Assembly (NCBI GenBank): GCA_046539225.1
Contig: JBKHHG010000003.1
Location: 1 to 40,273, forward strand
Length of the DNA: 40,273 nucleotides
Source of the DNA: Candidatus Nanohaloarchaea archaeon
GTDB taxonomy: Archaea; Nanohalarchaeota; Nanosalinia; Nanosalinales; Nanosalinaceae
Direction of reading: 5' to 3'
Positions 1-40,273 of this stretch are shown here, piece by piece. The position numbers were made by a program, and so were the translations under genes. The notes below the pieces were generated by a model. That model saw nothing but the letters and a program-made list of their open reading frames with translations. It did no database searches and was not told the DNA's origin. Every line of letters begins with the position of its first letter. Position 1 is the stretch's first letter.

Positions 1-42
1 CCTGGACAGGAAGGAACGGTTAACGCCAAGCTGATCGAATAA
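1..42 (+). CDS. rps8e: 30S ribosomal protein S8e, C-terminal end (partial)
   Basis: Frame 1 reads PGQEGTVNAKLIE*, matching the conserved S8e C-terminus (SRPGQDGxVNAxL); followed by a T-rich tract. Confidence 0.8.
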   Translation, partial: PGQEGTVNAKLIE

Positions 43-82
43 TTTTATTCATATCCTTTTTTCTCTAATTTCTATCTTTTTG
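43..82 (+). terminator. Oligo-T archaeal terminator region after rps8e
   Basis: Several T runs directly after the TAA stop. Confidence 0.45.
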
Positions 83-129
83 AATGAAAATAAAGAGAAA
101 AATAGTCAGGCCTGGAAAATATCAGGCTT

Positions 130-234
130 TTAGGCCCTTCTGATACGGTTCAGCCATCGGGCTACAAGGCCCTTGTCACGGACTTCGACCGGGAGCTGGT
201 TTCCGGTATCGTCCACGAATTCGGCTTTCATCAT
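130..234 (-). CDS. Putative 34-aa small protein (not in ORF track)
   Basis: Translates to MMKAEFVDDTGNQLPVEVRDKGLVARWLNRIRRA*; TTTATAAA box at 255-262 lies about 21 nt upstream (leaderless geometry). Confidence 0.5.
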   Translation of the reverse strand: MMKAEFVDDTGNQLPVEVRDKGLVARWLNRIRRA

Positions 235-254
235 CCAAGCATTGGCCCGCTAAC

Positions 255-262
255 TTTATAAA
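255..262 (-). promoter_or_regulatory. TATA box for the 130-234 transcript
   Basis: TTTATAAA at archaeal promoter spacing from the ATG at 234. Confidence 0.5.
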
Positions 263-324
263 CCCTTGATCTGTAAAGGCCTCTAATCGTTTAGAATAGT
301 TTATGAAGGTTTCTCAGGTCTTTT

Positions 325-1401
325 TCAGATATGCCGGAGGTTAAGTACGAGTACGTCTTCATCCATCAGTTCATGGTTGAGGCCTACTTTCTGCTCCGGG
401 AACTTTGATGAAGGCCCGGAAACTTTCGCCTTCTTGAACCGGTCCAGCATGTCGCCGGGAAGCTCCTCAAGCGCTTCCTCGACAGTCGTTCCCTCTTCAA
501 GGATCAATGGATCGTCTCTGTCGGGCTCTTCTCCTTTCTCCTTCATGTAGACCCGTATAAGCCCCAGTCTTTCGAAGATCAAATCCTTCAGTTCGTCGAG
601 GCCTTTTTCTTCGTCCGCAGAGATCAGCAGATCGTAATCGCTGTAATCAGATCTGTCATCTATCAAATCAGCCTTGTTTACAACAGTTATGCCTGGAATA
701 TACTTCCTGTTATCCATTAAACCATCTATAAACCGGTCAAGACCTATTTCCTCTCTTATAACGACGTTGGCGTTTGTGTAACCGTTCTGCTTCATCAGCT
801 CCCTGATAGTATCTTCTTCGATCTCTAGTTCGACGGTCGAGCTGACTTTTATGCCGCCTCTGCCTTTCTTCTCGACTTTCATGTCTGGAGGCCTCTTGTT
901 CACCCTGATTCCGACGTTGTGGACCTCCTGTTTAATCTCTTCCTCTCTCATCTCCTCAGGATCGAGCATGAACAGCACGAGATCTGCGTTCCTGACCACG
1001 CTCAAAACCTGTTTTCCGCCGCCCCTGCCGTCTGCTGCTCCGCCTATCAGGCCTGGTACGTCCAGGATCTGGATGTTGGCGCCTTTGTGCTTCAGCATTC
1101 CAGGCTCGACATCCAGCGTGGTGAACTCATAGCTCCCGGTCTCGGATTCCGCGTTTGTAAGGGAGTTAAGCAGGGAGGACTTTCCCACGCTCGGGAAGCC
1201 TACCAGTGCGACGGTCGCGTCACCTTTCTTCTCGACTGCGTAACCTGAAGTGTCTCCGGTGCCTGAGGCCTTCTTCTGCTTTTCCTCCTCAAGCTCTGCG
1301 ATCCGAGACTTCAGCCGGGCGCGCTCCTTTTCTGTGGCCTTGTTGACAGGAGTCTTCTCAAGTTTCTCCCTGACGCTCTGGATTTTATCTTCAATTCCCA
1401 T
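325..1401 (-). CDS. drg: DRG/Rbg1-family (OBG-like) GTPase with TGS domain
   Basis: GFPSVGKS, YEFTTL, DVPG and NKAD G-motifs; N-terminal TPxNKATE; C-terminal QKVGLNHEL.DED. Confidence 0.93.
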   Translation of the reverse strand: MGIEDKIQSVREKLEKTPVNKATEKERARLKSRIAELEEEKQKKASGTGDTSGYAVEKKGDATVALVGFPSVGKSSLLNSLTNAESETGSYEFTTLDVEPGMLKHKGANIQILDVPGLIGGAADGRGGGKQVLSVVRNADLVLFMLDPEEMREEEIKQEVHNVGIRVNKRPPDMKVEKKGRGGIKVSSTVELEIEEDTIRELMKQNGYTNANVVIREEIGLDRFIDGLMDNRKYIPGITVVNKADLIDDRSDYSDYDLLISADEEKGLDELKDLIFERLGLIRVYMKEKGEEPDRDDPLILEEGTTVEEALEELPGDMLDRFKKAKVSGPSSKFPEQKVGLNHELMDEDVLVLNLRHI

Positions 1402-1501
1402 ACCTGAAATTTGATCGATGAGAATTATAATATGCGGCGATAGAATCAGCTACGCAAGATAAATAGAAAGAGATATGTACTGTTCCAGCCTGTAACTGTA
1501 T

Positions 1502-1798
1502 CTACTCTACCAGTTGAATCTCTCCGTCTCTGCCGATGTTGAGCTGGATGTCGTCGGCCCATTCCCGGACGTAGGCTCCTTCAATGTGGACTTCTGCGCC
1601 CTCTTCTATTGCGTCAATTTCTTCCTCCCACAGCGTCAGGTCGATCGAGCCCGTGTCATCTTCAAATACCACGGTTACGATTCTCTTCTGTCCGTACCGG
1701 GTGGAAACTGCTCGTGGGGTCGGAAGCTCCGCGATTTTTCCTGTGATTTCGACGTCATCTGCTTCAGGTGAAAGTTCCTCAACACTCATTTCAGGCAT
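1502..1798 (-). CDS. ssb: Single OB-fold single-stranded DNA-binding protein
   Basis: DDTGSIDLTLW and GAYVREW...QLNIGRDG OB-fold signatures. Confidence 0.85.
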   Translation of the reverse strand: MPEMSVEELSPEADDVEITGKIAELPTPRAVSTRYGQKRIVTVVFEDDTGSIDLTLWEEEIDAIEEGAEVHIEGAYVREWADDIQLNIGRDGEIQLVE

Positions 1799-1881
1799 TA
1801 TACCACTGTAGAATCCTCAACCGACGACACTTAAAAGCCTATCGATCAAGCTTCTAAAAACCGAGTACAAAGGCCTTATAC

Positions 1882-2769
1882 ATGGAATTACCGTGGAAAA
1901 ACCAGGAGCTCGAAGACAGGGTTGAACAGCTTGAGGCCTCGCTGAAAGAGAAAAAACAGGAGATAGAAAAGCTGGAGCAGATGCTTGAAGCCGAGGAGGA
2001 GAGAAGATCAGAGCTCGCACGTAAGAAACAGGACGCGGAGGAAAAACTGAACAGGCTTGAGGACAGACTGGAAGGCCTTGAAGACACCAGCGAGGAAGAG
2101 GAAAGTTCAGGCCTCGAATTCAATGATATCAGCTTTCAAAAGTTCAAGAGTTCTATAGAAAAACTGGAGAGCATCGACTCCCCTGAGAGAGACATGGTCT
2201 CCATCTATTCCCCTGGAAAAGTCTCCGGGCACAGCGATTTATCGGATATAAGGAACTCTCTGCCGGAAGAAGTTTTGACGCCTATGCTGAACGAGGAGAA
2301 AATCGCAGCTTTCTACGTTGAAGAGCTTGGACTCTTCTGCTTCAGGCTCAGGCCTTTCTTCCCCCAGAAAATCCATATTAGTGAAAAGTTCGATGTTGAA
2401 GGCCTGAAAGATTTTATCGAAGAGGATAAGCACTGGGCGCTGGTTTCACGGGGGGACTCCCGGATCTTCACCGAAAAGGACGGGGAGTTCGAGGAGGTCG
2501 AGAGGATCAATGACCGGGTGAACCGTCAGCACGGTAAAGGAGGTTTTTCGCAGGGAAGATTTGAGAGGAAGCGGGATGAACAGGTGGAGCAGCACCTGCA
2601 GAAGCTTGGGGAAAAGCTTGAAGGCCTTGAAAACCTTTACATTCTGGGCGATAAAGCGCTTTCCAAGGAGCTTCCCGGTACTTATCTCGGAGGCTTCGAT
2701 CCGAACAGTTCCCCGCTGCAAAACTTTTACAGGCCTCGCAGCTTAAAAAAATCTGGTTTGACTGGGTAA
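1882..2769 (+). CDS. Archaeal Vms1/ANKZF1-like (VLRF1) release-factor family protein with N-terminal coiled coil
   Basis: HGKGGFSQGRFERKR catalytic loop typical of archaeal VLRF1. Confidence 0.82.
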   Translation: MELPWKNQELEDRVEQLEASLKEKKQEIEKLEQMLEAEEERRSELARKKQDAEEKLNRLEDRLEGLEDTSEEEESSGLEFNDISFQKFKSSIEKLESIDSPERDMVSIYSPGKVSGHSDLSDIRNSLPEEVLTPMLNEEKIAAFYVEELGLFCFRLRPFFPQKIHISEKFDVEGLKDFIEEDKHWALVSRGDSRIFTEKDGEFEEVERINDRVNRQHGKGGFSQGRFERKRDEQVEQHLQKLGEKLEGLENLYILGDKALSKELPGTYLGGFDPNSSPLQNFYRPRSLKKSGLTG

Positions 2770-2772
2770 GTT

Positions 2773-3453
2773 ATGACCGAGGAAAAGATCCGGGAGATCA
2801 ATCAAAAGCTGAAGGATTACTACGGCGAACCTGAGAAGCCGAGCGATCAGTCGGGAATCGATTATCTTGTGGAGACGATTCTCTCACAGAACACCAACGA
2901 CATCAACAGGGACAAGGCCTTCTCCCGGTTGAAGAAGAAGTATGGAGATGACTGGAGGAAAGTCGAGGAAGCGGACCTTGAAGAGTTAACCGATACTATC
3001 AGGGTGGCAGGTCTGGGCCCGACAAAGGCCGAGAGGATCCAGGAGGCTTTGAGAATCATCCGGGAGTACTCCAATGAGACCTCAAAACAGGGAGAGTACT
3101 CGATCAGGTTCATCGATGACATGAGTATTGAGGAGGGAAAGAACTGGTTGACGGATATACCGGGTATAGGCCCTAAAACCGCGGCCATCATACTGTGTTT
3201 CCATTTTGGAAAGCCGGTGATCCCTGTTGATACTCATGTCCACCGTGTCTCGAAACGGCTGGGCCTGGTTCCTGAAGAGGCCTCGAGAACAAGGACTCAC
3301 GAAGTTCTGGAGGAAAAGGTGCCTGACGAGTTAAAGTACGAGTTTCACCGTTTGCTGATCCAGCACGGTAGAGAGATCTGCACCGCCAGAAATCCTTCAT
3401 GCTGTGAAGGGCCTTTAGCGGATTTATGTAAGATGTGTGAAGAAAAAGGGTAG
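2773..3453 (+). CDS. nth: Endonuclease III (HhH-GPD DNA glycosylase)
   Basis: ILSQNT, IPGIGPKTA HhH, VDTHVHRV and a C-terminal Cys cluster. Confidence 0.92.
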   Translation: MTEEKIREINQKLKDYYGEPEKPSDQSGIDYLVETILSQNTNDINRDKAFSRLKKKYGDDWRKVEEADLEELTDTIRVAGLGPTKAERIQEALRIIREYSNETSKQGEYSIRFIDDMSIEEGKNWLTDIPGIGPKTAAIILCFHFGKPVIPVDTHVHRVSKRLGLVPEEASRTRTHEVLEEKVPDELKYEFHRLLIQHGREICTARNPSCCEGPLADLCKMCEEKG

Positions 3454-3465
3454 ATATGTAGGCCT

Positions 3466-3690
3466 TTACTCGAGCTCGTCGTCAAGGTCTTCCAGGCCTT
3501 CTGCAGCCTCTGCCTGTTGCTGCTGCATCTCTTCTACGATGTCCTGAGCTGTCTCGTTGATATCTTCCTGATCGACGATTCCTTCCTCCTGAAGAACGCT
3601 CATAAGCGCCTGTACTGTTAGTTCGAGATTACCTAGCTTCTGCTGCATGATCTGCATGAACTGCTGCTGATCCATACCTTCTTGTGGCAT
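3466..3690 (-). CDS. Small acidic Gln-rich hypothetical protein
   Basis: 74 aa, genome-typical acidic composition, GGTGA SD-like motif upstream. Confidence 0.7.
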   Translation of the reverse strand: MPQEGMDQQQFMQIMQQKLGNLELTVQALMSVLQEEGIVDQEDINETAQDIVEEMQQQQAEAAEGLEDLDDELE

Positions 3691-3745
3691 AAAGTTTGAT
3701 TCACCTAAAAGACTCCTTACCTCATGACTCTTATAAAACAGGGAT

Positions 3746-4141
3746 TCAAACCGGGTTTCTTGCGCCGCAGGCCTGGCATTTCAGCATTTCGACGCCTTTC
3801 TCCTTCACAAGCTTGGTATCAGGCCTCCCGCATTCCGGGCAGAATACGTAGTCGTCAGCGTAGGCCTCTACACGGGCCCGGATCTTTCCACGCCTGAACT
3901 CTCCGTTGAGAAAGAGTTCATCACCCTCTATATGTCCAGCAGTCCCTAACTCATTTTGAATATACTTTGAGAGATGTTTCTCGTCCCTGTTGAACTTCTC
4001 CACGAACTCCTTGAAGTTTTCAAGCACAGTGTTCGACCCGTCTTTCCGGGTCTCAACGCCCGGCATCTCGAAACGGCTCTCGTTTTCAAGGTCTTCCGGG
4101 ACTTCTTCCTGTCCTTTCTCAAGCATATCTTCGTAATCCAT
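3746..4141 (-). CDS. eif2b: Translation initiation factor aIF-2 beta subunit
   Basis: ELGTAG, CPECGRPDTKL and CQACGA zinc ribbon. Confidence 0.95.
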   Translation of the reverse strand: MDYEDMLEKGQEEVPEDLENESRFEMPGVETRKDGSNTVLENFKEFVEKFNRDEKHLSKYIQNELGTAGHIEGDELFLNGEFRRGKIRARVEAYADDYVFCPECGRPDTKLVKEKGVEMLKCQACGARNPV

Positions 4142-4156
4142 AGTTTGTTCAGGCCT

Positions 4157-4903
4157 CTAAAGCTTCTTAATCTTGCCTGGTTTGGGTTCGTAGCAGGTTC
4201 CTTCAGAGAGCAGCGAGTTAACCGTGTCCTCTAAAAGGTCTTCAGGTTCGTCTATCTCTTCAAGTATATCCGAGTAGTCAGCTCCTTCCCCATCATCCAG
4301 GTCCTGGACTGCGTCAAGCACTTCTCTCTCAATGTTTTCCATGTCTTCCTCTGACTCTGCCGAGGAAAAGTTCGCGTTGAAGCTTTGAAGCAGTGCGTCG
4401 ACCTCGTTCTCGTTGAGTTGGCCGGCCATCTCCTTCTCTATCTCGTCGCTGGACTTGCCTGACTCCTTCAGCTGTTTGACGGTCCCTCTTACCTGGTCCC
4501 ATTCCTCTTTTCTCTTCGCAAGCCTTAACTGATGCAACATCTCTTTCTCGGGCTCAACCTGTTTAAGCACTTCTCCATCAAGATAGATCTGGCCCTGGTA
4601 CTCCCTGACCTTTCCAACGACTTCAATCACCTGGCCTATCTCGAAGTCCTCCATGATCTCCAGCTCGGAGAAAAACTTGATCTGTGTGGTATCGTTTCCA
4701 TCGTCCAGGGTCAGCGAACCATAGGTCTCATCATCGTTCACAAACCTGTCGACTACGGTGCCTACAGCCCTTGCACGTGAAATCCGTCTGCCGCTTGGAA
4801 GCAGTAGAAAGTTGGGCTCAAAGCCTTCTCTCTGAAAGTATTTACCGGAGTTAAGCTGTTGAAAGTCCACAAGTTTGGCGGTCTGCCTTTTCTGCTGGGC
4901 CAT
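4157..4903 (-). CDS. RPA32-like OB-fold plus winged-helix protein
   Basis: OB-fold (LTLDDG...VEVVGKVREY) and C-terminal wHTH ending LLSEGTCYEPKPG. Confidence 0.75.
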   Translation of the reverse strand: MAQQKRQTAKLVDFQQLNSGKYFQREGFEPNFLLLPSGRRISRARAVGTVVDRFVNDDETYGSLTLDDGNDTTQIKFFSELEIMEDFEIGQVIEVVGKVREYQGQIYLDGEVLKQVEPEKEMLHQLRLAKRKEEWDQVRGTVKQLKESGKSSDEIEKEMAGQLNENEVDALLQSFNANFSSAESEEDMENIEREVLDAVQDLDDGEGADYSDILEEIDEPEDLLEDTVNSLLSEGTCYEPKPGKIKKL

Positions 4904-4951
4904 ATCAAAAACCCCGAAGTTGACTCTTAAGAATGTAACCTCACAGAGACA

Positions 4952-6934
4952 TCAGATCTTCTGGATAAAGCCCTGCTTTGGCTCGAAGAGCTCGCCCTCA
5001 CGCTTCAACTTGTCGATAACCTCCTCGGTCTTCTCAGGATCGATCCCCTCATCCGAGGCCTCCTCTATAACCTGCTCGATCTCAGCCGAACCATCATCAT
5101 CCGCAAGCCCATCGATCAAATGCTTGATTGTCTGAATCCTGTTTCTCTGACTCGAGGAAACACCTGACTCGATCCTATCGATATCGAAGTCCCCGGTCTC
5201 GGGATCCATTCCTACCTGCTCCAAAGTATACTTCAGGATATCGATCGCACGCTGGGCATCATCCTCCTCGACCTCTTCCTTCAGCTGGGCGCGTGCAGAG
5301 GCCTCAGCTATCCTCACCATAGCCTCAAGCTGACGCGCAGTAATCGGAACAGAATCCTCATCTCCAGAAGATCTCATGGAGACGTAAAACTCCTGTATGA
5401 GTTCTGAGGCCTCAGAAGTCAGCTCAGGCCTAACGTTTTTCTTGGCGTACGCAACGTACCTTCTCAGCTGCTCCTGCGAGATCTCCGCGTCCTGATCCTC
5501 GGGGTCACGGTGGTTTGCCAGGATCTGGTTGGCCAGCTTGTTATCACGGTCCTCATCCGGCTCATCCTTGACAGGGAAGATAAAGTCGAATCTGGAAAGC
5601 AGCGTATCCCCGATATTAATCTGCTCCGGTATCGGCTCGTAGGGATCGAAACGCCCCAGTTTTGGGTTACCTGCCGCAAGGATCGAGGTCTGTGCGTTAA
5701 GAGTTGCCTGGATATTCGCCTTCGAAACGGAGATCTGCTGCTGCTCCATCGCCTCGTGTAAGGAGGAGCGGTCCTCCTGACTCATCTTGTCGATCTCGTC
5801 GATAGCCGCCATTCCTTTATGCGCTAACACGACCGCTCCAGCCTCCAAACTGAATTCTCCGGTGGATTCTTCTTTGACAACTGACGCAGTCAAACCTGCT
5901 CCTGTCGATGATTTTCCGACCACGTACCGGCCTTTAGGCGCGAGCTCGCCGGCAAACTTCAATAGCTGGGATTTACCTGTGCCGGGTTCACCGATTAAAA
6001 GTATGTGAAGGTCTCCCCTCGACTTTACGCCGTCTTCACGCGTCTTCCTGACCCCGCCAAATAACTGGAGGGCGATAGCCTCTTTAATCCTGTCGTGGCC
6101 GAAGATACTGGGCGCGATCGACTCAATAATTCTCTCAAATATGTTTTCGTCAGAGGCCATCTCCTTGATCTCCTCGATTTCTTCGTCATCAAGCTCCAGC
6201 TGCTCAAACTCCTGCTGCCTGGGCTCGACGTTGTTCGCCTCCATGTAGATATCGAACTTCTTCGAGTTCTTCTTGATAGGCCTCTCCCGGACTATACCCG
6301 TTACTTCGACGACGTTCCCCGGAACCACTTTCTTCTGGAACTCCGGATCCACGAGATCGCCTTCAAGCCTTACCGATAGAGACGAAGGCTGCTCCGAACC
6401 TTCACGCGATTCAGGGTTCTCCTCCAGCGTCACGATCTGCGTATCAGTCATCTTCTTCTCGATAGGCTCAAACCTTTTGGACCCGCAGTCGCACTTGTAC
6501 GGGCTTTTCAGCTGGGAGGACTCCTGCTCCTTCTCATAACGGTCGCCGCACTGGGTGCACTCGAATATCGCCGACATGACCTCCGGCTTCACCTGTGATG
6601 CCCTCTTGATCATTCCCTCCACCGGTACAAAAGTAGTGATATGCTCGGATCTAAGGTTCTTCAAAAGTATCTGGTCATCCTCCGGCATGTTCCGGACCCT
6701 GACATTCAGCTCCTGCTTCAGAAGATCGACCGCCACCACGCCTTCGCTCGCCGCATCCAAGGCCTTTTCAGGCTCTTCTTTCAGAAAATCCGTCAACTCA
6801 GGGTTAAACATATCCAGGTCTTCAAACTCAACCACCACAGACTCCTTACCCTTCTTATCGGCGTCAAGAACCTCCTCTTCATACCTCTCAGTGAAAAACT
6901 CCTCGAACTCTGTCACCGCCTCCCCGTAATCCAT
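4952..6934 (-). CDS. mcm: MCM replicative helicase (no intein)
   Basis: C4 zinc finger, GEPGTGKSQLL Walker A, IDEIDKM Walker B, SRFD arginine finger, C-terminal wHTH. Confidence 0.97.
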   Translation of the reverse strand: MDYGEAVTEFEEFFTERYEEEVLDADKKGKESVVVEFEDLDMFNPELTDFLKEEPEKALDAASEGVVAVDLLKQELNVRVRNMPEDDQILLKNLRSEHITTFVPVEGMIKRASQVKPEVMSAIFECTQCGDRYEKEQESSQLKSPYKCDCGSKRFEPIEKKMTDTQIVTLEENPESREGSEQPSSLSVRLEGDLVDPEFQKKVVPGNVVEVTGIVRERPIKKNSKKFDIYMEANNVEPRQQEFEQLELDDEEIEEIKEMASDENIFERIIESIAPSIFGHDRIKEAIALQLFGGVRKTREDGVKSRGDLHILLIGEPGTGKSQLLKFAGELAPKGRYVVGKSSTGAGLTASVVKEESTGEFSLEAGAVVLAHKGMAAIDEIDKMSQEDRSSLHEAMEQQQISVSKANIQATLNAQTSILAAGNPKLGRFDPYEPIPEQINIGDTLLSRFDFIFPVKDEPDEDRDNKLANQILANHRDPEDQDAEISQEQLRRYVAYAKKNVRPELTSEASELIQEFYVSMRSSGDEDSVPITARQLEAMVRIAEASARAQLKEEVEEDDAQRAIDILKYTLEQVGMDPETGDFDIDRIESGVSSSQRNRIQTIKHLIDGLADDDGSAEIEQVIEEASDEGIDPEKTEEVIDKLKREGELFEPKQGFIQKI

Positions 6935-6985
6935 ACACAGTAATTAGTAGGAAAATAACAAAAAACAATCCAACACAATTAACAT

Positions 6986-7285
6986 ATGACAGAAAAACTC
7001 GGCCCGGAAAAGATCGACGAAAAAATGGAAGGCCTCGAAATCTGGGGAGTCCAGGACGAAAAACTTGTTACACGTATCGAATTCGAGGACTACAGAGAGG
7101 CCTGCTTTTTCGCCAACACGGTCTTCTCTCTATCGGAGAAAGAGTTCCATCATCCCGAGGTAAAGGTGGAGTACGGAGCGGTAGAGATCGACCTCTGGTC
7201 TCACGACGTTGAAGGCCTGACCCAGAAAGACTTTGAACTTACCGAAAAGATCGAAGAAGCCGCCAAAGACATTGACTGGAGATAA
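6986..7285 (+). CDS. Pterin-4-alpha-carbinolamine dehydratase family protein
   Basis: HHP motif and W.HD..GLT..DF. Confidence 0.88.
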   Translation: MTEKLGPEKIDEKMEGLEIWGVQDEKLVTRIEFEDYREACFFANTVFSLSEKEFHHPEVKVEYGAVEIDLWSHDVEGLTQKDFELTEKIEEAAKDIDWR

Positions 7286-7289
7286 AAAA

Positions 7290-7748
7290 ATGAGAGTCCC
7301 TGAAGAAGCAGATAGAGACTTTGTAGCCGGGGCTTTCATCATCAAAGACCGCAAGATCCTTTTCCTGAAACACAAGAAGTACGGTGTCTGGCTACAGCCC
7401 GGCGGCCATATCGAAGAAAGGGAGACTCCTGATGAAGCCGCTAAACGCGAAACACGTGAAGAGACAGGCCTTGAAGTGGAGATACTGGACGATTTCAGGC
7501 CTGAAACTTCTTTCCAAAACAAGAGCGAGGACCTGCCCCAGCCATTCAACATTAACCTGCATAGAATCGAGGAAGGACACTGGCACCTTGACTTTCAGTA
7601 CCTGGCGAGGCCTGTAGATGAGACCAGCGAGAAAGAATACTCCGACAAAGATATGAAATGGTTCTCCAAGAAAGAGTTAGAAGATGAAGACCTGAATATA
7701 CCGGAAAACGCCAGAAAAACTGCTTTGAAGGCCTTGAAAGAGAATTAG
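7290..7748 (+). CDS. Nudix hydrolase A (start moved to ATG 7290)
   Basis: WLQPGGHIE...EAAKRETREETGL Nudix box; H.H.DF.Y motif. Confidence 0.9.
   Translation: MRVPEEADRDFVAGAFIIKDRKILFLKHKKYGVWLQPGGHIEERETPDEAAKRETREETGLEVEILDDFRPETSFQNKSEDLPQPFNINLHRIEEGHWHLDFQYLARPVDETSEKEYSDKDMKWFSKKELEDEDLNIPENARKTALKALKEN
7449..7477 (+). repeat. 29-bp exact inverted repeat, copy 1
   Basis: GAAACACGTGAAGAGACAGGCCTTGAAGT; its reverse complement is at 8001-8029. Confidence 0.9.
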
Positions 7749-8197
7749 AAATCCAGTTCCCTTATATTTGCTTTTTGCGATCCGTATCTTTCAAAATCGT
7801 CGATTACTTTCACCAGGTCAAATCTAAGCTCCAGGTTCTTCAACTCTTCTCTTGAGAAGTACTTCGCATCTATGATCTCTCCTTCTTCTACCTCTCCGAG
7901 TTCTCCGCCGATTTCAGAGGCCTCAAAGAATATGTTTACATTCTTTTTATCGGTTCTCTCGGCCTCTCTGACATAGATGCCGATCAGGCCTTCTACCTCT
8001 ACTTCAAGGCCTGTCTCTTCACGTGTTTCTCTTACAGCGGCTTCTCGAATGGTTTCCTCATGGTCTTCCTCGGCCTTGCTAAATCCTCCTGAAGGCAGGT
8101 TCCATTTACCTTTGACGTGTTCTTTGGCTTCCTGTATAAGAAGGTATTCTCCTTCAGAGTTCGTTAAAAGACATCCTGCACCGAGGTTTACTGACAT
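7745..8197 (-). CDS. Nudix hydrolase B (start moved to ATG 8197)
   Basis: WNLPSGG...EAAVRETREETGL Nudix box; the longer ORF start overlaps tbp. Confidence 0.88.
   Translation of the reverse strand: MSVNLGAGCLLTNSEGEYLLIQEAKEHVKGKWNLPSGGFSKAEEDHEETIREAAVRETREETGLEVEVEGLIGIYVREAERTDKKNVNIFFEASEIGGELGEVEEGEIIDAKYFSREELKNLELRFDLVKVIDDFERYGSQKANIRELDF
8001..8029 (-). repeat. 29-bp exact inverted repeat, copy 2
   Basis: ACTTCAAGGCCTGTCTCTTCACGTGTTTC is the reverse complement of 7449-7477. Confidence 0.9.
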
Positions 8198-8225
8198 AAA
8201 TAAAGAGAAAAAACTTGGAGGCCTT

Positions 8226-8774
8226 TTACAGCGCTCCGATTTCCTTGAGGTTCTCTTCAAGCGTTGCGATCCCTTCTTTCACGTCCTCGTAGGTTCTGCC
8301 TCCTGTGCAGACCAGGTTGCCTGAGGAGAACAGCAGGAAGACTACCTGTGGTTCATCAAGTCTATAGACAAGGCCTGGGAACTGCTCCGGCTCGTACTCT
8401 GTACCGACCAGTTCAAATGCTATCCTGTTGAGGTTGAGCGTTCCTTCTAACTGGCTTGATGCCACGATGTTCTGGACTGTTACATCAGGCTTGGTGTCGA
8501 TCTCTACGTCGGCTTCCCTGAGTTCGTCGATGATCTTGTGGGTCGCTTCCTTCGCCTGTTCAGGAGATTTCGTCCCTGTACACACTACTTTCCCTGAACC
8601 GAACAGCAGAGCTGCGGCCTTCGGGTTTTCAAGCCGGTAGACAAGGCCTGGGAACTGCTCCGGCTCGTACTCTGTGTTTTCGAGGTAGATCGCGATTCTG
8701 TCAAGCGGCAGCCTCTGGTTAAAAGTCGCGGAGGCCACCACGTTCTGTATCTCAATGTCGTCGTCTTTTACCAT
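8226..8774 (-). CDS. tbp: TATA-box binding protein
   Basis: Two repeats of QN(V/I)VAS...YEPEQFPGLVYR...LLF.SG..VCTG. Confidence 0.98.
   Translation of the reverse strand: MVKDDDIEIQNVVASATFNQRLPLDRIAIYLENTEYEPEQFPGLVYRLENPKAAALLFGSGKVVCTGTKSPEQAKEATHKIIDELREADVEIDTKPDVTVQNIVASSQLEGTLNLNRIAFELVGTEYEPEQFPGLVYRLDEPQVVFLLFSSGNLVCTGGRTYEDVKEGIATLEENLKEIGAL
8365..8675. repeat. 38-bp exact direct repeat inside tbp (8365-8402 and 8638-8675)
   Basis: TAGACAAGGCCTGGGAACTGCTCCGGCTCGTACTCTGT occurs twice. Confidence 0.9.
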
Positions 8775-8802
8775 AATATAGCACCTTAAAATATTTCGGC
8801 GG

Positions 8803-8847
8803 TTTAAAAACCCCTTTAAATATGCTTTTTAAATGAACTCTTTTAAA
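8803..8847. promoter_or_regulatory. Array of four TTTAAA boxes upstream of tbp
   Basis: TTTAAA at 8803, 8815, 8828 and 8842 in a divergent intergenic region. Confidence 0.5.
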
Positions 8848-8895
8848 TAAGGGTGTCGGCTGGAAGCTTTTAACCCTGGAGAGGAAATAAAGGTT

Positions 8896-9150
8896 ATGAA
8901 GAGAAGATGGGGAGAGCTCCTGCTGCTGATAGGAGTAATGGTTCTGCTCTCAGCAGTCACGATCTTCTACGTTGAAACCGCAGATATAGACATCGAACAA
9001 CACAACGACTCCGGAAACAATATGAAACTGAACGAGACAGAACTAAAAGCAAGTTCAGGCCTTCTAAACCAGTCAATAAACGGTTTAAAAATGCTGTACA
9101 GAGATTCAAGCCAGGGCCTCAAAATGTTTGCGGACACAGGCTCAGACTGA
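8896..9150 (+). CDS. Small single-TM hypothetical protein
   Basis: N-terminal hydrophobic helix; fills the gap between tbp and rnp2. Confidence 0.55.
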   Translation: MKRRWGELLLLIGVMVLLSAVTIFYVETADIDIEQHNDSGNNMKLNETELKASSGLLNQSINGLKMLYRDSSQGLKMFADTGSD

Positions 9151-9447
9151 GCTCTGAGCACCTGAAACATTCAAAGTATAGATCCTTTCGTCGGAAAGCA
9201 GGATCGAAGCTCTGAAAACTTCTTCAAGGCCTTTTTCGATTCTAACGACAGCTTCCTGATCCTCGAACCCGTATTCCGACTTCAGAAGATAAGGATCGAC
9301 CTCTGAAAGGCCTTTATCTCCGGCAAAATCCTTCACGGCTTTTCTGACAAGTTTAACCGCTTCTCCAAAATCTTTCTGCTTCTTCGCATCAACCTTGATC
9401 CTGAAGTAGCGGTGATCAGGACGTAAGGCCTTGGGAAGCGTCTTCAC
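9142..9447 (-). CDS. rnp2: RNase P protein Pop5/Rpp14 family
   Basis: K.LP.ALR...RY N-terminus and VSG C-terminus; follows rpl15e and rnp3. Confidence 0.8.
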   Translation of the reverse strand: MKTLPKALRPDHRYFRIKVDAKKQKDFGEAVKLVRKAVKDFAGDKGLSEVDPYLLKSEYGFEDQEAVVRIEKGLEEVFRASILLSDERIYTLNVSGAQSSV

Positions 9448-9998
9448 TTTTTTCTCACTCCCGCGGCGTTAAGATCTTTTTCAGCTCTTTCAACGATTTT
9501 TCCCGGCGTCTCAGAAACTGATTTTCTCCCCTTTCCTCCGATAACTTCTACAAACGCTGCTACGTCTCTTGGAGGCCTCAATTCTTCTGGAACTGAAGCG
9601 TTGCAGCTTATGAAGTAAGGCGCGTCGTATTTTTCAAGCAGTTCGATGTTTCTGCGCCACCGCTTCATCACACGAGGCCTTTCAGAGCTTAAAACATGTT
9701 TCAGGTCGAAACCTGCTGCTGTCTTGTTTTCAGCGGCTTTCTTCGCTATTACGTGGTTTATCTTCGAGTCCTGTAGAAGCACTGCGTCAAGACGCGGCTC
9801 TCCGAAGGCCTTGGCGTTAAGTTTTTCTCCCTGATCCTTCAGTACGAGTATATCTTTTTCTTCTCTGTTTGAGTCGATCTTTCTCTTGAGTTCGCCCCAT
9901 TCATCGATGTCAAGCAGTTCTGCGTCAAGCTCTGATGCCTTTCGGCTCCATCCAAGCATTTCGTCGAACTCGGAGCTTAGAAAGTCGTGGTACTGCAT
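9444..9998 (-). CDS. rnp3: RNase P protein Rpp30 (compact)
   Basis: INHVIAKKAAEN and KYDAPYFIS.NA....LR.PRD motifs; conserved synteny. Confidence 0.82.
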   Translation of the reverse strand: MQYHDFLSSEFDEMLGWSRKASELDAELLDIDEWGELKRKIDSNREEKDILVLKDQGEKLNAKAFGEPRLDAVLLQDSKINHVIAKKAAENKTAAGFDLKHVLSSERPRVMKRWRRNIELLEKYDAPYFISCNASVPEELRPPRDVAAFVEVIGGKGRKSVSETPGKIVERAEKDLNAAGVRKK

Positions 9999-10022
9999 GA
10001 GAATTAAGTTAGGTAGAAAATG

Positions 10023-10592
10023 TTATTTTCCTTTGCCGTCGTTGGCGTTCTGTGAAGGCCTTACTTTTTCCGCGCCTTTTCCACGGTTGTTGAGGCCTCG
10101 GCTTTCTCTTGCTGCAGGAGTCAAGCCTTCTTCCGCCCGGTTTCTTTTCTCGGTGTTGATACTGTCTTCGGCCTTGATCTCTGGGTGCTCCGGGTCGAAC
10201 ATGATGACCTCGAACCATTTGTGGTTTCCGTCTTCGGCTACGTAGTAGCTGTTGAGGACTTCCAGGTTGGAGTATTTTTTCGATACTTTCTGTTCCGCGA
10301 TTACTCTCTTGGATTTCTTTGAAGAGTATCGGGACTGTCCGTACGCTTTAGGCGTTCTTCCTCCTGAAGGCCTCTTCCGTTTCGAGCCTCCCTTGTTGAT
10401 TCTGACCCTGAAGATGTTGAACCCGTTTTTGGCTTTGTAGCCGAGCTGCCGGGCCTTTGGGATACGTGTCGGGTTGTCTACTTTTTCGATTGTTCCTTCT
10501 TCTCTCCATTTCTGAAGTCTCTGTTTCCATACTTCGCCCAGGTTCTCTTTGGGCTGTTCGTACTGTTTTCTGGCGTGTTTGTAGTAGCTCAT
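10023..10592 (-). CDS. rpl15e: 50S ribosomal protein L15e
   Basis: PTR...AR.LGYKAK, NLEVLNSY and KWFEVI..DP.HP.I. Confidence 0.97.
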   Translation of the reverse strand: MSYYKHARKQYEQPKENLGEVWKQRLQKWREEGTIEKVDNPTRIPKARQLGYKAKNGFNIFRVRINKGGSKRKRPSGGRTPKAYGQSRYSSKKSKRVIAEQKVSKKYSNLEVLNSYYVAEDGNHKWFEVIMFDPEHPEIKAEDSINTEKRNRAEEGLTPAARESRGLNNRGKGAEKVRPSQNANDGKGK

Positions 10593-10705
10593 CCCGTATC
10601 AGCTCGTAACACTGGTATCTTGAGCAAGTATTAAAAACCCTTAACAGACCCGTGAAAAATCGCAACAGTTAAAAGATCTTTTTGTTATTGATTAGTTGTG
10701 ATAAT

Positions 10706-11059
10706 ATGCATCCAGTTGTTAAAGTATTGATTGGAGCGGTAATGGTAGTAGTTGGAATCTATTCCTCCCTCACGTACTCCGCAGAGATAGCCAGTTTTGT
10801 GAAGGCTGTTGTAGGGCCTTTGCTCGTATTGATCGGTGCTTTCATCGTATGGCTTGAAAGCGACGAGCTCAGGCTTTCACGGGAAGAAGAAAGCGACAGA
10901 GGCTTCGATGTCCAGCAGAGCCTTAAGGAACAGGCCTCAAAGACACAAGAGACAGAGACACGGGACCAAAAGCCTGACAGAATTGCTTGCCCAGACTGCG
11001 GGAAGGAGTTCGACACCGAGAGAGGAATGAAGATCCACAGAACCCAGAAGCACAAATAG
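10706..11059 (+). CDS. Two-TM membrane protein with C-terminal C2H2 zinc finger
   Basis: Two hydrophobic helices, then CPDCGKEFDTERGMKIHRTQKH; ATG at 10706. Confidence 0.75.
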   Translation: MHPVVKVLIGAVMVVVGIYSSLTYSAEIASFVKAVVGPLLVLIGAFIVWLESDELRLSREEESDRGFDVQQSLKEQASKTQETETRDQKPDRIACPDCGKEFDTERGMKIHRTQKHK

Positions 11060-11064
11060 ATTCT

Positions 11065-12726
11065 TTACTGGCCTTCAAAAAGGGCCTCCACTTTTTCTTT
11101 ACTATCCGCCTCTTCTTTATCATCCCTGAACTGCTTCAGACGCGGGAAGCGCAGCGCGTAACCTGATTCATAGCTTGGGGAGGCCTGTATCTCCTCGTAC
11201 TCGACCTCGAGAATTACTTCAGGCCTTAACTCTACGTCTCTGCCGTCCTCCGATTCTATCAAAGGTTTCAGGCGTTCAGTGATCTCCTCAAGCTGTTTAT
11301 CGGTAAGGCCTGAACTCATTCTGCCGACCATCTCGTATTCCCGACTTTCTTCGTTCCAGCATCCGAGTTTCAGTCTTCCAAGCCATCCGCTTTTCCGGCC
11401 TTCGCTCCATTCAGCGCCGATAACCGCGAGATCCAATGTCTCCATCACAGGCTTGAGTTTTACCATGTATCCGACGCGTTTACCCGGTTTATACCTTGCC
11501 TCCATCGACTTCATCATCACCCCTTCATGGTTCTGGCTCAGGGATTCCTGCTGCATCTCGTTGACCCTCTCCTTCTCCGAGGTCACAGTATGGTCAACAA
11601 GCTTTAGGTCCTCGCTTTCCTCCACTACAGATTCAAGCTGCTCCCATCTCTCGCTGTAAGGCGCCTCCATAAGCGACTCTTCAAGATAGATAAGGTCGAA
11701 AGGCCTTACCTCTACAGGGATCTCTCTCCTGAGCTTCTCTATATCATACTTTCTCTTGATCCGTTTGGAAAGCCTCTGAAACGGTATAACCTCTCCATCC
11801 TTTACTCCGACTACTTCAGCATCTACAATACAGTTTTCCGCATCTACCTGCTCCTCAACACAGGCCTTGACATCGGGGAACTGTTCTGTAACATTTTCAA
11901 GCCTTCTCGTAAAGATCCTGGCCTCACCGTCTTTCACGTGTATCTGGGCCCTTAAACCATCGTATTTAAAGTCTACAGCCGCGGGCTCGCCCACTGTCTC
12001 GAATCCTTCCTCTATTGTATCGACTTTTTGCGCCAGCATCGAGTTCACAGGCCTGAAAAGCTCCAGGTCAATCTCCTGTAAAGATTCAAGGCCTTTCCTC
12101 GTTGCTGAAGCCACTTTCCTGAAGTCGTTGGAGTAGTCGTAGGCGCGTTGAACTTCTTCAGAGTTTTCGCCGTCGAGAAAGGCCCGATCCAGTGCATCCC
12201 TGACTGTTCCCTCACCTATACCAATTCTCAGGTTTTCCAGGATTATACGCGCCAGGTAACGCGCCTCTTCGGGCTCGGCCGAGGATAGAAGGTCGGCGAG
12301 CTGTTTCTGTTTCTTGTCCTGGTCAACGCTCTGGGACAGGCCTTCCTGGTTCATTTCCGCGACTTTTCTGAGCCTTTCGGCCACGTTTTCGACCGTTAAG
12401 TCGCGGTTCATCAGCCTCTGCTGTTTCTTGCCTTCAATCATTTTTTCGGCTGCGTCGCCGAGGTCTCCGGAGGTTTTCCAGAGTTCTTCGACCTCTTCCT
12501 CTCTTCTGCCGGAAGCCTTTGAAATTATCTTTACAAGCGTCTTGCTTGAGACGCCAAGATCCAGATCCTCCCATCTGGGCGAGACCCGGCCGAGTGAGAG
12601 CATCACCACGTCTTCAAGTTCGTCGCCTGACTCCTGGAAAAGCTGTGCGAGATGGTCGGTCTTCTCCAGGTTGGCCTGTGTAGATTCGACTTTTTCAAGG
12701 TAGTCGACGAGGCGGGAAAACTCCAT
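11065..12726 (-). CDS. lig: ATP-dependent DNA ligase
   Basis: KYDGLRAQIH, EGVMMK, VKLK and ALRFPR...RDDK. Confidence 0.97.
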   Translation of the reverse strand: MEFSRLVDYLEKVESTQANLEKTDHLAQLFQESGDELEDVVMLSLGRVSPRWEDLDLGVSSKTLVKIISKASGRREEEVEELWKTSGDLGDAAEKMIEGKKQQRLMNRDLTVENVAERLRKVAEMNQEGLSQSVDQDKKQKQLADLLSSAEPEEARYLARIILENLRIGIGEGTVRDALDRAFLDGENSEEVQRAYDYSNDFRKVASATRKGLESLQEIDLELFRPVNSMLAQKVDTIEEGFETVGEPAAVDFKYDGLRAQIHVKDGEARIFTRRLENVTEQFPDVKACVEEQVDAENCIVDAEVVGVKDGEVIPFQRLSKRIKRKYDIEKLRREIPVEVRPFDLIYLEESLMEAPYSERWEQLESVVEESEDLKLVDHTVTSEKERVNEMQQESLSQNHEGVMMKSMEARYKPGKRVGYMVKLKPVMETLDLAVIGAEWSEGRKSGWLGRLKLGCWNEESREYEMVGRMSSGLTDKQLEEITERLKPLIESEDGRDVELRPEVILEVEYEEIQASPSYESGYALRFPRLKQFRDDKEEADSKEKVEALFEGQ

Positions 12727-12779
12727 ATCTTTTATTTGAGGCCTGAAGGTTTAAACCGTAACTTTTCCAATACTGCATC

Positions 12780-13403
12780 ATGGCAAGCCTTGAAGATATT
12801 ACAGGAGTGAAAAGTTTCAGCTCCGCCCGGGACGAGGTAATTGACAGGAAGAAGATGGGGCGAATCCTTGAGGCAGGAAGGTTTGCGCCCAGCCCAGGGA
12901 AACGCCAGACAGTCGAGTTCGTAGTTATCGAGGATTCAAACACTTTGAAACATCTCTCCAGTATTCTCGGGGATTCAAGGATTGAGGAAGCTCCTACATC
13001 GGTAGTGATTTTAGGCGATCCGGAGAGAATGAGCCGTACAGTGAAGAATCCGATCGAGGCCTGTCACGCGGAGGTTTCGGCGGCTTCGCAGAACATGAGA
13101 ATCCTTGCATCAAGTGAAGGCCTGTGCTCAAATCTCTACACGGGTTTTGACAGCGATGCGGTGACCGAGCTCTTGAACGCTCCTGCAGAGAAGGAGGCCT
13201 TTGCCGTTGTAAGTTTTGCGTACTCTGACAGGCCTGTCCAGCCGTCCGACAGGTTTGGAATGAATGAGATCTGTTTCTACGATGAGTACGGTAAGCAGGT
13301 GAAGAGCTTGTTTGACGGCTTTGAGTGGAAAGGTGTGAAAGAGGAATCATCGATCTACGGGAAGAAGCTTCGAGGCCTTTTCAGCAGGCTGAAGCCGCGG
13401 TGA
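12780..13403 (+). CDS. Nitroreductase family protein
   Basis: ILEAGRFAPS....Q and QNMRILASSEGLCS motifs. Confidence 0.82.
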   Translation: MASLEDITGVKSFSSARDEVIDRKKMGRILEAGRFAPSPGKRQTVEFVVIEDSNTLKHLSSILGDSRIEEAPTSVVILGDPERMSRTVKNPIEACHAEVSAASQNMRILASSEGLCSNLYTGFDSDAVTELLNAPAEKEAFAVVSFAYSDRPVQPSDRFGMNEICFYDEYGKQVKSLFDGFEWKGVKEESSIYGKKLRGLFSRLKPR

Positions 13404-13537
13404 AAGAGTTTATAAATATTCAACCCTATTGTTTACTTATCGATGGTAACTACAGGATTTGTTACTTTTGCAAGAAAACCGGAGAAAAAAGTTTATAACT
13501 ACTGTAAGGAAATGATTTCAATAGGTGTAAGGTAAAA

Positions 13538-14380
13538 ATGGTTGCAAGCCAAGAGACTCTGGACAAGCTGGAAGATATAGGACTTAACATGTACGAAAGG
13601 AAAATTTACTCAGCCCTTCTCGGAAGAGGTATCTCGACAGCGGGAGAGCTAAGCGAAATGACAAACGTTCCACGCTCCCGGGCCTACGACGTCCTGGAGT
13701 CTCTGGCGGAGAAAGGCTTCGTAGTGATCAAGTCATCGCAGCCAATGGAGTACGTCTCCATCCCGCCACAGCAGGCAATCGAAAACATGAAGTCCCAGCA
13801 CCAGGAAGACCTTGAAGAAAAACTGGACAAGCTCGACTCAATGAAGGCCTCAGAAGCCGTCCAGGAGCTCGAAGAGCTCTACGACCAGGGAGTAGAACTT
13901 GTGGATCCCGCGGAGATGTCAGGATCCCTGAAAGGATCGAGACAGGTCAACCAGCACATAGGAACAATGTTCAAGGACGCAGAAAGCTCGATAAAGATAC
14001 TTACAAGCGAGAAAGGCCTCAAAGACCTTCATGACAACCACTCCGACCTACTGCAAGAATGCAAAGAAGAAGGGGTAAACGTCCAGATCCTGTCACCGGT
14101 CTCGGAGTCCAACAGGCAGGCCTTCGAAGAGCTTTCCCAGTACGCAGAGGTCAAACATCTTGATGAAGACGAACTTCCGGCTATACCGGACGGAAGGTTC
14201 ACAATCGTTGACAACGATGCGGTCACAATGTCGATGACCCACGACGAAGTCCACTCGACACAGGACACCCATTTCTGGAGCAAGTCCGACCACATGGCAG
14301 AGGGAATGCTCGAACCAATGTTCGACAACCTCTGGGATCAGGCACCGGAAAAACCGGAAGCCGTAGAAAAACCAGAGTAA
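13538..14380 (+). CDS. trmB: TrmB-family transcriptional regulator
   Basis: GLN.YE..IY.ALL...VPRSRAYDVLESL..KG wHTH plus a C-terminal effector-type domain. Confidence 0.9.
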   Translation: MVASQETLDKLEDIGLNMYERKIYSALLGRGISTAGELSEMTNVPRSRAYDVLESLAEKGFVVIKSSQPMEYVSIPPQQAIENMKSQHQEDLEEKLDKLDSMKASEAVQELEELYDQGVELVDPAEMSGSLKGSRQVNQHIGTMFKDAESSIKILTSEKGLKDLHDNHSDLLQECKEEGVNVQILSPVSESNRQAFEELSQYAEVKHLDEDELPAIPDGRFTIVDNDAVTMSMTHDEVHSTQDTHFWSKSDHMAEGMLEPMFDNLWDQAPEKPEAVEKPE

Positions 14381-14381
14381 C

Positions 14382-15230
14382 TTAAAGCGAGGCCTGGAGA
14401 AGGCCTTCAGACCCGAGCTCTAAACCCGGGACAAACAGATCAAACAGGCTGAACTCTGGAGTTCTCTCAACCTTTGAAACCTTCAGATCCTTTCCTGTAA
14501 GGTCTTCCGCCTCTTCTACAGCTGTTCTCCTGCCGCCTAACTCGTCGACAAGACCTAACTCTTTTGCCTCAGATCCAAGAAAGATTTCCCCGGTTCCAAC
14601 CTCTTCTTCCTGACTATCCGTCAGGTTTCGAGCCTCTGAAACCTCTTGGAGAAACTCGTCGCCAATCATCGAGGCCTTTCCCTCGAGTATCTGTTTCTCC
14701 TGTTCTGTAGGTTCTTCAAACTGGGAGCCGATCTCCTTTCTTTTTCCCGCGGTGATGTTGACGTAGCTGACCCCGATCTCCTCCATAAGATCGGAGAACT
14801 CGAGGTATGAGCTTGTTACACCGATGCTACCTGTTATAGACGCGGAGTCGGCAACTATAGAGTCGCATCCAAGCGAGTAAAGGTATGCGCCTGATGCTCC
14901 GACGTCTCGAATCCTGCATACAGATGGAATTTGCGTGGAGTTGATTATTCTCTTGACTTCTTTTGATGCGACCACCGCACCGCCTCCAGAGTTGATCTCG
15001 TAGATTATGGCGTCAGCGCCCTGTTCCTCGGCTAAACTGTTCAGCTCCCTTACCTCGCCGGGAGTGATGCCTGTGGAGAAGGTTCCTGCTGTCGGGTTTA
15101 CAGGGCCTGAAAACTGTATCAACGCCGCCTCTCCCCTCTGATCGATATCGGTGAAAAAATCTCCGAAGGATAACGCAGCTGCTCCAGAAGCTGTTAGTAC
15201 CAGGATTAGGAAAAGCAAAGTCTTTTTCAT
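14382..15230 (-). CDS. sppA: Signal peptide peptidase SppA (S49)
   Basis: INSGGG, ASGAY, TGSIGV and AKELGLVDELG; N-terminal signal anchor. Confidence 0.92.
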   Translation of the reverse strand: MKKTLLFLILVLTASGAAALSFGDFFTDIDQRGEAALIQFSGPVNPTAGTFSTGITPGEVRELNSLAEEQGADAIIYEINSGGGAVVASKEVKRIINSTQIPSVCRIRDVGASGAYLYSLGCDSIVADSASITGSIGVTSSYLEFSDLMEEIGVSYVNITAGKRKEIGSQFEEPTEQEKQILEGKASMIGDEFLQEVSEARNLTDSQEEEVGTGEIFLGSEAKELGLVDELGGRRTAVEEAEDLTGKDLKVSKVERTPEFSLFDLFVPGLELGSEGLLQASL

Positions 15231-15282
15231 ACGTAGTAAAGGCCTGGATTTCTTTTTAACATTTTTAGTTCATCTGGAACAT

Positions 15283-16872
15283 ATGTCGAAGCTGGAAAAA
15301 CTTTCACGGAGCATTATAGAAGAGATAGAATCTGGAGGCCTCGAATCAAAAGAGGAGATAGAGCGGGAGAAGAAACGGCTCTGCCCCGAACTCGAGTTCC
15401 CCGGTATGCCGAAAAACTCCGACATTTTGGAGTACGCGGAAGAAGACGAGGAACGAGCACAACAACTTTTGACAACAAAGCCAATGAGAACGATCTCCGG
15501 AATCGCAAATATAGCCATCATGGCGAGGCCTGCACCCTGTGGCGGAGGCTGCATCTACTGCCCCAAAGGAAAGGACGCGCCACAGAGCTACACCGGCAAG
15601 GAGCCAGCAACCAGAAGAGCAATCAGGAACGGCTACGACCCCTACGACCAGGTACACGACCGCCTTAATCAGTACGAGAAAAACGGGCACAGCATCGACA
15701 AATCCAAGTTAATTGTTATGGGCGGAACATTCCCGTTTCAGGACCCGGAATACCAGCGAGAATTTTTGAAACAGGCCTTCAACGGATTCAACACCTATCC
15801 AGAAGATTCAGATCATGAAAAAGCCGATTCTCTCGAAAAAGCCAAGAAGATTAACGAGACTGCGGAAGTCAGAAACGTGGGAGTAACTTTCGAGACCAGG
15901 CCTGATATCGCGGAGACCAAGCATATTGACAGGATACTTGAGATGGGCGGAACCCGGGTGGAGATGGGGGTCCAGACAGTATTCGACGAAACACACGAAA
16001 GAACAAACAGAGGCCACACCATGGAACCGGTAATCGAAGCCACTAAACGTTTGAAAAACGCAGGCTTCAAAGTTGCCTACCATTTAATGCTGGGACTTCC
16101 CGGAGAAGACTACGAAGACGACATCGAAAAATTCAGAGAAGTATTCTCAAACCAGGACTACCAGCCCGACGAAGTCAAAATCTATCCCTGCGAAGTTATC
16201 CAGGGAACGGAACTCTACAGGCAGTACGAAGAAGGAGACTTCGAACCAATAGACGATGAAGAAGCCAAGGAGAGACTTAAAGAAGTGCAGAAGAACGTGA
16301 TTCCTCCGCACGTCAGAGTGAAACGAGTCATGAGAGATATACCGAGTACAGAAGTCGACGCAGGCCCTCAACTCACGAATATGAGACAGATGGCCTTACA
16401 GGAACTTCGAGATGAAGGGGAAAGATGCAGATGCATTAGATGCAGGGAAGTAGGCCATGTAAAGAGAACCCACAACTTAGAGCCAGAAAAAGAGAGTATC
16501 GAGTTACTGGAGCGAGACTACAAGGCCTCAGATGGACATGAGTACTTCCTCAGCTTTGAAGATACTGAAAACGACATAATCCTCGGATTCACCCGGCTGA
16601 GAGCACCGAGCGAATCTCACAGGCCTGAAATAGATGAAGACTCGTTGACTGTCCGACAATTGAAAGTTATGGGCTCTGCGACAGACATCGGAGAGGAAGG
16701 AGAGACACAGCACCAGGGATACGGAACCAGGTTAATGAAAGCAGCAGAGGAAAAGGCCTCAGAACTTGGAAAAGATAAAGTAGTAGTTATATCAGCAGTA
16801 GGGACTCGAGAATACTACAGGAAGTTCGGATACGAAAAAGAAGGGCCTTACATGATCAAGAATCTTGAATGA
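15283..16872 (+). CDS. elp3: Elp3 tRNA uridine(34) acetyltransferase (radical SAM plus GNAT)
   Basis: RTISG, C...CIYCP, QSYTG.EP, ETRPD and QHQGYG; ATG at 15283. Confidence 0.95.
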   Translation: MSKLEKLSRSIIEEIESGGLESKEEIEREKKRLCPELEFPGMPKNSDILEYAEEDEERAQQLLTTKPMRTISGIANIAIMARPAPCGGGCIYCPKGKDAPQSYTGKEPATRRAIRNGYDPYDQVHDRLNQYEKNGHSIDKSKLIVMGGTFPFQDPEYQREFLKQAFNGFNTYPEDSDHEKADSLEKAKKINETAEVRNVGVTFETRPDIAETKHIDRILEMGGTRVEMGVQTVFDETHERTNRGHTMEPVIEATKRLKNAGFKVAYHLMLGLPGEDYEDDIEKFREVFSNQDYQPDEVKIYPCEVIQGTELYRQYEEGDFEPIDDEEAKERLKEVQKNVIPPHVRVKRVMRDIPSTEVDAGPQLTNMRQMALQELRDEGERCRCIRCREVGHVKRTHNLEPEKESIELLERDYKASDGHEYFLSFEDTENDIILGFTRLRAPSESHRPEIDEDSLTVRQLKVMGSATDIGEEGETQHQGYGTRLMKAAEEKASELGKDKVVVISAVGTREYYRKFGYEKEGPYMIKNLE

Positions 16873-17242
16873 ATTTTTTCTCTATTTCTATATTGAGAGT
16901 GTCGCAGGCGTTCTTAATCAGTTTATAGTAAGGCCTTCTCTCGCCTTCGACTTCTTCTGTGTGGTATACGACTTTTTCGATGTTTTCTGACTGTAGAAAG
17001 TTTTTGACTTCGTTTATCAGTTCTGGAATATCTTTCTGTCGTAGAAGTTCGTCGTAGAAAGGTATTTCTTCCTGGGCCTTGATCAAACCGTACTTTCCGG
17101 ATAGGATCGCGAAGTCTTCATCTCTTTCTTCTGCTAAGGCCTTTATTCTTTCGATCCTCTCGGAGTCGTATCTTTCTATTGCGGGAAGGTTTTTCCGGGT
17201 TCTGTCTTTTTCTCTGGAGCAGTAAGTTACGTGGAGCATCAT
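16856..17242 (-). CDS. DUF6884-like (YaaA-related) protein
   Basis: CS..K.......A..RY...ILSGKYGLI.....I..YD pattern. Confidence 0.65.
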   Translation of the reverse strand: MMLHVTYCSREKDRTRKNLPAIERYDSERIERIKALAEERDEDFAILSGKYGLIKAQEEIPFYDELLRQKDIPELINEVKNFLQSENIEKVVYHTEEVEGERRPYYKLIKNACDTLNIEIEKKFIQDS

Positions 17243-17331
17243 TTTAAGGCCTCTTTAAAGGGAAAAATAAGAAGAGAAAAAGTGGTTTGGCTTGTTTTTC
17301 CCCTCCCCTGAGATAATCGCTGATCCATGGG

Positions 17332-17613
17332 TTAGTTCGAGTGGGTCTGCTTAAGTGTCTGCCATTGCTCGGAAAACTCGTCTTTCATGTGTTCGAGTGC
17401 GATCCGTTCTTCATCCGACAGTTCGTTGGATTCTACTATCTCCCTGTAAATTTTGTATGGGTGTGTCGGTACTTCCTCGTTCATGTTCTTTCTAAACTCG
17501 TCTTCGAACTTCTCTCGATGTTGCTCGACTTTCTGCTGCAGAACACCACTGTCCTCCCATTGATCAGCGAGCTTCTCTTTCCTGCTCTTACCTATATCCC
17601 AGAGGCTCGCCAT
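17332..17613 (-). CDS. Hypothetical protein
   Basis: 93 aa acidic ORF with a T-rich terminator-like tract downstream. Confidence 0.65.
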   Translation of the reverse strand: MASLWDIGKSRKEKLADQWEDSGVLQQKVEQHREKFEDEFRKNMNEEVPTHPYKIYREIVESNELSDEERIALEHMKDEFSEQWQTLKQTHSN

Positions 17614-17750
17614 AAAGGCCTAAACGGTGTTAATTCTTATTAACCTTTCCCAGCTACGGCTTAAACCCGCAATACAAACCCCAAAAATTGTTTTCCGCGC
17701 GGTAGTAACAGCATACGGGTTTTTTATTCCATACACTCCATAAACCAGAT

Positions 17751-18464
17751 ATGAAGCTGAAAAACCTCCTGATCGATTCGTTGAAAGAGCTGGGGCAGAG
17801 GCCTTCGTTCTTCGTCCCAAAGCTTGTGACCAGCTTCATCGGAAGCATCTGGATCTTAAGCGCTCTTCAAACCATAAAATCGCCAAATATGGCGGCAATT
17901 TACTTTGAAACAGCTATTTTCCCGGTAATATTTTTTCTCGGAGTGTTAAGCCCTGTAATCGTGGCGGAAATGGTGAAAAACCGGCTGGGACTTGTTGAGG
18001 CCTTTAAGAAAACATTTTCGTACTTTCCAAAGCTTTTCCTGACTACTTTGCTGCTTTTAGCCGGTGCAACCGCCTCAGTGCTGCCCTCTTACGTAGGCCT
18101 GGCGTTCTACCTGTACCTTGGAGTTCTTGAAGCCGTCTTTATTGGAGCGGTGATCAGCCTGGTGCTTGTAGCCGGGCTGGCATACGGCATCTATTTCCTG
18201 CCCGTCACGCTTGTAGACAACTCGGCTTTTGGAGGCCTTAGAAAATCTTTCGAGGCCTCCAGACAGTACAGAAAAGAGGTGACTTTGTTGATACTGCTGT
18301 CTTTCGCCCTGCTCGGGTTGGCGGCTTTTTCCTCCGGTCTCTTGAGAGGCCTCGGCGTCACAGGCTTTGTAACTGGACGGATGCTGTCTTCAACTGTTTC
18401 GACCTATACCGTGATTCTAAGCCCGAAGCTTTACCTTGAAGACGTCAGGCCTTCAGAGTCCTGA
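17751..18464 (+). CDS. Multi-pass membrane protein
   Basis: About 6 hydrophobic segments; LRKSFEAS-type loop. Confidence 0.75.
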   Translation: MKLKNLLIDSLKELGQRPSFFVPKLVTSFIGSIWILSALQTIKSPNMAAIYFETAIFPVIFFLGVLSPVIVAEMVKNRLGLVEAFKKTFSYFPKLFLTTLLLLAGATASVLPSYVGLAFYLYLGVLEAVFIGAVISLVLVAGLAYGIYFLPVTLVDNSAFGGLRKSFEASRQYRKEVTLLILLSFALLGLAAFSSGLLRGLGVTGFVTGRMLSSTVSTYTVILSPKLYLEDVRPSES

Positions 18465-19005
18465 CAAGTTCTTCGGCCGCTTTCTCCGCCTTTCCGTCAG
18501 GGTTCTCGATTACCTTGAGGTAGGCGCCTGTAAGGACCGAGCCTGTGGCTGCCATTTCACGTGAGATATGCTGGTACTCTGCGATGCTTCCCTCTGAGTC
18601 GTGCTCTCTGTCACGGTCGTCATCGTCTTTCACCCGGTTCCAGATCTCCTCGGATCTCGCGGTCAGCATTATAATCTTGTCAGGGTTTAACTCCTCGATG
18701 CTCCACCTTGGAAGGCCTGGAATGTAGCCGTGCGTCGACTGGATAGCTGCGTGCGTGTCAAGTATAACGTCTTCCTCTCTCGCCAGGTCGAATACCTGTT
18801 CAGCGGCTTCTCTCTGGATCTCCTTGAACTCTTCCATCTCAATCTCCTTCAGCTGATCCCGGGTCTCGACTTCGGAGCCTGCCACCTCCATCATCTTGTC
18901 GCCATAGTTCACGATTTCGTAATCCTGATCAGCGAGAAGCATCGCCTCTTCAAGCACCGTCGACTTTCCTACACCGGAAAGGCCTACAACAATGTTCAGA
19001 CTCAT
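18445..19005 (-). CDS. adkA: Archaeal adenylate kinase
   Basis: GLSGVGKST, VNYGD.M, DTH and GYIPGLP. Confidence 0.93.
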   Translation of the reverse strand: MSLNIVVGLSGVGKSTVLEEAMLLADQDYEIVNYGDKMMEVAGSEVETRDQLKEIEMEEFKEIQREAAEQVFDLAREEDVILDTHAAIQSTHGYIPGLPRWSIEELNPDKIIMLTARSEEIWNRVKDDDDRDREHDSEGSIAEYQHISREMAATGSVLTGAYLKVIENPDGKAEKAAEELVRTLKA

Positions 19006-20324
19006 TTCGGTTCACAGTTAAACTTCCGGTAGAGGTATTTTAACCATTTTTCATCTCCAGACAACGGATCGACAAAGCTCGACTCCTCAACTTCAGATGC
19101 AAGGCCTCCAGGAACTCCACGCATCTTCAGATCTGAGGCCTCACCGTCAAGCATATCACGTACAAGGTTTCGAGCATCGGTAAAATCTCTCTCAGTCTTG
19201 GCACAGAGCCTTTCATCCTGTACAAAAACGTTTCTATACTTTGTCAGGAACTGGTTCAGATGTTTCTCGTTGTGGAATACCTCAGGGCCTTCAACAGTCT
19301 CAGTCTCTGGAAGGCTTCGTTCAACCTCGAAGAACATCCTGCAGCTCTCGCCGACGTGAACGCCTGAGGAAAAAACCCTGAAAGAGGCCTTCCGCAGCTT
19401 TTTCAGCAGCAGGCGTTTCAACTTCCGCATCTGAGGGTAAAGCACGTCTTTCACCTCTTCAGGCCTTTCAAACTCCACGACAAGAACATCCGCTCTTCTA
19501 TCGACTTCTTTCTTCAGCTCGAACTCGCTGAACTCTTCAGATCTTTCAAACATCGAGTAACCCGGATTCTCTCGAAGCTGGAAGGCCTTGAAGATAAACT
19601 TTGCATAGTTTTGCTCTGTCAGTACTGCTGCAACGTTTCTACCCGGGTCAACAGGATCAACAACCACAAAATTAGATTCAAATTCTTTTTCCGGCTCCAC
19701 GACCTCTATACTTTTTTCTCTCTCCCAGTCAGGCGCGGATTCAATCAAGGCCTCAAACGAGCCGTATTCAGCGATTAACAGCTCGCAGAGATACCCGGAA
19801 AAACCCTGAACCTCGAGTGAAGAGCCGTAAAGGCCCTGGGCATCGAGGAAGACCTTTAAAGCCACGACGTCTTTTCTCTGCTGGTCGTCAAGCTCTTTTT
19901 CTATCCATCGAGTATGGTGTGGGGTCCTGTCGACCGCGCTCTGGATGTTTTCAGGGTCTGTGTCGTAGCAGGGCACGACCTCTACCTCGTGACCATCTAT
20001 ACTTCCCTTGGTGTAGGGGTGCTCGGCGTATTCGACGTGATGGTTGTCTGAAAACTTTTTGAAGACTTTTTTACCGATTTCCAGGCCTTTCTCCTCGAGT
20101 TCTTTCCTTGAAGTATCCTCGGGGAAGAGTACAAAGATGTCAACGTCTTTATCGCCTTTTCTGCTTGTTCCTCGGCCTGCGGAGCCTGCGAAATGGGATT
20201 CAAGGCCGTACTCTTTTTCTACATACTCTTCGACTTTTTTGAATACTTCATGAGCTTCTTCAAGTTCTTTCTTGTCGGGGTAGTGTTCCTCGATTACTCT
20301 TCTCTTCAGCTGTTGAAGCTTCAT
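19002..20324 (-). CDS. cca: Class I CCA tRNA nucleotidyltransferase
   Basis: GS..RGT...DKDVDIF, YAEHPY, SAVDRTP.H, GFSGYLCELLI and DPVDP.RNVAA. Confidence 0.95.
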   Translation of the reverse strand: MKLQQLKRRVIEEHYPDKKELEEAHEVFKKVEEYVEKEYGLESHFAGSAGRGTSRKGDKDVDIFVLFPEDTSRKELEEKGLEIGKKVFKKFSDNHHVEYAEHPYTKGSIDGHEVEVVPCYDTDPENIQSAVDRTPHHTRWIEKELDDQQRKDVVALKVFLDAQGLYGSSLEVQGFSGYLCELLIAEYGSFEALIESAPDWEREKSIEVVEPEKEFESNFVVVDPVDPGRNVAAVLTEQNYAKFIFKAFQLRENPGYSMFERSEEFSEFELKKEVDRRADVLVVEFERPEEVKDVLYPQMRKLKRLLLKKLRKASFRVFSSGVHVGESCRMFFEVERSLPETETVEGPEVFHNEKHLNQFLTKYRNVFVQDERLCAKTERDFTDARNLVRDMLDGEASDLKMRGVPGGLASEVEESSFVDPLSGDEKWLKYLYRKFNCEPK

Positions 20325-20370
20325 GGAAAGATGTGGTAAAGTTGAAAAGAAATAGGTTATGGTAGGGCCT

Positions 20371-20751
20371 CTATTTCAGGCCTTTTACCAGTACTCTGTC
20401 GTCGACTACCCAGTACTTGATGTTTTCGCCTTCTCCAGCATCTAAGTCGCTGGGTAGCTCCATCTCCTGGGTCTCGTAGGTGTCCATGTCCATTACCTGT
20501 GCGATGTCGCCGTCATGGGAGACGATCTGGCCTTCCTTCTTGTCGACGTCAGGAGACATCATCATTGCGTCGCCAGGCTTTGTGATGTGCCGGTCCTTGT
20601 CGTCGAATACGCCCCGGGCCTTGATCTTGCATTTGGCGGATCCGTGTTTTCCGGGTGAGGACTTGCTCATGGACCTTACTTCGCATGGCTCTCCCTCGAT
20701 CATCACGATTGTTCCCTGTTTGACCGATGAGGCCTCGACCTGTTTAGGCAT
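20371..20751 (-). CDS. eif5a: Translation factor aIF-5A
   Basis: S.PGKHGSAK hypusination motif. Confidence 0.96.
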   Translation of the reverse strand: MPKQVEASSVKQGTIVMIEGEPCEVRSMSKSSPGKHGSAKCKIKARGVFDDKDRHITKPGDAMMMSPDVDKKEGQIVSHDGDIAQVMDMDTYETQEMELPSDLDAGEGENIKYWVVDDRVLVKGLK

Positions 20752-20789
20752 TTAGAGGCCACCTCGTCTTCTTGTGTTCTCGTCGCTCA

Positions 20790-20990
20790 TCATGGGTTCA
20801 CCGCCATTTCGACGTCTTCTTTCTTCACCGTGTTTCTCCCTGCGTGGTCGGCCATGTCAGCGGCGTCCCTGGCGAGTTCGTCGCCAAGCTCTTCCACAGC
20901 GTCTCTCAACTCTTCTACTGCTCCATCCGAAACTCTTTCCGCTCCTGCGGCCCTTATTATTCTTTCAACTGGTGCTTTAGGTAGACTCAT
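20790..20990 (-). CDS. Archaeal histone (HMf-like, acidic)
   Basis: LPKAPVERIIR.AGAERVS...HAGR.TVK.ED; ATG at 20990. Confidence 0.95.
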   Translation of the reverse strand: MSLPKAPVERIIRAAGAERVSDGAVEELRDAVEELGDELARDAADMADHAGRNTVKKEDVEMAVNP

Positions 20991-21049
20991 AGTTATCATT
21001 TCAAACATTGCAGACAAGATTTTTTAACTGTCGCATTAAGACCAGAGAC

Positions 21050-21493
21050 GTGAAAGTCGTAGACGCAAACGTGCTGATCCACGGCAGAGGCCTCGACGGA
21101 AAACTTGTTACAGTCCCTGAAGTAATAGACGAACTGAAATCAGGGAAGGCGCGGAAAGGCCTCAGCTCTCACAGCGTTGAAGCCCGGGAACCCGGGAAAG
21201 AAAAAGTTGAAGAAGTCGCGCAGAAATCCGGGGAGATAAACTCGCGGACTTCAAAAGCCGATGAAAAACTGCTTGCGCTTTCTCTCGAGCTTGGAGAGCC
21301 GATTCTTACCGATGACAAAGAGCTTCAGAACCTGGCGCTGCATATGGACGCGAAAGTTGAAGGATTTTTGGACCCGTTGCCTGAGGAAAAACTGAGCTGG
21401 AAGATGGAATGCCCAAGATGCGGAAAAAAGGCCTCAGGCTGCGGCTGCGGCGCTACTCCTCAGAGGAGAATAGATCAGCGTAGTCCAGTATAA
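21050..21493 (+). CDS. nob1: Nob1-like PIN endonuclease with zinc ribbon
   Basis: VVDAN, S.AD...L.L, TDD..LQN.A and CPRCG...CGCG; GTG start at 21050. Confidence 0.85.
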   Translation: MKVVDANVLIHGRGLDGKLVTVPEVIDELKSGKARKGLSSHSVEAREPGKEKVEEVAQKSGEINSRTSKADEKLLALSLELGEPILTDDKELQNLALHMDAKVEGFLDPLPEEKLSWKMECPRCGKKASGCGCGATPQRRIDQRSPV

Positions 21494-22487
21494 ACTCCTT
21501 TGTCAGGATCAGCATCAGAGGCCCGAGTATTACCCCCTTGACGCCGAGGACCAGCGGCCCCGCCAGAAACCCGGTGAAGACAATCAACGGGTGCTCATTA
21601 AGGCTTTTCGCCCCGACCCAGGGCCTCAACACGACTTCAGGCATGACCTGGAGGAAAACGACTCCGAAGAGTATTATCAGGGAGCCCTTCAAAGGCTGAG
21701 CCGACAGAATATAGTACGCGCCAAGCGGAGCGTAGAACATGAAAGCAGCTACAAGAGGCAGGATAGCTGCAACAGCGATGAAGAATGCCCAGAGCGGTAC
21801 AAGCGGTATGGGTGTTGTCAAAAGGCCTATCAGGTAGAACCCTATACCCGCCACTACTCCAAGTATCAAGGCTACAACTATCTGCGTTATGAACACTCCT
21901 TTGAAGATGGAGTCCACCGACTCCATCAGCGACCTCATAATCCTCTCCTCCGTATCCGGAAGGTCTTCAAGTATGCTGTAGAGGCCTCTCGAAATCCTGC
22001 CCCGATCCTTGTAGAGATAGATGGCTGTAACCAGAAAGATCGCAAGATTGATCAGGAAAGACGGAAGCGAGAAAATGATACCCAGGAGCTCGTCAGAGGC
22101 ATAGTTCGACGCGAACTGGAAAAACCCGCTGACCTCAGTGATAACGTACTCTGGCAGATTCAATGATTCAAGAATCGAAACCGTCCTGTCCTCCAGAGAG
22201 ATGGCAAAAGTGTTCAGGCTCCCGATGATCTCATAGATATTATCTATGAAAAAGTAGAGGCCTAAAGACACAAATCCAATCAAGCTTGAGATAATAATAG
22301 TATTAGATAAGAGATCGCTTTTGACATGTTTGCTCAGCTTCTGATGGGTAAAACCAAGTAAATAAGAAGTCGCAACAGCCAAGACTATAGCATCAAGAAA
22401 CGGATACAGGATAGCCAGGCTTCCTACAACCAGAAGCAAGGCAACAAGAAGCGTCTCCCTCTTCGCACGCACCGACTCCTCAACCAT
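21453..22487 (-). CDS. AI-2E (PerM) family transporter
   Basis: Multi-TM; LRP......HPL.V..G.LAG...G.KG.ILGP. Confidence 0.88.
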   Translation of the reverse strand: MVEESVRAKRETLLVALLLVVGSLAILYPFLDAIVLAVATSYLLGFTHQKLSKHVKSDLLSNTIIISSLIGFVSLGLYFFIDNIYEIIGSLNTFAISLEDRTVSILESLNLPEYVITEVSGFFQFASNYASDELLGIIFSLPSFLINLAIFLVTAIYLYKDRGRISRGLYSILEDLPDTEERIMRSLMESVDSIFKGVFITQIVVALILGVVAGIGFYLIGLLTTPIPLVPLWAFFIAVAAILPLVAAFMFYAPLGAYYILSAQPLKGSLIILFGVVFLQVMPEVVLRPWVGAKSLNEHPLIVFTGFLAGPLVLGVKGVILGPLMLILTKEFILDYADLFSSEE

Positions 22488-22619
22488 ATTGTCAATTGTG
22501 AAGGCCTTAATTAAATTATCAGGCCTCAGGCTGTAACTACCGTACAGTCATCCAAACCAGAAAAAGATATTTAAAGCTTGGGGAAACCTTTATAGATATT
22601 ACGAGGATTGATTCTAAAA

Positions 22620-23684
22620 ATGCCTGAAGAAACTGAAAACGTTCCCAGACGCCAGATAGACGAATACGACATCCCAGACGACTGGAAAGAAGAAAAGGAA
22701 AGCAAAGAAGAACCAGAACCGGAAGAAGGAGAAGAAGGATACGAAGTAGTACAGGAAGAAGCCGAAAAAGGCGACACAGTACTAACCTGTCCCGAATGTA
22801 ACTCCCAGCGCTTCGAAGAAGACTCCGCCAAAGGAGAACTCATCTGCATAGAATGTGGATTCGTAATGGACGAAGACAGGATCGACGAATCCGCAGAATG
22901 GAGAGCCTTCAACGCAGAAGAAAAAGAAAAGAAAGCCCGCGCCGGACAACCACTGACATACACAAAACACGACATGGGAGTCAGCACCGAAATCGGAAAA
23001 GGCTCAGGAGAACTCTACAAAGTCTCAGGCAACAAAAGAGCACAGTACTACCGACTCAGAAAATGGCACAAACGCCTGACCAAATCCAAAGACAGGAACC
23101 TCGGATTCGCTCTATCAGAGCTCAACTCAATGATTTCAAATCTGAATCTGCCTGAGTCAGTCCATGAAGAAACCGCAAGACTATACGAAAAAGCCGTCGA
23201 CCAAGGCCTTGTCAGAGGACGATCAATGGAGTCAATCATCTCCGCCCTGATCTACATCGTCGCAAGAAAACAGGGAACACCAAGAACGCTCGACGAAATA
23301 AGCGACTCCTCAGGAATCGAAAAACGAGAGATAGGAAGAGCATACAGATACGTAGCAAGAGAGTTAGGCCTCAGAATCCTGCCCGCAAAACCACAGGACT
23401 ACGTACCAAGATTCGCCGGAAAACTCCAACTAAGTGGAGAAGTCCAAGCCAGAGCACGAAACATCCTCAAAGAAGCACGAGAACGAGACCTACTCTCCGG
23501 AAAAGGACCAACAGGCCTCGCAGCCGCAGCACTCTACATCGCAGCAGTCCTCGAAGGAGAAAAACGCACACAGAGAGAAGTAGCAGACGTAGTAGGAGTA
23601 ACAGAAGTCACAATCAGAAACCGCTACAAAGAACTCGCAGAAAAGTTAGGCCTCGAAGACGAACTCGAAGAAAAATCCAACTGA
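22620..23684 (+). CDS. tfb: Transcription initiation factor IIB with acidic N-terminal extension
   Basis: CPEC...CIECG zinc ribbon, EWRAF B-reader, two cyclin repeats, VTEVTIRNRYKEL. Confidence 0.97.
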   Translation: MPEETENVPRRQIDEYDIPDDWKEEKESKEEPEPEEGEEGYEVVQEEAEKGDTVLTCPECNSQRFEEDSAKGELICIECGFVMDEDRIDESAEWRAFNAEEKEKKARAGQPLTYTKHDMGVSTEIGKGSGELYKVSGNKRAQYYRLRKWHKRLTKSKDRNLGFALSELNSMISNLNLPESVHEETARLYEKAVDQGLVRGRSMESIISALIYIVARKQGTPRTLDEISDSSGIEKREIGRAYRYVARELGLRILPAKPQDYVPRFAGKLQLSGEVQARARNILKEARERDLLSGKGPTGLAAAALYIAAVLEGEKRTQREVADVVGVTEVTIRNRYKELAEKLGLEDELEEKSN

Positions 23685-23694
23685 ACTGGTTAAC

Positions 23695-23786
23695 GCATCT
23701 TTCCGTAACGGAAAGCATGCTGAAAGCAGACTTTTTCTAAAATCTGCGACGCTCGGTTCACACGCAAGGAGGCCTTAACAGGCCTC
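23695..23786. other. Three tandem hairpins between convergent tfb and trm1
   Basis: GCATCTTTCCG-TAA-CGGAAAGCATGC (23695-23720), GCAGA...TCTGC (23726-23747) and GAGGCCT-TAAC-AGGCCTC (23769-23786). Confidence 0.55.
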
Positions 23787-23810
23787 TAATACCCAGACTA
23801 GAAACTGAAT

Positions 23811-24890
23811 CTACATCATAAATTCCAAGATATCTTCAAGAGGCGCATCGGTTCTTATTCCTGTAGGCCCGAAATGCGTTCTTGACACGGGATATCCTTT
23901 CTCCTTTAAGGCCTCTATTACTTTGTCTCTTTTCGGCACCGGTACGTCGTGTCGAGAAGCCAGTTCGTGGAGGTCGTAGAACGGCGTTAAGATTTCCGAT
24001 TCTGCGTGGACTTTTTCCAGTATCTTTTTTGAGGCCTCCCATTCTTCAGAGATGTTTTCCAGCATTTTTTCTGTGAATCGTGAGTCGGCGATTTTTCCGG
24101 TCCAGAGCGGGCCTGCATACTCTACTTCTCCGCCGCAGTAACCGCATTTTTCTACTCTTTGTAATTTTCTCCATCCACACTTATCGCAGTAGGAGAGGTA
24201 TCCTATGTTTTCCAGGGCTTTGTTGGTTCTTTTTTTGGATTCTGTTACTCTTCCCATGATGCGTGTGTAGTGTTTGTGCTGATAGCAGAACTTTGGCTCG
24301 AAGGCCTTATCATACCGCGCAAAGTTCTGGAAGGCCTCTTTGATGTAGATGCGTAATGCGGTTTCGTGCATGAAACTGTTTTTCAATGGTTTTGAGCTGT
24401 ATCTTCTTTCACATACTTTTGGATAGCTTCCGGTTGGTGCGGAGTTGTCCGTCGCAGTCAAACCGACAAAAGAGTTGTAGTTCGCGGATCTCGCGGTTGA
24501 GTCCAGGAAAGGTGTGAACGGTCCGTAGGGATCGATGTCGATGAAATGGAAGTATCCTGGCTTTTCTGAGAGGAAGACGTTTGCATCTTTGTTCTCGACT
24601 GAGGCCTCGACACTGTTTTCTTTCAAGGCCTTTTCCGCGGCTTCTACAGCGTTAGGGTTGGCGTCGTTCAGGTAGACTTCTCCTAATTCGGAGTAGCGGA
24701 GGCCTCTGATTCCTGTACCGGTTAGCGGGTCGGCGATGTTCGGATCTTCTATATCAACGTGTTGGAGAAAGGTTTTCGCGGCTACAAAGGATAGGTCCCG
24801 GTTTTCAAGCATTTCCGGGTTGTAGAAGACCTCGTCGTCTTTCCTGGGATCTCCGCTCGGTGCAAAAATCTTGAGACCTCTTTCTTCCAT
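23811..24890 (-). CDS. trm1: tRNA (guanine26-N2)-dimethyltransferase
   Basis: VFYNP....NRD, GTGIRGLRY, DIDPYG, GPLW.G and SRTHF...GIRTDA. Confidence 0.95.
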   Translation of the reverse strand: MEERGLKIFAPSGDPRKDDEVFYNPEMLENRDLSFVAAKTFLQHVDIEDPNIADPLTGTGIRGLRYSELGEVYLNDANPNAVEAAEKALKENSVEASVENKDANVFLSEKPGYFHFIDIDPYGPFTPFLDSTARSANYNSFVGLTATDNSAPTGSYPKVCERRYSSKPLKNSFMHETALRIYIKEAFQNFARYDKAFEPKFCYQHKHYTRIMGRVTESKKRTNKALENIGYLSYCDKCGWRKLQRVEKCGYCGGEVEYAGPLWTGKIADSRFTEKMLENISEEWEASKKILEKVHAESEILTPFYDLHELASRHDVPVPKRDKVIEALKEKGYPVSRTHFGPTGIRTDAPLEDILEFMM

Positions 24891-24975
24891 ACCTTTGTTT
24901 GGGATCTGAATTTTTTATGCTGTATCTTATTCGAGCGATAGTCAACTTTTTTAAAAAGGGCCTTGAACGCCGGTA

Positions 24976-25041
24976 GCCTCTGAGAACCGGGATAAAGCCT
25001 TGAGTTTCTTGATGGATTGTTTTGAGCGGGAGTTAGGGTGA
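24976..25041 (+). pseudogene. atpH: Probable 3' remnant of A-type ATP synthase subunit H
   Basis: ASENRDKALSFLMDCFERELG* directly before the atpI fragment; in-frame TGA at 24964 and no start upstream of the fragment. Confidence 0.45.
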
Positions 25042-25045
25042 TTGT

Positions 25046-25180
25046 CTTATCAGAGCAGAGGAGATGAGGAAGGTATCTGTTACAGGTCCGAGAACCAGGC
25101 TTGAAGAGGTTTTGGAAGCGGTTCACGATCTCGGGCTTATGGATCTGGAGGAGTACAGCGGCGAGATAGAGACGGGTCAA
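25046..25180 (+). pseudogene. atpI: 5' remnant of A-type ATP synthase subunit I
   Basis: LIRAEEMRKVSVTGPRTRLEEVLEAVHDLGLMDLEEY resembles the archaeal AtpI N-terminus; this frame stops at 25226-25228. Confidence 0.8.
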
Positions 25181-25310
25181 CGCCCTGGAACACAAGATCA
25201 TCCCCGAACTGGAGCAAGGCCTCGATAAAGTAACGCAGATGCTGGAAGAAAGAGAAAGAGAGGAAACCTTCCGCATGAAGAAGATCAAAGAGATGCAGGA
25301 AGAAACATAG
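25170..25310 (+). pseudogene. atpD: 3' remnant of A-type ATP synthase subunit D
   Basis: [46 protein letters not shown], preceded by in-frame TAG at 25167. Confidence 0.9.
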
Positions 25311-25330
25311 ACATTATTCAAATTAACCGG

Positions 25331-25711
25331 TCATAGGCCTCTAACCTTCTCCTCTATCTCTTTAAAGGCCTCTTCAGGCTCTTTACCGGGATGTATCGGG
25401 TCTTCAACTTTCCAGACCTCCACTTTATCGGGATCAACATTGAAGTTTCTCTTGATGTACTCGCTGTGTCTTGGCATCATGCAGACCACTTTGTCCGCCT
25501 CGTCTATGGCTCGCTGAGAGATCTGATCGGGATCCGGCTTTACATACTTGAGCGCCTCCCTTTTCTTCAACCAGTCTCGGGCGGCCGGGGACACAAAATC
25601 TACTGCAGAAACCCCGGCGGACTCTACCTCCATGTCATGGTGCTTCCTTGTCAAGGCCTCTGCCACCGGACTCCTGAAAGAGTTCCCGGTGCAGATGTAG
25701 AGTATTCTCAC
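25331..25711 (-). CDS. Low-molecular-weight phosphatase / ArsC-type arsenate reductase family
   Basis: CTGNSFRS P-loop, SAG and W.VEDP. Confidence 0.88.
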   Translation of the reverse strand: MRILYICTGNSFRSPVAEALTRKHHDMEVESAGVSAVDFVSPAARDWLKKREALKYVKPDPDQISQRAIDEADKVVCMMPRHSEYIKRNFNVDPDKVEVWKVEDPIHPGKEPEEAFKEIEEKVRGL

Positions 25712-25828
25712 GTCTATATTTTTCCCAGAGGCCGACTTTAACTTTACCCTCCTTTTTTTGGAACAGCGGCCCTGAAAATTTTTTTCCGAAGAGTAACAAA
25801 TTTAACTTTTGATCTGGAAAAGGCTTTC

Positions 25829-26170
25829 ATGGACTACTTACAGGAGGCCTATCACCCCGACTTTGAAGCAGGGAGGGTTACACCAACCGCTGAAAGAGTT
25901 AGAGCGCTTTTAGGCGAGGCAGAAAAGATTGACGTATTTCATCGAGAAGCTGGCGTGCCCTTAACCGGGAGAGAGAAACAGGCAGAAGGCCTCAATACAA
26001 CGGAAGCGTTCAACAAGGCTTTAAGATTCGGGGGCGACCGTTACATCGCAGTCCGGAACGAATCAGGAGAGCTTGAAGGCCTCCAGATCTATGAAAATAA
26101 TAGAGAAGGTCTCAGAGGATTTTTATTGCCTACGAGAGGCGATGAACTGATTTTCGAGTACCGAGAGTGA
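25829..26170 (+). CDS. Hypothetical protein
   Basis: 113 aa ORF filling the gap; its stop abuts the next gene's stop. Confidence 0.6.
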   Translation: MDYLQEAYHPDFEAGRVTPTAERVRALLGEAEKIDVFHREAGVPLTGREKQAEGLNTTEAFNKALRFGGDRYIAVRNESGELEGLQIYENNREGLRGFLLPTRGDELIFEYRE

Positions 26171-27388
26171 CTACTTTTCTTCCTCCTCTTCAGTATCTGC
26201 GTCCTTGGCATCAGGCATCTTCCGGTCTCCGGCTCCCTGAGCGACTTCTGATGGATCGACGTCTGGCGCCATATCCTCTGCTTCTTCCTCTTTGAGGTCC
26301 TCGCCTACTTCCGACACGAATTCCCGGGAGCTGTTTTTGAGTTCGTATAGCTCTTTCTCGTTGATCTCGCCAAGCTGTTTCTCCTGGACTTTTTCGATTA
26401 TTGAGTCCCATTTTTCGAACATTTCAACGTGTTCGTCGTCAACGTTTAGGTTCTCCTCGACTACACCCGGCAGATCTTCCTTTTCTTCCGGCGGCTCAAC
26501 TCCCTGCGATTTAAGCATGGCGATGTTGGCCTTGAGGAAGTTCCTGTAGTCCTCAACAAGATTCTGAACCTTCTTTCTGACCCCCATCTCGGAGACAAGC
26601 TTGTGCATTCTCCTGATAAAGTCATCCGTCTTTTCAAGGTGTTCATCGACTTCTTCTCCTGTTACCTCTTCAGGATTCTTCTCTCCCTTATCTCCAAATT
26701 CGTAGATGTCACGGGCCTTGTCGGCGTACTCCTGTTCAAGCATATCTTCTTCGACGAACATGTCCTCAAGCACATCCGGAACATCTTCCTTGGCAGGAGG
26801 GTTTTTGCCGGCGAGCATGATCGGGGCCTGTCCTGCCGAAGCCATCGCCTGTTCAAGTTTATGAGGCGCCGAGGACTTCACCGTCTGCTCAGCTTTCTTG
26901 TATCCAGCGGCTCCGACTTTAAGCCTCTTCCTGACGGACTCCTGAGTTCCTGAGATCTTTCCTCTCTCGAGAAGCCGCTTCGCAGGCATGAATACACCGG
27001 TGTCGTAGACAGCTTCTCCGTTCCTCACTGCTTCGATGGCGAGAGGTTCGCCCTTTCTCAGCGAGTCCCAGAACTCTGTCAGGAACGGGAAGTACTGGAT
27101 CGTGATCCTGTCATCGGTCTCTTTCGCAAGCTGTGTAACCTTCTTCTGTATCTTTTTCTTTGCGTCGTCCGGAACGTCTCTCTGCAGCTTTGTATCGTCT
27201 AGGACAACCAGAGTATCGATATCGGATTCATGGCCGTGCTCTCCTTTTGCAACGCTCCCCCAAACTGCGACAACCATCACCTTGTCACCAAGCTTTTCAT
27301 TGAGTTTGTCGGAGAACTCTTGAGCGGCCTCCATCCTCCTCTCTTTCGACTTCTCTCTCATATCCTTCAGCTTGTCTTTAGAACTCAT
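26171..27388 (-). CDS. Pol-beta-type nucleotidyltransferase fused to two HEPN-like helical repeats
   Basis: WGSVAKGE....SDIDTLVVLDD motif; repeated G..PP.(E)KED.P.V.E segments. Confidence 0.8.
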   Translation of the reverse strand: MSSKDKLKDMREKSKERRMEAAQEFSDKLNEKLGDKVMVVAVWGSVAKGEHGHESDIDTLVVLDDTKLQRDVPDDAKKKIQKKVTQLAKETDDRITIQYFPFLTEFWDSLRKGEPLAIEAVRNGEAVYDTGVFMPAKRLLERGKISGTQESVRKRLKVGAAGYKKAEQTVKSSAPHKLEQAMASAGQAPIMLAGKNPPAKEDVPDVLEDMFVEEDMLEQEYADKARDIYEFGDKGEKNPEEVTGEEVDEHLEKTDDFIRRMHKLVSEMGVRKKVQNLVEDYRNFLKANIAMLKSQGVEPPEEKEDLPGVVEENLNVDDEHVEMFEKWDSIIEKVQEKQLGEINEKELYELKNSSREFVSEVGEDLKEEEAEDMAPDVDPSEVAQGAGDRKMPDAKDADTEEEEEK

Positions 27389-27451
27389 CAGGCCTCACAT
27401 CTAAACTTTAGCGGGACAGACTTAAAAACTTTCCCACATATTTGTCACTGT

Positions 27452-27910
27452 ATGGTAAGTAATGATATCCTGGAGTATGTGGAAGCAGAACTCGGACGCA
27501 GCACACACCCACACCTTGAGGATATGAACGATGAAGAGGCCTCAGACTTCTTCGAAAAATTCGCGTACGAGACAGGCCTCAACAACTTTTCAGCCGTTAT
27601 ACTACACACAGAGGAACAGGACGGGTACGACCTGATGGAAAAAACAGCTTTACACCTCCAGTCTAAAGGAGAAAGGCCTCAGTACTTTATACCAGAAAAG
27701 TTCCAGGACCGGGTAAAAAACTCTGAAGTTATAGATGAACAGTGGGTAGAGTACCTGAAAGAGAGAACTGTGGAGGAAGATCTTACCCAGACATACAGCG
27801 AGTTTAACGGCTCAGGAAGAATCCAGATCACGGAGGAAGAATCTGCCGCAGAGACAGAACAGGTAAGCTCCGGGTGCGATCTTGAGGACTACGTAATACT
27901 CTCTGAATAA
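27452..27910 (+). CDS. Acidic hypothetical protein (start at ATG 27452)
   Basis: 152 aa, very acidic; TTAAAAA box about 25 nt upstream. Confidence 0.65.
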   Translation: MVSNDILEYVEAELGRSTHPHLEDMNDEEASDFFEKFAYETGLNNFSAVILHTEEQDGYDLMEKTALHLQSKGERPQYFIPEKFQDRVKNSEVIDEQWVEYLKERTVEEDLTQTYSEFNGSGRIQITEEESAAETEQVSSGCDLEDYVILSE

Positions 27911-27913
27911 GCT

Positions 27914-30535
27914 TCAACGGTACTCTTCGCCCGGGAACTCTCTCTGCTTTCCTCGATCCAGTGCCGCGGAACTTGTCCACGTGTATTCAAACTCTGAGGC
28001 CTCCAGAAGGCCTTTAAGCGGGTCAAAGGCGTGTTCCTCGATCTTCGCCCACTCCCGGCTGTAATGAGGCCTGTCCATCCGGAAGAAACGCGCTATCAAG
28101 GCCTCTTCCTCGTCTTCAAAGTTTTTGCCCGGATCCACTCTTGAGGGATCGACTTTCTCCGGTTCTATTCCCATTTCGATCATGTTCATCGACAGCTTGG
28201 CTTTCTGGACTGTTCCTGTCTGATCTCCCCCGATCTCGTACATCACGGAGGCGCGTTCGTCTGACTGTGCGAAACCGGCTTTCACCATGTCGTGAAGCCA
28301 GGTGTAGAGCTGTTTGTCTCCAAAGCGGAAAGGCCCGTGTAAATGACCGGTTCCCTGCGTCGTTTCCTGCCCGGGTTTTGTCAGGTGGTACATCCTGACT
28401 ATTCCTGCGAGAGGCCTCTCTTTCTCGGCTTTCACGTCCCATTCGGACTCCGCAAGTTTCTCCTGCTGTTCGATAAGCTCCTCCATCTCCCTCCATGGAT
28501 CTGTGCCGAAGCTTGAAGTATGCTCAAGGTCTATAGTGAACTTCATCGGCGCTCCGTAAAGCTCATCGTTTATAGTCTCCAGCTGGCGTCTCGAGGTGAT
28601 GTTAACTGCGTGGCACGCCGCCACGATATGCTTGGGCTTCCAGAGCTTGAACTCCTGCTGGGGCGATCCCTGCATAGCCTCCATATTGACACCTATACCG
28701 TAACGGTTCATCCACTCCACCCATGTACAGCGATCGTAATCCTTCTCGATATACTGGTTGCCATCCATCTGGAACTTCGACTCTCTCTGTGTGAAATGCC
28801 CCCATACGTAGAGCGCGGCAGAGGCCGCGGCGACATCCCTCTGAAAATCCTGGTTGTTCTCAAGCATCTCAAAGTAGTCCTCTCCAAACTCGAAGTCCCA
28901 GTTATCTTCTACAACAGTCTCCCAGATAAATTCCGGGGCGCTGTAAGGCCTGTGAACCACTTCACCGTCTACAAGCCATTTATTATCGGCGTTAGCCATC
29001 CAGGCCGGCAGGATCTCGTAGAAAATCACGGACTCCATTCTCAACGCCCTCTCAAACCTCTGGCTTTCAAGCACTCTCCTCAGGAGATCGGCGTGAAGCT
29101 CCTCATAGTTTTTACGATCCCGGTCCTCGAAAAAGTCTTTATCACCGGCGAAAACCTTTGAAGCCGCGCTGTCAAGATCGAGATCGTAGCCGTTGACATT
29201 GTACTTCTCGCCTTCAGTCCCTATCTCATAGGCAAGCTCTATAACCCTGAGCTGCTGGACCTCAAGCCTTCTCTGGAGGCCTTGCATCTTTCCATCGATA
29301 GAGATATGCGCGTCCTCAACATCATCGTAGAGACTGTCTTCATGGCTTGGAGGCTTCCAGAGCTTGTCAAAGGCCTTTTTCAGGGCTTCCCTTATTACAT
29401 CCACGGCGTTATCCTCTGCAAACATTACCTGGAACTGTTCTTCATCCAGATCCCTCAGGAACCTGTTCAGCAGCCTGAACTCAGAGATAGGCCTTTCCTG
29501 CGCCAGAGCCTCATCGAAATCCGCCAGCGTCTCTATCTCCCTGGATTCCACCTGATCCGCCTCCTCATAAATTTCTCTTGCCCGGCCCTCAAGCTCATCA
29601 GGGTCACCCACACCTGCCTGTTCAAGAATATGCTGCCGCACCACCTCTCCGCTCTGCATCTCAAGATGCGGGTCCAGCTCCTGCTGTTCGACAATACTGT
29701 ACCAGCTGTTATCCACGGCCTTGTCCGTCATTGAAACGGTCTGCGCCATCGAAAGCTGGGCCTCAAGTATGTCCTCGATGCGGCCGAACTTCTGGATCTC
29801 CTCGCTGTAGATCCTCCAGCAGGCCTCATGTCGGGCTTTCTTCCAGATCCTGTCAAAGCCGTCGCTGTAGGAGGCGAACACCGAGTACTGTTCAAACGGG
29901 AAACGGGCCTCACGCCTGTAAAAAGTGTAGTAAAAGTCCTCAAGGAAATCTTTATTCCTGAAAATGTTTGCCTTCCGTTTATTTCTCTCATCCATCATGT
30001 TCTGCGTCAGATCATCGATTGGAATACCAAAGGGATCGACTGAAACATCCTGCGCCATTCTCTCCTCCAGAGCCGGGATTTCATCAGTGGAAACATGCGG
30101 ATTAATCCTGGAGATATTAAAGCTCAGGCCTCGAGCCTTTTTCTCCTCTTTAAAAGACGCGAACTCCTGAAGATACGATGTAAAGTACTGGTGCGTCGGG
30201 TTGAATCCTCTACCCTGTCCTGTCCTGTACGCAGAAGTATAGCCCACGTTAGGATCGCTGTGGAAGGACACGTCAAGGCCTAACTGCTCTATAACGTTGT
30301 AAAGAGGTTCACGGTCGAGATGGAAGCTTGAAGGATTCTCAACCTGGATCTCCATCTCGCCCCCTCCTCTCTGCGCGGTTCTGCCGACTCTCTCCGCCAG
30401 GGCCGATGGAATATCGTTGGTGACGTCCATTCCCGAGGTATTGCCGACCTTGTAGTTCAGACGGGATAGATCAGCCTCTCGGTCCTCCAGGCCTCCGTTC
30501 TTTTTCATCCTCTTCAGCAGGTATTTTAAAGCCAT
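27914..30535 (-). CDS. Large protein with xylose-isomerase/AP-endonuclease-2-like TIM-barrel motifs and a long insertion
   Basis: Ordered motifs MEIQ, SFHSDP, NPHVS ... NMEAM, TIDLEH, MYHLT, GHLHGP and MYEIG. Confidence 0.65.
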   Translation of the reverse strand: MALKYLLKRMKKNGGLEDREADLSRLNYKVGNTSGMDVTNDIPSALAERVGRTAQRGGGEMEIQVENPSSFHLDREPLYNVIEQLGLDVSFHSDPNVGYTSAYRTGQGRGFNPTHQYFTSYLQEFASFKEEKKARGLSFNISRINPHVSTDEIPALEERMAQDVSVDPFGIPIDDLTQNMMDERNKRKANIFRNKDFLEDFYYTFYRREARFPFEQYSVFASYSDGFDRIWKKARHEACWRIYSEEIQKFGRIEDILEAQLSMAQTVSMTDKAVDNSWYSIVEQQELDPHLEMQSGEVVRQHILEQAGVGDPDELEGRAREIYEEADQVESREIETLADFDEALAQERPISEFRLLNRFLRDLDEEQFQVMFAEDNAVDVIREALKKAFDKLWKPPSHEDSLYDDVEDAHISIDGKMQGLQRRLEVQQLRVIELAYEIGTEGEKYNVNGYDLDLDSAASKVFAGDKDFFEDRDRKNYEELHADLLRRVLESQRFERALRMESVIFYEILPAWMANADNKWLVDGEVVHRPYSAPEFIWETVVEDNWDFEFGEDYFEMLENNQDFQRDVAAASAALYVWGHFTQRESKFQMDGNQYIEKDYDRCTWVEWMNRYGIGVNMEAMQGSPQQEFKLWKPKHIVAACHAVNITSRRQLETINDELYGAPMKFTIDLEHTSSFGTDPWREMEELIEQQEKLAESEWDVKAEKERPLAGIVRMYHLTKPGQETTQGTGHLHGPFRFGDKQLYTWLHDMVKAGFAQSDERASVMYEIGGDQTGTVQKAKLSMNMIEMGIEPEKVDPSRVDPGKNFEDEEEALIARFFRMDRPHYSREWAKIEEHAFDPLKGLLEASEFEYTWTSSAALDRGKQREFPGEEYR

Positions 30536-32166
30536 TATTTCATCGTGTAAAGGCCTAAACTGATTTTCCAGTCGAAGTAGAAGTCGTACCTGAACTCGGC
30601 CATCATGGCACCCATTCCACCGCTGGGAGCGTAGTACTTGTCGGTCTGGCCGGTGAACTTCTTCAGCTCCTGTTGAAGCGGCGAGTACATCAGATCTTTC
30701 TCTTCTTCCTCTTCGTCTTCGATTCCAAGTACCTCTTTCAAGGCTTCAAATACTTCTTCGCCGAACTTTTCCTCTATCGAGTCCGGGGAGTCAAGGCCGT
30801 CCTCTATCCTCCGGATCTTGGATGAAAGCTCTATAGGCACTGGTTCGCCGACTTCTTCCTGAACCTTTATCCTCAAGTCCCTGACAGACATTTCCTTGTC
30901 TTCTCTGGCTTCCCTGTACTCCTGGGCCTTTTCATTGGGGTTAAAGCTTCCGACGTGTCGATCCACCATCTCCTCCGCCAGGCTCTCCGCCTTATTGATT
31001 TTAGGCCTGATAATATTATCGAAGACATGCTCACATACCACGGCAGGCCTCCAGAACACCACCCCTGTTGAACTGCCGCCGGGCTGGTTAGGCTGTCCGG
31101 AGTTCGCCTGCACAATATGCTGGCCGAAAAAGTGCATAACCCTGTAATGGGTTGCCTCGCTTTCATCCTCAGTGACCTGTAGCTGCCCCCCTTCTTTTTT
31201 CAGGCCTTTATACGCTATAAAGTCCAGCTGGCGTATCATTGCGGCGTAGCCCTTCCACTGGTAGTAGTTATCGATCATATGCTGGTTCTCGCCCATGTTG
31301 TTGATCATAACCACATCGCGGATATAGGGCTCGATTCGATCCCGGGTCTCTTCAATACTGCTTTCAACATGCCGAAGCTGGGACTTCAACTCTTCGAGTC
31401 TGCGGTTGACCACGCTACCATAAAGATCCTTCCATTTCTCGTACATTGCATACTTCTTCCTGAGTATAGCTTTCTCGTTGTCCGGAAGCTCGGCAAGATG
31501 GCCATCTTCTTCAACATCATCGTGTTTATCAGCTTTCTTCAGGTCGTCGACAGAGTCCATCTCCATAAAGTCAGATACGATCGTAGGATAGATATTACGT
31601 TCCTGAAGTGTCTTCAACGCGGCCTCGCCTCCCTGCTGGTTTCCCGCATCAGCACCGTCCACAAGCTCCACGAAGTCTCCCTTCAGAATATCCTCGTCCT
31701 TCGATGTAAAGGCCTCTGCACGGCTTCTCAACTTTCTAATATCGTGTTCAAGAAGATGCTTCTCCTCCAGCAGATCGGAGAAACCCTGCATAGTCTGATT
31801 GACCCGCTGCTCCGCCTGCTGCTTCCTCTGCATGAACTCGTCGTGGAGCTGGCTCTGGGGCGAAACAAAGATAGACTCCTCCACGCGGTGTACGCTGTAG
31901 TCAAGGTCCTGATCGTATTTATCAGGTGCGCTCAAAATCGTGGCGTAGGCGTCGCCCTGATCATTTCCAGAGACCTTAACCTTTCTAACATGACCCCCCA
32001 TAATATCCCTGATGCCTACTCCATCGTACTCTTCCTGAAGCTGTTGATAGGAGGTGATCTCGCCTTTCTTTATCTTATCGACTGCCTCAGCGGCTTCCCC
32101 GCTTGGGCCTCCCCTACCCGAATGCTCGAAATGGTGTCCAAAGTGGCAGGTTTCGTCCTCCGACAT
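30535..32166 (-). CDS. Hypothetical coiled-coil protein with possible XRE-like HTH; coupled to the next gene
   Basis: 543 aa acidic ORF; TAATG overlap at 30533-30537; REAREDKEMSVRDL...IRRIEDG segment. Confidence 0.75.
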   Translation of the reverse strand: MSEDETCHFGHHFEHSGRGGPSGEAAEAVDKIKKGEITSYQQLQEEYDGVGIRDIMGGHVRKVKVSGNDQGDAYATILSAPDKYDQDLDYSVHRVEESIFVSPQSQLHDEFMQRKQQAEQRVNQTMQGFSDLLEEKHLLEHDIRKLRSRAEAFTSKDEDILKGDFVELVDGADAGNQQGGEAALKTLQERNIYPTIVSDFMEMDSVDDLKKADKHDDVEEDGHLAELPDNEKAILRKKYAMYEKWKDLYGSVVNRRLEELKSQLRHVESSIEETRDRIEPYIRDVVMINNMGENQHMIDNYYQWKGYAAMIRQLDFIAYKGLKKEGGQLQVTEDESEATHYRVMHFFGQHIVQANSGQPNQPGGSSTGVVFWRPAVVCEHVFDNIIRPKINKAESLAEEMVDRHVGSFNPNEKAQEYREAREDKEMSVRDLRIKVQEEVGEPVPIELSSKIRRIEDGLDSPDSIEEKFGEEVFEALKEVLGIEDEEEEEKDLMYSPLQQELKKFTGQTDKYYAPSGGMGAMMAEFRYDFYFDWKISLGLYTMK

Positions 32167-32244
32167 AATACTGGAATTGGTCGCGACTCTACTTAAAAAT
32201 AGGCAGGGGTATTAAATCTTCAGATAGACCATTTCTCTGTAGAG

Positions 32245-32685
32245 ATGAAGCTGCTGCTCAAGAGACGGCTCAACCCCTTCCTGCTGCTTACAACGCTGGT
32301 AGGCCTTTCCCTGCTCGTAGGCCTTTCAATAGTCTTTCAGACCCAGCTACAGGAGATAACAGATGAGAACCATGGCCTGAAGGAGAGACTCTCCGAGAAA
32401 AACTCCGAACTCAACACCACAAGAAAGGAACTTAACGCATCCAGAGACAGGGAAAAACAGTTTCAGGACCAGATCAACGAGCTAAAAACAGAACTGGAGA
32501 ACCAGACAGAGTCAGAGCAAGGCCTCCAACAGGAGATAGAAAGAATGGAGAACCGGACACAGCAGCTTCAAAACGAGAACAATGACTACGCCGAAACAGT
32601 TGAAAACCTGAAAGACGACATCCAGTACATCTGCGAGGACGCCGACGGCCTGGACAGCTTTTCACAGAGCCTATGCGAGGACTGA
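32245..32685 (+). CDS. Membrane-anchored coiled-coil protein
   Basis: One N-terminal TM, about 100 aa heptad-rich region, C-terminal Cys pair. Confidence 0.75.
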   Translation: MKLLLKRRLNPFLLLTTLVGLSLLVGLSIVFQTQLQEITDENHGLKERLSEKNSELNTTRKELNASRDREKQFQDQINELKTELENQTESEQGLQQEIERMENRTQQLQNENNDYAETVENLKDDIQYICEDADGLDSFSQSLCED

Positions 32686-32692
32686 AGCACAG

Positions 32693-33412
32693 ATGAGAGT
32701 TGAAGACCTGTTCAAACGGCTTAAAAGAGAGTACTTCAAGATCAAGCTTCTGCAAAGTTTTCTCGACACTCTTATCATCGTCCTACTTTTGAACCTCGGA
32801 GCCATAATCATCAATTTCAGTTACGACCTGAGAATGCTCGCCGTTATAGGCCTGGCGTTTTTCCTAAGCAGGTTCTACTACCTTTCACGAAACTACTCGG
32901 TCGAAATATACGAAAACCAGAACCAAAGCCTTGAAGAGCTTTTGAGAACCGCGAGAGACAACCTTGACAGGAGGGACGAGATCACACAGGCCCTGTTCGA
33001 GGATGTGATGGATAGAGCGAGGAAGATGAGCTCTGAAACGATTATACCTTCTGATAGAGTGTTTCAGAAGCTTTTCCTGATCGGAGGCCTTGCGATACTG
33101 ACCGCGGTCTCAGGCCTTGTGGCCCCGACAGTCAGCTTTGAAGCCCCGGATTTCCAGGATTCTCTACCCGGCCCGGGTATAGGCGAAGAGGAAAAGGCGA
33201 ACTCCTCGGAGATAATGGGAGATTCGATCGATATCGACACCACCGGCACCGACGTCAACATTTCAGTTGAGGGCGAGGGCGAAAGCTTTGAGGAAGGCTT
33301 CAGGAAAGGCCTTCAGGACGAGGAGCTGATGTTTGAGGCCTCTGACGACAGGCTTGACAGAGACCTGGAGCTGGCGAAGAGGTACAGCGTTGCAATCAGA
33401 GGCCTCGAATAA
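32693..33412 (+). CDS. Membrane protein associated with the MoxR operon
   Basis: Three hydrophobic segments, E..N..L.E.LRTARDN motif and acidic tail. Confidence 0.75.
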   Translation: MRVEDLFKRLKREYFKIKLLQSFLDTLIIVLLLNLGAIIINFSYDLRMLAVIGLAFFLSRFYYLSRNYSVEIYENQNQSLEELLRTARDNLDRRDEITQALFEDVMDRARKMSSETIIPSDRVFQKLFLIGGLAILTAVSGLVAPTVSFEAPDFQDSLPGPGIGEEEKANSSEIMGDSIDIDTTGTDVNISVEGEGESFEEGFRKGLQDEELMFEASDDRLDRDLELAKRYSVAIRGLE

Positions 33413-33444
33413 ATTATTAATGACTGGCTTCTCCATTCTCTTGT

Positions 33445-34410
33445 ATGAAGCTCTCCGGTAAAAAGGACTCTGTGAAGTACGAGAAAGTGAATGAAAAACT
33501 CGCCGAAATCAAGAACGAGGTAGGAAAGGTAATGGTCGGTCAGGAAGAAGTGATCGACCAGGTGCTGACATCGATCCTCTGCGACGGCAACATACTTCTC
33601 GAGTCAAACCCAGGAATGGGAAAGACCAAGATGGCCTCAACAATTTCAAAGACTTTAGGCCTCGAGTTCTCCAGGATACAGTCCACTCCCGACCTTATGC
33701 CCTCCGACATTACAGGCACACATATCGTCGACGAATCCTCAGGGAAGGCAGAGTTTATCTTCCAGCAGGGACCGATCTTCGCCAACATGGTGCTCGCGGA
33801 TGAGATCAACAGGGCCACGCCAAAAACACAGTCGGCACTGCTGGAAGCAATGCAGGAGAAACAGGTAACCGTCGGCAACAACTCCTACAGCCTTGACAAA
33901 CCCTTCTTCCTGATCGCAACCCAGAACCCTCTCGAACAGGAAGGAACCTATCCACTACCGGAGGCTCAGAGAGACCGTTTCATGATGAAAGTAAAGCTGG
34001 ACTTTCCCAGCGGAGACGAAGAGAGAAAAATAGTCGAAAGGTTTACCGAGGAGCTCAACTACGAACCCGAACTCGAGAAAGTCGTTACAAAGAAAGGCCT
34101 CGTAAAGCTCCAGAAGTTCACACGGGAAGTACCGATCGCCGACGACATCCTGAAAGACGCGGTGAAGATAATAAGGGAGACAAGAGACAAGGAAAACCTG
34201 GAGTACGGCGCATCACCTAGGGCCTCGATAAACCTTGTGCTGGCGGCGAAAGGCCGGGCTCTCGTCGAAAACAGAAACCATGTATCAATGAAAGACGTGA
34301 AGAGAATGGCGAAACCAGTGCTCAGGCACAGAATCGGTTTAAGCTTTGCAGCGGAGAAGAAAGGCCTGAACCCTGACGACGTAATAGACGAGATAGTGGA
34401 GGAGCTATGA
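33445..34410 (+). CDS. moxR: MoxR-family AAA+ ATPase
   Basis: PGMGKT, RIQ.TPDLMPSDITG, ADEINRA.PK.QSALLEAMQE, ATQNP.E.EGTYPLPEAQ.DRF and GASPRA. Confidence 0.96.
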   Translation: MKLSGKKDSVKYEKVNEKLAEIKNEVGKVMVGQEEVIDQVLTSILCDGNILLESNPGMGKTKMASTISKTLGLEFSRIQSTPDLMPSDITGTHIVDESSGKAEFIFQQGPIFANMVLADEINRATPKTQSALLEAMQEKQVTVGNNSYSLDKPFFLIATQNPLEQEGTYPLPEAQRDRFMMKVKLDFPSGDEERKIVERFTEELNYEPELEKVVTKKGLVKLQKFTREVPIADDILKDAVKIIRETRDKENLEYGASPRASINLVLAAKGRALVENRNHVSMKDVKRMAKPVLRHRIGLSFAAEKKGLNPDDVIDEIVEEL

Positions 34411-35264
34411 TAGAGCCAGAGTTCCTCAAAAACCTTCAAAGGTTCCACCTCGCCCTGAAAAAGAACAGCGGCGAAGTACAGCAAGGAGAACAGGACTCAG
34501 AGTTCTCAGGCCATGGAATGATCTTCAAAGACCATAAAGAATACACGCCGGGCGACGACATCAGAAGAATCGACTGGAAGGCCTATGCACGGACAAAAGA
34601 CTTCTACGTAAAGCGTTTCGATGAGGAGAAAAACTTTACCGTCCACATCATCGTAGACCGGAGCAGCTCCATGGACTTCGGAGAAGAATCAAAGTACGAC
34701 TTTGCCTCGAAGATAGGCCTCGCCCTGGCTTACATGACCAACAGGACGAACGACAGGTTCCGTTTCTCCGTGTTTTCAGAGACTTTAACCGATCTTACCT
34801 CGGCAAGAAGAAATGGAAACCTTGTAAACCTTTTGGACACGTTGAACGAGCTCCGTAAAACCCCTGAAAGCCGTGTAGAGAAATGTATTACAGAGTACAG
34901 CTCGAGGATTGAGAACAGATCGGTAGTGGTGATAATATCCGATCTCCTGACCGATATAGACCAGATAAGGTCAGGCCTCCAGTCACTGGAGGAAAGCGAT
35001 GTCGTGCTTGTCAACGTCTTCGACGAGGAAGAGCTCGATCCATCGATGAAAGGAGACACTATCCTCGAAGACCCTGAGTCCAGCTCCACCCTGAGAGCCT
35101 ACGTCTCAAGAAAGACAAAGAACGAGTACAAGTCCAAGCTACAGAAACATGTAGAGGAGATAGAGGAGCTCTGCGACATGAACAACGCCAGGTACATACG
35201 GGCCTCAACCGGGGAAGACTTCTTCGAGTCTTTTATAGATATCTGGGAATCCGTAAACCAGTGA
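34407..35264 (+). CDS. DUF58 family protein
   Basis: F.DH.EY.PGDDIR.IDW.AYAR, D.S.SM and ISD; ATGA-coupled to moxR. Confidence 0.93.
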   Translation: MIEPEFLKNLQRFHLALKKNSGEVQQGEQDSEFSGHGMIFKDHKEYTPGDDIRRIDWKAYARTKDFYVKRFDEEKNFTVHIIVDRSSSMDFGEESKYDFASKIGLALAYMTNRTNDRFRFSVFSETLTDLTSARRNGNLVNLLDTLNELRKTPESRVEKCITEYSSRIENRSVVVIISDLLTDIDQIRSGLQSLEESDVVLVNVFDEEELDPSMKGDTILEDPESSSTLRAYVSRKTKNEYKSKLQKHVEEIEELCDMNNARYIRASTGEDFFESFIDIWESVNQ

Positions 35265-35971
35265 CAGAGTTCAACATTATAGATTCAAAACCTGCAGTCT
35301 ATTTCCCAGAGAAAGGCCTCATCGCAGTATCCGACCTGCATCTCGGGCTGGAAGGAAGCATGACATCCAGAGGCCACTACATACCCGAGTTCCAGCTCGA
35401 AGAGCTTAAAGAAGAGCTAAACTTCCTGAAAAAAGAGACCGATGCGGAGAGAATCGTGGTCAACGGAGACCTCAAAAACCAGTACTCCACAAGCTACACA
35501 GAGAAAAACGAGATAGAGGAACTGCTGCAGCACCTCAAAGAAACCTTCAAAGACGTTATAATAGTAAAAGGCAACCACGACACGTTCATAGAAGACACTG
35601 TAAAAGACAAAGGCCTCAGAACCGTCGAATCATACAGCGAAGACGGACTCCTCTTCGTTCACGGCCACGAAAAAGTCGAGGAAGAGTTTGAAACCCTGGT
35701 GATCGGCCACGAACATCCTGCGCTTGCCCTCACCGATGAAATAGGAGTAACGGAGAAAGTACCCTGCCTCCTCCACGGAAACACGGAAAGAGGCGAGATA
35801 ATAGTCTTGCCGGCTTTCTCAAAAATTTCCAGGGGCTCTGAAGTCAACAGAATGAATAAAAACGAGCTTTTATCCCCGATTCTAAGAGATGTAGGCCTGA
35901 AAGACTTTGAGGCCTACGCGGTCTCCCGTGAAGGCGGGGTCTACGACTTTGGAAAAGTTCAGAATCTGTAA
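35261..35971 (+). CDS. Calcineurin-like metallophosphoesterase
   Basis: SDLHLG, NGD, GNHD, HGH, GHEHP and LPAFS. Confidence 0.92.
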   Translation: MTEFNIIDSKPAVYFPEKGLIAVSDLHLGLEGSMTSRGHYIPEFQLEELKEELNFLKKETDAERIVVNGDLKNQYSTSYTEKNEIEELLQHLKETFKDVIIVKGNHDTFIEDTVKDKGLRTVESYSEDGLLFVHGHEKVEEEFETLVIGHEHPALALTDEIGVTEKVPCLLHGNTERGEIIVLPAFSKISRGSEVNRMNKNELLSPILRDVGLKDFEAYAVSREGGVYDFGKVQNL

Positions 35972-37134
35972 AGCTTTACAGAGTACGCAAGCATCACCAG
36001 AGCGATTACACCCGCTGAAGCAAAGCTTGCCGAAAGGCTGAAGGCCGATGCGACCGCTCCCGCCATCGTTGGCCCCACAAGGGAGCCTATATGTTTGAAA
36101 GTCTCCATGAAACCGACGAGTTCGCTTTCTACCTCCTCCGGCGCTCTACTATCGAAAATTGCATGGATTACAGGCGATAAACCGTTTGTCAAAGCTGCTG
36201 CGACGAAGAAGAATGCTCCCAGCATCAATGTGCTTTCCAGGAAGTACATTCCGAACAGTACAGGTGCGAGACCCATGGAAAACACGATAAGGCCTTTTTT
36301 CTTTCCTATTCTGTCCGCGAAGTCACCAAACAGTATCTGGAAGGCCTTAGGTAACGCAGCTAAACCGAAGATTATACCCATTTCGACGTAGGAGGCTCCT
36401 GCCTCTTCAAGGGCGAGAGGCACCGCCAGCCAGAAGAATGAGAAGATTATGGAGTAGAGGAAGACCATTATGTACGCGGGTCTAACCCGGCTCCAGTTTT
36501 CTTTCAGGTGGTGGAAGTCGTTGCTGTATGTCTTTGACTTGAAGAGTTTCTCGAAGTTAAGGACTCGAGAGCCTTTGGACGAAACCCCTATATAGGATAT
36601 GAAGATGCCCAGTGAGATGATCGCGGTCAGCACCCATAGCCCGAGCACCAGCGAGAAGCCCTGGTTCAGGATAAGGTATCCTCCTATTATAGGCCCGATG
36701 ATGGCTGCAAGGTTGGCGCCAAGCAAAAAGACTGACAGAGACTTTGACTCAGTGGATTCTTCAGAGCTTTTCATGGACAGGCTCCAGCCGCTGTTCCAGA
36801 TCAGGCTCTTCGTCACTCCCTCGAAAACCTTTCCGGCGGTTAGAAACAGTGGGGTAGCGATTAGATAGGCGAGCGCAGGCAGAGCCCCGACCAAAAGGCC
36901 TGTGAAGAATACGAACTTTTCGCCAACCCTCTGCACATAGTTGCTGACCGGTATGTCAAGCAGGACAGCGACAGCAGAAGGTAGAGACGTTAATAGGCCT
37001 ATCAGGAAAACCATGTCGATATGCATCTTGAAGTAGACCGGCAAGAACTGCCAGACCATGTTGCGGCCCAGCCAGGCAAAAAGCATTACTGCGGAAAGAT
37101 ACTTTGTAATCCTTGGAATCTCCTGTAAAGCCAT
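35959..37134 (-). CDS. MFS transporter
   Basis: About 12 TMs; GDFADRIGKK motif A. Confidence 0.88.
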   Translation of the reverse strand: MALQEIPRITKYLSAVMLFAWLGRNMVWQFLPVYFKMHIDMVFLIGLLTSLPSAVAVLLDIPVSNYVQRVGEKFVFFTGLLVGALPALAYLIATPLFLTAGKVFEGVTKSLIWNSGWSLSMKSSEESTESKSLSVFLLGANLAAIIGPIIGGYLILNQGFSLVLGLWVLTAIISLGIFISYIGVSSKGSRVLNFEKLFKSKTYSNDFHHLKENWSRVRPAYIMVFLYSIIFSFFWLAVPLALEEAGASYVEMGIIFGLAALPKAFQILFGDFADRIGKKKGLIVFSMGLAPVLFGMYFLESTLMLGAFFFVAAALTNGLSPVIHAIFDSRAPEEVESELVGFMETFKHIGSLVGPTMAGAVASAFSLSASFASAGVIALVMLAYSVKLYRF

Positions 37135-37355
37135 CAGTGGGTCACGAAGCCTGGTTCGTCGTCTTCTTCCTCTTCTTCCTGCTCCTGCTTTTTATGCTTC
37201 TCTATATACTCCTGCTTGGCCTCCTCCTTTAATTTCTCAAAACGTTTACGCGCAAGATCCTCGTCTTCGGTACCTGCTTCCTCTTTCTTCAGCTTCTCAT
37301 ACCTGTCAGAGGAGTCATCCCCGTCAGAACTCGCGGCCTCAAGAAACTTGTTCAC
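37134..37355 (-). CDS. Small charged hypothetical protein (probable GTG start at 37355)
   Basis: GTGA overlap with the upstream stop and TGATG overlap with the MFS start. Confidence 0.65.
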   Translation of the reverse strand: MNKFLEAASSDGDDSSDRYEKLKKEEAGTEDEDLARKRFEKLKEEAKQEYIEKHKKQEQEEEEEDDEPGFVTH

Positions 37356-37567
37356 TCCTTGCCACCTATGAAAGGCAGAAACCTGCCCCATTTCACGGAT
37401 TTTTCAACAGCTTGCGCCGACTCCTCAACCGACTTGACGGATTCCTCGGCCTCCTGTACGAAAGAGTTCAGGTTTCTCAGGAGGAACAGGAGATACATTC
37501 CGAGGGCCACAGCGGTAACCTTGACCGCCACATCCAGAAAAGAGTTAAGCGCGGCGTATTCAATCAT
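37352..37567 (-). CDS. Small single-TM protein with short coiled coil
   Basis: Hydrophobic helix followed by an EES-rich heptad; first gene of a coupled 3-gene unit. Confidence 0.65.
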   Translation of the reverse strand: MIEYAALNSFLDVAVKVTAVALGMYLLFLLRNLNSFVQEAEESVKSVEESAQAVEKSVKWGRFLPFIGGKE

Positions 37568-37653
37568 AACAGTTATTTGACAGGCCTCTGCTTTATATTT
37601 TTCCGTATGTCAAACAATTATAAGCCTGTAACCCGAATTTTCTACGTGATAAC

Positions 37654-37995
37654 ATGGTTGAAGTACCTGAAGACACCGAAATAGAAGACCTTCCCTTCAC
37701 GCACGCCCGGATCAAAAGAATGATCAGAGAAGAAGCAGCGGACGGACAGTACGTACGTTCAAACGTCTACTACGGACTGAACCTTTTACTGGGCGAAATC
37801 GCGGAGGAAATCATCGAAAACATGATGGAGACAGACGCGGCCTACGTCGAAAAACACCACCTGGATCACGCGGCCAGAAAGTACGAGAAAGTAGAGAACA
37901 TCATAAAAGAAAAGGAACGGGTCGCAAGAAAACTCGAGGCCTTGAGCGCCGACGTCGAAAAACTCTCCCGGGAAGTAGAGCAGAGCGACGTCTAA
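37654..37995 (+). CDS. Histone-fold protein with C-terminal coiled coil
   Basis: LPF.HARIKRMIRE...V...long helix...V...HL..AA histone-fold pattern plus a ~35 aa heptad tail. Confidence 0.65.
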   Translation: MVEVPEDTEIEDLPFTHARIKRMIREEAADGQYVRSNVYYGLNLLLGEIAEEIIENMMETDAAYVEKHHLDHAARKYEKVENIIKEKERVARKLEALSADVEKLSREVEQSDV

Positions 37996-38058
37996 AAAAA
38001 CTTTTTTCTCTTAATTTTTCCCCTGTTATTTAAGCCTTATAACACCGTTATCTTTGTT

Positions 38059-38400
38059 ATGGATTTTGAGTCCGAGGCAATCGCTCAGGAATTTCTGCCC
38101 GCCGCAAGATCGCTTCTGGCAGAACAGCTTTCAGAAGAGTACGGCCTCTACCAGGAGGAAATCGCCGAGATCATGGGGATAACACAGGCCGCGGTCAGCC
38201 AGTACCTCAACAAGAAGAGAGCCAGCAAAAAACTTTTGAGAAAGATGAAAGACGACCCACAGATCATGCTCCTCCTGAACGAGGCAGCGGGAAACGCCGC
38301 CAGAGAAGAGGCCTACCTTGAAGAGTTCAGGCAGATACTTGAAACCGTCAAGGCCAAAGGCCTGATGAAGCAAAGTTTTGAAGACGTTGAAAAGCTCTGA
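38059..38400 (+). CDS. HTH transcriptional regulator
   Basis: E......LPA.R..LA..L...GL.QEEIA..MGITQAAVSQYL..KRA. Confidence 0.88.
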   Translation: MDFESEAIAQEFLPAARSLLAEQLSEEYGLYQEEIAEIMGITQAAVSQYLNKKRASKKLLRKMKDDPQIMLLLNEAAGNAAREEAYLEEFRQILETVKAKGLMKQSFEDVEKL

Positions 38401-40272
38401 CTACTTGAACTCGTACTCAACTTCATCCTCTTCCTCTCCGCCTCTCAGTTCCTCGATCTTCGACTTAAGTTTATCCACTAAGCCAGAATCCTCCGACTCG
38501 AAAGTATCGACGCCCTGATCGTTTCCGATATCAAGCTCGTACTCTGACAGGAACGAAAGATCGAACTCGTACTCATCACTGTAAACCACAAACCCGATTC
38601 CCCCCGCGATAATCAACAGGAAAAGGGCTGCGACAACCATTATCACCTTGTTCCTGTCATCGATACTCTGCTCTTTTTCAACAGTGCTGAAGGTTTCATC
38701 AGCAGCGTTAAACTCTTCATCGATACCTTCAAGAATGGAGTCAGCCCTGTAGTACTCTCCCTCGTCGACAGCCTCCCGTGCATCCTGGGCAGAAGACTCA
38801 AGGGTAGAGAAATCCTCATCCAACCTCTCCTTTCTCTCCTGCGAAAGCCCAGGCCTCAATGAATCAACCCGGGAACTCAGGTTTTCATAACTTCCCTCGT
38901 AATCCTCCAGATCCGACTCGATCTCACCCCGGGCCTCCTCATCAGCAGAGACAAGAACCGAGACAGTACCAGAGGCATCAACACTGCTCAAAGAAACATC
39001 GACCTCATACATCCCCAGATCATCATCCGTCGGCGAAAACTCGAGGTAGACCGACTCGGTCTCATTCGGCGGAATACTATCGAAAGAAACCGTTTCACCC
39101 AGTTCAGAGGCCTCAACATCGCCTCCAGGAATCAAGATCTTACCGGTATTCTCGATCTCCACTTCAAGGTTCTCAGTCGTTCCAGAAGTAACATTCAACT
39201 CGTCAGCAACGCTTAAAGAGGCCTCAGGCTCCTCATCAGGCCTGAAATCGAAGTCAAAGGACTCAGTGCTGCCCCACTTCCCAAAGTCGTCTTCAGCCCT
39301 CAAATAAAGTATGTTATCACCCTCATCGAGATCTGAAGTATCTGCCGTAAAGTTACCGTCAGAGACCTCAGTCCCATCACCTTCACCAGTATCCTCATCA
39401 AAGAAGTATTCCACGGTCTCAATTTCCGAAACAGCATCCAAGGCCTCATACTCGACATCAAAGTCATCGTTGAAAGTATCTAGACCTGTAGAAGTTTCTA
39501 AAGTTGAAATCGTAGGCGCGGACTCATCCAAACCATAGTCGTAAATGTCAGAACTCCAATCATTACCGGCCTCGTCCTCAAGCTCGACCTCGAACTCAAC
39601 ATCCTCGTCAAAGTAATCATCAGGGATTTCACAGGTAAACTCCTCATCCTCACCCTCTTCCAACTGGCCTAAATCAGCTGAATCCTCTTCATCACCTTCA
39701 ACAATACATAAGGCCTCAACACTGCTCTCATGATCCTCAGTCGCCTCAAAATCAACATCAATATCAAACTCATCCTCACCCTCAACATCGTGATCACCCT
39801 CCTCAGGATCCAGCTCGAAATTATCAGGATCAGGCTCAACAGTATCAACAACAAAATCCCAAGTACCTGACTCTTCATTACCGGCCTCATCGTAGGCCTC
39901 ATAATCAACATCGTACTCTCCGTCATCCAGATCATCAAAATCATCTGAGTCAATCTGAAGATCAACCGAGTCTTCATCTCCATCGTCCCATACATCTTCC
40001 TCTCCTTCAAAACTCAAAGTCGCGTTCTCAAGGCCTGAAATATCATCCTCAAAAGAGGCCTCAATATCAGGATCATCCTGATCAATCACTTCACCATCCT
40101 TAGGAGACTCCCCATCAACATCAGGATCCTGTGTATCAAGAGTCAAACCTTCAAGCTCCTCCGAATCAAGCTCATCATCACTATCGTTGTATGCAATTAC
40201 ATCAAAATCGTATTCTCCGTGTGTTCCACTGGCGTCATCATTTTTGCTGTAATCATAAGTGGCTTCGTCCTC
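38401..40272 (-). CDS. Very acidic cell-surface protein with Ig-like repeats, coiled-coil stalk and C-terminal TM (5' end outside window)
   Basis: Frame is open to the window edge; repeated DEAGN and D...P Ig-like signatures; TM VIMVVAALFLLIIAGGIGFVVY. Confidence 0.82.
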   Translation of the reverse strand, partial: EDEATYDYSKNDDASGTHGEYDFDVIAYNDSDDELDSEELEGLTLDTQDPDVDGESPKDGEVIDQDDPDIEASFEDDISGLENATLSFEGEEDVWDDGDEDSVDLQIDSDDFDDLDDGEYDVDYEAYDEAGNEESGTWDFVVDTVEPDPDNFELDPEEGDHDVEGEDEFDIDVDFEATEDHESSVEALCIVEGDEEDSADLGQLEEGEDEEFTCEIPDDYFDEDVEFEVELEDEAGNDWSSDIYDYGLDESAPTISTLETSTGLDTFNDDFDVEYEALDAVSEIETVEYFFDEDTGEGDGTEVSDGNFTADTSDLDEGDNILYLRAEDDFGKWGSTESFDFDFRPDEEPEASLSVADELNVTSGTTENLEVEIENTGKILIPGGDVEASELGETVSFDSIPPNETESVYLEFSPTDDDLGMYEVDVSLSSVDASGTVSVLVSADEEARGEIESDLEDYEGSYENLSSRVDSLRPGLSQERKERLDEDFSTLESSAQDAREAVDEGEYYRADSILEGIDEEFNAADETFSTVEKEQSIDDRNKVIMVVAALFLLIIAGGIGFVVYSDEYEFDLSFLSEYELDIGNDQGVDTFESEDSGLVDKLKSKIEELRGGEEEDEVEYEFK

Positions 40273-40273
40273 G

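Follow-up and report, generated by a model that had tools for sequence, protein, structure and literature searches.

The hexamer AGGCCT occurs in real excess in the genome (G000) of the Candidatus Nanohaloarchaea archaeon studied here. The window, by which we mean the whole stretch of 40,273 nucleotides that was analyzed, contained 189 copies, against 11.9 +/- 3.8 (largest 23) in 100 dinucleotide-preserving shuffles. The first-pass annotation of this DNA had described the word as HIP1-like, after the highly iterated palindrome of cyanobacteria, and this was borne out: AGGCCT is palindromic, independent of frame, also intergenic, and more frequent than codon bias can explain. All 16 starts listed from 108 to 2915 were exact, as were the seven intergenic starts (108, 277, 1871, 22502, 22521, 23770 and 23780), and the density was indeed even to the window end (9–16 sites per 3 kb throughout). 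The features of the window are as follows.

108..40061, no strand: AGGCCT palindrome, 189 dispersed copies, about 1 per 213 bp, genic (all three phases) and intergenic; from counts and genome-wide nulls.
1882..2769, + strand: VLRF1/baeRF-family release factor gene (Pfam PF18859/PF18854), 7 AGGCCT sites.
2773..3453, + strand: Endonuclease III-type glycosylase gene, considered as driver and rejected.
7213..7218, + strand: AGGCCT encoding Glu76-Gly77-Leu78 of the pterin-4a-carbinolamine dehydratase gene (6986-7285), from comparison of loci.
20790..21008, - strand: archaeal histone gene, one of three in G000, bearing on a chromatin explanation.
22502..22526, no strand: two intergenic AGGCCT sites spaced 19 bp; such near pairs are under-represented genome-wide.
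23770..23785, no strand: two intergenic AGGCCT sites spaced 10 bp, between convergent TFB and Trm1 genes.
26171..27388, - strand: nucleotidyltransferase-domain gene with zero AGGCCT in 1,218 bp.

The sites of the VLRF1-family gene fell in all three codon phases, as had been claimed (two in phase 0, one in phase 1 and four in phase 2). The longest AGGCCT-free gap in the window (26077-27390) spans the nucleotidyltransferase-domain gene. None of the 40 strain differences listed (of 474) was in, or created, an AGGCCT, a comparison with no power as 1.2 were expected. No RNA holder was listed.

Abundance of AGGCCT and its effects on proteins

Across G000 there were 2,850 AGGCCT in 606,781 bases, present in 38 of 38 contigs at 1.7–5.8 per kb, which is 16 times the order-1 Markov expectation and 20 times that of order 0; the second-ranked palindromic hexamer reached 2.5x. 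Two comparisons that the first-pass annotation had named as able to undo its claim left it standing: the remaining 15 NGGCCN words were at 0.3–1.6x against 16x for AGGCCT, and the enrichment persisted under an amino-acid-plus-dicodon null (2,474 genic sites observed versus 759), as it did under a synonymous-codon null (2,474 versus 435). All three reading frames were used (phase counts of 433/917/1,124), and 79% of the coding opportunities for the word were filled. While 87% of the sites were genic, the 363 intergenic sites (5.2 per kb) compared with 11 expected, a 32x excess. The DNA itself is not an assembly artifact, because contigs from two public runs of one study, one of which may be the source, matched 30 of 30 bins of positions 1-20000. 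The nearest named records were nanohaloarchaeal.

No equally strong iterated word was found in motif-poor loci or in the motif-poor genome G024, where the top word was at 1.7x. The literature searched, which excluded supplements, REBASE and subscription journals, contained no report of AGGCCT in nanohaloarchaea; going by the search listing, the sole paper matching both AGGCCT and "nanohalo" concerns Alcanivorax, and the main text of a nanohaloarchaeal methylome paper (PMC11001535) does not contain "GGCC".

AGGCCT shifts the composition of the G000 proteome. The peptides it encodes were enriched (RP 1.64x, [EKQ]A[FSYCW] 2.41x and GL 1.46x), whereas the reversed peptides that served as controls were at 0.76–1.01x, and the same peptides in G024 were at ~1.0x. 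Residue 78 of the pterin-4a-carbinolamine dehydratase was Leu, with the site, in all eight motif-rich loci, whereas the 21 motif-poor loci mostly had Ile or Val, and Leu in two cases; judged from these alignments, Leu78 is an amino-acid change driven by the AGGCCT site. Such site-driven convergent substitution was seen in 1 of 4,095 control columns. Conserved genes had a lower density of sites (3.0 vs 5.2 per kb).

Distribution, spacing and context of the sites

Motif-rich genomes were 12 of 70 in the phylum, all kin from four genera inside one subclade. Three named complete genomes had 4.3 (L069), 4.4 (L077) and 2.1 (L071) AGGCCT per kb in the loci read, and the totals for G024 and G020 were 97 and 73. 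The patchy presence of the word, with relics, shows signs of repeated loss. In the eroded locus L064, for example, the amino-acid contexts of AGGCCT were still at 1.39x and its use was just 0.16. An island in G022 was nearly devoid of sites (5 in 20 kb); G000 genes without a G024 homologue, at 4.8 per kb, were not depleted. Viral sequences gave at least 122 matches, and none of the 81 loci of at least 3 kb that were examined had a halophile-type proteome.

Neighboring sites affected one another only at short range. When three genomes were pooled, the use of coding opportunities was 0.33–0.38 with another AGGCCT 6–11 bp away (~0.7 expected), 0.57–0.67 at 12–26 bp, and normal once the neighbor was at least 33 bp away; use against nearest-site distance was flat from 40 to 400 bp. 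The sites exclude one another within ~30 bp and are independent farther out, in the manner of a protein footprint. A simple Fourier test on one complete genome (G005) showed no significant kilobase periodicity, the top peaks, at 349 kb (9.2x variance) and 52 kb (8.5x), being borderline for ~520 frequencies.

The specificity for the word was graded across genomes, being strict in G000, relaxed to GGGCCT (2.5x) in G005, and extended to all AGGCCN (2.4–3.0x) in G022, a gradation that by analogy resembles an affinity profile. Intergenic sites had A at +3 in 47% of cases, against 35–36% following control words. A promoter role was considered and rejected: sites avoided both TATA region and start codon, and the ~2x excess at -22 to -15 seen in two genomes was absent from G022. 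Site positions were also somewhat concordant: of 752 opportunities shared by G000 and G005, 76 were unused in both versus 62–64 expected from context (p 0.001–0.004), a modest effect that rests on this one genome pair, in which fourfold positions are almost saturated (0.33, against 0.26 for random).

In many of these properties AGGCCT resembles HIP1 (GCGATCGC) and the alternate HIPs of cyanobacteria, as described in Elhai 2015 (PMC4390886), Xu, Lawrence, Durand 2018 (PMC5861425) and Rodriguez-Cruz 2026 (PMC13756078): it is likewise a palindrome in at least 15-fold excess, in coding and non-coding DNA and all frames, at more than one per gene, with some position conservation between genomes and patchy loss. 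It differs in being archaeal, a hexamer and present at 2–4.7 per kb, in its short-range exclusion of ~30 bp, and perhaps in its 10–90 kb periodicity, which was at most borderline in the simple Fourier test of G005. In addition, a cognate methyltransferase was not found (C5, N4/N6 and D12 types searched in 5–7 motif-rich genomes), and MutS and DprA each occurred in 1 of 50 family genomes.

Explanations for the iterated palindrome

We tentatively favor, at slightly less than an even chance, the explanation that AGGCCT is the preferred site of an abundant homodimeric DNA-binding protein that acts chromosome-wide and covers ~20–30 bp. We infer that a protein, symmetric as a homodimer, binds the word. 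In its favor we count the short-range exclusion, the graded specificity, the preference of intergenic flanks for A at +3 and the concordance of G000 and G005. Each occupied site would carry its own advantage, through selection or through protection of the site-bearing allele during repair, and single-base steps at any of the six positions would accumulate until AGGCCT stood at nearly every tolerated position. A second site beneath the same footprint would contribute little. A short repair patch would yield an equal 30-bp exclusion, which counts against the binder explanation.

The most serious alternative, which we consider unlikely but worth weighing, is a neutral molecular drive in which repair or gene conversion, biased in a site-dependent way over short patches, fixes AGGCCT with no benefit to the cell. 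For instance, NucS/EndoMS, found in 46 of 50 family genomes, could cut mismatches; recombination would follow, and some mark or bound factor would spare the duplex that carries the site. Such a drive would account for the filling of unconstrained intergenic DNA, the paucity of sites in conserved genes and in the G022 island, and the erosion at L064 once the force stopped, and a patch of ~30 bp fits the exclusion distance. However, it requires a site-specific factor and none was found, no NucS residue tracked AGGCCT (the best of 253 columns scored 0.67), and the position concordance of near-saturated lineages speaks for a degree of selection on individual sites.

A signal for the uptake or exchange of self-DNA, of the kind used by Haemophilus and Neisseria and suggested for HIP1 in 2024–2026 papers, appears improbable. 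The 1.5–2.4x excess of AGGCCT-encoded peptides is similar in size to the tripeptide doubling that Findlay and Redfield 2009 (PMC2817400) reports for Pasteurellaceae and Neisseria uptake sequences, and these are likewise sparser in conserved genes and poor in islands, as is AGGCCT in one island. Against this, DprA was in none of the motif-rich genomes, and the G000 orphan genes kept their sites. Uptake sequences have an asymmetric core of 9–10 bp, and AGGCCT is a short palindrome.

A ratchet of a methyltransferase with MutS/MutL, as modeled for cyanobacterial HIPs in Elhai 2015, is largely refuted and in our view very improbable. In its favor, GGCC, the core of the word, is often a target of methylation, and Eco57I-type matches were present in all five motif-rich genomes searched; these frames varied from 166 to 1,239 aa, however, and that of G005, the sole one compared, was unmatched in G000. 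The suggested co-occurrence of the motif with a methyltransferase failed, as C5 enzymes were in one of seven motif-rich genomes and N4/N6 enzymes over the cut-off in one of seven, a different genome, with D12-type methylases in zero of five. HaeIII-like methylases occurred instead in two AGGCCT-depleted genomes, G024, where GGCC is at 0.49x, and G020. The rarity of MutS, and the absence of the kilobase-scale saturation that the Elhai model predicts, also count against it.

A positioning preference of histones (hypernucleosomes) is just as remote. G000 has its three histone genes, and A/T content shows a 10-bp oscillation out to ~40 bp around AGGCCT, synonymous positions included, but it oscillated equally around one-off control words, in G024 too (amplitude 0.005–0.011, vs 0.008 in G000 and G005). 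To favor one hexamer 16-fold over its neighbors is a sharper choice than histones are known to make. Lastly, codon, dicodon or peptide bias and assembly artifact, which have nothing in their favor beyond the genic share of the sites, are refuted by the two nulls, the intergenic excess and the independent contigs.

The driver inferred in the first-pass annotation fared unevenly: methylation and mismatch repair fell away, recombination or uptake would have to proceed without DprA, and chromosome organization, by way of inferred binding, fits the ~30-bp exclusion.

A candidate winged-helix protein

Gene content was contrasted between G000 and G005 on one side and, on the other, G024, the sole motif-poor genome in the full contrast, which has a GGCC restriction-modification methylase. 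Several candidates were rejected as drivers: DnaG (in 44 of 70 genomes, many of them motif-poor), a SWIM protein (two of five genomes, one motif-rich and one motif-poor), and a 69-aa winged helix, MazG and a PolB2-like polymerase (matches in five of five genomes). A residue scan of DnaG gave no clean AGGCCT-tracking marker (best 0.75, 362 columns). In Endonuclease III, residue 144 was Tyr in 7 of 10 motif-rich versus 0 of 25 motif-poor genomes, yet the catalytic motifs do not include it and the window's own copy has His there. There was no signal of DndC-type phosphorothioation, because the PAPS-reductase match in five of five motif-rich genomes has a counterpart of 87% identity in G024, within a sulfation/glycan cluster. 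The contrast also gave Cdc6-like, metallophosphoesterase, cupin, CopG-fusion and coiled-coil proteins as candidates.

A conserved winged-helix protein is a possible, if on balance doubtful, candidate for the AGGCCT binder.

C17:2843-3319 of G000, + strand, outside the window: candidate winged-helix protein, 158 aa, near histone and DNA polymerase B genes.

It was chosen after viewing 464 orthologues in 3 genomes. The protein is in 45 of 50 family genomes (72–94% identity to the query) and matched no Pfam or NCBIfam family; a search of 5 genomes from other families did not find it, and beyond this archaeal family it has just distant DPANN-type homologues (21–35% identity). The structure model (pLDDT 74) has a helix at 90-105 plus a wing. 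Its best fold match was P. furiosus TFE-alpha (Z 9.6, rmsd 3.1, 101 of 102 residues aligned), a Z close to what unrelated winged helices commonly give. A Foldseek search gave zero matches at E 0.001 and weak ones to LmrR (E 0.008). The predicted homodimer (pLDDT 79, runs agreeing in at least 70% of contacts) scored 0.43 versus 0.01 for the best control, barely at the mark of 0.42 (20 of 30 homodimers with solved structures reach it, as does 1 of 23 single chains), and may owe its pass to likeness to solved PadR-like dimers.

The candidate thus shares an extended winged-helix fold with archaeal TFE-alpha and, in the model, a C-terminal helix dimer with PadR-LmrR proteins, at 9–20% identity to these; PF02002 misses it and weakly matches another locus. 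It could instead be a TFE-like monomer on RNA polymerase. TFE-alpha has a zinc ribbon after the winged helix (PMC7289017), whereas the candidate is without any cysteine and hence has no zinc ribbon.

Residue 91, in the recognition helix, was Leu in 9 of 10 motif-rich versus 1 of 34 motif-poor genomes, with one genus split, a tally that overstates independence because the motif-rich genomes are kin. Of 373 aligned positions, this was the one at which Gly-Lys had become Gly-Leu in G000 as well as in G005. Leu91 may nonetheless be a consequence, because its codon lies inside an AGGCCT in all nine motif-rich genomes that have it, and site-driven convergent substitution occurs. G010, at 4.0 AGGCCT per kb, yet has Lys91, and G003 (0.95 per kb) and the motif-poor G016 have Leu91 without the site. 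We speculate, while considering it rather unlikely, that Lys to Leu at the start of the recognition helix makes a conserved winged-helix dimer an AGGCCT-specific chromosomal protein; ~1 site per 200 bp would then evolve, rewriting codons and amino acids, the switch codon included, and sites would be lost once the protein reverts or is damaged.

For three decades HIP1 has lacked an explanation, and the leading models require a cognate methylase, MutS or transformation machinery. The archaeal AGGCCT has a HIP1-type signature in a family where a shared methylase, among the types searched, was not found and MutS and DprA are each in 1 of 50 genomes, so ~80% occupancy is reachable by another route. 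Its cause is directly testable, because the word comes and goes within genera, has left dated relics and is present in named complete genomes. For phylogenies of nanohaloarchaea it matters that the word biases codon use and brings about convergent amino-acid changes. If the Lys/Leu switch reading is true, archaea would have a new sequence-specific nucleoid system, and a protein would for the first time be identified as the cause of a highly iterated palindrome.

Abundance of AGGCCT

A recount of the AGGCCT coordinates in the first-pass annotation found all of them exact, and the window held 189 sites, compared with 11.9 ± 3.8 in 100 dinucleotide-preserving shuffles. The closest named relatives of this DNA were nanohaloarchaea. 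The source genome, G000 (606,781 bases, 38 contigs, 82% complete), had 2,850 sites (4.7 per kb), present in all contigs. The annotation had likened the hexamer to HIP1, the highly iterated palindrome of cyanobacteria, and the genome-wide excess agreed with this: AGGCCT was at 20x order-0 and 16x order-1 expectation in G000, where the remaining NGGCCN words reached only 0.3–1.6x and the 18 words differing at one position 0.7–1.6x. AGGCCT is a real HIP-like element in archaea. No published report of it was found in the main texts of the openly available literature.

Our own gene calls for G000 (712 genes, 89% coding) contained 2,474 sites, with 433, 917 and 1,124 in the three phases. The earlier argument that codon choice cannot explain the excess was borne out, as within-gene synonymous shuffling gave 435 genic sites, and a dicodon null, in which amino acids were kept and each codon was drawn conditional on the preceding one, gave 759. 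The intergenic abundance also held, with 363 sites versus 11 in shuffles. The enrichment therefore operates at the level of the DNA. Within G000 genes, 76–85% of protein-tolerated places actually carry the site; by our arithmetic, a use (the fraction of such places carrying it) of 0.79 versus ~0.1 in motif-poor loci means that the odds are about 30 times higher. Motif-compatible peptides were in excess in G000 (RP 1.64x, [EKQ]A[FSYCW] 2.41x, GL 1.46x), the reversed control peptides were at 0.76–1.01x, and the same three peptides in motif-poor G024 were at 0.84, 1.02 and 1.01.

Several other observations were made on word and gene content. The two-domain nucleotidyltransferase gene at window 26171-27388 has zero sites across 1.2 kb at normal GC (51%), and the DUF6884 gene (window 16856-17242) is in G024 and absent from G005. 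Acidilobaceae loci L119-L121 have 1.7–1.8 AGGCCT per kb at 60% GC, yet the hexamer is outside their top words (order-2 model). CTAG avoidance in G000 (0.06x, 133 sites; 0.58–0.99x in G005, G022 and G024, codon null) is separate from AGGCCT and lineage-specific.

Spacing of sites and explanations for the excess

Neighbour distances below 30 bp numbered 167, compared with 302 expected. With amino-acid context controlled and genomes pooled, use fell to 0.33–0.38 when another site lay 6–11 bp away and to 0.57–0.67 at 12–26 bp; it was normal at ≥33 bp and constant across 40–400 bp. This short-range deficit, clear in G000 and G005 (the G022 data are too thin to show it), points to a footprint. The most likely reading, which we hold tentatively, is that AGGCCT is the site of a putative abundant dimeric DNA-binding protein.

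Site flanks were biased toward A at +3. A 10-bp A/T oscillation around sites also occurred around control words in G024, and is therefore considered a general chromatin signal. Site density was lower in conserved genes, at 3.0 per kb versus 5.2. Opportunities common to G000 and G005 were used concordantly beyond context, a weak form of the position conservation described for HIP1 (PMC5861425). A site-poor island, G022:C1:200000-230000 (L255-L256; 12, 4 and 1 sites per 10 kb, 5 in 20 kb), carries an MCM-like 1,117-aa frame and is probably a recently integrated element. MCM frames of 1,019–1,719 aa (L053, G016, G014, G026, G038, G039) match the query piecewise, consistent with inteins.

Ranked second, and less likely, is spread of AGGCCT by a neutral short-patch drive. 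Modification of AGGCCT by some other chemistry than known methylases may also play a part. Elhai's HIP model (PMC4390886) depends on the presence of a cognate methylase and of MutS/MutL, with sites levelling off at about one per kb. The annotation had offered a methyltransferase- or repair-driven signal as one option, and the methylase and mismatch-repair form of it fails for AGGCCT, as methylases are sparse in rich genomes, MutS is in 1/50 family genomes, and GGCC methylases are in poor genomes. Among 41 genomes searched, a C5 methylase was in 1/7 rich genomes and an N4/N6 methylase over the cut-off in a different one of the seven; two single-contig rich genomes had neither. D12-type methylases were in 0/5 rich genomes. 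Eco57I-type matches were in 5/5, with very unequal frame lengths, and the G005 protein had no counterpart in G000. HaeIII-like GGCC C5 methylases (87% mutual identity) were in G024 (L239:488-1501) and G020 (L001), two of the poorest genomes; the low GGCC in G024 (0.49x) is ordinary restriction avoidance. ACGT is likewise avoided there (0.24x). NucS was present in 46/50 family genomes and DprA in 1/50. AGGCCT behaves like HIP1, but the methylase expected of a HIP was not found for it in the rich genomes searched. To reach such occupancy in every phase, each of the six positions must change, in part by transversion, from which we infer that a Vsr-like repair bias confined to one position cannot account for it.

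Distribution within the phylum

Among 70 genomes of the phylum, 12 had 2.0–4.7 sites per kb, G003 had 0.95 and the other 57 had ≤ ~0.7, densities for which sizes were rounded except in fetched genomes. All 12 come from a single family, in which they span four genera; genus g2 had 2/6 rich genomes. In a tree of 48 rows and 3,576 columns, every rich row fell within one 24-row clade (SH-aLRT 97), interspersed with poor rows, and the 20-row sister clade had none. Locus L064, from the window's own clade, still had amino-acid contexts at 1.39x, but only 16% were used, and poor g2 members had 9/45 site-derived contexts in common with a rich relative (other poor loci, 1/66). These relics make one gain with repeated losses the likelier history, although numbers are small. 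Specificity varied by lineage: strict in G000, extended to GGGCCT (2.5x) in G005 and to all AGGCCN (2.4–3.0x, 320 kb read) in G022. L087, titled Colwellia polaris, was nested in the nanohaloarchaeal tree with 100% support and is probably mislabelled.

A candidate winged-helix protein

Gene-content candidates from a G000/G005/G024 contrast, in which G024, the sole motif-poor genome read whole, is a weak control, were dropped after wider sampling. Archaeal DnaG (G000:C4:31464-32564) is patchy (44/70 genomes; 0/4 in genus g21, 0/8 in family f4). The RadA of G000 (G000:C4:15346-16296) and that of G005 share 83% identity, but only 68–70% with those of G024 and G022, which have another N-terminal type in common; transfer or two RadA subtypes are possible. 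One of 464 orthologues was singled out because it is highly conserved and its G000 and G005 copies resemble each other more than the G024 copy:

G000:C17:2843-3319 (+) (= L263:1498-1974), candidate, 158 aa; neighbours polB, histone, exonuclease, grpE and dnaK

It was found in 45/50 family genomes and in none of the 5 searched from other families; no named protein family includes it. The predicted model (pLDDT 74) is a winged helix with a helix at 90-105 and wing strands at 108-113 and 126-131. A predicted homodimer scored 0.43 (best control 0.01), a mark that 20/30 solved homodimers and 1/23 single chains also reached; the predicted pairing would use the C-terminal helix and leave most of helix 90-105 free. 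Residue 91, in the first turn of this presumed recognition helix, is Leu in 9/10 rich genomes and Lys in 33/34 poor genomes, counts inflated by kinship. The split also runs within a genus, G005 and G060 differing from congeners G059, G061 and G063.

In rich genomes, nine of nine Leu91 codons fall within AGGCCT, the only site in the gene. Site-driven convergent change elsewhere was seen in 1/4,095 control columns (conservative Ile/Val to Leu), whereas Gly-Lys to Gly-Leu in both G000 and G005 was seen at 1/373 aligned positions, namely residue 91. G010 is fully motif-rich yet has Lys91, G003 and G016 have Leu91 without a site, and G003 has lost two further basic residues (K59E, R66H); in distant homologues the position is occupied by Leu, Tyr or Ile. 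Residue 91 is therefore associated with the motif and could be its cause, a co-adaptation to it or a passenger.

The closest fold to the model is TFE-alpha (Z 9.6, rmsd 3.1, 101 aligned), from which it differs in having no zinc ribbon. PF02002 found nothing but weak matches to canonical TFE-alpha, in 3/5 genomes. The candidate's conservation in its archaeal family equals that of TBP and TFB. With or without a link to the motif, this protein could be a basal or chromatin factor that is otherwise missing here.

Follow-up and report, generated by a model that had tools for sequence, protein, structure and literature searches.

Deletion scar of an A-type ATP synthase operon beside trm1 in a nanohaloarchaeal species

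What does the apparently intergenic DNA beside trm1 encode in a nanohaloarchaeal genome, and does it record the loss of an enzyme? The window that we analysed (40,273 nucleotides) is the whole of contig C3 of the genome bin G000, which holds 606,781 nt in 38 contigs and is 82.27% complete and 0.15% contaminated. As judged from protein similarity, its closest relatives are Nanohaloarchaea: its Trm1 is 85% and 76% identical to those of four Nanohaloarchaea records, and 85% identical to the Trm1 of both G001 and G004. On the left, the locus is bounded by an intact trm1 gene for tRNA N2,N2-dimethylguanosine methyltransferase (23811..24890, minus strand; PF02005, E 9e-96), which in this family is divergent from the atp operon, in an arrangement that is the same in the relatives. 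On the right stands a low-molecular-weight phosphatase/arsenate-reductase-family gene (25331-25711, minus strand). Together with a 113-aa gene that belongs to no Pfam family and has no match in the relatives compared, it fills a variable slot behind atpD (25331-26170), which is followed by a nucleotidyltransferase-domain gene (26171..27388, minus strand; PF01909), by synteny the conserved right flank of the operon in the family. A 179-aa minus-strand ORF (24782-25321) without Pfam family was taken as a shadow frame.

The 335 bp adjoining trm1 hold pieces of three genes: 21 codons from the end of atpH, ~43 from the start of atpI and 46 from the end of atpD. Translation recovered, on the plus strand, the three peptides that the earlier note had described, as well as the +1 shift between atpI' and atpD' and the junction letters (25168-25176). 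The third fragment, atpD' (subunit D, final 46 codons and stop; 25170..25310), lies in the +1 frame relative to atpI' and has no start of its own. It matches positions 156-196 of Pfam PF01813 (ATP-synt_D) above the cut-off (E 5e-15); tblastn places residues 164-208 of congener AtpD at 25170-25304, and AtpD' is 86-89% identical to residues 164-205/208 of AtpD in three congeners. The N-terminal fragment of subunit I, atpI' (25049..25177, plus strand), with its conserved Met at 25064, escapes Pfam V_ATPase_I and is detected only by congener proteins, residues 1-38 of congener AtpI matching 25064-25177 with 50-62% identity (tblastn, E 5e-10 to 3e-7). Pfam also misses AtpH' (A-type ATPase subunit H, final 21 codons and stop; 24976..25041, plus strand). 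Here the tblastn match is weak by itself (AtpH residues 85-106 at 24976-25038, 14/22 residues; E 0.039 and 0.25 with two congeners, none with a third), and the fragment is identified because of its position, which coincides exactly with the atpH end when the DNA is aligned with that of four congeners. The window allele of atpH' lacks one Phe codon that a second allele has, as a 3-nt insertion behind 25032 (run X2, described below). What remains open is a 59-codon chimeric frame (25049..25228, plus strand), made of the AtpI N-terminus and 16 out-of-frame codons, whose Met-started part belongs to no Pfam family; with the TATA-like box of the operon gone, this frame is probably silent. Pfam, congener tblastn, DNA alignment and the operons of relatives bear out the proposed identity of the fragments and their order H-I...D, and we read the stretch as the remnant of an archaeal A-type ATP synthase operon.

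If an operon was deleted here, relatives might be expected to carry it next to trm1, and they do. In the regions of 12 relatives, trm1 is followed, divergently, by atpH-I-K-E-C-F-A-B-D, complete in 8 and cut by a contig end in 4; behind the operon come a few variable genes and then the nucleotidyltransferase gene that also flanks the scar. At least part of the operon is visible in 48 of the 49 other family genomes, with AtpD in 44 (and in 23/23 near-complete ones) and AtpA/B in 45. Six genomes have a miss, and in five of these (G002, G006, G013, G027, G068) contigs end inside the operon. Among 32 trm1 loci in JGI metagenomes, atpI lies upstream in 23, the upstream DNA is absent in 7 and 2 are distant homologues; none of the 32 shows the scar. 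The intact operons vary in several ways. Two close relatives (loci L246 and L247; Trm1 82-84%) have ~390 nt more than the others between trm1 and atpH. The operon of G003 (L064, C22), itself intact, contains an unrelated 183-aa frame between atpA and atpB, and in G020 a frame of 114 aa separates atpB from atpD. The atpA frame of G016 (L073, C1) extends over 1,107 aa, against ~576 in relatives, and probably bears an intein. In family f3 (L240-L242) the nucleotidyltransferase gene directly precedes trm1, and so the atp operon may have been moved in between these two genes in the ancestor of the present family.

The start of atpI deserves a comment of its own. A [KR]-P-x-x stretch ahead of its Met is conserved in all 29 intact relatives (L033-L061). 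The codon ahead of this stretch is an Ile codon (AUH) in 22 of them, behind a ribosome-binding-like motif, and in 14 of those 22 an in-frame stop lies upstream, the interval from there containing neither AUG nor GUG nor UUG (counted by eye); in family f3 the stretch begins with Met. A non-AUG start of atpI is probable in this family (window 25049-25066), the start of atpI' itself probably being the Ile codon at 25049. No paper in the literature searched treats such a start by title.

How was the operon removed? The earlier note had proposed a single deletion. Its large atpI-atpD deletion stands, but the distance data and the alignment call for at least two deletions; ~7.8 kb is missing in total and no complete subunit is left. 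Firstly, between trm1 and atpI, a deletion whose join lies approximately at 24965..24976 (plus strand) cost ~295-300 nt, and with them the operon's TATA-like box together with the start and ~84 codons of atpH. From the trm1 start to the conserved Met of atpI there are 173 nt in the window, where four congeners have 468-473 nt and 29 relatives 444-509 nt, and the TATA-like box that lies beyond +40 in 28 of the 29 relatives is absent here; hence ~300 nt are gone. Because it is conserved, the lost box was probably the operon promoter. Another T/A-rich box has been retained (24948..24955) at an offset of 57-63 nt from the trm1 start that is the same in four congeners, and this one is probably the TATA box of trm1. 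A promoter scan with a sigma-70 model found nothing. Secondly, a larger deletion (join at 25168..25176, plus strand) connects atpI codon ~43 to atpD codon 164 out of frame. Its size is 7,507 nt when measured against G001, 7,523 against G004 and 8,070 against G003. The microhomology suspected at this junction was found: AGAGAC (25168-25173), 6 nt and up to 9 nt if wobble bases matched, is present at both breakpoints in G001, five of its six letters on both sides in G004, and less in G003, and random breakpoint pairs in these operons share at least 6 nt with a probability of about 0.003. If two wobble bases agreed in the ancestral copies, either gene can account for all nine junction letters of the window. 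A supposed sign of decay, the out-of-frame TTG at 25042, had to be given up as a decayed atpI start: the atpH-atpI spacer varies (8 nt in G001, 6 in G004, 7 in the window), intact relatives have no TTG start there, and one of the X2 alleles lacks that TTG.

We consider it likely that the scar marks a real and recent loss, fixed in the sampled population, of the single A-type ATP synthase operon of one nanohaloarchaeal species. The strongest of the competing explanations accepts the scar and holds that the function was kept, the genome having an intact operon (moved, duplicated or acquired) outside its assembled part. In favour of this, G000 is 82% complete and other essential genes are missing from the assembly, the operon of family f3 is located elsewhere than beside trm1, and ATP synthase gene transfer to nanohaloarchaea is argued for in passages of 10.1101/2023.04.11.536006. 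Against it, no trace of any subunit was found in 607 kb: in line with the loss that the earlier note had proposed, profile and tblastn searches of the 82% complete genome returned no other ATP synthase subunit, with no family match for AtpA/B, I, K or F, no whole gene for A, B, D, I or K (nor for C, E, F or H), and no tblastn match below E 0.02 outside the scar for 27 congener subunit proteins. Moreover, the family offers little precedent for a second copy, a second AtpD match occurring in only 2 of 49 genomes, one of them a 7% contaminated bin and the other a piece at a contig start. The atp site itself is closed in the bin. We therefore regard a surviving operon as improbable, and infer the functional loss of the enzyme from a genome that is 82% complete.

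Fixation was assessed on four runs of one study (X1-X4) that hold part of the stretch, X1 being possibly the source sample. Contigs, not raw reads, were compared with the window, and contigs hide rare variants. In X1, one independently assembled contig of 10,993 nt (depth 14.6) spans 23000-28000 with 6 differences and no gap. In the second sample, X2, one contig covers 23000-25034, reaching 58 letters past the first join; two alleles cover 25005-25159 at depths of 8.1 and 8.5; and one contig of depth 15.2 covers 25130-28000, starting 38 letters before the second join. Both X2 alleles run into this last contig, and therefore both lead through the larger deletion. The X2 contigs that bridge the two deletions have a depth of 15-16, equal to that of the flanks. 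Neither X3 (share 0.17) nor X4 (share 0.14) covers the join; their loose ends at 25168-25171 belong to contigs that diverge again within 40 nt and were set aside as the intact atpD of other organisms. These data bear on a second alternative, that of a deletion mutant, cheater or transient variant, coexisting with operon-bearing conspecific cells, with no species-wide loss. A rare intact variant could have been dropped from the contigs, the junction is covered by two samples of one study, and its pattern has no match in the JGI metagenome collection. However, junction depth equals flank depth in X1 as in X2, no X1 or X2 branch occurs at either join among the 24 of 40 loose ends listed, and the deletion is common to two alleles that differ at 5 sites and by a 3-nt indel. 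This explanation is more doubtful still than that of a surviving operon.

When did the loss occur? Between the fragments and congeners, synonymous sites are saturated (pS 0.7-1.0) and non-synonymous change is low; for atpD', pN to congeners is 0.054-0.089, against 0.029-0.074 among intact pairs, and there are no stop codons. The fragments were under selection for most of the time since speciation, making the loss recent on that scale, which agrees with the recent event that the earlier note had proposed. Decay of atpI' has begun and is at an early stage: 5 of 38 AtpI' residues are private with respect to 29 intact relatives (leave-one-out maximum 4), and Ala stands where Pro is invariant in 29/29 relatives. 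AtpD' shows no decay, with 2 of 42 residues private (maximum 2 in 23 intact), that is, no excess change. The two X2 alleles differ by 5 substitutions and by the atpH Phe codon (the 3-nt indel), and two of the 5 substitutions change conserved residues, one derived in each allele. Former non-synonymous sites carry 3 changes in 255, compared with 2 in 3,298 in the flanking genes (P 0.003), and this stump rate is close to the synonymous rate of the flanks (1.3%), in a test biased by the assembly, in which dense bubbles survive and isolated ones are popped. The N:S ratio of stumps against flanks does not differ significantly (P 0.08-0.20). As to a loss of purifying selection, atpI' and atpH' thus show change, and atpD' no excess. 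No pseudogene burst was seen: 18 of 412 well-matched proteins, atpD included, are partial or split away from contig ends in a comparison with nearly all of G003, and several of the 18 look, by eye, like insertions in G003 or gene-call edges. Altogether, the loss is recent and apparently fixed, with the stumps probably drifting.

The stumps could instead be kept by selection, as a small chimeric protein, an RNA or a sequence that the neighbours need. AtpD' is indeed nearly unchanged and without X1 or X2 variant among those listed, and a ribosome-binding motif and the open 59-codon frame remain; yet the TATA-like box is lost, atpD' is out of frame without a start, an invariant Pro and an invariant Lys are changed in one or both alleles, a codon deletion is segregating, and the genome G065 has lost the same region without remnant, so that we give this possibility very little weight. 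Least credible of all is an assembly collapse or library chimera: G000 is a short-read metagenome bin and chimeras form at microhomologies, but no assembler works with words nearly as short as the 6-9 nt shared here, the join was recovered at full depth by another assembler and again from another sample, it has another deletion and point decay next to it, and mis-assembly of the junction, which the earlier note had also disfavoured, is unlikely because independent contigs of two samples bridge it at flank depth.

Returning to a real and fixed loss, we can propose a course of events. One deletion, of ~300 nt, took most of atpH including its start, as well as the TATA-like box, and another, of ~7.5 kb, joined atpI to atpD out of frame, the latter perhaps through microhomology-mediated recombination or replication slippage at the 6-9 nt repeat. 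The stumps would no longer be expressed and would now drift neutrally. Substrate-level phosphorylation presumably still supplies the cell with ATP: G000 encodes PGK, enolase, PEP synthase, pyruvate dehydrogenase E1 and an ATP-grasp_5 protein (acetate-CoA ligase type). Pyruvate kinase was not found there; its neighbours are missing too, which indicates an assembly gap, and we did not retain it as a loss. The lost enzyme probably did not supply ATP but spent it on pumping ions, and its role as a pump in nanohaloarchaea is discussed in passages of PMC7443923 and PMC10266531. Being most likely an ATP-consuming pump in a fermentative cell, it would have taken with it the cell's main own means of charging its membrane. 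This task may now fall to the P-type cation ATPase (C10) or the Kef/CPA antiporter pair (C7), both of which remain in G000, or to the host. The P-type ATPase is present in 42 of 49 family genomes and was rejected as a compensating gain. H+-pyrophosphatase was found in none of five genomes (G000 and four congeners), nor was any Complex I/Mrp subunit in the same five, and no ATP/ADP translocase scored above the cut-off in 50 genomes, a weak test in which no control genome was positive.

Rhodopsin is encoded by 4/4 congeners and by 14 of 49 family genomes and was not found in G000. We take the congener rhodopsin to be xenorhodopsin-like. Its loci (L114:9904-10593; L194:6342-7112) lie in neighbourhoods that differ between congeners; in G004 it accompanies a second antiporter pair, and in G000 only a short histone-like frame and a tRNA-like stretch are seen at that site (by eye). 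Since so few family genomes carry rhodopsin, its co-loss with the operon is a weak hint and was not counted as support. Parts of PMC4766312 report V-type ATPases and xenorhodopsins in most soda-lake drafts.

Is this the only such loss? G065, a 75% complete genome of the same family and another genus, has neither a true AtpI nor any match for AtpA/B, D or F. On one of its contigs, the nucleotidyltransferase gene ends ~50 nt before trm1 (C10:3040-3200, L235), at a place where its congeners G022 and G034 hold 9.5 and 8.5 kb including the operon, and no operon remnant is visible. G065 is a candidate for an independent, clean loss at the same site. In sister families, four genomes of 85-93% completeness (G040, G041, G045, G049) likewise have no match for AtpA/B, D or F or for a true AtpI; G038 and G053, of the same genus as G041 and G049, have the operon, which in these families is located elsewhere than beside trm1. 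Tentatively, and with less than even confidence, we suggest that nanohaloarchaea repeatedly lose their only rotary ion pump at the species level (G000, G065, perhaps the sister-family genomes), and that the G000 species lives at saturating salt with no primary H+ or Na+ pump of its own except the P-type ATPase, the host supplying membrane charge or ion balance. If true, this would amount to a paired natural experiment, with and without the enzyme within one genus, on how DPANN archaea give up chemiosmosis.

ATP synthase is known to be missing from many DPANN. Passages of 10.1101/2023.04.11.536006 count 60 of 103 DPANN genomes without it, describe losses common to related lineages and treat the Nanohaloarchaeota as having the enzyme. 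Elsewhere, in sections of PMC13718433, it is given as absent in most Nanobdellales, and, in sections of 10.64898/2026.05.13.725050, as present in 0/54 Pacearchaeales. For nanohaloarchaea, the legend of Fig. 6 in PMC7443923 lists the complex as intact in 13 of 19 genomes and incomplete in the rest. Other DPANN losses are old and traceless, and where a draft genome lacks the enzyme, incompleteness can always be held responsible. In the present genome the site is closed, the breakpoints are readable and close relatives keep the operon; hence the loss becomes datable relative to speciation and its consequences comparable. Two cultivation papers hold, in the passages concerned, that nanohaloarchaea should rely on the enzyme, together with Kef-type antiporters, to maintain membrane potential and regulate pH. 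This reliance becomes testable in a population that lacks the enzyme, at a depth of ~15 in two samples, and the question arises of what charges the membrane instead. We found no paper on a deletion scar or closed-site loss of a nanohaloarchaeal atp operon in the literature searched, which was mostly outside subscription journals; supplementary gene tables could list such an absence.

How does the scar compare with known systems? With the intact nanohaloarchaeal A1AO operon it shares the site between trm1 and the nucleotidyltransferase gene, the gene order and the strand, its fragments being 50-89% identical; it differs in that ~7.8 kb is gone, along with every complete subunit and the TATA-like box. 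In reducing genomes, an operon-deletion scar is left when the two outermost genes are fused by a single large deletion at a short repeat. The present locus resembles such scars in its large deletion, which fuses the end genes of the operon at such a repeat; it differs in that the reading frame is not kept across the fusion, the promoter region went with another deletion, and no pseudogene wave accompanies the scar. The ATP-synthase-less DPANN, as the papers cited above describe them, offer the likeness of a small host-dependent archaeon with no detectable rotary ATPase and with inferred substrate-level phosphorylation. Their losses, in those same accounts, are common to related lineages and read as ancestral, whereas this one is private to one species, in a family that otherwise keeps the operon, and its breakpoints can still be read. 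The partial ATP synthase of Nanoarchaeum equitans, according to portions of PMC6349945 and PMC13718433, is likewise a degenerate A-type ATPase in an ectosymbiont; it keeps several whole subunits, in contrast to the non-functional stumps of only three that remain here. Loss of ATP synthase in DPANN is thus a known kind of event, and a readable species-level case within an operon-keeping family, with a probable second one, is a useful addition to it.
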